A DNA stretch of 64,000 nucleotides, taken from Schizochytrium sp. TIO01. Lineage: Eukaryota > Protista > Bigyra: Labyrinthulomycetes. The stretch lies in NCBI GenBank assembly GCA_004764695.1, contig SMSO01000008.1, positions 372,001 through 436,000 on the forward strand. The letters run 5' to 3'. Numbering within the stretch: the stretch's first letter is position 1; every line of letters starts with the position of its first letter. Shown here in pieces: positions 1 through 64,000 of this stretch. The position numbers and the translations under genes are program-made. The notes below the pieces were generated by a model. That model was not told the DNA's origin. It made no database searches and worked only from the letters and a program-made list of their open reading frames with translations.

Positions 1-557
1 AGATTTGCAGTCATAGGCAGACATGTATATCACTTTTTATCTTTATGAAAAAAAAACACTTTGAAGTAGCTACCTACTACCTACTACCTACTACCTACTC
101 ACTAGTACTGGCAGCTGTTTATTTATATATTTTCTTTCTGTACTGCTGCCTTAAAAAAAAAGGTTTTCTTTCTCGAGTAGGGAATAGAATGGAGTGATTC
201 TGATCATGGCTCATGAATCGCGCCGACGACGCTCACGAGATCGCAAACAGCGAGCTACTTGGTGAGGGAGAAATGACCTGCCTGGGCGCTGCCCACTTGC
301 TGCTTCCCAGCTGTCAAAGGACTTATTTATTTATTTAGTTATTTATTTATGGATTGATTTATTCCTCGCTTGGGAGGTCTCCTGGGAAGCTCCACGCATT
401 TCCAGCTGTGGCCCTCTTTTATTATATACTATATTTAATACCTGAGATATGCTCAAGTACTTTGCTCACGTACGCAGTCCAATCCTCTTCAGATGAATTC
501 CATTAAAGCATCAACGCGAGTTGGACTTAGGGACTGCAGAGCTCATGGAGATAGATG

Positions 558-588
558 TCTTCTTCTTCTTCTTCTTCTTCTTCTTCTT
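558..588. repeat. (TTC)n microsatellite
   Basis: Read directly from the sequence. Confidence 0.95.
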
Positions 589-2285
589 GCGGCACGTTAG
601 TGAGCATGTGCGTCAAAAGGAGAATTGGGCTTTAAGGTCGGGCGAGGTACCTCGACAGTGCGAAACAGTTCACTGCCGTCTGCAGCTTTTGGGATTCTGT
701 GTACATACATACACTTGGCATGCAGTGCAGCCTTTTCGACTCCGAGTCCTTCTATAAATCCACAAATCCGCAGCTCTCTGGAAGCAGACTGCGTGCTGGA
801 ATCATGAGGTAAAGGTAAGTACGTCTCTCAATGATCACCATTAACTTCGTGGACTTTGGGTACTACCTCTATAGTGGTGTTTCTTCACCAGAGCCAACGA
901 ATTGTGCAAACAAAGAAACAAACAAAGAAACAAACCAACAAACAGCGGTCTGACATGAAGGAGGTGAAACAATGCCTTTCCGGCTTCCGGCTTCTCGACG
1001 ATCTTGGCCGACTTATCGCACCTCGACCTCTTCTTGAAGCAGGTACAACGACTTCAAGGTGTTTGTTTACCTTCACTTAGACTACTTCGTCCAACCTCAC
1101 GTTGCATCGGTTGTAAACCTTCCCTGCAATCAAGCACGCAGAAGGTACCTGAAGTGCCCTGCGCAGCGCAAGTTCATTGGCGTGAACCCTGGGCGACCGG
1201 GGGGTAGAGCAGAGCAGGACGCAGCGAAACTAACGCGACGCGAGAAGAATTAATAAACAAATGAGTTCATAGTTAATCTAATCGAAGAGACTTAAAAAGA
1301 AGAATATCACAGTGCTTCCTACAGAAAAGAGCAGAAGAATGAAGAAGAACTCAGAGATTGGAAGCGAAGAAAGAATCGGCACTTCAGTCTCTCGAGCCTG
1401 GAGCTCGCTCGCATCGATGGGCTTCTTTCGTCCACTGGCTCGTGGCCAGTGCTGGCTGGAGCTGGAGCTCGCTCGGGTGCGAGCTAGCCCGTCTGCAGCT
1501 GAAGCGTGGCAGAGCAGGCTGCGCGAATCGATCGATGCCAGTGGGGTCTTGAAGACCAGCTCGGGCAAGCTGTCGCAAGTTGGCAACTTCGAGCGGAGCT
1601 CAGCACTCGAGATTGCGCTACAGAGCGCAAGAAACAGCTCTGCGGCTGTCGCCAACTGTAAGCAAGCCTCGGATCGCGACTTTTGCGAGCCACGAGTGCG
1701 CGGGTGGCCTCGCGAGGAGAACTAGCAACACGCCAAAGTCAAGCTTAAGCTCCTCAACCGCTTCGCTCGCGACTCATCAGCGATGCCTTGGGCAACTTGG
1801 ACTTGCAGCGGCTGGCTAGCTCGAGCTTGACAGCCAGACAGCCAGCCAGCCAGCCAGCCTCTCCGTCAACGCAACCACCACGAAGCGACGCATGCACTCT
1901 CGAGTCCGTCTCGCTCGATGACCATCGGCCAAGGCCGTTGGACATAGATGTGCTCATGCCCAGGTACCTACAGATCTCTTCACCCGAGGCTGAGTTCGTT
2001 GTTAAGCTTTAGGGCAGTCAGTCCCCGCCGCTTCCGATTCCTGCGAGCGGCGCTGTTGCAGAGCAGACTTGCGCAGAGGTCGACGCGCAAGTAAGAACTG
2101 GCGACAAACCGCCTTTCCTCAGGCCAGTGTTCGAGCACGAAGCCTGAGACCGGCCACTGTCTCCTGCGACGATGGGGAGCGACTCGAAGTCCCCATCCCT
2201 CCCTCCCTCCCTCCCAGGTGGAGCCGCAGAACTGACTTGCTGCTCTCCACGAAGGGCTCTGCTCCAGAGCTCATGCAGAGTTCGC

Positions 2286-2286
2286 G

Positions 2287-2336
<50 letters not shown>

Positions 2337-2337
2337 G
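2286..2337. repeat. (GTT)n microsatellite
   Basis: Read directly; followed by (CTCA)n at ~2439-2474. Confidence 0.95.
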
Positions 2338-5273
2338 CAGAGCAGACGAAGGTCAGGGCAAGTCAAGTCGAAGTAAGGCAATGGGCAGCGAGAATAACCG
2401 AGTTACTCGCAGTGCATTCATGCATGGACCGCGTTGCGCTCACTCACTCACTCACTCACTCACTCACTCACTCAATCCCTTTCGTGGCGTGGAAGAGCTG
2501 TGAAAGGTGGAAGTCGCAGGTTGAGCAGAAAGAACAAAAGCAATTGTGGGGGTGGAGAAGTAAGGAAGTGGAAGGGTCAACGGTTCATCTTCCCCGAAGG
2601 ATTCCTCGCCGCCTTCTCAAAGTGATGCCTTGGCTTGACCTGGAGCTGAGACTGGACTCGAAGCAAGAAGATCTAGCCGGCAAAGCCGCTCGTAAGGACA
2701 ACTTGAGCTGGCGGAGGGAAGAGGAAGCTCAGAGGTTATGGTGCACGTAATGCAAACAGAAGGAGGGACACGGCATGGCGTCTTGATCCAGTCTTTGGGC
2801 AACGACTTGATTACTTGCTTGGGCTCTTTTGTTTGTTTATTTGTTTACTTTTTCTTTTTTCTTTTTTCTTTTTTGTAACTTTTTTATTTGTCTGTTTATG
2901 TAGTTGTTTAATGTTTACTTTTTAATTTGTTTGTTTGTTTGTTTGTTTGTTTGTTTCCTAATGGATATACCTAGGAGGGGAACTTGTAGGTGAACGATAA
3001 GGCAATCAGTCAGAACAAGTAGAAATGCCAAAACGAAGTCCGCCAGCAGTAAAAGCGGACTAGGAATGGCCCACTAACACTATAAACCTGACCTCTCAGA
3101 GGCCGTGATTGGCTAAATGTAGCGATAAAGCACCAAATATAAAGCGGCTAGAAGTCCTCTCTGAAGTCCTATCCCCGCAAAAAGCAAAGTCCTGAGAGCT
3201 CGTGCCTAATTTCGTTTCTTAAAAGTTATAGGTACCTGCAAGGTTGAGCTAGATACCTTGATAAGCTTTGAAGTTCTTTGTGAAAGACTCTTCTCAGAGC
3301 CCTTCAGTTGGTAGTCCTGGAGAGTTTAAGCCACTATTTGCCTCAAATTATTTGTAGTGCCGGGCCCTTTTCCAGAGTTTGGGCAGCCAAGATCGTAGTA
3401 CATACATACTCATTACACTGGTAAATTGTCCTGAGCGTTTGCTTGAGAAAAAGTTTAATAGGACAAGTCTCTGACTAGTGATGGTAGTACACGATTTTAC
3501 AAGCTGACGAAGCTGAACACGTCGTCATTATCTTCAATTTGACGACATCCACAACTTCCTCTCCTACTTGAAGAAGAGCAGGACTCGAATTCGCTCGTCG
3601 ATGCGGACGCTGCCAAAGTAACACGAAGAACAAACAGTCCGTGCCTTCATTTTCTGCATCCCTCTCGAGTTGGTAGATATAGTATAGGTATTTGCACTAT
3701 ATCCTTGCTTTGAAATAATTGCCTTTTCAAGCTTGAGATATCAAAATTGGTTAACCTTTTTTTCGAAGAAGAGGATGAAATCGATTATTTCGAGGACCCT
3801 ATATCTCCTCAATTTTAATACTACTGAAGCGAAATTCAAGACAAAGAGTCAAGCCGAAGCCACAGCTTGGCGCTAGCTAGTGCCACTGCGCCCACGCTGT
3901 GCCACCAAATAGAAACGATAATAGGCACTATTTTGCTCCACCAATTGAACCTCTGGACTCAGGGTGGCCTTAGTTAAGACTAATGTAAATTGGATTTAAA
4001 CACGCCTTCCGCCGTCTAAAAGGCATCGCTCAGGAGGCGCGAAGACATGCCAAGATGAAGGTGTAATATATAATTTTTAAGCATTATGAAAAGAATTCAT
4101 AAAGGTGGCATGGAGATTTCGACTCAACTCGCTTTTCCAAAATCGAAGGTGCTTCAAGATTTTCTTGTATATCACGACAATTTGCTCTGGAAAGTGGGAA
4201 GGGCATAAAAATTGATCGTAGGGCGTTTCTTAATTGAAAGAACGGGAGTATGCAAGCAAAACCAGAAATCAACATATAGAAACAATTTCGCATTATTCGT
4301 ACGGCGTTGGATATGACCATCACCGACTAGAAACTTCTATTTTTTGTAGTCTTTTCGAGAGACCCCATGCTGAAACGATCAGTTGAAAGTTCAACGAACC
4401 ATTCGAGGATTCGATAAACTTTACTGGCAGCATATAATCTTCAACACATCCATCCAGCTGTTCATCATTTTCTGCATTAAAAATGGGCAGGTGTAATTTT
4501 TGTTCTGATTTGTTATCATTTTAGTTCATATCACGAGTGAAGTAATATAGCACAAGCAAATTTGCATGGTTTGCATAAGTTCGACGCTCAAACTATTCTT
4601 GGCTGAGCTTTAGTAATTGATCGAGTTGTACCATGGATTATATCGTCATTGCTTTTCATTGGCTTTCCTTCGAACGCATGCGCCCATGTGAAACCTGAAC
4701 AGATCCAAATTTTCTTGTTTCTCCCACTCCAGAAAAGAGTACGTATTTCATAGTAACCTGCTTCATACTGTCTGCCCATCATTCATCGTCTTCTTTTTAT
4801 CTTTCTTTTGGATCATAGTGGCAACAATGTAAGAAAACATAGTGATAAGTTCAACCAGTTTCTTCTCTCCAATGCTTATTTGATATGACGCAGGTTCCCC
4901 AAAACTACTTTGTCATAACATTTGATTTCTTGACTTTAAAAGATATATTACTAGGTGGTATGCAGCTAGTATATATGCAGCTAGTATATATATAATAAAC
5001 TTTGCTACGGTCGATAGCACATGACAAGCCCTTCAGTTTAGGTTAGCTATTTAACTAGATGGGAGTAGTTTTTAAAAATGATATTATATTTCAAAGAAAT
5101 TGCAATTATAATAGCCATAGTAGGCCTACCGAGGTATTTAATTTAATTTTAAAAAAAGAAAAAAAGAAAAAAGTACAAATTAAACACAAAAAGATTTGGG
5201 ATATGGACGTCAGAGGCGATGCCCTTGACACAGAATATACATAATTCTGGGTTTCAACAGCGAAGACCTCTCG

Positions 5274-6794
5274 ATGCACAGAGAAGGAGAAGAGAATGAA
5301 GAGGGCGAAGCTGGAAACCAAAGCGCCCTGGAGAGTGACCAGGGCCTCTTGCAGTTCTTTTGGGGGCTCGCCAGTCCACCTGGCGCAGACCAGAAAGATT
5401 CGGACGCTGATGATGGCAACAGCGACGAGGAGAACGACAGCGTGAATAAGAAGGAAGGCTACGATGACGACAAAGAAGGCGTAATTAGCCATGATCAACA
5501 ATCTTCTAATGTGGAACATACTAGTTTGCACGAAGGCAGCCACTCTGTCGAAAATAGCATTTCAAATGACCATAGGAAAGGTGAAAGTGGAGATGTCCTG
5601 GCAGACATTGCGAAAACGACCACAGAAAGCCTGCAAAGTAAGCCTTTAGAGCTTCATCCAGGAGAAGATGACGACTCAAAGAGATTCAAACGCAAAGCCA
5701 AATGGAGGAATTTAAGTGCAAGAAATGAGGAGCTAGAGTCCTTAAGACCAGTCTATCTCAGACGCATTGCAGAGCTCGAACAAGAGGTTGATGCATACCG
5801 TCTGGCGGGTGCAATCAACCTTCAAAAGGAGAACGAACTTTTTCGAGTTGAGATCTTTAAACATAAGGCTTTCCTTGCTAATGTCACGCAAGCCATTCAG
5901 GACACTACAAGATCTCTACAAGCAACTAATAGTGAGCATCTTCGATTGATCACTGAAGTCATTAACTCAAGTATATCTCGCATTGTTGGGCTGGTGCACA
6001 TGTCTACACAGTGGCAACGCTTTGATGAAATAGACCATGAATCTGGTTTGAAAATGGCTGTCTCCCTTGAGTTTCTCCCCCACGGCGTGCTTCCTCGTGA
6101 GTCCAAACGTATTAATATGCGATATGAAATTTTGCATGCTCCTGTCTCCGCAGACAACCTTCATCAAATCTTGATGTCGTTTTGGGGAAACCAAGATAAA
6201 GTGAGGAGTCTGTACAGTGCCTTTGACGTCTCTTCCACCTATCAAGTGAACTATATACCGATGGAGTCTCCTAGTTTAGATGAAGCAAGGAAATCACTTG
6301 GGGGGGGTACTATACAATTAATCAGGTTCAATGAAGAGAGTGCGACGGGCATCGTCACAGACTCGCTATATACTACCTGTACATCATCACGTGACCTTGT
6401 GCCGCAATCATTTGTCGCATGTGGAAATGACGAAGCTCTTAAAGAGGAAATCAACTCGACGATAGATCCAGGCATTGCAAATTGCCAAATATTCGCTAGC
6501 ATCTCAGACGACGACACGAAATCTCTTGCAGAAGTTGATATTGAGTCTACACTGACAGGCAAATTCTCTTTTGGCCATGTGGTCGTCCCCACGCATCATG
6601 CTAAGGACCTTTCGCATAGCATTATGATATTTTCTGTTCCCATGGGTTCCTTTGAAGCTATGCGAGACACAAGCGACGTTCTACAAGATGGAGGTGGGCT
6701 TCGAGGAACGTTTTCGGCAGCCTTCCACGGACACATGGAGATTTTCGCTCAGGAGATTTTATCTTTCACGGAAAATGCAGCAGCGACCGCATGA
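5274..6794 (+). CDS. bZIP-zipper + C-terminal START-like domain family protein, copy 1 (degenerate basic region)
   Basis: 506-aa single ORF with acidic N-terminus. Zipper NLSARNEELESLRPVYLRRIAELEQEV, second coil NLQKENELFRVEIFKHK, and family motifs VGLVHMSTQW, KRINMRYEI, DLVP, FGHVVVP, SHSIMIFSVPMGSF all align by eye with the other copies. The basic motif reads PGEDDDSKR instead of N-A-x-[AS]-C-R-x-x-R. Confidence 0.85.
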   Translation: MHREGEENEEGEAGNQSALESDQGLLQFFWGLASPPGADQKDSDADDGNSDEENDSVNKKEGYDDDKEGVISHDQQSSNVEHTSLHEGSHSVENSISNDHRKGESGDVLADIAKTTTESLQSKPLELHPGEDDDSKRFKRKAKWRNLSARNEELESLRPVYLRRIAELEQEVDAYRLAGAINLQKENELFRVEIFKHKAFLANVTQAIQDTTRSLQATNSEHLRLITEVINSSISRIVGLVHMSTQWQRFDEIDHESGLKMAVSLEFLPHGVLPRESKRINMRYEILHAPVSADNLHQILMSFWGNQDKVRSLYSAFDVSSTYQVNYIPMESPSLDEARKSLGGGTIQLIRFNEESATGIVTDSLYTTCTSSRDLVPQSFVACGNDEALKEEINSTIDPGIANCQIFASISDDDTKSLAEVDIESTLTGKFSFGHVVVPTHHAKDLSHSIMIFSVPMGSFEAMRDTSDVLQDGGGLRGTFSAAFHGHMEIFAQEILSFTENAAATA

Positions 6795-9048
6795 GCTTGA
6801 TAGAGCGCTTTTCTTCTCTTCTGGGATACTGGCATTTCTAAAGATTTCTCACTTGACCCAATTTAAGATTTCAAAAGCCTTGTAAAGCAATTGCGCGGTG
6901 TTGTGATCTAGAGGCGTAGTTGTTTCCATATACTCCCATGGGAGCCTATAATTGTGCTGCTTGTACACTTCAAATCCTCCTGGTTGAGCATTCATGTATG
7001 TCTTGATTCTCTCAGTGCCCATGCCACAGAGGGTCTTAACATGTGATATTTTGAGTCTCGAAGGGTCAATTTCATCGTTGCAGACTTTATACATATGATG
7101 CCAATATCTACGAACTAGGAAAGTGGTTTTCAAAGCAAACAGACATATTGGCATAGAGCAGCTCGATATTTCTGTAGGGGTACCAACTTTCTGTGTTTTC
7201 GCCAGTACGAGTAAGCACAACTAGACGCAGCCACATATATATGAAAACACCAGCATCCCACATTCAGATAATATCAATCGTAACCATCACTCATTGGGGT
7301 AGTCCAACGAGTTAGCTGCTAAAGACGCTGAAATCAGGACTTATTGGTGCTAAGAAGAAATAACGAAGTTTCCCTTTTACATTTTGAACTTACTTGGTCT
7401 TCTTGATCATTCAGTTATCTGAAGCGACTCCGATTACCCACGCAATCATAAGCTTCTGCCAAAAGTAGGTCCAAACCTGATTCATTTCATCCAAGTTAGT
7501 ATAGTTGAAGGATTCCCCAGGGCATTTGCTTCTAAAGCGAACAACGAAATCCTGGCGTTATCTTTGTAACAAACGTCGTTGCTGTTGCTCTTTATTTTAT
7601 GAATAAGTATTAGCTTTTGATTGTACACAGTTCCTTCCTTTGATATTGAGAAGCTAAAGCGACAACTATGGAATGAAGTTTGGGGAATAAATAGTCAGAC
7701 CTGCCATTAAAGTCAACTTTACCCCTCCTTTATCAAATCAGTAGTTTCCTTTATGTCCACAAACTACAGAACTAGAATTCAATATTGGCTAATTACTGTT
7801 GCAAACGTGGCAAACTCTGTAGCGTCTTTTTAAAGGTCAACTTAAGACTCGGGACCATGGTGTATCTAAGTACATTCCGTAGCTTTCACTTAGTTCTCAA
7901 CGATGTCTTCACTACTCAGGGCTTAGGCCTTAGAAAGGCCCGAAAGTATGCTGAGACTATGTAAGTCCTATGAAATACATTAACAGTTAGAGAATTAATA
8001 CTTGTCACTTGAATCCTGACCAGGCTCGCCGCACCAACAGCTGCTTCAAAGTCATTCACGAAGAAACCACCATATCAACCATGCCGTTTTACATATCCAA
8101 TCATGCTCGTTGAAAGTCCGAGGCGCTTTCGAGTTCGAACCTTATTCCTAGGCAAGGTCGTGGAAGCGGCAAGACGCTCGGCACGATTGGATAGTGCATG
8201 CTCTATCTACTAGGCAAAAGCAAAAAACGCGTGGGAGCTGCTGCCAGTCTTTGAGCTTAGCTTCGTGTCTTTAGCTTGGTCAACCAAAGCATTTTGCTCA
8301 AGCTTGTGAGTAGGTGGTTTGTGGTTGCCTCAATTTTATTGTGAGACTCGAAGCGACGTGAAGTAGCTTCAAGAAAGTACACTTATGCACTGTGTGGAGC
8401 CTTTTGCTGTTGTTGCACAGGTGGAGATGATCAAGGCAGTGCAAACCACACCAGTATTGCTCAATGCGACTCGATGCAAGCAGGGCAAAATAATTCTATG
8501 CAGAGCAGAACTTGCACTTTGACGTAGTTTTAAAGATGGATTACATAGGGAAATGCTGTGCATGTCTTGGTTGTTCGCGTAGTGCAGAATCGTGCACACT
8601 AGCAAGTACGGCTTCTCACGTAGGTTCTTGTGCTAAAATAACGATCAATCAATCTCTAATGCAACCGAGCGTATGCACAAGAACTAGTCACTGATGCCTT
8701 GTTGTCCGGGCTAGCATTTCGTTTCATTTATTCTACGCTAGCTTCTTCTTTACGGTTTTGCCGGATAAACTGAATTCAATCTACAAAGTGTTGCATTATG
8801 CATTATATCATGCTAGCGTAGGTTCAGAGATTTCAACGAAATTGGCAACTTATTAGAATGTGTCAATCAGAGAGCCGCAATGTACTTAATTTAGCCGCCA
8901 TAGAGAAGCGATACCCGCATAAAAGAGATACCTGGCCAAAGGGAGTAATTGATGGCATCATGTTCCCTCCAGCATATTTGCATCACCAAACAATTTATTA
9001 GTTGGAGCTTGTCTGTTGATAATTGTTCATTTAAATTGATTTAGACGT

Positions 9049-9087
9049 AGAAATTGGCTTCAGAAATTGGCTTCAGAACTTGGCTAA
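9049..9087. repeat. 13-bp tandem repeat AGAAATTGGCTTC x3 (third copy imperfect)
   Basis: Units at 9049, 9062 and 9075. Confidence 0.85.
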
Positions 9088-12000
9088 CCACTTTTGCAAA
9101 ATCAAGGCATTTTTTCAGGATCGAAGAATGTTGTAGCATTTTAAAAGAAAAAAACTAAGGCACGAGAAGGAAAGAGAAACGCGGCCAAATAATTTTGCAG
9201 GTACAACTGAGCTGCGTCCTTACCACAAATACTGGAAATGTTGCTTTCATATAATATTTTTTATTTCAAAAGGAGGGAACTCTCTAAGTTGGGTATGCAT
9301 CTAGTAAGTCTAAAGGTAAGTCTAGAGAAGACATAACCATTGTGAAGTAGTACTCTTATATCCAATGATTATTGAAAGTACTCTTCAAGCTAAACCAACA
9401 GTGTCTCAAGTGTTACTGAGCGCAGTGCAGGCCCCTTAAAAAAAAAAAAAAAAAAAATACTCACATTGTCGTGTACCACTAGATTATACCACCTCTGACA
9501 TCGTCTACCCAAGCTAGACGTGGATTGCGCAAGCTGACACGTCTTAGTATGCAGCTGTGATGTTTTTGTTGTTTTGTTTTTTCGTAAGCAGCGGCCAAGA
9601 CATAAAGCCGTGGTAGTAATAAGGTAATCAATTAACCAGGTATCTCGTTGAATATTTCTGGTTTTAAACAATCTGTTGGACACTAAGAAAACCGCATCAT
9701 ATTTTTGGCTGAGTTCTTGAGCCTCTTTTTTCGCTTAGCTATAAATTGCCGATCTCGTTCGCCATCTCAGACTCGCGAGCTCCTCCCATTAGATATTTCG
9801 CTGGCGTTTGGTATCCATACTTTATCGGATTGTCGAGCCAATGGCACATGTGTCACATTTTGCATTCATAGAATTGATGAATGCAGAGTTAGGAATGTCT
9901 GTGAGTGGTCCTCAGCACTTTCGAACTTGGCAAGAACTCACAGTGTTCTTTATCCTTGTAACAGGAAATTCAGAGTGCAGACATGACTAGGAAGGGTTAC
10001 CTGGATAACAGTAGTCAGGTGTCAAATAGTATGTAGTAGGTAGGTAACCTACCTACTGTTGGGTTGAACGTCCTTTCGAAAATCTGTTTCGTGGCACATA
10101 TTTTGAAAATCGAAAATCCAGAACAACAATGCTTCTGCATATGGTTTTGAGTTATAACATCTTTTAGAATGCTCACTTAAATACTAATTATATGCTTTGC
10201 AGGGCAGGCGTAAGCAAAGAAATGCTCTTCGCAACTATAGGCATTTTGTTTTCACCGGCTTGCTTTGAATGATTAATCCATTAACTACAAAACTCAGCTA
10301 TTTAAGTTGTAGTGAACCCCAGTTGAGACTAAAAGAAGTGCAATTGCATATGGAGAGTAGTGTAATGTTATTGTTGTTTACCTAAGTGATAGTAGAAGTT
10401 AGTAGGCGACATTCTCTAATCGATGCAGTGTTCTTAAATCTATCTGCCCCCTCAAAAATTACAAGGGGCGAAATATAAAGAAGACAACAGACGATTGTAG
10501 GCTGAAAGGCGAGTAAAATTGCGATGCAACTGGCCAGTAATTCGCTCTAGTTAGATTTTACTCAGCTGATATGTAAATAATGTTCGGACCCGTGCGGGCC
10601 ACAGCACGACCCAATGCAAAGGTCTCTGACTCGCTGCACTCGTAGCGGATGGCATTTTACGTACATATACAATCGATCAACAACTTGGCAAATGTTTTAC
10701 AAGGTCTGCTTTAGCACCAAGAAGAAATGTTGATTCGTGCCTGTACCTGCGTCGCAATCTCTACGCTGATGTTACAAATTCACTTGGCTTTTTAAATGGT
10801 AGAACTTGTTGAGAGAGACGAGACACGTATTCTCGCTCAAGGTATAACGCAACCGTTTTATTTATGTTTGCCATAAGCATTGATTGATTCTTCTTTTAGA
10901 TCTACAAGGGTTTCTCTTTAAAATCTCTTTTCTAACGGAATGAGTATAGCATATGGGAAAATAAATTCTTAATTTGATCTTGGTGAAATCCTTTCTTGAG
11001 ATCTTGAGCTTTTTAAAATCTCGTTTCCATATGCTTTCTTTACGCCAGAATGGCCTTCAGTCCATGTTTTGCTTCTGTTGCTTGTGTTGCTGTCTACTAT
11101 CAGTGATGCTGATGTGTTTCTTCGTGTGAGTGCTCAGTGGAGATGAGAGAAAAATGAAACGCTAATCCCCCACAAAGAATTAAGAATTAAAAATTAATTA
11201 ATGTTTTAGGTACCGTAGATTTTTATTTAAAACAGATATTTTTTTAATGTTTTTTAAAGTACAATATGAAAAAAAGAAATGATAAATAAAACAAATAAAC
11301 GGCAGTTAAACTGACTGTGAGCGTTTCCATCGCAATATGGCGTATCGTGCCAAGAAGGCAGTACAGAGCCACATCAACCCCGAGATGCTCGTTCCTTCCG
11401 GTCTCTCTAGCTCCGCTCAAAGCTTGCAGGGCCACAGTGGCCATGCCAGAAGAAGAGCTTTCTCCTGCCCTAGCTTGCTTGACCTGGAAACTGGCATGTG
11501 TGCGTGCAAGCAACAACGAACGCCCAACAAAAGAAGCCAAAATGTTTTTCATCAAACTAAAAATAAAAGTAGCAAATGAATCACTAAAACCTTCTTAGCT
11601 ACTGTTCTAAAACGCCCAGTACTACGAGTCCAAAGCCAAAACACGCGACATTACAGAAAACACGGAGTTCCTGAGCTATGCATCATTTTGCGACCCCCCG
11701 GGTCTCGCAGGCCAAAGCTGCAGTCGGCGTTTTATCGTCTACCTAGGTACCCAGTTCTTCGTAATTTTACAAAAACAAATGGGAACATGATGCAATCAAT
11801 GCATTCATGCACTGCAAGTAAATCGATTATACCTATTCGTTGTGGCGTTTGTCTGGTCTTGGATGGCAAGGCAAAGGCTGCCTTGGAGTTTTCTCATAAC
11901 GCGAATACTGAATTGATACTCAATTTTCGATGTTCGATTTTCGTCTCCAGGCTCCAAGCTTTTCAACCCGCCTCCCAAGACCTGTTGGTGATATCGCTGC

Positions 12001-13993
12001 CTTGAACTCTTGAAACCAACAATAGCAAAGCCAAGTCGGACCAGGTTGGTCGAGATGGAATCCAAAACGAATGTAATGCTCGCATGATTTAAGAATCTCG
12101 ATCGTTTTCATAAAACTACAATGATAACCAACTCGATGAGTGCGAGATTTTTAACTCTTTTCAGGCACTACATGAAACCTGGTAAAGTGAGGAGTCCATA
12201 CGTTGTTGAACTCACAACAGCCGCAAACCAAAAGACTCATACGCGTGGTAGATGGCGGAGTGCCGTCGTAGGCGTTTAGCGAGACTTTGACGGCGTGTGT
12301 GGCATACTGTCGAACCTCAGATTTGATCTATTTCTACCGCACCTCTTATTCATTGAATTTTTATTTTGATAGAGTAAAATGCACTAAAAACATCCCAACT
12401 CTAAACAGGTCAGCGAGGGAACTAGGAACCCACAGCCGTCTCCATATGCTCCAGCTCACACTCTTTCATTGAAGATACTGCATACGCACGTATTACCCAC
12501 AACAAGAACTCTCTCAGCACCGGCATTGGTCTCAGTCCAAGTTTGTCGCGATGTAATGATTGCACAATATTTTAAATTAAAATAGACGCGAAGAGGTTAT
12601 AACTTTGATAAATCATTATTTAGTCTTTAATTACACCTATTTTTTTAATTGATAAAAATAATAATAAGTAAATAGAGGCACTGCTGAGTTAATACTATCC
12701 AAGGCCTAATGAGTGCTATAATAAGAAAAGACTTGGGACTTATCTTATTATTTTTGTTTCCACCACGATCAACCATAATTATCGTGAAATGAAACATTCA
12801 AGAAAGGTCCAATTCGGGTGATTCACGAGGGCTCTGTTGCAGGATTCCTCCAACGCCCTGTTGAATGTGAAAGAAACTTCGGGGAAGCGAGTAATGAGCC
12901 AGTTCGACAGGCCTAGTTCGCTCGCGAACGGAGAGTAAAAGTCAGAGCGTGTATCACTGTACACACACCTTTATACATGAATGAATTCATTGGATTATAA
13001 CCTGGGTTGCAACACTTTGGAGTAAAGAAACAGCGGCTCTCTGCGCTAGAGTGAATTGAAATTAATCAGAATCAACAACGTGAAAAGCGCGAACAGGAGG
13101 ATGAAAACCAAGATCTGCATCAGCACTCCGTATTAGTTCTTTCGCGTCTTCTAAATCTAGCACCATTGTACACGGGTGATATCGGAATTGCGTGGCCAAA
13201 TTTATCGTTGCCTTTTCCTAAATATGCGCAAGACCGGGTAAATACTTTTCTTTGTGCAAATAAGCATCAACTTCTGTCGTCAGCAAATCCCCAACGCTTG
13301 CTGCCGTTAAAGCTGGTTTCTTCAATTGCGAGATCTTCGCAAACGCAATCGACTGCTTTTAGTCCATTGCATCGCATATATTTGCACATACTCACCTACT
13401 TTCGCCATTCTTGAAGCTCAATATTATGCACTGTCAAGGCTGATAAGAACCAGTTTGCGAGGTCATCACGGAAGTCCATCCTCCGCGAAGAGGCGCTCCA
13501 GGACAAGCTCCTCTCGTGCGTGTGCGCGTACAACGTGGCGGGAAGCCTTTCGTACTGTGTTTCCCAACAATTCCAGGGCAAACAAAATTTTAATTAATAT
13601 TGAACCGGGCAGTCCCAGCGAAAAGAAAGTAGAGAACTGCGCTTCTAAAGTGGCATTCGGCCTAGCTGCATACGTGGCAGCGAGAGAATTGGGGAAGACT
13701 AACTTCGTTTGCCAGGGGCCACCGAGGCTCTAATCTTTGGGCGAATCAGGCAATCAGATTGGTTTGCGAAAGCTTGTTTCCATAAAACGAAAGACAACAG
13801 AAAACAAAACGCCTTAAAGTTTTCATTAAACAGAGGAAAAAATACATAAAAAGAACAACATAAGAAGAGTCACAAAGGAATCCCCCGAGTAAAAGTAAAA
13901 GGAGAATCAAATCGATTTCTTTCTGAAAAGCCCGGCGCGAAGCACGGCCGATCGCGGTTCCTGGCTCCGCGGCAGGCCAGTCCCGCCCTTATC

Positions 13994-16072
13994 ATGGCTT
14001 CGGGGGTTCCGATAGTGGCGTGGGAAGCCCTCGTTGCTGCTGACGACGGCAGCAACTGGCGCACGGGTTTCCTTAACACGATCGTCGACGACGGCCCAAA
14101 CGGAGAAGACCAGCGAGGCGAGCAACCCTGCCACGACCAGTCTCTTCATGAAACAAACAGACCTGCGAGGACTATAGGCAACAGCCAGTGCGAGCTTGTC
14201 ACCCTTGGCCGCAACGCACGGAACATTAGTGACAGTCACAGCAGCAGCTTGCCGGAAACACCAGTGTTTTACCATAACGAAGAGGGCAGCGCACAAGATG
14301 GGTACTATGGCGCTTTTGGAATACCCCCAAATCGAATGGGCTGTAGCAGTGTAATGGATGCGGACGAATCTACTGCAACCGGTGCCCTTGAGGGATTTGA
14401 GACTCGGATCAGGTCCATTAATGAGTCAAAGTTCGAGGCTAAGGCCGTCAAAAAGACGAAGAACTTGAAAGAAAAAACTTGTTTATCTACACAAGGATCT
14501 GCATTTGAGCAGCTCAATGGACAAGAGAATTTGTCTGCAATTGAGATGAGAACAGAAATTGGTATCAAAAGAAGAAGAACTGCATTCAAAAGAAGCAGTA
14601 GCAGCAACTCGGGGCGAAGATGTGGTGACGGATTCAAATATCAAGGTGATGATAGTGAGGACGACGCCGAGGATGATGAAGACGATGATGAGGAGCATGG
14701 AAGCGCAAAGGTTGGAAAATCCAAGCCAAAACGTGTGAACAACGCTGAATCGTGCAGAAGGAGAAGACTTCGACGCAAGGCAGATGAAGCGTCGCTGAGG
14801 CGCAACGTGACGAAACTTGAGAGCGACCGCGAATTGTATTTGATGAGGATTGCGGAGCTTCAACTGGAGGTGGACTCCCTGCAAATGTCATGCGAAGTGA
14901 ATTTACAGCACGAAAATGATCTTCTGAGGACTGAAATTGCGACACACAAATCATATGTAGCTAGAATTGTCCAGGCGATCTCGAAACAGCCTGGGATGCT
15001 AGTTGAAGAACAGATACGACTAGTCTCCGCTGCCACTAACGATGCAGCTGCACAGCTCACAGGCATGGTTCATGTTTCACTTGCATGGCCTCTAGTTTAT
15101 GCTACCCAACACCCAACAGGTATGGGAATGCGAGTCTATATGGAGTTCCTACCAAAGATGGTCTCTACTCTTGAGAAGCAACGAATCAATATTCGCTTTG
15201 AGATTTATAACGCACAACTTTCTGCCGAAAATCTTCACACCTGCCTATCGCAGCTTTGGCTTGCCAACGATCACTTCCCGCCCCTGCACGGCGCAAGGCT
15301 GCAATCGTCACCGGCATCGCCTTGGCAATTTTCGAACCTTTCTGCTTTTGATACAACTGTTGGTAGAATCAAGAACAGTAAAACTAGCCTGATGAAATGC
15401 TCTCGAGATCTTCTTCCTAGAGCATCAAGTCCACTCGAGTTCACATTAGCAACCTCTCTCACCCGGTCTGATCTCGTCCCATCCGCCTTTGTTATCAGGC
15501 GCCCCGCGGGAAATTACCCCCAAATCGCTCAACAGTCTTTGTTCCAAACGGTCGACTCCACACTGCCACACCATGCAAATAAGGTCACTCTACCAGGTAA
15601 ATTTGGAGCTTCAAATCAACCTTCGAAATTGCAAGCGCGATCTCTGCAGCAACCAATGCAATCAAAGCAACGGCAAAACCCTTCTTCCACGATGATATCT
15701 AAAGTAAATTCGTCAGGAGCAAATCGGCAAGCTCAACTGCAATTGGTGGAGCCTGGTGTTGTGCGCTGTTATATCCATGCAAGCTCATCATGCGATAAAG
15801 AATTAGAACGCGCTGGAGCGATAAACACCAGTACACTGCAAAGCAAGGTTGTTTTCGGCCACGTTGTAACGCCTGGAGCTAACCCGACTGTCTCGCATTC
15901 TGTTTCCGCCTTCTCTTATCCTCTAGGAGCCTTTTCGGATTACTTGTCAATGGACCAGGTTGTGAGACCAGACAATTCGCTGACAGATCTCAGCCGTCAA
16001 GTTTTCACTGCTCACTTTGGGCGCATTGCACAAGAGATCTTCTATTTCACAGATTCGATGCAGTGCACATGA
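13994..16072 (+). CDS. bZIP transcription factor with C-terminal START-like domain, copy 2
   Basis: 692-aa ORF. Acidic tract, then NAESCRRRR-x9-L-x6-L (N codon at 14741; canonical N-x7-R-x9-L spacing), then NLQHENDLLRTEI. Family motifs GMVHVSLAW, RINIRFEI, DLVP, FGHVVTP, FSYPLGAF. Confidence 0.9.
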   Translation: MASGVPIVAWEALVAADDGSNWRTGFLNTIVDDGPNGEDQRGEQPCHDQSLHETNRPARTIGNSQCELVTLGRNARNISDSHSSSLPETPVFYHNEEGSAQDGYYGAFGIPPNRMGCSSVMDADESTATGALEGFETRIRSINESKFEAKAVKKTKNLKEKTCLSTQGSAFEQLNGQENLSAIEMRTEIGIKRRRTAFKRSSSSNSGRRCGDGFKYQGDDSEDDAEDDEDDDEEHGSAKVGKSKPKRVNNAESCRRRRLRRKADEASLRRNVTKLESDRELYLMRIAELQLEVDSLQMSCEVNLQHENDLLRTEIATHKSYVARIVQAISKQPGMLVEEQIRLVSAATNDAAAQLTGMVHVSLAWPLVYATQHPTGMGMRVYMEFLPKMVSTLEKQRINIRFEIYNAQLSAENLHTCLSQLWLANDHFPPLHGARLQSSPASPWQFSNLSAFDTTVGRIKNSKTSLMKCSRDLLPRASSPLEFTLATSLTRSDLVPSAFVIRRPAGNYPQIAQQSLFQTVDSTLPHHANKVTLPGKFGASNQPSKLQARSLQQPMQSKQRQNPSSTMISKVNSSGANRQAQLQLVEPGVVRCYIHASSSCDKELERAGAINTSTLQSKVVFGHVVTPGANPTVSHSVSAFSYPLGAFSDYLSMDQVVRPDNSLTDLSRQVFTAHFGRIAQEIFYFTDSMQCT

Positions 16073-18095
16073 CCAAGTCCTGATCTGGGATGAATCTCTT
16101 TCCTTTCATGAACTTTGTTTTCAATCCGCAGTTGTGTTGTTCCGCCCGTTTTGTTCAACATTTTCTCGTTTGCCTCAGAACTAGAAATTAATACAGGGAA
16201 AGGGTAGCCAAATGCTGTGTTTTGGTTCTCGTATCTACGATTCTGAAAGTGTGTTGTAAATTTTGTTGGATCTCTCAGAAAGGGTATGCGGTCACCCCAC
16301 GAGCGGAGAGCCCTTCAGAAGTTCCGATTTTGGCCTTTGCTTTACATTTATGTATTAGAAATCTATTTGCAGATTAAGTTTAGCGTTTGAAGTGGTCAGA
16401 CAAAGAGGTCTTTTCCATAGAAAACACAGACTTTCTTCTTTAGAACTCCAAAACATAGAAGCAACCCAAGTTAACATATTGTGAATATTTTTTGTTACAG
16501 GATAGGCTTTTGTCTGTCGTAATGGTTGGTTGCCACTGTTAGGGATCCCAGGAGCTCGATCCGAAAAGACACTAAGAGTGGCGCCGGCGAGAACATGCAT
16601 TTTGGGGTACACCAAGATTGCCTCTGTGGGGGAGCAACTGTGTTGTCTTTATTTGCAATATTTCTCATGGATCCTTGATAGTTGCCTACATGCCGATATA
16701 GTTTCCTGGTTATGGAGCGAGCTCTGTAATGTGGATAAAATTATGGGAATATAGGCTGCCAAGATTTTGCTTTATCTTCTGTTTGCTCCTAGTGATCGTG
16801 TAGATCACGCTAATTCGTCAAAGGGAGGAGAGCAAAGAAAGACTGATCATGGAAGGAGTCCATGTTTGTATGGTATTGTATGATGGGGAAATATTATCGT
16901 GTATCCAATGTTAAGCGCAGCACAATAGCTCTGCTCCTATATTAGATGTGATCAATCGCGCCATTTTCGTTATCTTCACTATCTTCACAACTGCCAGTAG
17001 TGTGTTGCATGTAGACCAAATGAGTTAGGTACCAACCGTTTCATCATTGTTCAAGATATCTAAAAGAAAATGTCTACTTTACCTGGCCTCATTGAAATCA
17101 GACTTTCTCGTGTCACTTTTGGTAGACGATAATCATGTCCGCATTCATTTCCATCGCGATTGTGAACCGCGAAGATGATAACAGCTATGAAATGTTTCAT
17201 ACAGGTGTCAGGTTCACGATACAGAGCCTACCATCCCGATGTTGCCTTATGTATTTTAAGAACTGGTGTTCTATGCTGGGAGTTAATTCTTCTTGAACTT
17301 AAACCAGAAATATTTTATTTCAAAACAAACACCAATTTCATTTTCCCCTGGTCTATTTTCTCGTTATTCTCAGGGACTATATCTTTATTTTAGTTAAAAT
17401 GCACCATATTGTATTTATAGTTAATATATTCCTATCGTAAAATGACGGTCTCACTTTTAAATTCCCTAGCCTGGCAGGTTGAAAACTCTCGTTGGTGAAG
17501 AGTGAAGAGCTCTGAGGAGGTTAATCTTAAAACCCTTTTACTTGCTCTCAATCATCGCTCGAGGTTTGTACCGTCGAATGCTCTTCTTTCGTAAATAGGA
17601 TTTGTTCGTTTTACAAAACATGAAGGCTTGAACCAAAAGGGGTCGCACCTCGCTTTCACTTCTCCAGCATCCTTTGACGTCTTGCATTTGAGCTCTTGAC
17701 GTCCGAAGCCATTTGCTCCCGGTGCGCTTCTTCGTCCGCGATCACTCTACATAGTTGGACTGTACACCCTCATCCCATTAATGAACACTTGTATCGCCGC
17801 GTTCATTTGAAGTGCATTCCTGTCTCAAAGTAAAGGAGACTCCTCACACCAAGAAAAAAGGCAACCACGCGACTTTAAAAACCCTGTTGAAGTTTTTGCG
17901 CTTCGATAAAGCTGCCAGGTGCCCTAAAACTCCATCTTCAAACCCTGAAGATGTGTACATCCTACCAACATCAAAGTACCCGAGTACTGTAACTTTAAAA
18001 TAAAATAATTCAATATAATAAAAAAACATATAGAACGAGGAGCATATGGAAAAGTGTAAGAAAAAAGGGCCAGACTCGCAACGGAGATCTCCCCG

Positions 18096-19991
18096 ATGCG
18101 CTCGTCGCGACCGCGACCGCGGCCAGAGCCGCCCCATGCTCATCAAGCACCTATTTCAGTTTCCTCTTCATCTCAGTGGCCTGAATTGTGGCCGATGGCA
18201 GCAAGCGGACACGCCACACGCGCCATGCCAAGGTTCACGACACCTAGACCGCCGTTCCTGCCCCCGGTGATGCAGCCGGGGCCGCCCCAAAGCTATCCCG
18301 AATTCCAGCAACATGCTCTAAACGGCCACGCAGGGCTGATGCACCAGTGGGTACCTTGGTACGGTCCTCCTATAGTGGCAGAAACCTCAGGAATCGTCAT
18401 GAAACATTACAAAGGAGGCAGCAATGTTGGCGTTCATAACGAGAACTTGAAAGCAAACGCGACGAAGAAACGAAGAAACTCGCCGAAAAGGTTGGCGGAG
18501 ACGCATCGAACTCCGAAAAGAAGGCGACCAGGAGACTATAAATGTATTGTGGATGCAGAGTTCTTACCGACTTCGGAATCTATGACCTGGACGACCTCTC
18601 CAACAGGGCTCAATTTGGGCCCTTCGAAAACGAAAGCGATTCCCGAAACAACGATAAGGGAAAGAAAACCAGAAACAACAATAAATCCGACGTTACCCTC
18701 AAAAGCGAAAAAGTCGTCATATTCTGTGTCTAGAAAAGCACAGGAGATGAATAAAGTGAAAAGGGAGATAACGAAAACGGTGAACTCACGAAATGCTGAA
18801 GCTTGCCGCAAACAACGTGAGAAGCGTAAGGAAGCTGAGAATGAGCTAAGAAAAGCGAATCAAGAATTGGAGGAGTCACGAGAGCTTTATCTTAGGCGCA
18901 TTGCGGACCTTCAGTTTGAGGTAGATGTGCTTTCACTGGGATGCCCTATGGATCTAGTTCAACAGAACAAATTGCTGCGTAAGGAAATTCGGATCTACAA
19001 GGCAGTACTTGGCGATATTAAGAATGCTGTTGTGGATCATCCTGGTATACTTGTAGAAGAGAGTGTACGCTGCTGCAAAGGTATTATAGAAAGCTCGCAA
19101 ACACAGGTCTTAGGCATGGCATGCACCTCTCGCACATGGCCACATTTATGCACAATTAGTTCATTAAATGGGATGCCCATGCGCATATCCGCTGAGCTAT
19201 TACCTAAACATGTTGCTCACAATGAGGTTCAACGTGTTAACCTCCGTTATGAGGTCCTAAATGTTCAAGCGGAGGCATCGGATCTGCATGTGCTACTACA
19301 AAAGTACTGGCTCAACGAAGTTCTTGCTCACACCATTGACTCCACACGTGGTGCCTCACACGTGCAGAATGGCGACAAGATCCCTAACAGAGAGAAGCCT
19401 CCTCAAATGAATGAAGCAAGGAAGATGCCTTTAACTTGGCGGTATGAAGAATTGGACGCTGACGCAATATTAGGCCGCGAAGTCCGGTCTGTACTCGTAA
19501 CTGATAACTTGCATCTCTTTGAAATTCAGGAGCACCATCGTGGAGTAGCAAATGGCAATTCACCCATCATGACGTCCAGCAAAAAGCTGAGATTCCAACC
19601 TGATGTCCTTTCATGTCAATCTACAAACAGCTTTGCGAACGCTCGCAAGACTCATGAACCTGCACAGATTCTTTCATCTGAAGAAAGCTCCTTTATTTAC
19701 AGCAGCATGTCTTGCGCTGCAGAGTTGAAAAAAATTAATATTCCCATGAAGAACACTCTGGTGTCTAAATTTATTCATGGGCATATAACGATACCAGCGC
19801 CTTCTTTGAAAGGATCCCCTAGGTCTCATTTCGTTGCTGTGTTTTCGCTTCCTGTTGGAGAGTTTGCAATCATGCGATCTCTTCGGGACATGATCAACCC
19901 AGATGGTTCTGTAACCGAACCGTACAAGCATATTTTTCATGCGCACCTGGACTTTGTCGCTAATCAAGTTCCACGGCTCTCAAAAAAATAG
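18096..19991 (+). CDS. bZIP transcription factor with C-terminal START-like domain, copy 3
   Basis: 631-aa ORF with Pro/Gln/His-rich N-terminus and basic clusters (KKRRNSPKR, PKRRRP). NAEACRKQR-x9-L zipper (N codon at 18792). Family motifs GMACTSRTW, RVNLRYEV, HGHITIP, FSLPVGEF. Exact start codon uncertain (several downstream Met). Confidence 0.9.
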   Translation: MRSSRPRPRPEPPHAHQAPISVSSSSQWPELWPMAASGHATRAMPRFTTPRPPFLPPVMQPGPPQSYPEFQQHALNGHAGLMHQWVPWYGPPIVAETSGIVMKHYKGGSNVGVHNENLKANATKKRRNSPKRLAETHRTPKRRRPGDYKCIVDAEFLPTSESMTWTTSPTGLNLGPSKTKAIPETTIRERKPETTINPTLPSKAKKSSYSVSRKAQEMNKVKREITKTVNSRNAEACRKQREKRKEAENELRKANQELEESRELYLRRIADLQFEVDVLSLGCPMDLVQQNKLLRKEIRIYKAVLGDIKNAVVDHPGILVEESVRCCKGIIESSQTQVLGMACTSRTWPHLCTISSLNGMPMRISAELLPKHVAHNEVQRVNLRYEVLNVQAEASDLHVLLQKYWLNEVLAHTIDSTRGASHVQNGDKIPNREKPPQMNEARKMPLTWRYEELDADAILGREVRSVLVTDNLHLFEIQEHHRGVANGNSPIMTSSKKLRFQPDVLSCQSTNSFANARKTHEPAQILSSEESSFIYSSMSCAAELKKINIPMKNTLVSKFIHGHITIPAPSLKGSPRSHFVAVFSLPVGEFAIMRSLRDMINPDGSVTEPYKHIFHAHLDFVANQVPRLSKK

Positions 19992-21323
19992 TGGAAGCAA
20001 GATCTCATCATGAGCTATTGTTTTCGCTTGTATCATGCGTTGAGTTCTATTTAATGTTAAATATTTCTTATGCTGTGTTCTTGTTAATCTCACTCTCATC
20101 CTAGTACTTGCAGGGAGGAAACCCAATTGTATTACTCGTTTCAAGCAAACTCTGCTAATATGATGATCTTTCAGCATCTCATACTTGTGTTGAATGTGTT
20201 TATCTTTTCAAATGAGCTGGTTGCATGTAGGTGTTTGATATCATTTCGATGTCCTAAAATTTTTATAGAAAATAGAGCGGTAAATTCTCATTCTATATAC
20301 TTTCTTCAATAGCATTTTAATTTCTGTTATCAAAAAGGTCGCAAACGTTCATTGCTAAATGACTAATATTCATTTCCCAAGTAGAAAGAAGATCACTTTA
20401 TATAGATAAAAAATTTATTTGCGAAGTTCTTGGCAAGATGGCTGATCTCTTGCAAATTTGACAGTAGGGGTGCGTCTAGCTTGAAATTGGAACCTGTATA
20501 TATGTCGCGTTCACATACCACTCACTTAATGTAAAGGTATAGACAAGGCAATCCATGCTATCCTTGATTGAAGGCTTATGTTATGGCGCGGGGGTGCACT
20601 GGGCACCTATGTTCTGGTCAGGAGTTGCGTGTTCTGAGGTGATCATAGCTTTGAATTCTGGGGAAAACAACAAGGTCAACTTCTAAGGAATACGGCCACG
20701 GAACCGCCATCCAAAGACCAACCCTTATCAGTTGTCTGACACCAGGCGCATGCTCCACTGATCTCCTCCCACCGATTTCTCTACAATCTACAAATTTTCT
20801 TTGAAACAAAATTTTCTGTTTATCTGCCTGTCTGACTATACCACATGTGACCTGCTTGGCTAGCACGCACTCAATGAACAGAGGGAAACGAATGTGGTCT
20901 CCAATCCCACATATCGCTGGCCTCGTCCTGCAGAACCTACAGCCTGCAGCGCTGCCGTCCACACCGCGGTGCCTCCGCCACTAGCTAGCTCCTTGCTGCC
21001 TCCCATTGCATGGAAACCTCGTGCGGCATCTCACTCACTCCCTTTCTTCTCAACAGCGGAGAAGTTGGTACTACTCTTCTCCACACAACGAGACTTTCCA
21101 AGGTGAATGAACTAACCAATAGTTTTGTTTACTTACAACAGTTACAATAGCACGCCGAATTAGCTGACCAGGAACTCAGACTTCAATCCTACGCACTCTG
21201 TATGTACTACCCTCGGCCTAAGACGCCAAGCTTCCGTTGGCTTTGTTGCCGGCTTCAGCTCTTACTGCTGTTTCCCTCCAGGGCTGCGAGAGGTAGGCAT
21301 TCACTCCTACGCCGTTTGATCAT

Positions 21324-21355
<32 letters not shown>

Positions 21356-22017
21356 GCAGCTTTTGACTGCAGCCAAAACGTGTGGCAAGAGGCACCTTGA
21401 CAGCGACCACCGCTGGGCTCAACGGGCTCCTCCGTGTGCTGCAGGCCTTGGGCTTTCCTTGGCTGCTCGCGCTCCACGATGGTACGATTGGTGCCAACCG
21501 TACCTCAATCACTCGATTCGCGCAGGAGCACTGATTGATTGCACTCGGAAAGGAAACCTCCAAATGAAAGCCTTCAGCTCCCAACAAGTAATTCATCCAT
21601 TTGGTACCCTCCCATACGTAGCCAACCCCGCTGCTGCTGCGACGCCTTCTTCGACGCTGGCGCCGTGCGATCGATCGCTGCGGCCGCAGACCGCCCCGCA
21701 TTGCATTCGCCTCGGCTGTTGCAGAAGTACTACAGTTGCAGTTCTTCATTTCCTGCTCATTCATTCTCATGCAACAGCGCGTGGCACAAACCCACACTTA
21801 GTGGACCCAAACCATACAAAGAATAGATAGTAAATAGATAGCAAAAGGGAGATTGATTGGTACGTAGGCGAAGACCAATCAACGCACGCCGCAGCAGGGA
21901 CGCATGCCACGACGGAGAGCTTTGGCTTGGCTTGGCTTGGCTTGGCTTGGGTCTGCCCGGCCTAGTTTGGCCTCGTTTAGTTCATGATGAAGGAAGAGCT
22001 AGCTAGCTCTGCGCTGA

Positions 22018-22048
<31 letters not shown>

Positions 22049-22182
22049 GGCGAAATCGCCGCCTCATTTGCTCACTCAACTGTGGAGAACGAGATTTTCC
22101 GCCGAAGGTATTCGGTGTTCTTCGACGTTCTTTGGTGTTCTTGCGTTTCGTAGAAGAACGAAGAAGGAGCGAATGAGTGAAG

Positions 22183-22281
22183 GAATGAATGAATGAATGA
22201 ATGAATGAATGAATGAATGAATGAATGAAGGAATGAATGAATGAAGGAATGAAGGAATTGAAGGATGAAGGAATTGAAGGA
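22183..22281. repeat. (GAAT)n microsatellite with degenerate GAAGGAAT tail
   Basis: Read directly; boundaries approximate. Confidence 0.9.
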
Positions 22282-23142
22282 TGAAGCCGCGGCTTCGAGT
22301 TGAGCCGAAGGACGCAGCCGAAAGGGACCAGGTGAAGCGGTCCTGGAGACAGCTCGGGAAGGAATTTGGCCGGCGTGTGGAAACCCACCAGGCAGCGATG
22401 AAAACACGCAGCCACGAAACAACAAAAGGCCACGTGGGAACCGAAGCACCCACTGCTTTGCAACTGTTCATCGTGCATGAGGGAAACGCAAATAAATACA
22501 GAGAGCAGCCTCGAGGATAACAGAGAAGCAGACGACGATGAAGAAGAAGAAGAAGAAGAAGAAGCTTGATCAAACCTTTTGCTGCTGCCTTTGCGAGCTC
22601 TGCAAATCACACCAAAGAGGTCGAAAGCAGGCAACGAGGTTGAACGTCGAGAAGCGGAAACGGAGTCAGAAACGGCTGGGCGAGATGCAGAGAAGGCCTG
22701 TCTGCATGCAAGCGGAAGAGCAGCGCCGGGCGACTTCTACTTCTTGATCTGCAGCCGCCGTGGATGCAAGGTCGATCTCCTGAGCACCGCTTGCTTGCTT
22801 ACGCATCGAACCCTCGTAAAGCCCGATGCCCTGTGAGCCATCCCGAGATTTGTGCTAGAGCAATTGATCGTGGTTAAGAAACAAATGACATACATAGCAC
22901 GGCATCAGGTGTTAGTTATGAGAGACCTTCCTTCACCAGGTCTCGCAGCTCGCAGTCAAGACGACCGATTATCTATCGTCAGGGCCCAGAGCGAGTGTAC
23001 AAAATCAAGGCTGAAGGTCCCTTTCGAGGAACTCCTTGAAGAGGCGAGGCAAGACAAGGCAAGGCAAGCCGAGACAGGCATAGCTATGAATTTCTGGCAC
23101 CTGCATTTTTGGTGAGTGAATCAGAGAGAGCGCTGGTAGAGC

Positions 23143-23227
23143 GTATGTATGTATGTATGTATGTATGTATGTATGTATGTATGTATGTATGTATGTATGT
23201 ATGTATGTATGTATGTATGTATGTATG

Positions 23228-23261
<34 letters not shown>

Positions 23262-23356
23262 TGTATGTATGTATGTATGTATGTATGTATGTATGTATGT
23301 ATGTATGTATGTATGTATGTATGTATGTATGTATGTATGTATGTATGTATGTATGT
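23143..23356. repeat. Long (GTAT)n microsatellite, ~53 units
   Basis: Read directly; a single interruption near 23231. Confidence 0.98.
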
Positions 23357-23552
23357 GTAAAGGATACATACAGTAGGAGTGTGGCGACGAGGAAGGAGAT
23401 CGATCTGGAAAAGGCACAGTGTGTGGAAGGAGGAGATTGATTTCCCTTCGCATTGTGTCAACGTGAACAGCAGTGCCGCAAATGCGACCTTTGGTGTACT
23501 TTCCACTTACGAATTCCAGTCTGTGATACTGACTAAGCCGCTTTTAGTATTC

Positions 23553-23566
23553 TATTATTATTGTTA

Positions 23567-23622
<56 letters not shown>

Positions 23623-23662
23623 GATTATTATGATTATTATGATTATTATTATTATTATTATT
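23553..23662. repeat. (TTA)n microsatellite ending ~35 bp upstream of the copy 4 ATG
   Basis: Read directly; a few TGA/TTG variant units. Confidence 0.97.
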
Positions 23663-23696
23663 TTCCCCGAGAGAAACAATCGATCGACTTTTAAAG

Positions 23697-25397
23697 ATGG
23701 ATAACAAAGGAAAAAGGGGAGCAACAAAACCTGAATCAAAGCGACTTCCTCCAGCAATGAAGTCAGCACCTCGAGCGGCAGCTCTGCAGAAGGACAGCGA
23801 CGACCTGGTCCTCGCACTTGTCCGGGAGGACCCCAACGATGAGTGGATCGTGGAGCCGCAGAACGCAATGGCACCAGCCCCAGGGACGGGCGTGTCCGTG
23901 TCTGTGTCCGGCATGAAGGCCCCAGGCCCGACGTCACCGACTTCTTCTCCAGGACAGTCCTGGCGGCGTGATGAGTTTGACTCGGACGCAACCTTTCGCA
24001 GCATCTCGGACGGAAGCTTTGCCCCCAAAGGGTTAACCGGAGAAGACACTTATGGCGAAGAAGACGATGATGAAGAGGGAGACGGATTTCGTCGTCGCAA
24101 AAATGACCAAAACGATGATAATGATACCTTTCACAGTAACGCAGAACTCAACAGGACGGGATCGCAAGGTTCCGGTGATGGCTCTGGTGCTGGGCCCGGG
24201 TCTGCAGCAGCGAGAGGTCGCAATGCAGCGGCGTGTCGCAAGCAGCGACAGAAACGCAAAGCAGCGGAAGAGAACTTGAGAAAACATGTGGCAGATCTCG
24301 AGGCAAATCGTGACCTCTACCTGCGTCGCATTGCGGATTTGCAGTTCGAGGTTGACACGATGCGCATGGCTGGCACAGTGGATTTGCGCAAGGAAAATGA
24401 GCTGTTGCGGATTGAGATTCGCAAGCATAAAATGCACATTGCGGAGATGGTCAAAACCGTAAGCAAATATCCAGACATGTACTTGGAAGAACGTGTTAGA
24501 ATTCTGAAGAATGTTGTGGACAGTGCTCTTTCGCAGATTGTAGGCATAGTACACACATCATCGAGATGGGATCCTCTTTACACAGTGAAAAACGAGTCTA
24601 GTGGGCTAGAGATGCGTGTCTTCTACGAACTTCTTCCAAGACATCTACCTATGGACCAAGCAAAACGAGTGAATTTCCGTTGCGAAATGCTCAACGTGCA
24701 ACGCGACCCCGCGTCATTGCACTTTCTCATGTCCAGTTTTTGGTCCCAAGAGGCCAACCTAAAGAATGTACACTCCTCCATGCCTAATGAAGAACGCGCC
24801 ACCTGGTCTATGTTGGAACTTGACTCTCCGGGCCTCCAAGAAGCCAAAAATATTCTTGGTGAAAACAACATTCGTCTCTCAGACTGCGAAGAGGTGCGAG
24901 ACGGAACTCTCTTACAGAAGGTAACGTTCTTCTCCTGTCAAGGAACTCGTGGGCTTGTCCCGCACGCCTTCCTTGCGCATGGTTATGACGAGGAGTCTCA
25001 CAACAACGCGCTTGATTCTGTGGACTCTGGTATGGTAGACTGTCTTTTGCACGCAAACACCACATGCGACCAAGAGCTAGCCAACTCAAACATTGCTACT
25101 AATGCAACAACACTCACGCGATACATTCATGGCCACGCTGTTATTCCATCAAACTACAAGCAGGATCTGTCTCACATCATATCTGTTTTTTCAATTCCTT
25201 TTGGCGAGTATGCAAATTTAACCTCTGTACAGGATCTATTGACCAAGGACCACAAGCTCACTCCGGGATATGCACAAAGTTTTCAAATTCAACTTGATCT
25301 TATGGCTCAAGCCATCACCTCAGGTGTAGTTCCACATGACCAAAGTGATGAACTTGTTGCCGCAACCACACCGCCTCCACCTGCTGAAGATAAGTAG
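23697..25397 (+). CDS. bZIP transcription factor with C-terminal START-like domain, copy 4
   Basis: 566-aa ORF. NAAACRKQR-x9-L zipper (N codon at 24222), DLRKENELLRIEIRKHK, GIVHTSSRW, KRVNFRCEM, GLVP, HGHAVIP, FSIPFGEY. Confidence 0.92.
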   Translation: MDNKGKRGATKPESKRLPPAMKSAPRAAALQKDSDDLVLALVREDPNDEWIVEPQNAMAPAPGTGVSVSVSGMKAPGPTSPTSSPGQSWRRDEFDSDATFRSISDGSFAPKGLTGEDTYGEEDDDEEGDGFRRRKNDQNDDNDTFHSNAELNRTGSQGSGDGSGAGPGSAAARGRNAAACRKQRQKRKAAEENLRKHVADLEANRDLYLRRIADLQFEVDTMRMAGTVDLRKENELLRIEIRKHKMHIAEMVKTVSKYPDMYLEERVRILKNVVDSALSQIVGIVHTSSRWDPLYTVKNESSGLEMRVFYELLPRHLPMDQAKRVNFRCEMLNVQRDPASLHFLMSSFWSQEANLKNVHSSMPNEERATWSMLELDSPGLQEAKNILGENNIRLSDCEEVRDGTLLQKVTFFSCQGTRGLVPHAFLAHGYDEESHNNALDSVDSGMVDCLLHANTTCDQELANSNIATNATTLTRYIHGHAVIPSNYKQDLSHIISVFSIPFGEYANLTSVQDLLTKDHKLTPGYAQSFQIQLDLMAQAITSGVVPHDQSDELVAATTPPPPAEDK

Positions 25398-27351
25398 ACT
25401 CTCTCCCTTTAATTCGTTTCTCTGTGTTTTCCTCTCTCTTATATATTTTCATATATCTGAAATGGACCACAACACGAAGGGAAAAGCCTACAGCACAGCA
25501 TGTATGTACTCTTTTGCCAGGCGCAAACTGATGAGGTCTCTTCAGCATCAAATACGATTTCGTGAAAATTGTTGTTTAAAAAAAAACGATGTGATTAATC
25601 ATCATGGTCCAAGCTTAGAGTGGAGGAAAGGCATGTACAATTAGTATGGCCGAAACAGCTACCTACTCTTTTTTATATATACCTGTTTTAAAACAAGCTT
25701 GCTTTAGGTGCTCTTTTAAAGGCTTCGTTCAAGCCAGATATTTTGAAAATCAGAATTGGAAACAGATTTTGAGAAAACTCGTATGCGTTTTGTTGCCCTT
25801 TTTTTTTGTTTAGATTACTAGAGTATTTAACTCTAACAAAGTGAAACAAGAATGATTCTATTGCTCTTTTGTGTAATTTAAATTTCGGGTTCATATTTAT
25901 CTATAGAAGGTCAACTCCAAAATGGAAGTTATCATCCAGCTTAGTGGCAAACCTTATCCAACGCAAGGTATACGCAAGGTAATCACTTCCTCGCATCTTT
26001 CCGATTTGTATATCCCATCCTGTATCCGTAACCTATATACCATCCTTTAACACTTCACATTCTTTGACAGCCATTGCTCTCTTGTTAGACTACCTCTCCA
26101 CGCTCCGCGATACAAGTTAATCTGCAATATTTTCTGGGGCAAAAGATCAAAATCTCAATTATAATTTTTTGACATCATGACGCTGCCGTGCTGTGCCCCA
26201 AAACAATTACTCAAATACTTTTCATTTCATATCTAAAAGTTACACTCCTGCTCATATAATTACCCTATCTTCGAGCGAAGAGACCTTCCCTCAGATAGCT
26301 GGTTTTCAAGCAGAAGAAAAAGGGCTCACTCGACCGAGATTCAATATGTATCGTGTGGAGCCTTTGTAGTTCGATTGGCTGCTGTGACGGCTAAAAGTAA
26401 GAATCAAAGAATACTCAATAGCTTGCATCTAGATAAAAGTAGAACTGATGGCTGAGGATGCACATGGATATTTAGCATCTGAGGCCAATCATTAGTAATG
26501 ACTATTTTTACTGTGCTATATATTTATCAACTGAAATCATAGACAGTTTCAGAAATTCGACTCCTATGCCAGTTGATCGATAATTTATATGGCCCAATTC
26601 TTAACTAGTTTTAACCGTTTTCGATTGTAAATAACAAGTTTCGACATGATCTCTTCAGTCTCTTATAAAGGGCACCGTCCATTTCCTACTAAATTAATTT
26701 TTCTTCATCTCCCCAGTTCATCTGGAGCTAGCTAGCATCCGTAGCTCGCCCCTGCCCCCCTGAACCTGACTATGATTCGTAACATTAAACTTCCCCGTGA
26801 GGTATCCATGATCTTCACATAGATAAATCCACTGCCTTGATAGATTTGCACATTTAGCAATCGAAAATTGAGAGATTATTCAATATCGTTTAGGGTAACC
26901 TATTTAGAACTCGAAACGAACCAAACGGGAGAGCTTTCTAGTGCAGAGAAATTGACAATCTGAATAGAGTTTTACTATGATCTTTTTTGGTTTTCTGAAG
27001 CCCTGGAATCCCGTCAACTTTTAAACAATTGTGAGAAAGCGTGTGCTAAGATACGGCAAATCTTCTCCCTCTTTGGCGTTCTAAGGAAGAGCTGATACAC
27101 ATATTTTGTTCGAGTTTGTTCCAAATCTGGAGTATTGCCTATTTGTGAGATAAGACTATACTTGCGCAGAGTGCAGTCAATAGACGCCAATTAACTTTCC
27201 ATAATTGCCACTAAACCTCGTAATTACATTCACTGTTTACACCTTTGGCGTCTTTAATCTTAATATATCTGGGAGCTCATTATCTCCGTACCTAGTTACT
27301 ATGTAGGTGGGTTTTACCAAAAAGCAAAACAACTTCTCTAGCTTGAAACTT

Positions 27352-28550
27352 AAAGCAGACGAGGCAAACTTGCGGTGCAGCATCGTGGAGCACGAGATCA
27401 ACCGAGAAATTTATCTGGAACGTACCGTAGAACTTCTGTGCAAGGTTGAGCCCATGCGCATGGCAGATCTTGTTGATCTTCGACGCTGGAACGAGCTCCT
27501 TCGTGAGGAAATTCCCAAACACAAAAGGCGCATTAAAAAAGTGATGAAAGTGGTGCAGCGTCAGCCAGAAATGACCCTTGAAGAACGAGTTCATTTGCGT
27601 AAAGATATTGTGGATAGTCCTGTTTTCCAGTGATAGGGCTTGTACACACATTGACCAGTTGGCAGAATCTGACGAGCAAGGGACACAAGGACTTGATTCT
27701 GCACGTGCGCTATGACCTTTTCCCTAGGAGTATACCTTGGAAGAAACAAAGCAAATAACTTGCAGATTGAGTTTATGCATATCCCCACTTTCATCAATTT
27801 ATGTCCTCTTCATTGCCGTACAAGGAACGCTTTAAAGTGGTACAACGAAAACTAGTTAAGGAAGACCGGCTTGAAGTGATGGAGACTACTAATTTACCAG
27901 TTTTCAAAGAGGAAAAAATGTTGTTGTCCAATGAATGTATTCGTGTAAGCAAATGCCTGGATACACGAGGGGACAAGGAACACTCTTCATACTACTTTAC
28001 TTCGTCTTTCTAGGTTTTGACAAGAGCTTTGCTATGCACAACAATCACAATTTCTTGGGATATGGGAACACAGTCTTTGTGACTTACTTTGTAGATTCTA
28101 ACACCTCGTGTAGAGTTGTGACGACGACCTTAGATTTAGAGAGAGCAGATCAGAGCCTAGAAATCGATCCAGCTTACGGCAGTAAGCCATATGCCTATCA
28201 TATGATGTTCAATCAACCTCAAATAAAGTCAGCTGCACAGAGGGCGAGGCAAAGTCTTTAACGCCAGCACTTGAGGCCAGTCCAAATGATTACAATAATA
28301 GTATCCTTGGTAGCCTTTTAGGGGTACAGGTATGCGGAGTTCAATTGAAGGCTCTTGTAGTGCCTTGATGATGACATCAATGCCAATCTGGAAGCACTTA
28401 AAGGCACTGTCAATCGCTGATATGCTCAATGAAGACGGGTCGTCCTCGGAAGTATTTTGCGACAGCGTTCGCTTTCAATTAGAACACTTTGCCTCCCTGT
28501 TGCCAAATGCGCATCGCAAGGGCAGCTCTGTAGCAGGAGAACCTGAGTAA
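27352..28550 (+). pseudogene. Disrupted copy (copy 5) of the bZIP/START-like family
   Basis: KADEANLRCSIVEHEINREIYLERTVELLCKVEPMRMADLVDLRRWNELLREEIPKHK...EERVHLRKDIVDS aligns with the copy 4 zipper. After a -1 frameshift at ~27630 the next frame continues VIGLVHTLTSW (copy 4 IVGIVHTSSRW). The middle is fragmented by stops and shifts. The last fragment MTSMPIW...IADMLNEDGSSSEVFCDSVRFQLEHFA matches the family C-terminus. No basic region or ATG-led N-terminus seen. Confidence 0.85.
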
Positions 28551-31500
28551 AATTTCGGATTAGTATGTAAGTACCTACTGAGCATTTAAAGAACAAGAAA
28601 TCATGATGGGTTCTTAAGAGAATTAGTTCACTCGAATTGACACTTTTTTTTAATAACACAGTTGTAGAGCTCATCGCTTCCCCACTAACCAATTTTTATT
28701 CTTCGATATATATATATATATATATATGAAAACCAAAGGATTACTTATTTACAACTTTAAGTGTCTTCATCCGCTATCTAAGAAGATATTCTCTAGCGTT
28801 GCCTTCGCTTCTCGAAGTACCCGCCTGGGATCACATAATCGACCTCCTGGAGCTCCACCTGCAGTCTGTCGAAGATCGTACTTATCTTGAGCTGGCCGAC
28901 GCAAAACTCTGCAAGTTCTAAGAGCAGATCAACTTCCGCGGCCATGCAGTTTCTTTCCAATCCGCAGCCTGCGCCAAATATGCGCCGTTCTTTGTTCCTG
29001 CTGTGCCAGCATCGATCAGGAATTCGGTGTGGTCTCGCGGGCGTGCATTTGCGTCGGACAGAGACATTGCCCCGGGTCCACCCGCGCAGAGTATCAAAAA
29101 TGCCGTGCGAGCGAGCGAGCGAGCGTGCGTGCGAAAGTTGCTCGATGCGCTCTTTCGCTTCGGCGACTTCGTTCAGAGTTCTGTGAAGAGGGCTGAGGTG
29201 CGCTCAGTCGTGCCCAGATCGTGGGTTGTCTTAAACCCTGGAGTGACCAACTTTTGCTCAAGACCTTTTCTTTCTGTGGGCAGTGGTGCGAAAAAGTGCG
29301 AATTGTGCTATTTCTAGAGTTTTATACGTCCATTTTCTCTCTTTCTTTTCCTTTTAGGTTGAGAAATGAATGAGCTTTGCTTCGGCTGTGATCATTGAGG
29401 CGACCGCCGACGCCAACGCGCTGTGCATCCATCCTCCAGCTTGCTTGGCTTGGCTTCATCGTGGTCCCAAGTGGCCTGACTGACCTTTAGCTCGCTTCTT
29501 CATGAAAATCTCGCCGAGTTTTGGTCCCAAGTTTCGCGATTCTAAGCGCAAAGAAAGAACAGGGAACCAGGCAGTACCTTCCGTGCCAGGAGACGCGAGC
29601 TTATCCGCACGCTTTGCCGACAACGCTGCTCTCGAAGTAGAGTGCGGCCCGCAATGAAGCAGTTGAAGTCCTCGCGACGGGCTCTAAAATTGGGGAAGAA
29701 AGGAATCGCTCCAAGTTCTTCGCAGCGTGAAATGAGCCAAAAAATTACAGAAAGGACAAACCTGAGCCCAGAAGAAATGTGAAGCGCACTGAGGGAGGCG
29801 CTGCTAGCTGCTAGTGTTTTCAATATGCAGCGGGCACGCGCCAAGAAGCAGTGGATATTCAGGATTCTGGCTTCAAGCCGAAGCTTCTGTCAAGACTGTG
29901 ACTTGACTGTAAACTATTTTGTAGCCTGGTCCATTGTGTTTCTTTCCTCTTCTCTCAAAGGAATAAGAGGTGATCAGCTGACTCGTTCTCGTAGCAACGC
30001 CGAGCCTGAGATTCCGGTGTGCATCACGTCCAAGATCTCCAACATCTCGACGCCATTGAGGAGCCTGCTATTTTAGAGCAAATGCGACTGCAATTTATAT
30101 CGTGCGCTTTTTGTTGTTGTTGATATCCAATGGTCACAAGTTACCCATTTTCGTAGTTTAATTATAGGAGATCCAGACAAGAAAAGACCTTGATTTCCCT
30201 CGTCAACCTCTGAAGATCCCTGTATTTGGCGGGTAAACTGAGAGAGGGTTGGGCACCACCAGTGCAAATGATTGTCCGCTGCGATACCGGTTCGCCTGTC
30301 CTCAGCTTCGTCGGGGAGCTTTCTCCGCGAGGGCAACGCTACTTGTCGCATACGCGAGGGTCCTCCAATTTGTTATTGCTTATATGCTTAATAAAATAAA
30401 ATAAATTTATATTTATTTTTTAAATTAATATATAAAAATAATCATCGTTTTGATGTTGTTTGCCTTCGCAAAGCAATCCAGATGTACGCAGAACTTCTCC
30501 TCAGCCTCGTCCAAATACGCAAATATCGCTCGTAAAAGTACCCTACGAGTGCCTGAATATTTCTGCGATTTTATTTGCGCTCTTCAATGCCAGCAGCCCT
30601 CTTGCCGCGTCTTCGGGCCCTCGCCGTTTTGCGCCGTTCGCGGCGAGAAGAAAGTCCTTCATTCATTTTTTCTTCTCTTTTCTTTTGTTCTCTTTTCTTG
30701 TCTTTCAAGCTATGGCTATGGAAAGGTGTAGCTACTACTAGGCATTTTAAGGTAATAAATAATTTCTTTCTTTTTCTCAAAACAATGTATACGTACGTGT
30801 AGATTCTTCAGGGTTCGTCTTCTGGATTTCCCACTTGCCAAACTGCGCTATAGCTATGCGAATACAGTGAGTTATACACCGATAACCTACTTCAATGGGG
30901 GCCTACAAGTGAGTTATACTCGGCCCCAAGTCGGGAAACGAGTGGCACCAAAAAGAACGCATGCATGTTTTTTCCTTCATTTCTGTGAAAGATCAAAGCC
31001 GCCGCCAGCCCTCGGCTCAAAATACGCAGGGCTTGCCTGAGGACTTACATAACAGTTACATTGCCTCCTTTGAACACAGCATGAATTCAGTCTAACTGAT
31101 CAGAGGCACTCCTTCAAGCCGAAGCAAGGAGGCCAATCATTCTGCTTTTTTGGTTTCCTCACCTTAAAATTTAGATTTATTCTAATTGAAAATAAAAATA
31201 AAACGTACTAATACCAACAATAGCAGCTAAAAGAAAAGGAGCACTAGGCAATCAGTAGATAGCACTACTGTGAATTCTCATAACAAGTAAGTGAAAAGAA
31301 AGAAAGCCTTTAGAAAACGATGGTGAAGCGCAAACAAAATGCGGAAGGACTAATCGGACAGCAGGTCTCGGGTGGCAGGCAAATGAATACATGCTCAGCT
31401 ACTTGAAACTTGAAGGCAGAAGCTGCAAAGGCACGGCATTAGCCAGCCTCGCAACGTGTTATCCTGAGGTACGTACCCTACATCTGCGAATCAACCAATT

Positions 31501-31854
31501 CCTGAGGTTTCTCTCTCTAGAGAGAGGAATGGGCCATACTTTGTGGGTCATATAGCTCATAGTATCGTACGGGCTACAACTCAGGAATGAAAGCTATAAC
31601 CTATAGTACGCACTCCAAAGTAAGCGCAGTACTATGCGTTGTAAAGGTATCGTATACACTTGGTTATAGGCTATGGAGCGAGTGGAATTGTCAAATAGGA
31701 GTTTAACTCCTACCACCTTAGGCCACTTAGTTAGGAGTAGAACCAACAGAATGAGTGAAGAAAGAACAGAAAGATGTATAAAATTCGTCATCGAAAGTTT
31801 TTTAGATGAATTTCTCGATTCGCCAGACCCAAATCGATCAAGAACCTGCCCGCA

Positions 31855-33633
31855 ATGAAGGGCGGCATCGACCTTGAGGGCCTGGAGGGCGTGCCGCCCG
31901 AGGCAGACCTTCTTCTTGCTTATGGCGTGGGACCCCCTCTGGCTAGCTCTGCAGGGCTGTCCTCATCCTCGTCCTCCTCAAACTCAAACTCAACCTCCTC
32001 GCCGTCATCCTCGGCGCCAGGGCGTGGCCAGGCAGTTCCGTTCTCGCTCACAGGGCACAACATACGGCATGTGAACGGTCTGGTGGGCCCAGATATTGCC
32101 GATGGGGAGGACGATGAGACCATCGCTGCCATCGCAGAGCTCGTGCGTGAAGACCAGGCTCGAGAAGCTGCTGCAGCTCGAGCAGCGCAGGGCCTTTCGC
32201 CAGACGAAGACGCGTCGCCTTCGCCTGCTTCCACGCGTTATAGCTTTGAGGACAATGCAAGCGGCAGGAAACAGATGTCTGGCACTAAGAGTAGGAATGT
32301 TGAATTTAGTGGCGAAACATTTGTTGACGAAGTCGTGGACATTGGTGGAATTGACGGCATTGACGGCATTGATGGCACCGATGGCAACCTTAATGACGAG
32401 GATGATTGTGATGACAGCTCTAAAGTGGATTCGAGGAAAGCTGTCCGTCGAGCTAGAAATGCCGAGGCCTGCAGACGCACTCGCAGAAAGCGAAAGGCCC
32501 ACGAGGAGAATTTAAGGCTTCGAAATGCCGAGCTGGAGGCCAGCAGAGAGCATTTTCTGAAGAGGATTGCAGATTTGCAGTTCCAAGTGAATTCCTTGCG
32601 CATGACGGGAACGATTGATCTAAGGAAGGAAAACGAGCTACTACGAGCAGAAATTCGCAAACATAAAGTTTACATTTCTAATGTGATCGACGCAGTGCAG
32701 AAAGAACCGCAGGTAAAGCTCGAGGAGCGTGCACGGCTGCTTAAACGTGTGGTAGATGGAGCGATATGCCAGTGCATTGGCATGGCTCACACTTCCATTA
32801 ACTGGCGTGAAATGTATTCGCTGCGTCTTGATGATGGAATGGAAGTCAGGTTCCTGTTTGAAACATTGCCGAAGGATGTGCCGCTCGCGGAGGCAAAACG
32901 CATTACTTTGCGCTGCGAGGCTTACGCGATCCCGGCAGAACCCCAGGGCTTGAACGCAATCTTGTCCAATTTATGGGCAGATGAAAAGCGTAAGGAGCGC
33001 TTCAGTCAGATCATCACGCCGCCAGAGGGTATTCTACGGAGGTTTCTGACCTTTGTGTGCCCCGAGCTCGATCAAGCGAAGGAGTTTCTTGGAGATGAAC
33101 GCCTTGGCGTTTACACATTTGAGGAGGCAAAAGCAGGTGATTCACCCACTCGTGTTGTAATGTCTTGCTGCACAGCCACGCGTGACTTGGTCCCTGATGC
33201 AATTCTCACACTAGGTAAAGAGAGGAACTCTGCGGGGGCTGACTCCAGCTTCGGAGAGTTGACTGCATCTGCAGCAGCCGCAGCGGCATCGGGTGCGAAG
33301 GGTAACGCCGGGGTAGTACCCTGCTGCGTATTTGCTGCAACTACATGTGGTGACGAACTTAAGCGCGCTCATATTGAGGTGGGCCCAGACGCATCGTTAG
33401 ATGCGAAGATTTTCAATGGCCACGTAGTTGTACCCAGCAGTGATGATCCCAACCAGTGCCATCTTGTGTTAATTCTTTCTACTCCAATTGGTGATTTTCC
33501 TGGTCTGACGGCGCTTGGTCATATTGTGGATGAGGATGGTCTTGCATCAGAAAATTTCAAACAGTATTTTGCAGCACACTTAAATTTTTTCCTGGATGAA
33601 CTTGTGGAAGCAGCCAACAAGAATGCACCTTGA
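31855..33633 (+). CDS. bZIP transcription factor with C-terminal START-like domain, copy 6
   Basis: 592-aa ORF with Ser-rich and acidic N-terminus. NAEACRRTR-x9-L zipper (N codon at 32458), DLRKENELLRAEIRKHK, GMAHTSINW, KRITLRCEA, DLVP, NGHVVVP, LSTPIGDF. Confidence 0.92.
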   Translation: MKGGIDLEGLEGVPPEADLLLAYGVGPPLASSAGLSSSSSSSNSNSTSSPSSSAPGRGQAVPFSLTGHNIRHVNGLVGPDIADGEDDETIAAIAELVREDQAREAAAARAAQGLSPDEDASPSPASTRYSFEDNASGRKQMSGTKSRNVEFSGETFVDEVVDIGGIDGIDGIDGTDGNLNDEDDCDDSSKVDSRKAVRRARNAEACRRTRRKRKAHEENLRLRNAELEASREHFLKRIADLQFQVNSLRMTGTIDLRKENELLRAEIRKHKVYISNVIDAVQKEPQVKLEERARLLKRVVDGAICQCIGMAHTSINWREMYSLRLDDGMEVRFLFETLPKDVPLAEAKRITLRCEAYAIPAEPQGLNAILSNLWADEKRKERFSQIITPPEGILRRFLTFVCPELDQAKEFLGDERLGVYTFEEAKAGDSPTRVVMSCCTATRDLVPDAILTLGKERNSAGADSSFGELTASAAAAAASGAKGNAGVVPCCVFAATTCGDELKRAHIEVGPDASLDAKIFNGHVVVPSSDDPNQCHLVLILSTPIGDFPGLTALGHIVDEDGLASENFKQYFAAHLNFFLDELVEAANKNAP

Positions 33634-35593
33634 GGAGTGAGCACGCGCTCCCTCCGAAGGGAAAACGAACAAAAAACCAGAATAGTGTGATATTTTATTT
33701 CCCTCCACCCCCAAACGTCCAATTCAGAAAATACCATATTTGGAGAGGGAGAATAGTAAAGAGAGAAGACAATCAAACGCGCTCAATTGCATTCATGGTC
33801 ATTATTCTTGTTGCTTCCCTACCTTTCTTAGATCAAATTTTCGAATCTTTCCTTTGCTGTATGGAAGATATTGGTTGCATTTGCTAAGGGAAACGCATGA
33901 CTTCTTTCACGAATGAGTTGTGCACATCGCTGACTTCTTCTCTTTCACTTGTATTCTCTATAATTTTGATCACTCTCTCTTACAATCTCGTACATATTGT
34001 TCGAGATTGATCTACGATGATAGATCTGCCAGTCCGCAAGCAAACACTCTGCAAAAAAAAGAAAAAAAAAAAAGAGAAAGAGGTCAAGTCTATGGAGTTA
34101 TTTTCTAATGAACTCTATGAGCATATGCAGCCAAGCCTTTGAATGAAGCGCCAAGGAATACGCTCGTATACGTTACCTCTATTGTATCAATCGTTTTCAT
34201 CTTTTCGAATACAGCAGTTTACTCCTGCAAGGTCTGAATTCTGTATGAGATAGGATACCAGTCTAAAGAAGTGCACTGAGTTCCAAGATTAGAATAAGCG
34301 TCAATGCATGCACACAAGCTGAGTGAGGCACGTATGCCTTTGTTTCAAAAAAAAATTGAAGAAGCTTGTATGACGCAAAGCTGTAAGGGCCATGTTGCGT
34401 GGCCAGCAGCTCGTATGCAGCTCGTATGCACCTCTCATTATCAAGGCCGCTTGCCAAGTATGTCCGCACACTCAAGGTCCATCATGTTATCAAGTTAATG
34501 AATGCACCAAGAAGCCCCTTCGCAAACAGTTGGTGCAGCAAATACTCTTGTGAAACGGGTTTGAAAGAATTGATGGTTTGTGGACTAGCTTCCCTTCGTT
34601 CCTCTCAAATTAGAATTTGGGCCTTGGAATGGCCTGCTGCTAGCAGATCGATTTGCAAATATTTTACATAGCTGACTATGCCCTTCAGATGGGAATGTAT
34701 GTATAGCTCAACTTTTCTAGGTTGAGCTTGGTCACTGTGCGCCAACGGGTGGCGCGTGTTGGATATCATATCTCGCATCACATTAAATATGTATGATTCG
34801 TGAGTCTGGCCTTCCTGTATCTGTGGAAAGGTTGCTTGTTTGACATCAAGCTGCACCAATCTCTCATTGAATTTTTGTACCTAGTCTGATGACTTTCTCT
34901 CTTGATTGTTGCCTTCACTTGTTGCTGTTATGTTGTTTCCCAGCGTTTTGAAAGATATTTTAATATGCCAGTGTCCCTCCAGGCTCTATGACTTAGTCTT
35001 TAAATGAACCACCGTTAGTCACATTCGTCGGTTAACTATTTGTAAACTACTGCTACTTCACTTGATCGATATCAAGAATATTTAATAAATGGCCTTTTTT
35101 CGTATTCCGTTTTCAAGCATTGTATTTATCGCGCACGGATGTGGAAACTTGATCAAGAAAGCGCAAGGCTTGATTGAGCAGACAGTCTATCATAGTCTAT
35201 CATAGTTCGAAGGCGAACAGGCCTTACAGGGAAGCCAGAATTCAGGAACTAAGAACTGAGTTTTACAATGACGCCTTCGAAAACAGCAAACAGAGAAAAG
35301 CTGTACCTCCGAGTCATTAATAGAAGAAGAGTACTCAAGAGTAGAGGGCAAGTGGTTTTAAAATTGAATGGGTGCAAAAGCAAAGCAAAATGTGTAAGGT
35401 TGATTGATATTGATTGAAGAGTCATTTAGTAGCGAACATCAGGCGACTTGCGTCACAAGCAGTCTCATTCATTCCCGCCCCGAGCGAGACCCAAGAAGTA
35501 CTAGCAGAACGACAGTCAGTATAAAGGGGAGAAAAATAAGATCAGTTCAGTGGCGCCAATCTGTACAGTTGAACTTGGCAAAAGCTTGCCAGT

Positions 35594-38362
35594 TTAGTTG
35601 TACTGGCCCTTGACGCGCAAGTTCTTGGGGTCGAAGGGAGCAGAGTGCGACATGGTAGCATCGTGCATGGCGCCCTTGTCGCCAATCTGCCAGGTGCCCT
35701 CGTCGAGCCACTTCTTGGTGACCTTACCATCAGCGACATCGCGGCGGACGTAACCGTAAGCGATGCTGCGGCCGAGGGTGTGGCCGTAAGCGGTGGAGCG
35801 AATGAGACCGACACACTCGCCGTTGCGCCAGATGGACTCCATGCCGTGCAAGGGCACATCAGAGTCGTTGACGGTCAGGCACACGAGCTTCTTCTGGAGG
35901 CCATCGGCGCGCTGCTTCTGGAGAGCATCACGGCCAAGGAACTCAGGGCAGTCATCACGCTTGAGCTTGGAGAGAACGGTGAAGCCAATGTTGGCCTCGA
36001 GAGGGGTGTCGGCGTTGCTGAGATCAGCGTGCCAGTGACGGAAGGACTTCTCGGCGGAGAGAGAGTCGATGGCACGGTAGCCGGCATCGCGAACAGGGAC
36101 GTTGTTCTTGGCCTCGTACTCCTCACCAGCCTCACGGATGGCGCGGTACACATCGGCGGCGTACTCAGAGGGAGCGTGGATCTCAAAACCGAGCTCACCA
36201 ACGAAGGTGAGACGGAGGCAGTACACATCCTTGCCGGCGAGCTTGATCTCACGGCAGGTGGAGAACGGCTGAGACTTGTCAGAGAGGTCACCCTCGTTCA
36301 TGAGGCTCTCGAGGAGGGCACGGGAGTGGGGGCCCTGGACGGAGATCATGGCGTAGTCATCACTGTTGTCAGTGAGGGTGGCGTTGAAGCCCTTGGACTC
36401 GATGACCTTGTTGATCCACTCGAAGTCCTTGGTCACGGTGTTACCACCAGCGGCGAAGTAGTATCCAGAGTCATCCGGAAGGCGGGTCACGGTAAGATCA
36501 GCCTCGGTGCCACCACGCTCGTTACAGAGGGGGGTGTAGGTCACGGTACCGGGGACCTGCTTGTCCATGTCGGCACCACAGAGGTACTGAACGGCATCCT
36601 TGGCATCGGGGCCACGGAGGAAGAACTTTCCGAAGTAGGACTGGTCGAAGATAGCAACACCCTCACGAGCGGCACGGCACTCCTCGCCAACGACGGCGTG
36701 GTTCTTGGGCCAGTAGAAGGTGAGCTCCTCCTCAACGAGGTCAAGGTAGGTGTTGGTCTCGTGCTTGGGGATATCAGGGACAGCATCGGTGTCCTTCTTG
36801 GAGGGGGCAAGACGCCAGCCGCCATCCTCGTAGGCACCCCAGTAATCGTAGTCCTTGGGGGCGTTGTCGCTGAAGCGGGCATCATCCTTGGGGACAAACC
36901 AACCGGGACGCTCAAAGCCGTGGCGGGCCTGGAAGAAGCATCCGCGCTTGGCGAGGTCGTCGTAGAGGGCAGACTTGCGGGCACCACGGCCAGCCATGGC
37001 CTCATCGTGGGGGAAGACGATGGAGTAGGTCTTGGCGTAAGACTCGTGGGTACGGTCGAGAACCCACTTGGGGTCAGCGACAGTCTCGGGGTGGAAACGA
37101 GCACAGTCGAAGGAGAAGAGATCAAGGGAAGCAGAGCCCTCGGTGATCCAGGTGGCGACCTCGCGACCCATACCACCACCAAGCATCATACCCATGGAGT
37201 TGAAGCCGCAGGCGTTGAACATACCACGGACTCCAGGCTGGGGGCCAACAAGGGGCTTGTGGTCAGGGGTGAAGGACTCAGGACCGCAGACGGTAGACTT
37301 GATACCGACGGTCTCGACAGACGGGCAGCGGATGAGGGTACCCTCGAGGTTCTGGCCGAAGGTCTCCCAGTCAAGCTCGAAGAGACCGAAGGCAAAGCTC
37401 GGGTCAACGGCATCCCAGAACTCGGGGTTCTGCTCGTAGCCACCAATGGCCATGGCGTCACCCTGGGCCTTGAGGTAGATGGAGAGATCGTGGTCACGGA
37501 CGTTGGGGAGGCCACCGTGCATGCCGGGGATGTGCTCAGTGACAACGTAGGCGTGCTTCATGGCGAGAAGGGGAAGCTTGGCGTCAACCATGGCGGCGAC
37601 GTTGTTAGCCCAGGCGCCAGCAGCGTTGACGACCCACTTGGTCTTAATGCGGTGGCCAGAGGTGGTGGTCACAGCGGTAACCTGCTTGGCGTTGGTGCCG
37701 GGGGCAGCCTCGGTCTCGATGCCAGCGATGCCAACACCCTCAAAGATCTTGCCGCCGATCTTGCGAGCAGCCTTGGCGTAGGCGGTAACAATACCGGAGG
37801 GGTCAATGGTACCGTCAGTGGGGGAGTACATACCACCGTAGACGTCGTCAACAGCGATCAGAGGGTGGACATCCTGGATCTCGCTGGGCTTGAGAACGTG
37901 GCTCTCAATGCCGTAGTACTTGCCGATCTCAGTGAGACGCTCGTACTCAGCCATACGCTCACGGTTGGTGGCGATGAAGAGACCACCGTTCTCAGTCCAG
38001 TTAGCGGTCTCGGTCTCGACCTCGAGCTTCTTGCACATCTCGCGGGTGTAAGTGTGGAGCTCGACATCGATATCAGAGGGACGAAGACGCCAGAGCATAC
38101 CAGCACTGTGCCAGGTGGTACCGGCGGTGAGAGCATCCTTCTCAAGGAGAACGGCGTTGAGGCCGCGCTCCTGGAGGTGGTAGAGGACGGAGGATCCGAT
38201 GGAGCCACCACCAACGACAACAACATCAGCCTCGGTGGGGATATCGGGGGAGGCGTTGCTGGAGAGGGAAGCAACCTGCTGCTGGCCACGGACAGCACGC
38301 ACAGCGGCGCTCTTGGCGCGGATGCTGCGCTGCGTCAGGCCGCGAGCGGAACCGGAAAGCAT
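35594..38362 (-). CDS. SARDH: Sarcosine dehydrogenase, mitochondrial precursor (FAD-dependent oxidoreductase + GcvT folate-binding domains)
   Basis: 922 aa from the ATG at 38362 (the track's 38440 start is non-ATG). Arg/Ala/Ser-rich, acid-free presequence MLSGSARGLTQRSIRAKSAAVRAVR. Rossmann VVVGGGSIG. Covalent-flavin motif GTTWHSAGMLWRLRPSD, VCGPESFTPDHKP, SARDH-type YDYWGAY, GGTEADLTVTR, TFVGELGFE, DSLSAEK, FDPKNLRVKG. Strong C-ending codon bias. Confidence 0.93.
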   Translation of the reverse strand: MLSGSARGLTQRSIRAKSAAVRAVRGQQQVASLSSNASPDIPTEADVVVVGGGSIGSSVLYHLQERGLNAVLLEKDALTAGTTWHSAGMLWRLRPSDIDVELHTYTREMCKKLEVETETANWTENGGLFIATNRERMAEYERLTEIGKYYGIESHVLKPSEIQDVHPLIAVDDVYGGMYSPTDGTIDPSGIVTAYAKAARKIGGKIFEGVGIAGIETEAAPGTNAKQVTAVTTTSGHRIKTKWVVNAAGAWANNVAAMVDAKLPLLAMKHAYVVTEHIPGMHGGLPNVRDHDLSIYLKAQGDAMAIGGYEQNPEFWDAVDPSFAFGLFELDWETFGQNLEGTLIRCPSVETVGIKSTVCGPESFTPDHKPLVGPQPGVRGMFNACGFNSMGMMLGGGMGREVATWITEGSASLDLFSFDCARFHPETVADPKWVLDRTHESYAKTYSIVFPHDEAMAGRGARKSALYDDLAKRGCFFQARHGFERPGWFVPKDDARFSDNAPKDYDYWGAYEDGGWRLAPSKKDTDAVPDIPKHETNTYLDLVEEELTFYWPKNHAVVGEECRAAREGVAIFDQSYFGKFFLRGPDAKDAVQYLCGADMDKQVPGTVTYTPLCNERGGTEADLTVTRLPDDSGYYFAAGGNTVTKDFEWINKVIESKGFNATLTDNSDDYAMISVQGPHSRALLESLMNEGDLSDKSQPFSTCREIKLAGKDVYCLRLTFVGELGFEIHAPSEYAADVYRAIREAGEEYEAKNNVPVRDAGYRAIDSLSAEKSFRHWHADLSNADTPLEANIGFTVLSKLKRDDCPEFLGRDALQKQRADGLQKKLVCLTVNDSDVPLHGMESIWRNGECVGLIRSTAYGHTLGRSIAYGYVRRDVADGKVTKKWLDEGTWQIGDKGAMHDATMSHSAPFDPKNLRVKGQYN

Positions 38363-39478
38363 TTTCCTTAAGATTTGTAAAAAACTAGCCTCCTGTGTTG
38401 GTTGCAAAATGTCAAATTCAAATGCGGCACTGTTAGTCAACGAAATGTTCCTCTCGAACTTTTTGCCAAAATGCGACCGACCACGATTTAATGGCCTGCA
38501 TGATTTGGATATATAAGTAGGGCCGCATCATTTCTTCACATCTTAGCATCGTGCGATCTTTCACAGCATGGATTTGAAGGAATGTAAGCTTTGCGGCAGT
38601 CCTTAGCAAGCACACCTAAACCAGAATAGATTCGAACGAATGAGCATGACCTCATCCAAAGCAGACGAACGACATCGATGAAGATGCATCCTAGCAAGGA
38701 AACAAACATTGATTGCGTCCTGCTCATAACAGGTGAGACCAGCTTGAATGAAGAAGAAGAGCACGACACCCAACCTCGACGACAACAAGCAGGCAGGCAA
38801 GCGTTGCAGAGGCCTGTGGTGCCGTCGCGAGTGCGTCGACGGGATGCGTGGCTAGCTACCTAGCTCGAGCTCGAGCTCAAGCTCAAGGGACGTACCTGAA
38901 CGGATCAGCGATCGACTGTCAACACTGTCGAACGCCGCCGCGCGACCGACCTTCTCGATCGATCGGCGAGGGAATGAACGGGCAATAGAGAACTGCTGCT
39001 CATGCCTCGCGGCAGCTGCTCCCGCTCAGCTTGCCCCTCCCAGTGGAGCACCTGCCATGTGTCCCCTGGAGAGGCCTCCAACTACAGCGTGTAATAAGAA
39101 AGACAGAGAGAGTAAAAAGACAAGAAAACGAAAAAGAAAAGAAAAGTAACCTGAGCGATAATGAAGAAGGAGGGACCTTTTAGCCCTGTTAAAAGAAGGT
39201 TTCCTTTTCATCATTAAAGGTTTTAAAAAATATATATATATTAAAAAATAAATAAAAAGGAAATAAATAAATAAAAGATCGCGGGCAGTAAAAAGAAAAG
39301 CGGCGCAGAAGTGGTTTGTTTCTTACTTTCTTTTCTCCCTCTTCATCTATCCTTTCTGCTATTGAAATAAACTAGCTATTTATTCAACTAATTTTAATTT
39401 ATGTAAAATCCTCTTTGCTTTTTAAAGAAGAGGTTATGTCTAAAAGTTGTTCTTTCTAGCAGATTTGTCGAAAGGCAA

Positions 39479-39520
39479 AGAAGAAGAAGAAGAAGAAGAA
39501 GAAGAAGAAGAAGAAGAAGA
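39479..39520. repeat. (GAA)n microsatellite
   Basis: Read directly. Confidence 0.93.
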
Positions 39521-42500
39521 GTATATTGCGCCCGCGAGCGCAGAGAAGAGGCGGAGCCGCGCTTATGACGGAGCAGAAAGGCGGCCATCTGATCTCTCTT
39601 CGACGGCTTTATATCTTGGCCTTCCACCAGTAAAGCCAATTTTGAGCTTTGAGATGATTTTCAAGTTGTTTTCTTTGCCAGATTGAACTAAACAGAAACA
39701 GCCTCTTCCAAAAGTAAATTCAAAATTCACTCGTTTTCTACTACAACAATGTTTTTATTTACTCTTTTTATTTATTTATAAATATAAAGTTCCTATACAT
39801 CTAATAAAGCAGCCTCTTTTCTACCAACATCCTGCTCCCGATTGAAAGGCATATGAGCTATTTAATCATCTCTACATCACATCGACCCCGTCCTCTCTTA
39901 GGATTTGAAGCACAATGTTTGAAATGAAGGCTGCCATCGAAGCTTTTTCTTGCGGCAGTCAGTTTCAACATCTGTGAAAAGAAGTTGAAGATAAACGCAA
40001 AGATAAAGAAAGTGTTCCTATCTTTCTTTTTTTCTTCTTTTCTTTCTTTCTTTCTTCGCCAAAGCGAGCTCCTCCGTGCTTTTCTTTCTTTGGCCGCCGC
40101 CTTTTGCAGCTAGCTCCTTCAAAGAACGCCGCTTGGCATAAGGTCTGTGCTAATCTGTAGTGGAGAACGGCAATTTTGGGCAGCAGACGAGCAAGCCTCC
40201 TCCTCTGCTAAAGCGGAATAGAACAGATTCTCTTCTCGTTGAAGAGGAGCGAAGAGGCGAAGAGAGAAGAGAACGGAACATGCTGCTGCCAGCGCTAAAA
40301 AGAATCTTTATCCCAAAGAAAACCGACACCCCCTGAAAAAGAAACAGCGCACACTTACTTGCTTACTCTCACCTTTACCTTTAAAAAAAATAAAAAAAAT
40401 CTACTTCAACGCCGCAGATCCGCGTCCCTTTTCTTTTCTTTTCTTTTCTTTTCTTTTCTTTTCTTTTCTTTTCTTTTCTTTGCCCCGAACCCACTTTTCT
40501 CCATCTTGAAGATTTTATTGTCTGACTTTTGTTGTCTCCTAAAACTAACAAAACGCGATATACGCTGTTGAGCGAAAGAAGAAAAGAAGAAAAGAAAATG
40601 TAATGTATTCACTTTCTCTGGTGTGTTTGCATGGTTTTCCAAAGTTTAGTCCATTATAGAAATAAACAATAACGCATAAAACCCCAACAAAGCCCAACAA
40701 AACCTATGCGAAAGGAGCATATTCTAAAAAGACAAGTTTCCGAGTCCTGCTGCCGCAGCTTCTAGTCAGCGGCTATCTCAGTAAGTACCACGCTCTTTTG
40801 ATTATCCAATGTTTCTGCTACCTTGTGGTGTGCGGGCCGTGGTATCGAGCGACCCCCGCAGGGCGACCCCCGAAATATACAGGTATTGAATTGGAATAAA
40901 GAATGACGGTGCTTTTCACTCCTCCTCCATGTGTGTTGTAATCACTCATTTTGATGATGATTGTTTTCAGAATGTCGGTGGACCCATCCGTGTTCGTGAA
41001 AGAACCTCTCACTGGAGATGCTCGCCAATCAGAGCTAGCGGAGTTCCCAAACCTTTTGCGATGGCAGCGATATCCATATCGCTACAGACGGCCGTGATCA
41101 TCGTGCGTGCTCGCATCGTTGTCCGATTGCAGCCCCCGGTGGTTAGGTCGCCTTGGGCGTGGGCTCTCCCGTAGAGCATCGTTCCCAGTCTCGCCAGAAA
41201 GATGTATGTCTTGTCCAAACCAAAGTACATCCACACAGAAAGAAAGTACAACAATGGATCTTTTCCAGTCAGTCACCTGTAAATCTAAGAGAACGAGCCA
41301 TCACCACAGAAGAACCTTCATACCTATTACTTTACTTGTTGTATGTAAATGCTGAGCCATACATAGATTCGTAAGATATTTTGTGCTTGCTTGTAGTTTA
41401 TATTATAATCCTCGTCAACACTACTTTAAAATGGCGACGATCTCGTTCCGTCGAGATCCTGAGAACGGGAACTATTGGAACCTGCTGCACCATGCTCCGT
41501 TCGCTTTGGCTCTTGATCGCCGCAGCCATTCACTCGGGTTTCCTCCGGTTCTCTCGGTTACTGATGATCTAATCTTCGGATCCGTATGCGACGGCCTATC
41601 CTCGTCAATCCCGGCACTCCACTCTTGACCGTGCAAGTAGGATCTTTCGGGTGAGGCGACGGTGCCATCCATCGTCATGGCGAGTGGCTTGGCGATGAGT
41701 TCCGTCTTGGCGTTGGATCTTTTCTTGATTTGACGTAATTCCAAGTCAAAATAATCCAAGCAAATGTGAACAAGACAAAAAGCTGTAAGCATGAACTTGT
41801 AATTCCCTCGACCGGGCGACTGCCTAGGTGGGTAAATTCGCCAAGGCAGCACCTGCTGCAGCAGCACTTCGTCCAATAACCGCGATTGCCCAGATTTCAG
41901 CCAAGGCATCGAGTTGAGCTCAAGAACTACAGCTCGATCCTCTTGGGCGCGATGGCTCTTGTCCTAACATGCACGTATTGGTACCAGATTAAAGAAACTT
42001 GCTTGAAGTTCTCCTTTCCACATAGGAAGCACCTAAGAACTTGCTATACAGTGAATTGTAAAACCCATCACGATGGACTTATTATAATTCCTTTCATTCA
42101 TCGAACAATTTACAAGAAGTGAGAACGAGACATACGCGGGACCCTTTTACGATACTTAGTAGGTAGGTATTTAGCTACCCGTTTTAATAATTTAAAGCTA
42201 AACTTTTAAAGCTAACTAACTAACTAACTAACCAAGTCACCCACTACAGAACTCTTACGAGCAGACACTGCGAACCGGCACGCAAGATGGTTCTGTGTGA
42301 AGTTATTCATATTGATTATATCAATTGCTTTGGCTCCTGCACAGCACATTCGTCGCTCGCTCGTAACGTGATGCACCGCTCCACTATAGGCAGGAAGGCG
42401 CTCCCGCGCATCCATCGAGCGCTTCCCAGCCAGGATTGAATGGATCAACGAATGAATGAATGAATGCAATCAATCAATTCCATCAATCTATCTATCACAC

Positions 42501-45171
42501 CAAACTTCTCGCCTGCTCAATCCTCCCACCTCGCCCCTTCTGGCCTTTCTCGCCTCTCAGTCCCGAAAGACAGCTGGGAACCCGCTCTCCCCGCAGCCAG
42601 TTTCCCCGCGGGCCTCCAGTTCCTCCGTGAGGGCGCGATGCCGCCTTGTCCTGTAAATCGTGCCTCTGCCCTCGAGTGCGCAAACTTCAGTAGGTGCCTC
42701 GCGCTAGAGAAGAAGAGTGGCTCTACGCGTAAAGCACGAAACCAAAACAACAGAGAGAACAAACTTATAAATGAATGAATGAATGAATTAATTAAAATGA
42801 AAGAATGAATGAATGAATAAATGATGATGATGATGATGATGATGAGCAGGAGGAGGGCGGCTCTCTCTCTGCGTCCTCTCGAGTCAAAGCGGGGCCGTCT
42901 CTCCTCCTCTTTGCCGCGAACTCCTCTTTTCTCTCCTCCCATCTCGTGCGCAGCTTCTGCGCTTTCCGCTGCGCAAGCGCCTTTTCTTTATTGTTCCCAT
43001 CGATCTCTGCTTTCTTTCACTCTTTTCCTTTCTCGCATTCCACTCATTCCACTTCGCGCACTTTTTCTTTTTCCTTTCTTCTCCTTCGTCTTTTTCCTCC
43101 GTGTCATACGCAGAAGAAGAAGAGATTCTTTCCTTTTACCTAAGCTCTTTAGTTGAATAAAATGATTAGGTCCCTCCCAAAAGCAAAGCAAAGTAGTAGA
43201 ACTGTTTTCTCCTTCGTCGTCTGTTTCTCACCCTTTTCTTTCTTTGCTTTTCACTCATCTCGAAATATGCTCTGTGGGTAACGAATCGCGGCGAACTGAT
43301 TCTTCTTCTTCTTCTTCTTCTTCTTCGCTTGCATGAGTGAGTGAGTGAGTTCTGCCTCGAAGGCGGCTTTCTCCTGAGAATAAATGATGAACTAATTGGC
43401 TCGAGATATCATAGAGGCGCTGTCTGCAAAGGGGTGTGAGTACTTTGCCCAAAGTGCCCCCACACACGCCGTGAGAAGTTGTGAGCGCGCCATCGAAGCG
43501 ATTTGAGAGAGATTGGGCCCATCGCAATTACAACAGAGATTCATTCATTCGTTCACTCATGAATATATTTTTATATAAACCCATTGTGTCAAAGCTTTCA
43601 CTTGGCAAGGCGATCGATCAAGAACGAGAGCTTTTCTTGTTCTTTCCCACGTAACATAATAATGGTGTGATGGCCCGGAGAAAGAAACGAGGGATGCAGA
43701 GCAAATGACTAACTAAATTGTCTGTACTTTTCTTTATCTATACATTCATTCATTCATTCATTCATTCATTCGATTGTTATTAATTTGTCGATTCATTTAA
43801 TTTATCTGTTTGGCATGCATAATTCACTCCGCATGCATGGTCGATCTCTCATTCCGCGGCCCACGAGAGGAGCAAACGAACCGGTTACTGACACGCGAGA
43901 GTGAGCGACGACGCAGAAGCAGAAAGCGCGCAACGAAGCTTGGCTTATCAGGAGTGCTTTCATTCATTTAGGCTCAGAACGATTCGCTCTATCATTCATT
44001 TAGACCAATCTTCTCTGCTTTTCGTTTTCATTCATTCCCCTGATAACTAACTTAACTTACGGTATCAGCACCCCTTCCTAAGTCCCTCTTCTAATCGCCT
44101 TTCCATTACTTTTAACCCAAAACAAAACTAGTTAAACAAAGGCCTCCTTTCTCTCCTTACTCTTTTAAAACAAAATTATAATTATAAACTAATCAGAAGC
44201 CCAACGATATATGAACAACAATGAATAACAAAACACTGCCATCCGCCTACAAAAGAAGGACGGCGAACGAATTCCGTAGTACTTTTGGTAGTTCCCTTTG
44301 CCTTTGCTTTACATCTCGTCCTAGTACCATCGTTATATCAACAGCATCATCGACTTATTTCTTTGTTTATTTCTTTGTTTATTTCTTTCTTTCTTTCTTT
44401 CTTTGATTCTTTCTTTCTTTCTTTCTTTCTTTCTTTGTGCGAATGTGTGTGTTTCCTTCTTTATACAGCCTAGTTTGATCTAATCTGCGAGAACATCAAT
44501 CAAAGAAAGCCACTGATAAACAGGCACCTCAGGATTGGTGTGTTTCTCCGCCGCCCTCGCACCTCCGCCAGCCTGCAAAGGTGCCTCAGGCGGTCTGCTT
44601 CTTTCCCGCCAGGCCCCTTCTTCTTCTTCTCCTTCTTCTTCTTCGCTCGCTCGCGCCGCCATCGACGGATCGAATGACTCAATGCATCTCCAAACTCAGC
44701 TTTTTATATATCTTTGATTCAATTAAAACTATTTTTCAATTTTAAAGAAGTCAGCGAAGTAGCACAAAGCGCGAGCACCTGTAAATCCCTAGGCGCCCTT
44801 AGGAGGTCCTAGCGCAATGTGGCCCATATAAATGAATCCTTTACGGTGAGGTGAGAAGCCAAAGCACGTATGCACGGAATCGATGAATGAGTGAGATGAT
44901 TGAGCGATAGATTGATTCTCAGACGGGCATCAGTGAGTCTCGTATTGCCTCTCACAGACGCTCTTTTGGCTCTAAGCGAGTTAGTTTGGGTGTCAGAGGC
45001 GTCGATTTGGAGGAGCAATGATAGAGAGAGAGAGGGATCCTCGGTATCTTTGCAAGCTTGGGGAAAGAAAGAGCGGGCGTAGCGGAGTCCTAGCGGAGTG
45101 CTAGCGCAGACCGTTGCCGACGCCGCTCTCTGAAGCTGCTGCCTTCACGGCCCTTTATCTCTCTCTCTCTG

Positions 45172-45232
45172 CTTTTCTTTTCTTTTCTTTTCTTTTCTTT
45201 TCTTTTCTTTTCTTTTCTTTTCTTTTCTTTTT
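45172..45232. repeat. (CTTTT)n microsatellite
   Basis: Read directly; similar tracts at ~40428-40481 and, as (AAAAG)n, at ~53341-53405. Confidence 0.93.
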
Positions 45233-48200
45233 GGCTTTTCGGGGGAGAAAGGAGAAGGTGCTATAGTATTGGGTAGATGCAGGATAGCTGGGTCACTGCG
45301 AGGCTGCCGCGTTAAAGAGGTCTGTCTGTCTGTCTGCAGTCGATTGGGTTTTCAGTTTATAATGAATTAATCGTTTTAAACTATACTTTAATTTTAAAGA
45401 GAAAACGATAAATGAAGAGAACGTGCGACTAGGACTCCGTTCGACTTTTCTTTTCTTTTCTTGCCTTTTCTTTCTTCTTCTTTTTCCTTGTTTTCTTCTT
45501 TTCTCTTTTTCCAGTATCGTGGTCTTTTCTTCCACCTCAAGGAGACTCTCGCGCATTGTGTAACTGGTAAGGTTTGGGGTAAGTGAAGGGGTAGTGGGAC
45601 CGAGGTACACACTGGGGAAGGCGAGGACACCTTGGTCTGGCGAGACGAGTAAAACGATCGAGGTGACGATGGCCATGCCGATAAATGCGCTATGATTGAA
45701 CACAAAGACCAAAGGGGGATTGGACGAGGGTGGATAACTAATTTCATAGATTCACAACAAGGATGATGGAACTATGCGGTTGATGATTCAGATTGAGATT
45801 CAAGCCATCAGGTGGAACGAAAGACTTTGGGAAACCGAGAACTGTTCGGCAGCGAACTAGATCTCAAAAGGGCTAATAACTAATTCCCTTCAGTTTTTAA
45901 AGTGCCCATGCAAGTTAAAGGAGGTTCTTGTGTTAGCGCGTGTGGGCAAATAAAGAAAAGATTTAAAACACCTTAATCACAAGTTCACTCTGAAAGTAGG
46001 TGTCTGAATCAAGTCAAGAGCTCTATCACACGCTCGCATAAAACGGAGCACCTTGTCAATCAATGCTGATCGCAAAAAGCGATAACGTCCTTCCAGTCCT
46101 TTTGAGGGAAAAAAGAAAGAAACTTCCAGCGGCGCACCCGCAGACTTAGAACAAAACGCAGCTTGATGGTGCGTCATCATGTGTGCGCCATGAAGGAAAG
46201 TATCAACCGCGATTTAGTTCGGGTCGCCTTTGACGATTCTGTTTAATCCCTCTTTCAACCCAAGGTTTATTACCTACCTATTGGTTTACTTTCTGTAAGG
46301 ATCAATGACGTACCAATCGGACCAGGCGTTAGTCTTCGAAACAAGTGATCTATCAAAGGCATAAGGAGTCAGTCCTTGGTCAAGCCGGGCTTTGACGAAC
46401 CCTGCACAACTATCAGATTAAATACCCTTGCAGGATGAAGAAGGCGAAGAAGAAGCAGACTGAGCCTAAATCAGAGCTGTGTAAACCATCGCTGACTCTC
46501 GCATACAACGATAATCATGTTGTCGTTCTCATGAACGAGGGATACCAGAGTGACGAATGACACCTTGGCTTCGCGTGCCGTAGTTCCGCCAGTGCTACTT
46601 TGCTGACTAGTAGGCGCCCTCCCAAACAAAAAATATTACCTAGGGATTCTCACAGCACAATCTTCCAGCTTTTATTCGCGGAGAGAACGCCCATGACAGT
46701 GATAATAGGAGGTAGATAGGACAGCCTAATACAGGTACTAGTTAGGCGCTTTGAATTATTGGCACTTGCGAAGCCTGCAAGCTATTGACTAGCATATTTG
46801 GTCAGGTATAAATCATGAGCTGAAGGAAGTATCGATTTTGCTAGCTAGTGCAACATCCTTGTACGTGAACTCTCCTTTATGTTGCTCGCACTTTATAGTC
46901 CCCAGCAATCGAGACTTGATAGACTCCACGGCTGAGCTCCGTCATTGGAATCCTAAGAAAAAGGATTTTACATAGTTGACTTATGCGTGAGAGGTTTCTG
47001 AGTTTCTTTTTAATTCTGGGTGAAAGCAAGGAAAGAAAATTTGATGCAGTCTTAGTGTTCAAATATGGTCGTAAGTAGTAAAACCTGCTATTCGCTAAAA
47101 CTGCCAAGTTTCAAACGGGGGGAAGAACGCACATTTATAAGAGGACAGTTTAGTGTTGCTTAAATAAAATAAGACATGCTCGCTCGCTCGCCAACATGAC
47201 ACCATACAAGGTTACAAAAGAAGTGTAGGCGTTAGGTAGATTCAAATCCCCATGAGTACACAGATAATTGTTGAAATACATAATGGTAGATAGCCGTCTA
47301 GAATTAAGATATTAAATCCGAACTTCGTTTGAGCCAACGGCTCAATAGACCAAAAGTTACTCCAAGCGAACATGCTTACTGATATTTCAAGATTGTCATC
47401 ACCCCTCCCTCCCCGGCCAAAAAAAAAGAGCTTAAAACCAGCAGTTGACTTTACGCAATTCTGCCAAAAGATTTGTGTGGTCCCGATTCCCGACTATAGA
47501 GCTTATGCTCGCATTTCGTCCGCACCACCATATTCGAAGCCAACATATAATAATACCTTTTAAAGAATCCAATCAATTTGAAGAGGCTGGTACGTGTATT
47601 GTTGTTGAGAGCAACCATGCTCATTCTCCACAATAAGAACACACAATCGTCGTGTAAATAGGTAAGAGTATTCCCCAAGTTGCCATGATACCTTCAAATT
47701 CGTAATATGACTTCTCGATGATTCTGGAAACCGGAAGTTAATATGCAGCGGCGGAATTGCACTGCTTTTTACTTTGGCTCAAGTTCTAACTAGGAAACTT
47801 AGTCAACATAAATAAAAACTGTTTAATCTTCATTAACTAGCTTCCCTGATCTCTGTATAAAGATATAAGCAACATTTCTACCTGTATCAAATTTTCTCAG
47901 CGCCTTGCTAGCTTCTTTAATTTTACTCTCAAGGGTGTGTGTGTGCCACCATATATTTAGTATGTTCACAGAGGCCCAGCATCCCTAGGTTGCAAAACTC
48001 TTTTCAAACAAAGTTTAACGTTTTAGCTACAGGTCTGCATTGCATGTACTTCTTACTAAGAACATCATACTAACATGAAAACTCTCTACTTATTTTGTTT
48101 TTCGTTTCATTTCAGTCTTTCAATTAATAATAATGAGAATGAGACTATATTAAATAATCAAAACAGAAGCAATTAACAGTAAGTACAGAGATTCTGTTTT

Positions 48201-48769
48201 TAGTGGCTAAGACTGGTTTGATTTTCAGTTAGCACTGGACATAGTCTTGTTGATAAGCAAAATTATGGAGATTGTCTGTAGATACTCTTCGTATCCATGG
48301 CGCCCAACCTTTAAACTTCGTCTACAAAGTTTTGGATTACTAAATGCTCGATGAGACTTAACTGGGGTGTCATTTGAGATGATCAATACCATATAGAATA
48401 AAATTATATTCAAATAATTTTTCTTTTCCAAAAGTCCTTTCGATAAAACCAGTCTGAGTAGACTGAACAGAGAGGAAAAGGGCCAACCAACAAGGAAGGG
48501 GTTACAGGTATGCGCCTTACAATGGAGCATAGCAATAGCAAGGCAGACAAGAACAAAGCAGCACACAAGCAAGCGTATAAAGGTAAGGAATGAAAGCAAA
48601 AGCAGTTGTGTAAAAAACTAGCAAAAGGGAATCACATATTGTAACAACCAGCAGACACATAAGACTAACGAGGAGGTAGAGCTAGGGAAGGCATGTTCGA
48701 GCACGTTCATTCATTCAACGGCTTGGTCCCTCTAGGGCAGCCGCCTCGTTGATAGGCGAGCGTGGTGGC

Positions 48770-51313
48770 TTAGTAGACGTCACGGTTCACGCCAAAGAGG
48801 GGCTGGGGGAGGAACTCGACAGGCAACTTCATGCCGAAGGTCTCGATCTCGAGCTCATCACCGGCGTTGAAGGACTCGTTGAGGGTGTAGCCGATGGCGA
48901 TGGTCTTGCCAGTGATGGCACCGCGGGAAGCAGTGGTGGTGTAGCCAACGACGGTGCCGTCGGACTTCTTCATGATGGGGGAGTCACCAATGATGGACCA
49001 CTCCCAACCCTTGGGGGTCTCGATGGTGAACATGGCAGACTCGCGCTGGGGCACGTACTCGTCGCTGACGTCCTTGCCCAAAAATCCGCGCTTCTTGGCG
49101 ACGAACGGCATGATGCCAGCCTCCTTGTAGTGAGCAAAGTCAAGATCGGCACGGAACTTGAAGCCCTTCTCGATACGGAGGGAGTCGATGGCAGAGGAAC
49201 CAACGTGCTTGAGGTCGCTCTCCTTGGAAACCTTGTTGTTCCAGATGTACTCGTGGAGAGCAGGGCCGTCGTTGGACTCGAAGTGAAGCTCGTAACCCAT
49301 CTCACCGGTGAAGGAGACGCGGGTAACACTGACATCGAAGCCGAGGCCACCGAAGTTCTCGATCTTGCGGGCACGCATGAAGTTAAGACCCTTGGTGCGC
49401 TCATCGAGGGAGGCCATGATGGGGCCGGTGAGGGGACCAGCAAGGTGAAGCACATCAAGGTCGTCAGTGATGTCCTTCATCTCGATGTTGTAGTTGCCAA
49501 GGCGGGCACGGTCGCCGAGCCAGAGCATGTCCTGGCGGACGAAGTCACGGCCACCAACGAGGTACCAGTCGCTGCCCTCCTTGTTCATGCGGGTAATGGT
49601 GAACTCAGTCTGCACACGTCCCTTGGGGGTGGTAGCGTAGGTAAGACGGCAGGCCATGTCGGTCTCGTCATCCTTGGTGGTGGGGAGAACACCGGTGGTG
49701 ACCTCCTCCATGAACTTCTTGGCGTCCGGTCCGGAGACGCGGATCTTGGAGAAGGAAGAGTAGGAGAGACCGGCCTTCTCGAGGATGTGCTTGGCCTCAG
49801 CCTCGGCGTACGGGGCCCACTTGAAGTTGCTGAAGAGCTTCTGGTTGTGGAAGTCGACCTCCTCGACGGACTTGTCCGGGATGTACACGAGGGGCACCTC
49901 GCAACCAGCACCAGCGTAGCCACCGAAGCGGGCGCCGTGCTTGGCGAAGACGTCGTGGAGAGGGTAAGGGGCCTTCATGAGGTCCTTGCCACCCTGACGG
50001 TTCTCGTGGTTGTACACGATGGCGTTGTTGTGGGTGTAGGTCTCGGTAATCTTGGCGACGGTCCAGTCGTCCTTGGCCCAGCTGCCGTAACGGAGCGGGT
50101 CAAAGTAGGCGGAGGCGTCGAAGCTCTTGGGCTGCTCACCCTCGAGCATGATGTGTCCGAGGTACTCGGAGAGAGCGAGGGACTGGGCAATACCGTAGGT
50201 GAGCGAGTTGAAGTCGTACCAGCCCGGGATTTGGGTCTTACCGGCGCGGGCAAGGGAGTCACCAGTCCAGATGGTGGGTCCGTTCACAACGGTCTTGAAG
50301 CCGACCTCGCCGAGGCAGGGCACGAGCTCCATGCCGAGCATGAGGTTCTCCTCAATGCGGTCGAGCATGTCCGGGTAGAGCTCCATGATGAAGTCGGACG
50401 GGGGTCCGCGAGGGAGGTCAGTGCGGACGACGCAGGTGTTCTCGTAGGGTCCGATGAGGAAGCCGTGGCCCTCCTGGCGAATGTAGGAGGAGCCCTTGAG
50501 GTCACGGAGGACGGGGAGACGGCCGCCGTTGTGGCCAGCCTCGGCGAGCTCACGAACCTGGGGCACGACCTCAGTAATGGCGTACTGGTGCTCAATGACG
50601 AAGGCAGGGTGGTTGAGCTTCTCAATGCCACCGGGGACCATGTCGGTCACGTTGCGGGACCAGAGACCAGCGGCGTTGACGATGGTGTCGCACTCAATGG
50701 GCTCGGCGTCGCCCTTGACGTGGACGGCGAAGCGGTTGCCGGGGGTCTTGGCCTCGGTGATCTTGACAACCTCGGCGTTGAGGCGAAGGTTGGTACCCTG
50801 CTCGCGAGCGATGCGGGCGACGGTGTTGGTGAGGGAGGTGGGGTCGACATCACCATCGTAGGGGGTGTAGAGACCGCACTCGACCTGGTCGATGTCGAGG
50901 AGAGGGTGAAGAGCCTTGACCTCCTCGGCACTGATGAGGGAGGTGGGGTAGGCGGGGTCATCGAAGAGCTTGGCCATGGCAAGGTGCTGCTTGGCCTCGA
51001 GGAGGCGGTCCTTGTTGCCCTTGTCAACGATACGGATGGAACCCGGGGTGTGGAGACCAACGTTGTACTTGTCGTGGAGCTCGGTCATGAGCTCGAGGGA
51101 GCGCACATGGATCTTCTTGAGCTTGGGGGATCCGGCAAAACGGGTCACGAGACCGGCGGCGTGCCAGGTGGAGCCACTGCAGAGCTGGCCGGCCTTCTCG
51201 AGGAGGGTCACCTGGACTCCGCGCTCAGAGAGCACCTTGGAGATGGTGGCACCAGCGACACCACCACCGATGACGACCGCCTTGCGCGGCGCCTCCCACT
51301 TGGCGTAAGACAT
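48770..51313 (-). CDS. DMGDH: Dimethylglycine dehydrogenase-like flavoprotein (divergent)
   Basis: 847 aa from the ATG at 51313 (context GCCAAG-ATG; biased codon usage starts here; an in-frame ATG at 51502 would add 63 aa). VVIGGGVAG, GSTWHAAGL...KLKKIH (DMGDH type), PVLRDLKGSSYIRQE, LIGPYE, VVNGP, KGRVQTEFT, SFTGEMGYELH, DSLRIEKG. Family is secure; exact substrate is less so. Confidence 0.8.
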   Translation of the reverse strand: MSYAKWEAPRKAVVIGGGVAGATISKVLSERGVQVTLLEKAGQLCSGSTWHAAGLVTRFAGSPKLKKIHVRSLELMTELHDKYNVGLHTPGSIRIVDKGNKDRLLEAKQHLAMAKLFDDPAYPTSLISAEEVKALHPLLDIDQVECGLYTPYDGDVDPTSLTNTVARIAREQGTNLRLNAEVVKITEAKTPGNRFAVHVKGDAEPIECDTIVNAAGLWSRNVTDMVPGGIEKLNHPAFVIEHQYAITEVVPQVRELAEAGHNGGRLPVLRDLKGSSYIRQEGHGFLIGPYENTCVVRTDLPRGPPSDFIMELYPDMLDRIEENLMLGMELVPCLGEVGFKTVVNGPTIWTGDSLARAGKTQIPGWYDFNSLTYGIAQSLALSEYLGHIMLEGEQPKSFDASAYFDPLRYGSWAKDDWTVAKITETYTHNNAIVYNHENRQGGKDLMKAPYPLHDVFAKHGARFGGYAGAGCEVPLVYIPDKSVEEVDFHNQKLFSNFKWAPYAEAEAKHILEKAGLSYSSFSKIRVSGPDAKKFMEEVTTGVLPTTKDDETDMACRLTYATTPKGRVQTEFTITRMNKEGSDWYLVGGRDFVRQDMLWLGDRARLGNYNIEMKDITDDLDVLHLAGPLTGPIMASLDERTKGLNFMRARKIENFGGLGFDVSVTRVSFTGEMGYELHFESNDGPALHEYIWNNKVSKESDLKHVGSSAIDSLRIEKGFKFRADLDFAHYKEAGIMPFVAKKRGFLGKDVSDEYVPQRESAMFTIETPKGWEWSIIGDSPIMKKSDGTVVGYTTTASRGAITGKTIAIGYTLNESFNAGDELEIETFGMKLPVEFLPQPLFGVNRDVY

Positions 51314-53570
51314 CTTGGCGAAACTTGTTCTGCTACAGCTGTTACTGCGAGCAGGAGCTCTTGGCTTCTTGAGCTCTGGACTTGTGTTTGGGGTTTGCTG
51401 CTGCCGCAAGTCTCCTGCTGCCTGATTCTGAGTCCTCCTCTTCTTAGTCTTTCCAAGATCTCCAGCGCTTGTAAAACCAATTCTTTCCTTTTCTTTTACC
51501 ATCCACTCCTAGGACCTAGCTACCTGCCTACTACGCCCCCCCAAACAAAAAAGAAATATAGCAACTAATCAAATCCGAAGTGCTTTTTGCTCTTTCTTCC
51601 CTCTAAGACCTCCTCCTTCTTTTCTTTTCTTTTCTTTTCTTTGCTTTTCTTTTCTTTGCTTTTCTTTTCTTTGCTTTTCTTTGCTTTTCTGTTCAAACAT
51701 CACACAATTCTTTTCAGGAAAGTTATTTTTTTTTTAAATAAACAACAACAACAAAACTACTTAATTAATTAATTAACAAATACACAAATATAAGTGCTAT
51801 CAAACAAACACTTTGAAGCAGTTGCCTTCAGCGCTAGAGCTCGTTAGGATCTTCGTAAGTGAGGTAGTTGCTATCTATTCATCCATCTATCTATACGCTG
51901 TACTCATGATGATTTATTCTTTTATTCTGACGATCATTTATATGCTGTCTCTTTCATCATTCACTCTTGTGGGCATTTTTACCATTAACAATCAAATTTA
52001 ATTTAAGAAAAAAAAAAAAAAAAGTCTGTTTGTTTTTTGGTCTGTAGTACAACAGCACCAAATAGCAATAAAAAAGGTGTTTGCAATTGTGGTGCAGTCG
52101 ATGATACGTTGGATACTCCGCGCTCCACTGATCGGCGCCCACTTTAGCCTTAGCCTGTGGGGCGATTTCTCTGCCTTCACCCAAAGCAGGGTTGACAGTC
52201 TTCTTCTGCTGAGCAGAGCGAGTTTCCCGCCGCTTAAACACTCATCTTCATAATAATAAGAGAATAACAAGCAAACTTCGCCACTGCCTTTTCTTTCTTT
52301 CTTTCCTGCGTCAACATTCCACATACTGTGTATAAACTAGAGGGAATAATCAATCAAAGATACACTGGAGTAAGAGATGGCGAAAGCAGAAAAGCGCTTC
52401 GTGCCTCCTCTAATAAACAGGTCCTTTCCTTCCTTTCCTTCCTTCCTTTCCTTTCTTTCCTTTTCTTTCTTCGAAAACACAGCCGCTTTGGCGAAGAAGA
52501 GAAAAGGGGCCTTCGAGCTTTTCTTTTCTGCGATTCTGCGGTCGCCAAATTCGCAAACTCACTAACCAAACGATCAATCGATCAACGATCAATGGATCAA
52601 TCGATTAGTCAAGCCGATCAACGGCGTAGCTCCTGAGCCAGCGGCGCGTGTTGTTGCCATCGTGGACAGACAGACAGATTCACGGAGCTTTCCTTCGTCG
52701 TCTTGGTCTCTTCTACTTCAGAGCAGCCACTTCAAAGGAAATTAATTGCAAAAGCACTGATCGCCAAAATTCTCTCAACGAGGGCGGCGAAGAGAAGGAA
52801 GGCCAACTACAGTTGCGCAATGTACTCTCTCCTCTTGATCTGAGGACCTCTCAGGCCCAAGGGTCGCGAGCTTTGCTTACGTGCAGCAAAGAGCCTTCCT
52901 ACATTCTGTCTTTCTGTTTTTCTTTCTCAATTCTATTTCAGGCAAGCTATCGGTTTGATTCAAGGTATTTATTTATTGATTGATGATTGATTTATTGATT
53001 GATTTATTGATTTTTCATCCTTTTTGTTTTAAAATTTTAAAATGTGATAGGCTTTTTGATTTATTACCTTTGTCTCAAGGCGAATGAATCGAGTGAGAGT
53101 GAGTGAGTGAGAGTGAGTGAGTGAGTGAGTGAGTGAGTGAGTGAATATTTGTATGAAAAGGACACGCGTACTGTGCTGCACTGTATCTTCTTGCTCTATT
53201 CCCTGCTGCTTGGGAGTAGTAGCCAGGCGGGAAGAAAGTGCTCATGGCTTTCACTCGAACAAATTGCGGGAAAGCAGATGAAAACAAAACATAAAGAGTG
53301 GGGCAGGCACCTCCGAGAAGAACGAATGTTTATTTAATTTAAAGAAAAGAAAAGAAAAGAAAAGAAAAGAAAAGAAAAGAAAAGAAAAGAAAAGAAAAGA
53401 AAAAAAGAAAGAAAAAAACTCCACGCGCGACTTTTGCCCCGGTCCACTCTAGCTTGTATCAAACCCAGCAGCGCAAAATCGCCCCAGCCGCACGAATTGC
53501 GGAATAAAAGAAAAGAAAAGGAGGAGGTCATGAAATAAAGTTCGCACTACTATCTTCTTCTTTCTTTCTT

Positions 53571-53617
<47 letters not shown>

Positions 53618-53927
53618 ATCTTTCTTTCTCTCTCTCTCTTTTCAACCCGTACTTATGGTCATAAAAATGAGCTAAGCAACAGAGAGATAGATCTAAAAGC
53701 CCACCAAAAGCGAGTGACTAGACAAGACAAGACAAGACAAGACAAGAGAAGAAGAGAAGTCGAACTTCATCTCTTCTGCCCTCTAAAAGCTTCTTCTCTG
53801 AAGAACGAGGGGCATGAAGACAGTTTCTGAAGCCCTTCGACGTTTGGCACTTCCCCAAAACTCTGCTTCATTCCACTACTGCGCTCCTCCCTCCGCTCCG
53901 CCTGATGAATAAATGGATGACTAAACG

Positions 53928-54000
53928 GATGAATGAATGAATGAATGAATGAATGAATGAATGAATGAATGAATGAATGAATGAATGAATGAATGAATGA
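53928..54000. repeat. (GAAT)n microsatellite
   Basis: Read directly. Confidence 0.95.
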
Positions 54001-54785
54001 GTAAATCAGAAACAGCAGCGATGCGTGAATCAATGAAATTTGCGGCTCATGTATCTAATAATGCTCGTGAACCCGCGCGACGACTTTTCAATGGATCTCA
54101 CTCAGGACAAGAATCATTTCGCTCATCCGTGAATGCAGAAATAAATCCCAATGAAGAAGAAGAAGAAGAAGAAGAAGAAGAAGAGGCTTTCGTTACTTCG
54201 ATAGTTAGTTAGTTAGTTGGTTAGTCAGTTAGTTGTGCACCTCCGCGAGAGTGCGATCAATGTGTGATGCTTCACGGGATCGAGATCGCTGCGAAGATCG
54301 ATCGCGCTGACGACTGACTTCAGCCTTTGCTCGCGAGTATCGTTGGTGTCGCGTGGATGGGTTTCCACGCGCGAACTAACTCGCTCAGTCAGGTCCATGC
54401 ATGGAATCGGCTGACCTCTGCGATTTTATGATTGAATTGAATGATTGTTTATTTATTTATTTATTTATTTATTCATTCATTCATTCATTCGCTCCTTGTT
54501 AATGAGCTCAGAAAATGGAGTCTCCGTCGAGAAAGGAGCACACTGAGAACCTGCACCCATGCAAGAAAAGAGAAGAAAGCATAAGAAAGGAGCGAGAGCT
54601 GATTATTGCGTAAGTTACGCAGAGAAACAGCGACAGTTTGGATGAGGAGGAGGAAGCAGTGAATTGATTTGCTGATTGAGATCGATCGCCTTTACTTTTG
54701 GAACAGCGTTGTGCCAATCTTCTTACTTAGCCTATCCTTTTTCTTTTCTTTTTTTTAACAGAATGCCTTTATCTTCAAGATATAT

Positions 54786-54821
<36 letters not shown>

Positions 54822-57800
54822 AACAATGACGAATTGAGTCAACTCTTTTGTTGGTTAGCTTTTTCTTGTTATTGTTGTTGTTGATGATGATGATGATGAT
54901 GATGACCTTTCGCCTGAAAAGATGCAGAGGAGAGAAAACAACGAATCGACCACCAAAGCGAAGTGACTTCAATGTGGCTTTTTTCTTTCTTCGCGCAAAC
55001 CTTGCCTGGCTGCGGGCACTGCGCCATATCCCCCTTATCTGCTGCTGTGGTGATACCAGATCTGCCGAGAGGAGCGCTGTGGGGAACTTTTTCAATTCCT
55101 AGCCTTTTCCTCGTGTGCTTTCTTTCTTTCTCTCTCTCTCTCTCTCTCTCCATTGCTCCTTCCGCCACGGCACAGCATGAGCAACTCCAAACAACAGGCG
55201 AACGAAATGCAAAAGCACCCCACCTCTCTCTCTCTCAACCATCGCCACCATAACAGACACGCCTGCCTCAGCCTTTTCCAACTGTGAATCAATCTCCAAA
55301 CGATGTTTTCTCTCGAAATCGAGTAATAAGTCAGTCTAGCGCTCTGTGTTTCTTTTTTCTTTTCTGTGGTTCGTTCTCTTTCCCTCCCTCCCACTCAAAC
55401 AAGAGAGAAGAAAGCAGGTGCATTGCAAGAGCGGGTTCCCCCTAGGGAACTGCTATGGTTTAGGTTAGGTGGTCACGGGGCCGAGCGCCGCCGTGGTCTG
55501 CGTGAAACTAACTAACTAACTAACTAACTAAATAACTAACTAACTGAGAGGCAATGAATGCATATGCATTGGAGAGCGCTCGTTCGCCTGCGCGAGGCCC
55601 TCTGTAGCCGCCTGCAAGATCGTGCAGGAACGCCGCGGCGCCAGAGCAGTACCGCCGCCACCACCCGCTTGGCCGCCAGGTCTCCTCTGTGGTCACGCAC
55701 CAGCGGGAACTGCGATGGATTCGTTCGCTCACTCGAAGGAGCCCCAGCGAGGCAGGCGTGGGGATTAAGGGCCATCATGGTTGAAATGCATTTTTATTTA
55801 CTATGCATGTATGTATGTATGTATGTATGTATGTATGGATGGATGGATGGATTGATGGATTCCCTGTAAGCTCTTGAGAAGGTGAGATTTGCATCATTGA
55901 TTGGAGGTGTGCATTGCTGTCGTTGTCGCTGTCGCTGTCGATCGTAGAGATTGGTGGAGAATGTGTCTGGCGAGATCGTGGAGCGGATGGGATGCTGCTG
56001 CTGCTGCTGAAGAGTAGGTGTATATTTATTCATTCATTTATTGATTTATACTTTGGAGATCTGGCTTCAAGTTTGTGCATTCTTCGAATTGCGTGCTTAG
56101 ACACACACATGGCGGTGCTTTGGATCTTGGGGTCGGTGCGGATTGCGGAGCTCGCCACCAGGACGTGAAGGTTGGGGATCCAGCGTTCGATACAGACTCC
56201 GAGTGCACAACAAATAAACGAACGAAGTAACGAACAAACAAACAAACAAACACACACACAAACAAAACAAAGGAAGGAAGGAATGGGTAGGAACCCAACT
56301 GCATAGAAGAACTCGGGTTCTTAAGAAAGTCGCAAAATAAATAAAACCCCAGGATCTTCACCTCCTCTGAAGCACCGACTATCGCCAGGCGTTCAGGTTG
56401 GCCACTGCCATGGTTACATCACAATATTCCATCCATTGCAGCTCCTGATGTGCAAAAAACCTCACTGCTGCCTCGCCGGAAATCTCAAGACTGACTTGTG
56501 GTGATGCCTTTCCTTTTCGATGATCAGGTTCGCAGAAAGCTAGCGAGTACACCTGACCCGGCGAGAACCTTTGCTTGATCTACTGCTACGAGTTCCATTC
56601 GCGGGTCAGAACTGCTTCGTTTGTAGAAGAACGAATGAAGAGCGGTCACGAAATTGACTAGCTAGCTAGCTAGCTAGCTGCTGCTGCTGCTGCGCCACAG
56701 GGCTTTCTCGCAAGCCGAAAGATCGCATTCATTGCAATGGCTGCTGACGTCGCAGAGTGCTTTCGACAATGCCTGCAATCTATCGATCTATCGATCTTTC
56801 TCTGCGGCTTTTCTGATCTCGCTATTTCACTCGCCTCCCGCACTTCAACGCATTGGTTGAACCCAGAACGGAATACCCAATCTTATCCCAGCCATCGAAC
56901 TCCTTTCGAGCAGTATCAATCGATCTGTCAAACTTAATTCATTCATTCATTCATTCACTCATTCATACACAATTGAGCAGTCAGCCTCTCTTCCTCTCAA
57001 AGAGCTCGCGCAGAGAATCCCCGCAGCGGACAGCACTGTGGGCCGGGAGAATACCCGCGGGGAGCCGCCCGGTGCGAGCGCCAGGTCCTGTTTGCGCTTG
57101 CCACCCGTGCCTTCGCTGGCGAGGCGAATTCAAGTTTTCCACGTTTATGAAGGTAATTAATTAATTAATTAATTTATCAATTAATCAATCCTTCTTTGTT
57201 TATTTGTTTGTTTGTTTCTTTGCTTGTTTGCTTCAAGCCGGCGGAAACTTAATTAGCCAGCTGGGCAGTTCGTAAGCCCCAAAGGCCCGCTCTTTCGTGG
57301 CCCGCGAGCGGCTCCGAGCAGTCCTCTGATGCTGCGATCATGAATGTCATTAGCTGCTGCTATTTATCTCCCCACTCACTTCTTCGATGCGACTCTTCAT
57401 TCACCTGTTTGACGATGTGTTTTATTTTATAATTAAATTGAAAAACCACAGACAGTCTCGCGACTGATTTACAGAACTTCATTTTTAGTTAAAATAATTA
57501 CTCTTGTTCTCACTATTTTACTTTAAGTGAAGGTGAAAAGGCTATAGAATAAACTATCAAATTCAATTTAGTCTCTGAATCATAAATAGTATTCTCAATT
57601 TTAATTTGCTTTTTTAACGCGGAAAGGACGAATGAGAGTTTTTCCCGCTCCCAGGTTATTTATTTCCCGCGATCTCGCCAGATAGACGCACGGCTACCCT
57701 AAACGCTAGCACCCGTGCGATGGTCTTCTTTTCTTTTCTTTTTTCCTTTTCTTTTTTCCTTTTCTTTTTTTCTTTCCTTTTTTCCTTTTCTTTCCTTTTC

Positions 57801-57861
57801 TTTCCTTTTCTTTCGTTGAGTCGTAGTTTCACAGTTTCAAAGTTTCGAGGATTGATTGAGT

Positions 57862-57892
57862 GATCGATCGATCGATCGATCGGTCGATCGAT
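57862..57892. repeat. (GATC)n self-complementary microsatellite
   Basis: GATCGATC... with one variant unit; abuts the GC-rich island at 57893-58070. Confidence 0.9.
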
Positions 57893-58371
57893 GGAGGGCC
57901 CGCCAGCGGCGCTCTGGAGCATCGAGCAGCGCGCCCGAGAGACGGCGTGGGGCTCCCGGGGCTGCGCCGGACCGCCTCCCTGCGCCGCTGGCGGTCGAGG
58001 ATCGTGGAGCTGCTCGCTGCCGCCCGCGGGAGCCTTCCGGGGCCGGCTTTGCGGCACGCACGGATGTCCAGTTTGCTTAATTTATTATCATTACTTTTTT
58101 TCAATTACTTATTTTTGGCACTCACTTCGCACCGCTTATTTGCATAAATTATCATTATGTAAATCTGTAGAGTGGTCTTCATTTTTCTTTCCACTCCATT
58201 ACGTTCGAAACGATGTGCTCTGCAGAAGAGGCAAAAGTATCCGCGGTTCAACGAAGTTCGATGGTGATGGATGAATGAATGTATGTATGTGTGTATGTAT
58301 GTATGTATGGATGGATGGATAAACGACAAGCGAATGCGGAATGAATCGATGAATGAATGAATGAATGAATG

Positions 58372-58372
<1 letters not shown>

Positions 58373-58445
<73 letters not shown>
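58373..58445. repeat. (GCTT)n microsatellite
   Basis: Read directly. Confidence 0.95.
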
Positions 58446-61400
58446 GGAAGAGGCCGCGACAGTGGCTTCGAGGAGGCTAAATGTCTCTGGCATTTCGACC
58501 GAATTGTGAAAGCTCGCTGCTCTATCCTTTGCTTTGCTATGCTTTGCTTTGCTTTGCTTTTCGGAGAGTCCTGTTTCTAAAGGGCGATTTTAGAAGGATC
58601 AACTTTGGAGTGTAAAGGGCATTGATTGATACACTCAATGTACACCAACTGCATTGCACCTCCATTGGTGATCAAGGTTATTGATCGATTGATGAAAGCA
58701 CGCGATACAGGTTGAATGAAGCAGAAGCACTCGAACGTGAGGTGACGCCAGGTGCCGCGGCGAAGAAGCTAGCGGCTGCGTTTGCAAAGAACTTGGAAAT
58801 GGTCCGCTGAGGTGGAAACTCTTGAACACTGCCGTCGAAAAGGTGGAAACGAAGGTGAACGAAGTTATCGTTGAAGAGTGTGAGTAGGCTTGAGCAAGAA
58901 CTGCTCGCTCGCCAAAGCGCAGCGGCTCTTGTGCGGCGACGACGGTGGCGAGCCGTGCACAGCCAATGCCAAAAGCGAGTGGCATCTCCTTTAGAGAAAC
59001 CCACGCACCAAGCCTGCCCAGCCACCACACCGCGAGACGATGCTTTGTCCTTAAGACCGCGCTGCCGCAGAATATATGACAAACACATTCGCATTCAATT
59101 CATTGCGTGCTGCCAAAGAATTCTCACGGACCCGGGATTTCTGTGGTTAAGTCGACCTGTCTCAAAGACCAAAGGTGTGTGATTGGTTGTAGTTCGGAGC
59201 TCTCGAGTGAGAAGAACCTGAGACTTGGCAGCGTAGCTTAAGCCCGTGCTGCTTGCGACGGGCGTACACAAGGCGAGCGAACTAAGACACGCTGCTGCGA
59301 CGGGGTCCACAGAGGACCGACTCTTCTGAAAGAAAGAAAGCTTGCTTCCGCTAGACCTATCCAGACACTGCTTCAGAATCTGTCTGACTGTCTGTACTTT
59401 GTAAGGCTTTGTTGACTGCTGATTATGGGGAGTAACCCCTCACTCACTCACTCACTCACTCACTCACTCACTCGCTCGCTCAGGTCTAAGAGGAAAGGCA
59501 CTATGGGGCACACAAGCGCCCGTGAAACCTTGGAGAGGCGTTGGCGAAGAGTTTAGGCGCCGCCATAGCGCCGGTGCGTAAGAGTGGCAGACCTCGAAGT
59601 TTGACCCAGATCCGTTCGCGCAGTGGCTAGGCCCCGGCTTTGCGCAAAACTACCAAGTGCACTTGTGGCAGGCTTACAGCTGCTGCTGCTGCTGCTTGCT
59701 TGCTTGCTTGCTTCCTTCTAGCTAGCGAAATGCAGAAGATGGCAGACTTAGAGGTAGCTCAGGTGCATGCTCAAACGAAAGAGGATTGTTGGCGAAAGAG
59801 TTGGTAGCCGCCGCAAGTGCCACAAGGTCAACCAGCGACGCTCGTAGCACCTCTTACCCTGCTCAACGCAAACACGAACAAATGAAGAAGGCCCGTCACC
59901 GCATAGCTTACATAGCTTTCAGCTTGCTCTAAAGCACTCCATAGAGAGCTCTTTCTTTCTGTTCTTTCTGGTAATGATGAAATCGGAAGTTGGCTGCTCG
60001 TATGTATGATGATGTGTGATGCAATGTGGGCTTCGCCCAGAATTTACTTACATTGATTGGCAAGCAAATAGACTTGAAGGGGATCTGTGCTAGGTAACCT
60101 GCTAGTGTTGTGTGCGAGCAATCTACGGTGAGGGAAGATGGAGTAGGACAATGACACACTGCAATGACCGGGGTTTTGCAAGTTTTAGTGCTAACCAGGC
60201 TATATTAAGTATAGCAATTGTATAGATAGGCTAGTTTCTTCTTCAGGGCTCAATGCAGATATCAGCATTCACAGACCACTACTGCAAACTCCTGTCAATC
60301 TCTTTTCTCTAAGTAAGACTCTGGTCAAAGTTAATCACTCATGGTTCACTGTCTGGACGCACTAGAAATATAATACTATTTCATACCGCCAAATGAAACG
60401 GAATCAAGACTACTATTACATAAAAATTATATTTATTTATTTTTATAAAGGTAGAATGCAAGGTATGTTTCATTTCCTCAAAAGGTCTGTCTAATGAAAC
60501 GTTGTAATATCTTGTCCTATTGAAATGTATCATGCGTTTCCTCTTTAAATAGAAAATCTCTGTCTACCTCATACACTAACAATAGTACTACCAAAGCTAA
60601 AAAAGCTTACAGGCTTAGGAGCACAAGGAAACTCTAGCTATATACTTTTCAACTTATGCTGTAACAGATTTTTGCTTTGTTTTGTTTTTTAAAGAGAGCT
60701 CAAATACAATGACAATGGGATTTGTGCAAGTCTGTCTAGCTTAGAGGAAGGTTTAATGATATGTGTTCTCGCTCATTCGCTAGAGTTACGGCTCGTGAGA
60801 TAAAGATCATGAGGTAAATACTGGCAAAATAACAAACGACAATCACACGTTATAGAAGCTTCTCTTATTTAGTTGATGTGATGTAACAGAAGCAAAACCA
60901 CTTACATTACTTGCCATATCGCTTGCATCATAGCATCAACTAAACTAGTATTTGTTTCAATGAATGAAACCTTCACTCAGTCGCATGAGTGGAAAGAATG
61001 CAACCTCACACAGTGATAGCAGTCAAATGTAAAGCATTTGTTGTTGGACTTTTTACGTCAAGGGAGCTAAAATTTATGGCTGGACCATTGATATATTCAT
61101 TAGATTATTGCAAATGAACTCGTGTAGCGAAGCGATGAGAGGTAGTTTGTCTGACAAGAGAGCGAATTATGGTAAGTGCTGGACCAGGTCCTGTCGAAGA
61201 AGCCTAGAAGGAGAAGAATGATGTTAAGCATATTGAGGCTCTGTATACAGATAGTTTGAGTGAGTAGTGTTAGACAAAAGTGATATCACGTCCGGTGAGC
61301 TACACCAGGATTTGGTTTGACCATTGTAGATATTCAGTGAACAAATACCTTTACCGATAGTACAGAGCAATCCATATAAATTAGGAAAAGACTTGCACAC

Positions 61401-64000
61401 CCGCAGTGACAAGTTTAAAACATGGAAAATCTTTTGTTTCATGGAAGAATTCATGAAAGGACAAGGTTCCGTTCCTCTTTCAAAACAAAAAGATAGGCAA
61501 GATTGTAGACGCACACTGTTGTACACTTCAAAACAGCAAGCAATATTTCCACGTGATCTTTTAGCCGTAACATCTTCAATTTGGATAAAACGCTACATAG
61601 TACATCATGAAAATGATCGTTATCTTTGATAAATGGCATTTTTCTTGATCCTATGCATCAGCTATGCGAATTGTAATATAAATCCTCAAACAAAATTAGT
61701 CTGACCTAGTCATACTTTCGCAGCTTTTTGCAATAAACATGTGTATATCTTTCATTTTATCCAAATAAAGCTTCTACAACTACTCAACATACTACAATCA
61801 TGCTCTCGACAGATTGTGGCATCATGTTATTCTTGCAAGCGATGTGATAAGATTATCACTTGCTTCGAGCAACTACTAACCCCCTAACGTGATAAGAAGA
61901 AACAAACTATGTTGAATTTTGCTTTCGAGTTCACCTGCATCTAGGCTCCACTTGAGCTGGGCTACTTTTAATAGTAAAACAAACAAACCCCACACAGGTG
62001 GCTGTAATACTTCGTTCGACTCACACAACCTCACAATCTAGCAAACCGATCTCTGCTTAAGCCCATATCACAAACATGCTCGATAAACTCCTTTAAGTCA
62101 ACCAAATAACCAATTAACCAACCAACGCCTTACAAAATAAATGCTGTAGGTTTTCGACCTATTTAATTACATTTCGGATTCAGTGTCATTTTACGGTCTT
62201 AAAAGCGAATGAAAGAGAGATTTAACAGCATAAGAATTGCTCCCTAAAGTAGAATGGTTTAGCAAGCCAAAGACTTGCATTCGGAGTGGTTGATACTTCT
62301 TGCGCAAACTTACTTCAAAGTTCTTTGCCACAAAGGTTTCACCGTTGCTAGGCGTCGTAGAACTCCGTCTCTTACTACCAATTCCAGACGCAGTCCCTTG
62401 AGGGCTACCTGTATATGATAAACCTATCGTCAATACTGGGGTTTCATTACGCTGAATTAAAAACATAGCAAAAACGCTCCCGCGCTTACTTTGTCATATT
62501 AGCGTGACCAGAAAGTATGCATATCTACAAGAAGTCAATCCTTGCGAATATTTTCCATACTACCTCAGGATCTTCTATATCCAGAACAAACCCATTCATA
62601 AGCTCTGGTGTCCAGTTAATTGTATGGTAAATACTTAAACAAATTGCACCTTGCATTTTCAGCGTTTTCTGCATGATCAGCTTGTTCGAAAGAGGCCAAG
62701 GCTGTTTCTTTCAATGTTACACGAATTGGTGCTCCAAAGAGAGCACTTATCTCATAACGCTTCCCTACCACATCGGCAAGAGCAAGCGCCCCAGAAAGGC
62801 TAGATTCTAGGGAGATATGGCGCTCTGGGTTTTGAGGTTATTCATGCCCTTGGCTAGGCTTGGCGAGAAGTTGATTGTGACTGTACTGCTTCCTTTGGAC
62901 GAATGAAACATCATCGAGAGCTATGAAGCTAAAAGTACATGTGGTGGGTATAACCAGAAAAGGTCCCCTGTAAATCATTGTAGGGCGTTAAACTCCCAAA
63001 ACTGTTGCACACAGATACAAATGTGCGTGTAATCATGTGTGCCATACGTCTGATTATACAAGATTCTTTGTCGGGAAAGTGGTGCTATGAACTGTTGCAA
63101 CTCCACCTGAATTAATGAAACTTATTTATAGCTTTATATACGACAAATTAGTTTTCTTTTCGTGCTTCTTATATCATGGACATCACTCTGTCTTTGCATG
63201 ACTTTAAGTAGAAAGGAACACATGGCTATTTCTAATCATCAACGCCTGGTGTTTTCACTCAAGCCTCGAACTTCTTCTTAGCTGCTTTTGCACTTTATAC
63301 TCGTACATGCCCAACCCTAACTTATTTTAAATAAATCCTGATGACATGCATCTCTAACTTTGAGTAATATTCTATATATAACGGCTGCTGAGATCTAATA
63401 TCGAAAGAACTAGTAGACAAGACATTGCTAGAGTTACTGACGCCCTTTGTTGAGACATCATTTGTATAAGGCTTGCAATCAGAGCAGAACTTGACAACCA
63501 GACTTACATGGTTGAGAAGCTAAGAACCAAAAGTGTGACTACACATTTTCTAGAACCAAGAATGGTGCAACTTGAATTGATGGTTTAAAAAGTTGAAATA
63601 GCCCAACCCCGTCAATTATATTTAACGCAGTGCAAGAATGCCTAAGCCTCCTAACTACTACACGATCCAGGCTGCCTTGGAATTCATTTCTAGGACAGCA
63701 GTTTGCGCACTATTGAAGTCGACCTTCTTGGACTCTTGCCTTCATCTTCATAATGAACCCCCAGCTGGCCAGACTTATCTTACAGCAATTGCACACTCGA
63801 CCCTTGGCTATATGTAACCGGAGCAACACCCATTTTTGATGAAATGGTCTGCAATTTGTTACACCGACTCTTGAACAATGAATCCAGCAGCATATATTAA
63901 TTAATATCTCAAGTTGTGGACAAGAATTTCTCGAACTTTGTAAATTGTAGAACAACATGCGTCATGCATTTATTATCTAATAACAAATAAAATATATAGT

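Follow-up and report, generated by a model that had tools for sequence, protein, structure and literature searches.

The 64,000-nucleotide stretch of DNA from the marine thraustochytrid Schizochytrium sp. TIO01 analysed here (the window) contains a row of related genes on the + strand, and the question raised by this locus is whether they encode transcription factors in which a bZIP DNA-binding region is joined to a ligand-binding domain of the START type, as had been proposed from the letters of the DNA alone (the sequence-only reading).

Organization of the gene array

Five long ORFs on the + strand of the window are intact, intronless and mutually homologous paralogs (Table 1), sharing 24-36% identity among the five copies, while pairwise tblastn comparisons give E values of 1e-35 to 1e-80 at 27-42% identity. 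The sequence-only reading had counted six co-oriented, divergent paralogs; five of these stand as intact genes, but the sixth (copy 5) is a pseudogene, where the pieces matching the family HMM are separated by a single frameshift near 27620-27630 and by in-frame stops after 27755 and 28010. The N-terminus of this copy is gone, its basic region is degenerate, and in other strains it carries further 1-nt insertions after 27534 and 27743. The ten intergenic ORFs of at least 100 aa in the array have no Pfam matches, in line with the earlier statement that no other convincing gene lies between the copies. The array extends past the window, with further copies upstream on the same contig that bring the cluster to at least 16 members, and a profile search of the genome gives 48 family matches, 13 of which come from a near-identical second contig.

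Table 1. Gene copies of the array and parts of copy 4 (nucleotide positions in the window; aa, amino acid residues).
Feature	Position	Strand	Residues	Description
Copy 1	5274-6794	+	506 aa	Zipper, second coil and START-like domain intact
Copy 2	13994-16072	+	692 aa	bZIP-START paralog
Copy 3	18096-19991	+	631 aa	bZIP-START paralog
Copy 4	23697-25397	+	566 aa	bZIP-START paralog; copy used for modelling
Copy 4, basic region	24213-24266	+	aa 173-190	R-N-A-A-A-C-R-K-Q-R-Q-K-R-K; Asn, Arg at +8, first zipper Leu at +18
Copy 4, leucine zipper 1	24267-24365	+	aa 191-223	d positions L194, L201, Y208, L215, M222
Copy 4, second coil	24384-24464	+	aa 230-256	3' of the six-residue break M-A-G-T-V-D
Copy 4, START-like domain	24483-25328	+	aa 263-544	Helix a1 to invariant Trp291, strand sheet, C-terminal helix 523-542
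Copy 5	27307-28547	+		Decayed pseudogene; collinear family-HMM fragments with frameshift and stops
Copy 6	31855-33633	+	592 aa	bZIP-START paralog

Comparison of the paralogs recovers the layout noted earlier, in which a variable N-terminus is followed by a basic region, a five-heptad zipper, a short break of the A-G-T-V-D-L type, a second coil (L-R-K-E-N-E-L-L-R-x-E-I) and a conserved domain of ~280 aa, whose opening helix ends at an invariant tryptophan and which has a long helix at its C-terminal end. The second coil includes a family-invariant asparagine at an 'a' position (Asn234 in copy 4), while the START-like domain of copy 2 carries a low-complexity insertion of ~65-70 aa in a loop. 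Identity among the paralogs is 47-55% in the DNA-binding and dimerising part and 16-40% in the START domain, the C-terminal 'lid' helix of which shares 16-25%.

bZIP and coiled-coil region

Copies 2, 3, 4 and 6 contain the motif N-A-x-[AS]-C-R-x-x-R, followed by x9-L and five heptads. The basic region N-x7-R-x9-L described by the sequence-only reading as a shared feature is thus found in these four copies, but not in copy 1 or the pseudogene. In copy 1 the corresponding region is acidic (HPGEDDDSKRFKRK), reads H-P-G-E-D-D-D-S-K-R-F-K-R-K and lacks the signature asparagine, and a further copy at C7:516064 is likewise without the DNA-contact signature. Across the family the DNA-contact pattern N-A-E-A-C-R-R-x-R, with fixed spacing to the first zipper leucine, is retained in most copies.

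The HMMER comparison with the Pfam bZIP families (PF00170 and PF07716) gives a divided picture: bZIP_1 matches 23 of 70 relatives (E <=0.01; best E 9.4e-10), but the window copies stay under the gathering threshold, the best being copy 6 with 19.5 bits vs 22.3 for bZIP_2. The family profile matches solved bZIP structures, namely 7aw7 (7e-8), C/EBP alpha (1e-5) and GCN4 (1.5e-4), and a distant Hondaea member is predicted to form one long helix (residues 80-142) continuing the basic region into the zipper. These matches and models support a bZIP identity of the N-terminal part, with putative DNA binding. In copy 4, a Pfam match of HTH_Tnp_IS630 to the second coil (E 5e-5) was discarded as a coiled-coil artefact.

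The predicted homodimer of copy 4 residues 168-264 has an ipSAE of 0.39 vs 0.02 for the best control, a score that could derive from solved bZIP dimers memorised by the model; the mark used is reached by 21 of 30 solved one-chain pairs and by 0 of 23 solved single chains. Contact agreement over three runs is at least 95%, the pLDDT of the partner is ~80, and the contacts are in register (201:201, 208:208, 215:215 and 222:222) through both coils, including N234:N234. The bZIP and coil region of copy 4 is accordingly modelled as a parallel, in-register homodimer.

START-like domain

Modelled with AF2, residues 212-566 of copy 4 (mean pLDDT 85.4, pTM 0.83, five concordant models) contain the elements a1, b1-b3, a2-a3, six more strands and a C-terminal helix, which is the order of START domains, and the top Foldseek matches of this model are exclusively START domains. 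The helix-grip topology of the START type, read earlier from sequence patterns, is therefore reproduced by the model, and the AlphaFold and Foldseek comparison suggested at that time yields a START domain and not a fold outside the helix-grip group. VIA-align superposes the model on the START domain of ACOT11 with Z 16.5 (202 residues aligned, rmsd 3.2) and on those of CERT, MLN64, STARD4, StAR and PCTP with Z 12-14. In an exhaustive structure search of 48,161 chains, the best 12 matches are all StARD-type START domains (from Z 16.1, for ACOT11 START, to 10.4), and other Bet v1/SRPBCC helix-grip proteins come next with Z <=8.3. The model of the distant Hondaea member (AF2 pLDDT 82), which shares much of its input alignment with that of copy 4, gives Z 16.4 to the ACOT11 START domain.

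Sequence identity of the C-terminal domain to START domains is 6-14%. Pfam START (PF01852) has no match in the window copies (E <=1) or in 70 members (E <=0.01), and a PF01852 search of the genome finds ten other loci, none of which belongs to the bZIP-START family. Aligned by hhalign to these ten canonical START domains, the START region of the family gives a probability of 0.6%, which is not significant, and the family profile matches nothing among the PDB sequences for this domain. The sole stretch aligned by hhalign, in the same non-significant alignment, is the strand pair with G-x-x-x-x-P, which occupies the equivalent position. The predicted structures thus support a START fold for the C-terminal domain, which is missed by Pfam START and by profile-profile comparison, and it is the modelled fold that suggests descent from START domains.

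Distribution, constraint and expression

Eleven near-identical pairs between the two contigs give a pooled pN/pS of 0.35. Copy 4 is covered by gene-sized, collinear and unspliced contigs of ~2.1 kb from three studies, none of which covers ~25.9-27.2 kb, downstream of the gene; these contigs, derived from RNA-like runs whose 'RNA' status is a guess by the tool, support expression of copy 4. Relatives are also present as MMETSP transcripts; the MMETSP taxon id 87120, which resolves to a fungus, was left out of the taxonomy. Taken together, the pN/pS value, the contigs over copy 4 and the MMETSP relatives support the view that these are real, constrained and expressed genes. The named relatives all belong to Labyrinthulomycetes, across which the START fold is retained, and are annotated solely as bZIP or hypothetical proteins. 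A match in the dinoflagellate Durusdinium was left out of the family, as it is weak (E 6.7e-5) and consists of two short stretches, the best spanning query residues 11-103.

Comparison with known systems

The closest design is that of the plant HD-ZIP III/IV factors (PHB, REV, GL2 and PDF2), where a leucine zipper for dimerisation stands between a DNA-binding module and a START domain, and which likewise form paralog families with diverged START domains. According to two reports, the START domain of these factors binds lipid and controls transcription factor activity (10.1101/2025.07.29.667167; PMC8455945). The plant proteins, however, contact DNA through a homeodomain, whereas a bZIP basic region is the putative DNA contact in the bZIP-START family; they belong to the plant lineage and not to Stramenopiles, their START domain passes PF01852, and the SAD/dSTART and MEKHLA domains are absent from the present family. 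The zipper-loop-zipper of the sequence-only reading holds as two coils with a break, but this break comprises only six residues with a one-residue register skip, and is not the plant-type ZLZ loop. Because neither the window copies nor 70 relatives have a Pfam homeodomain match, the bZIP-START genes are not members of HD-ZIP III/IV and are analogous to them in design only.

Aureochromes are stramenopile proteins with the same 'inverse' effector-sensor order, an N-terminal bZIP effector preceding a C-terminal sensor that binds a small molecule. That sensor is, however, a flavin-binding LOV/PAS domain, and reports of aureochromes are confined to photosynthetic stramenopiles, whereas the bZIP-START family occurs in the heterotrophic Labyrinthulomycetes. 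No Pfam PAS/LOV match is found in the window copies or 70 relatives, and the predicted C-terminal fold is START.

In structure, the C-terminal domain is closest to the animal StARD proteins (ACOT11/STARD14, CERT/STARD11, MLN64/STARD3, STARD4/5, StAR and PCTP), with Z 12-16.5 over 190-210 aligned residues, but these share 6-14% identity with it and are lipid carriers or enzyme-linked, and none of them carries a region that binds DNA. Plant TGA (clade D) factors also place a C-terminal domain after a bZIP, yet the family profile has no homology to TGA outside the bZIP part, the solved TGA3 and TGA7 entries giving only weak matches in that region. The C-terminal domain of TGA factors is the all-helical DOG1 fold, not a helix-grip, and is reported to hold a fatty acid.

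Proposed function and alternatives

The genes probably encode dimeric bZIP transcription factors, the C-terminal half of which forms a diverged StARD-type START domain, a fold binding lipid, sterol or carotenoid. The basic region and first zipper would bind DNA as a parallel dimer, while the second coil would lengthen the dimer and set two START domains side by side. By analogy with the reported START domains of plant HD-ZIP III/IV factors, a hydrophobic ligand in the pocket may change how stable the dimer or the protein is, how tightly DNA is bound, or whether the factor enters the nucleus. As the START domain diverges among paralogs that keep the portion for DNA binding and dimerisation, different copies would read different ligands, and the paralogs could heterodimerise; copy 1, with its acidic basic region, may be a non-DNA-binding partner. 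The basic region with its zipper, the second in-register coil, the START fold, expression of copy 4 and the expansion of the family are shown or predicted, whereas ligand sensing, a pocket cavity and combinatorial dimerisation are inferred.

Some START-like domains function without a ligand, and the proteins may be bZIP transcription factors whose START-fold domain binds none, acting as a dimerisation, stability or partner module whose divergence sets partner choice. This is consistent with the lack of a sequence-level match to ligand-binding START families, with the poor conservation of the region among paralogs, the 'lid' helix included, and with the dimerisation that plant START domains too promote, as stated in two reports (PMC11564692; 10.1101/2025.07.29.667167). 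We nevertheless consider it unlikely, since the matched fold is the full-size, cavity-forming StARD type (over 200 aligned residues, Z 12-16.5) rather than a reduced helix-grip, and is maintained across Labyrinthulomycetes.

It is very improbable that the proteins are not transcription factors but dimeric lipid-transfer or membrane-tethering proteins, where the basic stretch would sit on acidic membranes and the coils would only dimerise the START domains. The majority of solved START proteins are indeed lipid carriers, the window copies fall under the Pfam bZIP cut-offs, and the DNA-contact signature is missing from copy 1 and from the one at C7:516064; against this, N-A-E-A-C-R-R-x-R is kept at a fixed distance from the zipper in most copies, solved structures of bZIP proteins on DNA are matched by the family profile (7e-8), and relatives pass Pfam bZIP with E down to 9.4e-10. 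The likeness to START could also be an artefact of modelling, or the outcome of helix-grip convergence, with the C-terminal domain being an unrelated fold of unknown function, given that all the evidence is predicted structure, that the two models have much of their alignment in common and that identity to START domains is 6-14%. The high confidence of the model (pLDDT 85, pTM 0.83, five concordant models), the matching element order and the clear gap among 48,161 chains (START Z >=10.4 vs <=8.3 for the rest) make this hard to credit, and the one stretch aligned by hhalign, though not significant, lies at the corresponding place.

Beyond the reading of these proteins as dimeric bZIP-START transcription factors, it is conceivable, if speculative, that a nuclear-receptor-like system evolved in Labyrinthulomycetes independently of plants and animals. 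About 30 or more loci would then supply homo- and heterodimerising bZIP-START factors, each pocket coupling a different lipid, sterol or carotenoid directly to transcription, with members devoid of a basic region (such as copy 1) as built-in inhibitors, and the system would be a main control layer of lipid metabolism in these oil-accumulating protists.

Significance

The literature search found no description of a homeodomain-free protein combining bZIP and START, and START-coupled transcription factors are described in the literature searched only in plants and with a homeodomain, being treated there as a plant, homeodomain-based feature. The earlier remark that this is not a recognised, characterised family thus agrees with the search and with the annotation of relatives as bZIP or hypothetical. 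As a point of method, predicted structure clearly reveals a START family which neither Pfam nor profile comparison detects. If the proposed function is true, a bZIP version in a heterotrophic stramenopile would mean that lipid-gated transcription factors arose a second time and independently, with a logic comparable to that of nuclear receptors. DHA, squalene and carotenoids are produced industrially with thraustochytrids, and little is known of how these organisms control lipid metabolism at the level of transcription; more than 30 candidate lipid-sensing regulators would offer concrete starting points for gene knock-outs, ligand screens and the engineering of strains.

Organization of the array

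Six genes had been read from sequence alone in this part of the window, of which five are confirmed as intact ORFs (copies 1–4 and 6; see table). They match one another in tblastn at E values of 1e-35 to 1e-80, so their paralogy is far beyond chance; their C-terminal two thirds are alignable, and overall identity to copy 1 is 24–28%. The sixth locus, copy 5, is identified from its sequence as a pseudogene broken by frameshift and stops. A profile built from the five intact copies and searched against the six-frame translation of the window found only collinear pieces, the first in another frame than the rest and the later ones split by stops, while the N-terminus is absent and the basic region degenerate. 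In contigs of other strains this locus has additional one-base insertions after 27534 and 27743, the pattern expected under neutral decay. The earlier statement that the array holds no other convincing gene agrees with the lack of any Pfam family in the ten intergenic ORFs of ≥100 aa within the window, which leaves room for spliced genes. Two large genes downstream of the array on the minus strand (35594–38440 and 48770–51502) contain DAO, FAO_M, GCV_T and GCV_T_C domains and are of the dimethylglycine or sarcosine dehydrogenase type, and in each an antisense frame is also open, a typical feature of GC3-rich coding sequence.

Family copies in the window (ORF listing and translation; profile search for copy 5) and sequencing-run contigs over copy 4
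Feature	Position	Strand	Length	Profile match
Copy 1 ORF	5274-6794	+	506 aa	
Copy 2 ORF	13994-16072	+	692 aa	
Copy 3 ORF	18096-19991	+	631 aa	
Copy 4 ORF	23697-25397	+	566 aa	
X13 contig over copy 4	23741-25865		2125 nt	
X15 contig over copy 4	23740-25862		2121 nt	
X4 contig over copy 4	23737-25674		1938 nt	
Copy 5 (pseudogene) piece	27307-27630	+		195-287, E 4e-25
Copy 5 (pseudogene) piece	27618-27755	+		290-329, E 1e-3
Copy 5 (pseudogene) piece	27771-28010	+		350-423, weak
Copy 5 (pseudogene) piece	28314-28547	+		504-556, E 6e-4
Copy 6 ORF	31855-33633	+	592 aa	

The predicted C-terminal START domain

The START/helix-grip topology proposed for the C-terminal domain is borne out by structure prediction. 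Residues 212–566 of copy 4, modelled by AF2 from a 75-row alignment (mean pLDDT 85.4, pTM 0.83), show the START order of elements after the second coil, beginning with a long helix (model residues 52–79) that ends at the invariant Trp291, followed by three strands, two short helices and six more strands, among which two helices are inserted, and closing with a long C-terminal helix (model residues 312–331). The best Foldseek matches in the PDB are almost exclusively START domains (25/25 of the first 25 listed), and VIA-align gives a Z of 16.5 with the START domain of ACOT11 (202 aligned residues, rmsd 3.2), and of 14.4 with CERT, 14.1 with MLN64, 13.7 with STARD4, 13.1 with StAR and 12.3 with PCTP. 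In an exhaustive structure alignment, independent of Foldseek, the first 12 of 48,161 representative chains are StARD-type START domains (Z 16.1–10.4), while other Bet v1/SRPBCC proteins reach at most 8.3. GBG33176.1, a distant member from Hondaea fermentalgiana whose sequence match is confined to the first 176 query residues, is predicted to have the same START fold preceded by a long bZIP helix and a second one (pLDDT 81.8, Z 16.4), the two models sharing many alignment rows and thus being not fully independent. PF01852 matches ten other genes in this genome and no family member among the window copies and 70 relatives, and hhalign of the family against these ten domains is not significant. 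As these sequence methods miss it, the domain is classified as START by predicted fold only, that is, as a 'cryptic' START domain.

The bZIP region and predicted dimerization

The consensus of the basic region, aligned from 18 non-redundant genomic copies, is R-N-A-E-A-C-R-R-x-R-x-K-R-K-A, with ten residues from the second signature arginine to the first zipper leucine, which gives N-x7-R-x9-L. This signature had been assigned to all six copies; it is present in copies 2, 3, 4 and 6, but not in the pseudogene or in copy 1, where the basic region is acidic (H-P-G-E-D-D-D-S-K-R-F-K-R-K). The basic region of the copy at C7:516064 is likewise degenerate. The HMMER comparison suggested earlier gave a divided result, as bZIP_1 is matched by 23 of 70 relatives (best E 9.4e-10), but the window copies score under the Pfam bZIP thresholds (best, copy 6 with bZIP_2, 19.5 bits vs a cut-off of 22.3). 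Among solved bZIP structures, the family profile matches 7aw7 (7e-8), C/EBP alpha (1e-5) and GCN4 (1.5e-4).

Position Asn+4 is alanine in classical bZIPs. A cysteine is conserved there in copy 4 (24225–24227) and at the equivalent positions of copies 2, 3 and 6, and threonine or serine is found in the degenerate C7:516064 copy and in the C32 copies; the cysteine could be a redox-sensitive DNA-contact residue. Family copies of the C32 cluster (L029 and L030; C32:2454031–2470278) have valine in place of the signature asparagine (R-E-I-V-A-A-A-S-R-V-T-R), resembling the Asn-substituted bZIPs reported for oomycetes.

Homodimer prediction for residues 168–264 of copy 4 gave an ipSAE of 0.39 vs 0.02 for the best control, with ≥95% of contacts agreeing in three runs and a partner pLDDT of ~80. 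The dimer mark is reached by 21/30 proteins solved as same-chain pairs and 0/23 solved as single chains, although, by the tool's own warning, a pass may stem from the predictor's memory of solved bZIP dimers. The modelled contacts are same-residue and in register, with L194, L201, Y208, L215 and M222 at the d positions of zipper 1, a one-residue skip after it at G226/T227, and a second coil with N234, I241, I248 and V255 at a and L230, L237, H244 and M251 at d. Asn234, invariant across 70 sequences, is self-paired at its a position in the model; such paired asparagines, as GCN4 Asn16, favour parallel dimers. Of the zipper-loop-zipper described earlier, the two coils are thus real in the dimer model, but the 'loop' amounts to no more than a break of six residues.

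Distribution of the family

The profile search of the 64 Mb assembly (37 contigs) found 48 family matches. The tandem array is real, but it extends past the window (C7:372001–436000), with ten more copies upstream on contig C7 (C7:320881–371526; nine +, one −) and three downstream (516064, 526845 and 595092). Other clusters are on C32, C33, C30, C13, C31 and C4. C11:4784–58079 repeats C7:338969–392000 with 13 family genes (loci L005–L026), and is considered an alternative haplotype (haplotig) or a very recent duplication, as gene order is the same at ~99% identity. An intact ORF of 351–736 aa is present at the 30 fetched family loci with one exception, the C11 counterpart of copy 3, whose N-terminal part is interrupted by a TGA. 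Pooled pN/pS over 11 C7/C11 pairs is 0.35 (55.5 non-synonymous and 45.5 synonymous differences), which indicates moderate purifying selection on these coding sequences; the copy 2 pair has 11 non-synonymous and 0 synonymous changes. In L027 (C30:8639333–8640557), the bZIP and START parts are two separate profile matches, the first ending at 8639686 and the second beginning at 8639706, suggesting either a frameshift or a short intron, the family being otherwise intronless.

A full HMMER scan of 1.84 billion representative sequences found 91 relatives. Those named are from Hondaea fermentalgiana (at least eight, including two adjacent gene pairs), Mucochytrium quahogii, Aplanochytrium stocchinoi and transcripts MMETSP0958 and MMETSP0964; judged by its named records, the family appears to span the Labyrinthulomycetes.

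Putative expression of copy 4

Copy 4 is covered by discrete, collinear contigs without joints in runs X4, X13 and X15, which come from three studies and are RNA by the tool's guess, their RNA status not being on record. The region downstream (~25.9–27.2 kb) has no cover from these runs. Such coverage would be expected of an unspliced mRNA of ~2.1 kb, if the runs are RNA. Copy 5 is covered by short pieces only, at 3–4x depth (runs X1 and X4). One 3130-nt contig of run X1 extends ~1 kb beyond the 3' end of the other runs (25866–26847); transcriptional read-through, a second transcript or the presence of DNA in X1 may account for it. Just upstream of copy 4 lie a (GTAT)53 microsatellite (23143–23356) and a long AAT/ATT-type repeat (~23567–23690). 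The RNA-like contigs start at 23737–23741, ~40 nt past the first ATG, at 23697, so either translation may in fact begin at Met21 (23757) or the upstream repeat may break the assemblies.

A new domain combination and its possible function

Among the matches listed, 'bZIP' and 'START domain' occur together in plant work only, on PYL receptors and on HD-ZIP proteins, the zipper of which carries the label bZIP in domain databases. The term 'bZIP-START' is absent from the literature searched, and the START domain is unmentioned in the best-ranked thraustochytrid literature. HD-ZIP proteins are defined by the homeodomain and aureochromes by LOV; Pfam finds neither in the window copies and 70 relatives. 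bZIP-START combines known parts in a new way, in keeping with the first impression of an uncharacterised family, and the annotation of its named relatives goes no further than 'BZIP domain-containing protein' or hypothetical.

Paralogs resemble one another most in the DNA-binding and dimerising part (pairwise identity in the basic region 47–53%, zipper 1 53–55%, second coil 47–51%) and least in the START domain (16–40%; its C-terminal helix 16–25%). The sequence-only reading of paralogs with diverged pockets on a common dimeriser fits this difference, which is only suggestive of a conserved DNA-binding and dimerising platform with a diversifying sensor. Copy 1, in which the basic region is acidic and the two coils and START are retained, may be a non-DNA-binding partner. 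Plant START and newly described dSTART domains are described as binding phospholipids and controlling DNA-binding competence and localisation (10.1101/2025.07.29.667167). By analogy with plant HD-ZIP III/IV proteins, a ligand in the START domain would adjust how these factors dimerise, how tightly they bind DNA, how stable they are or how they enter the nucleus.
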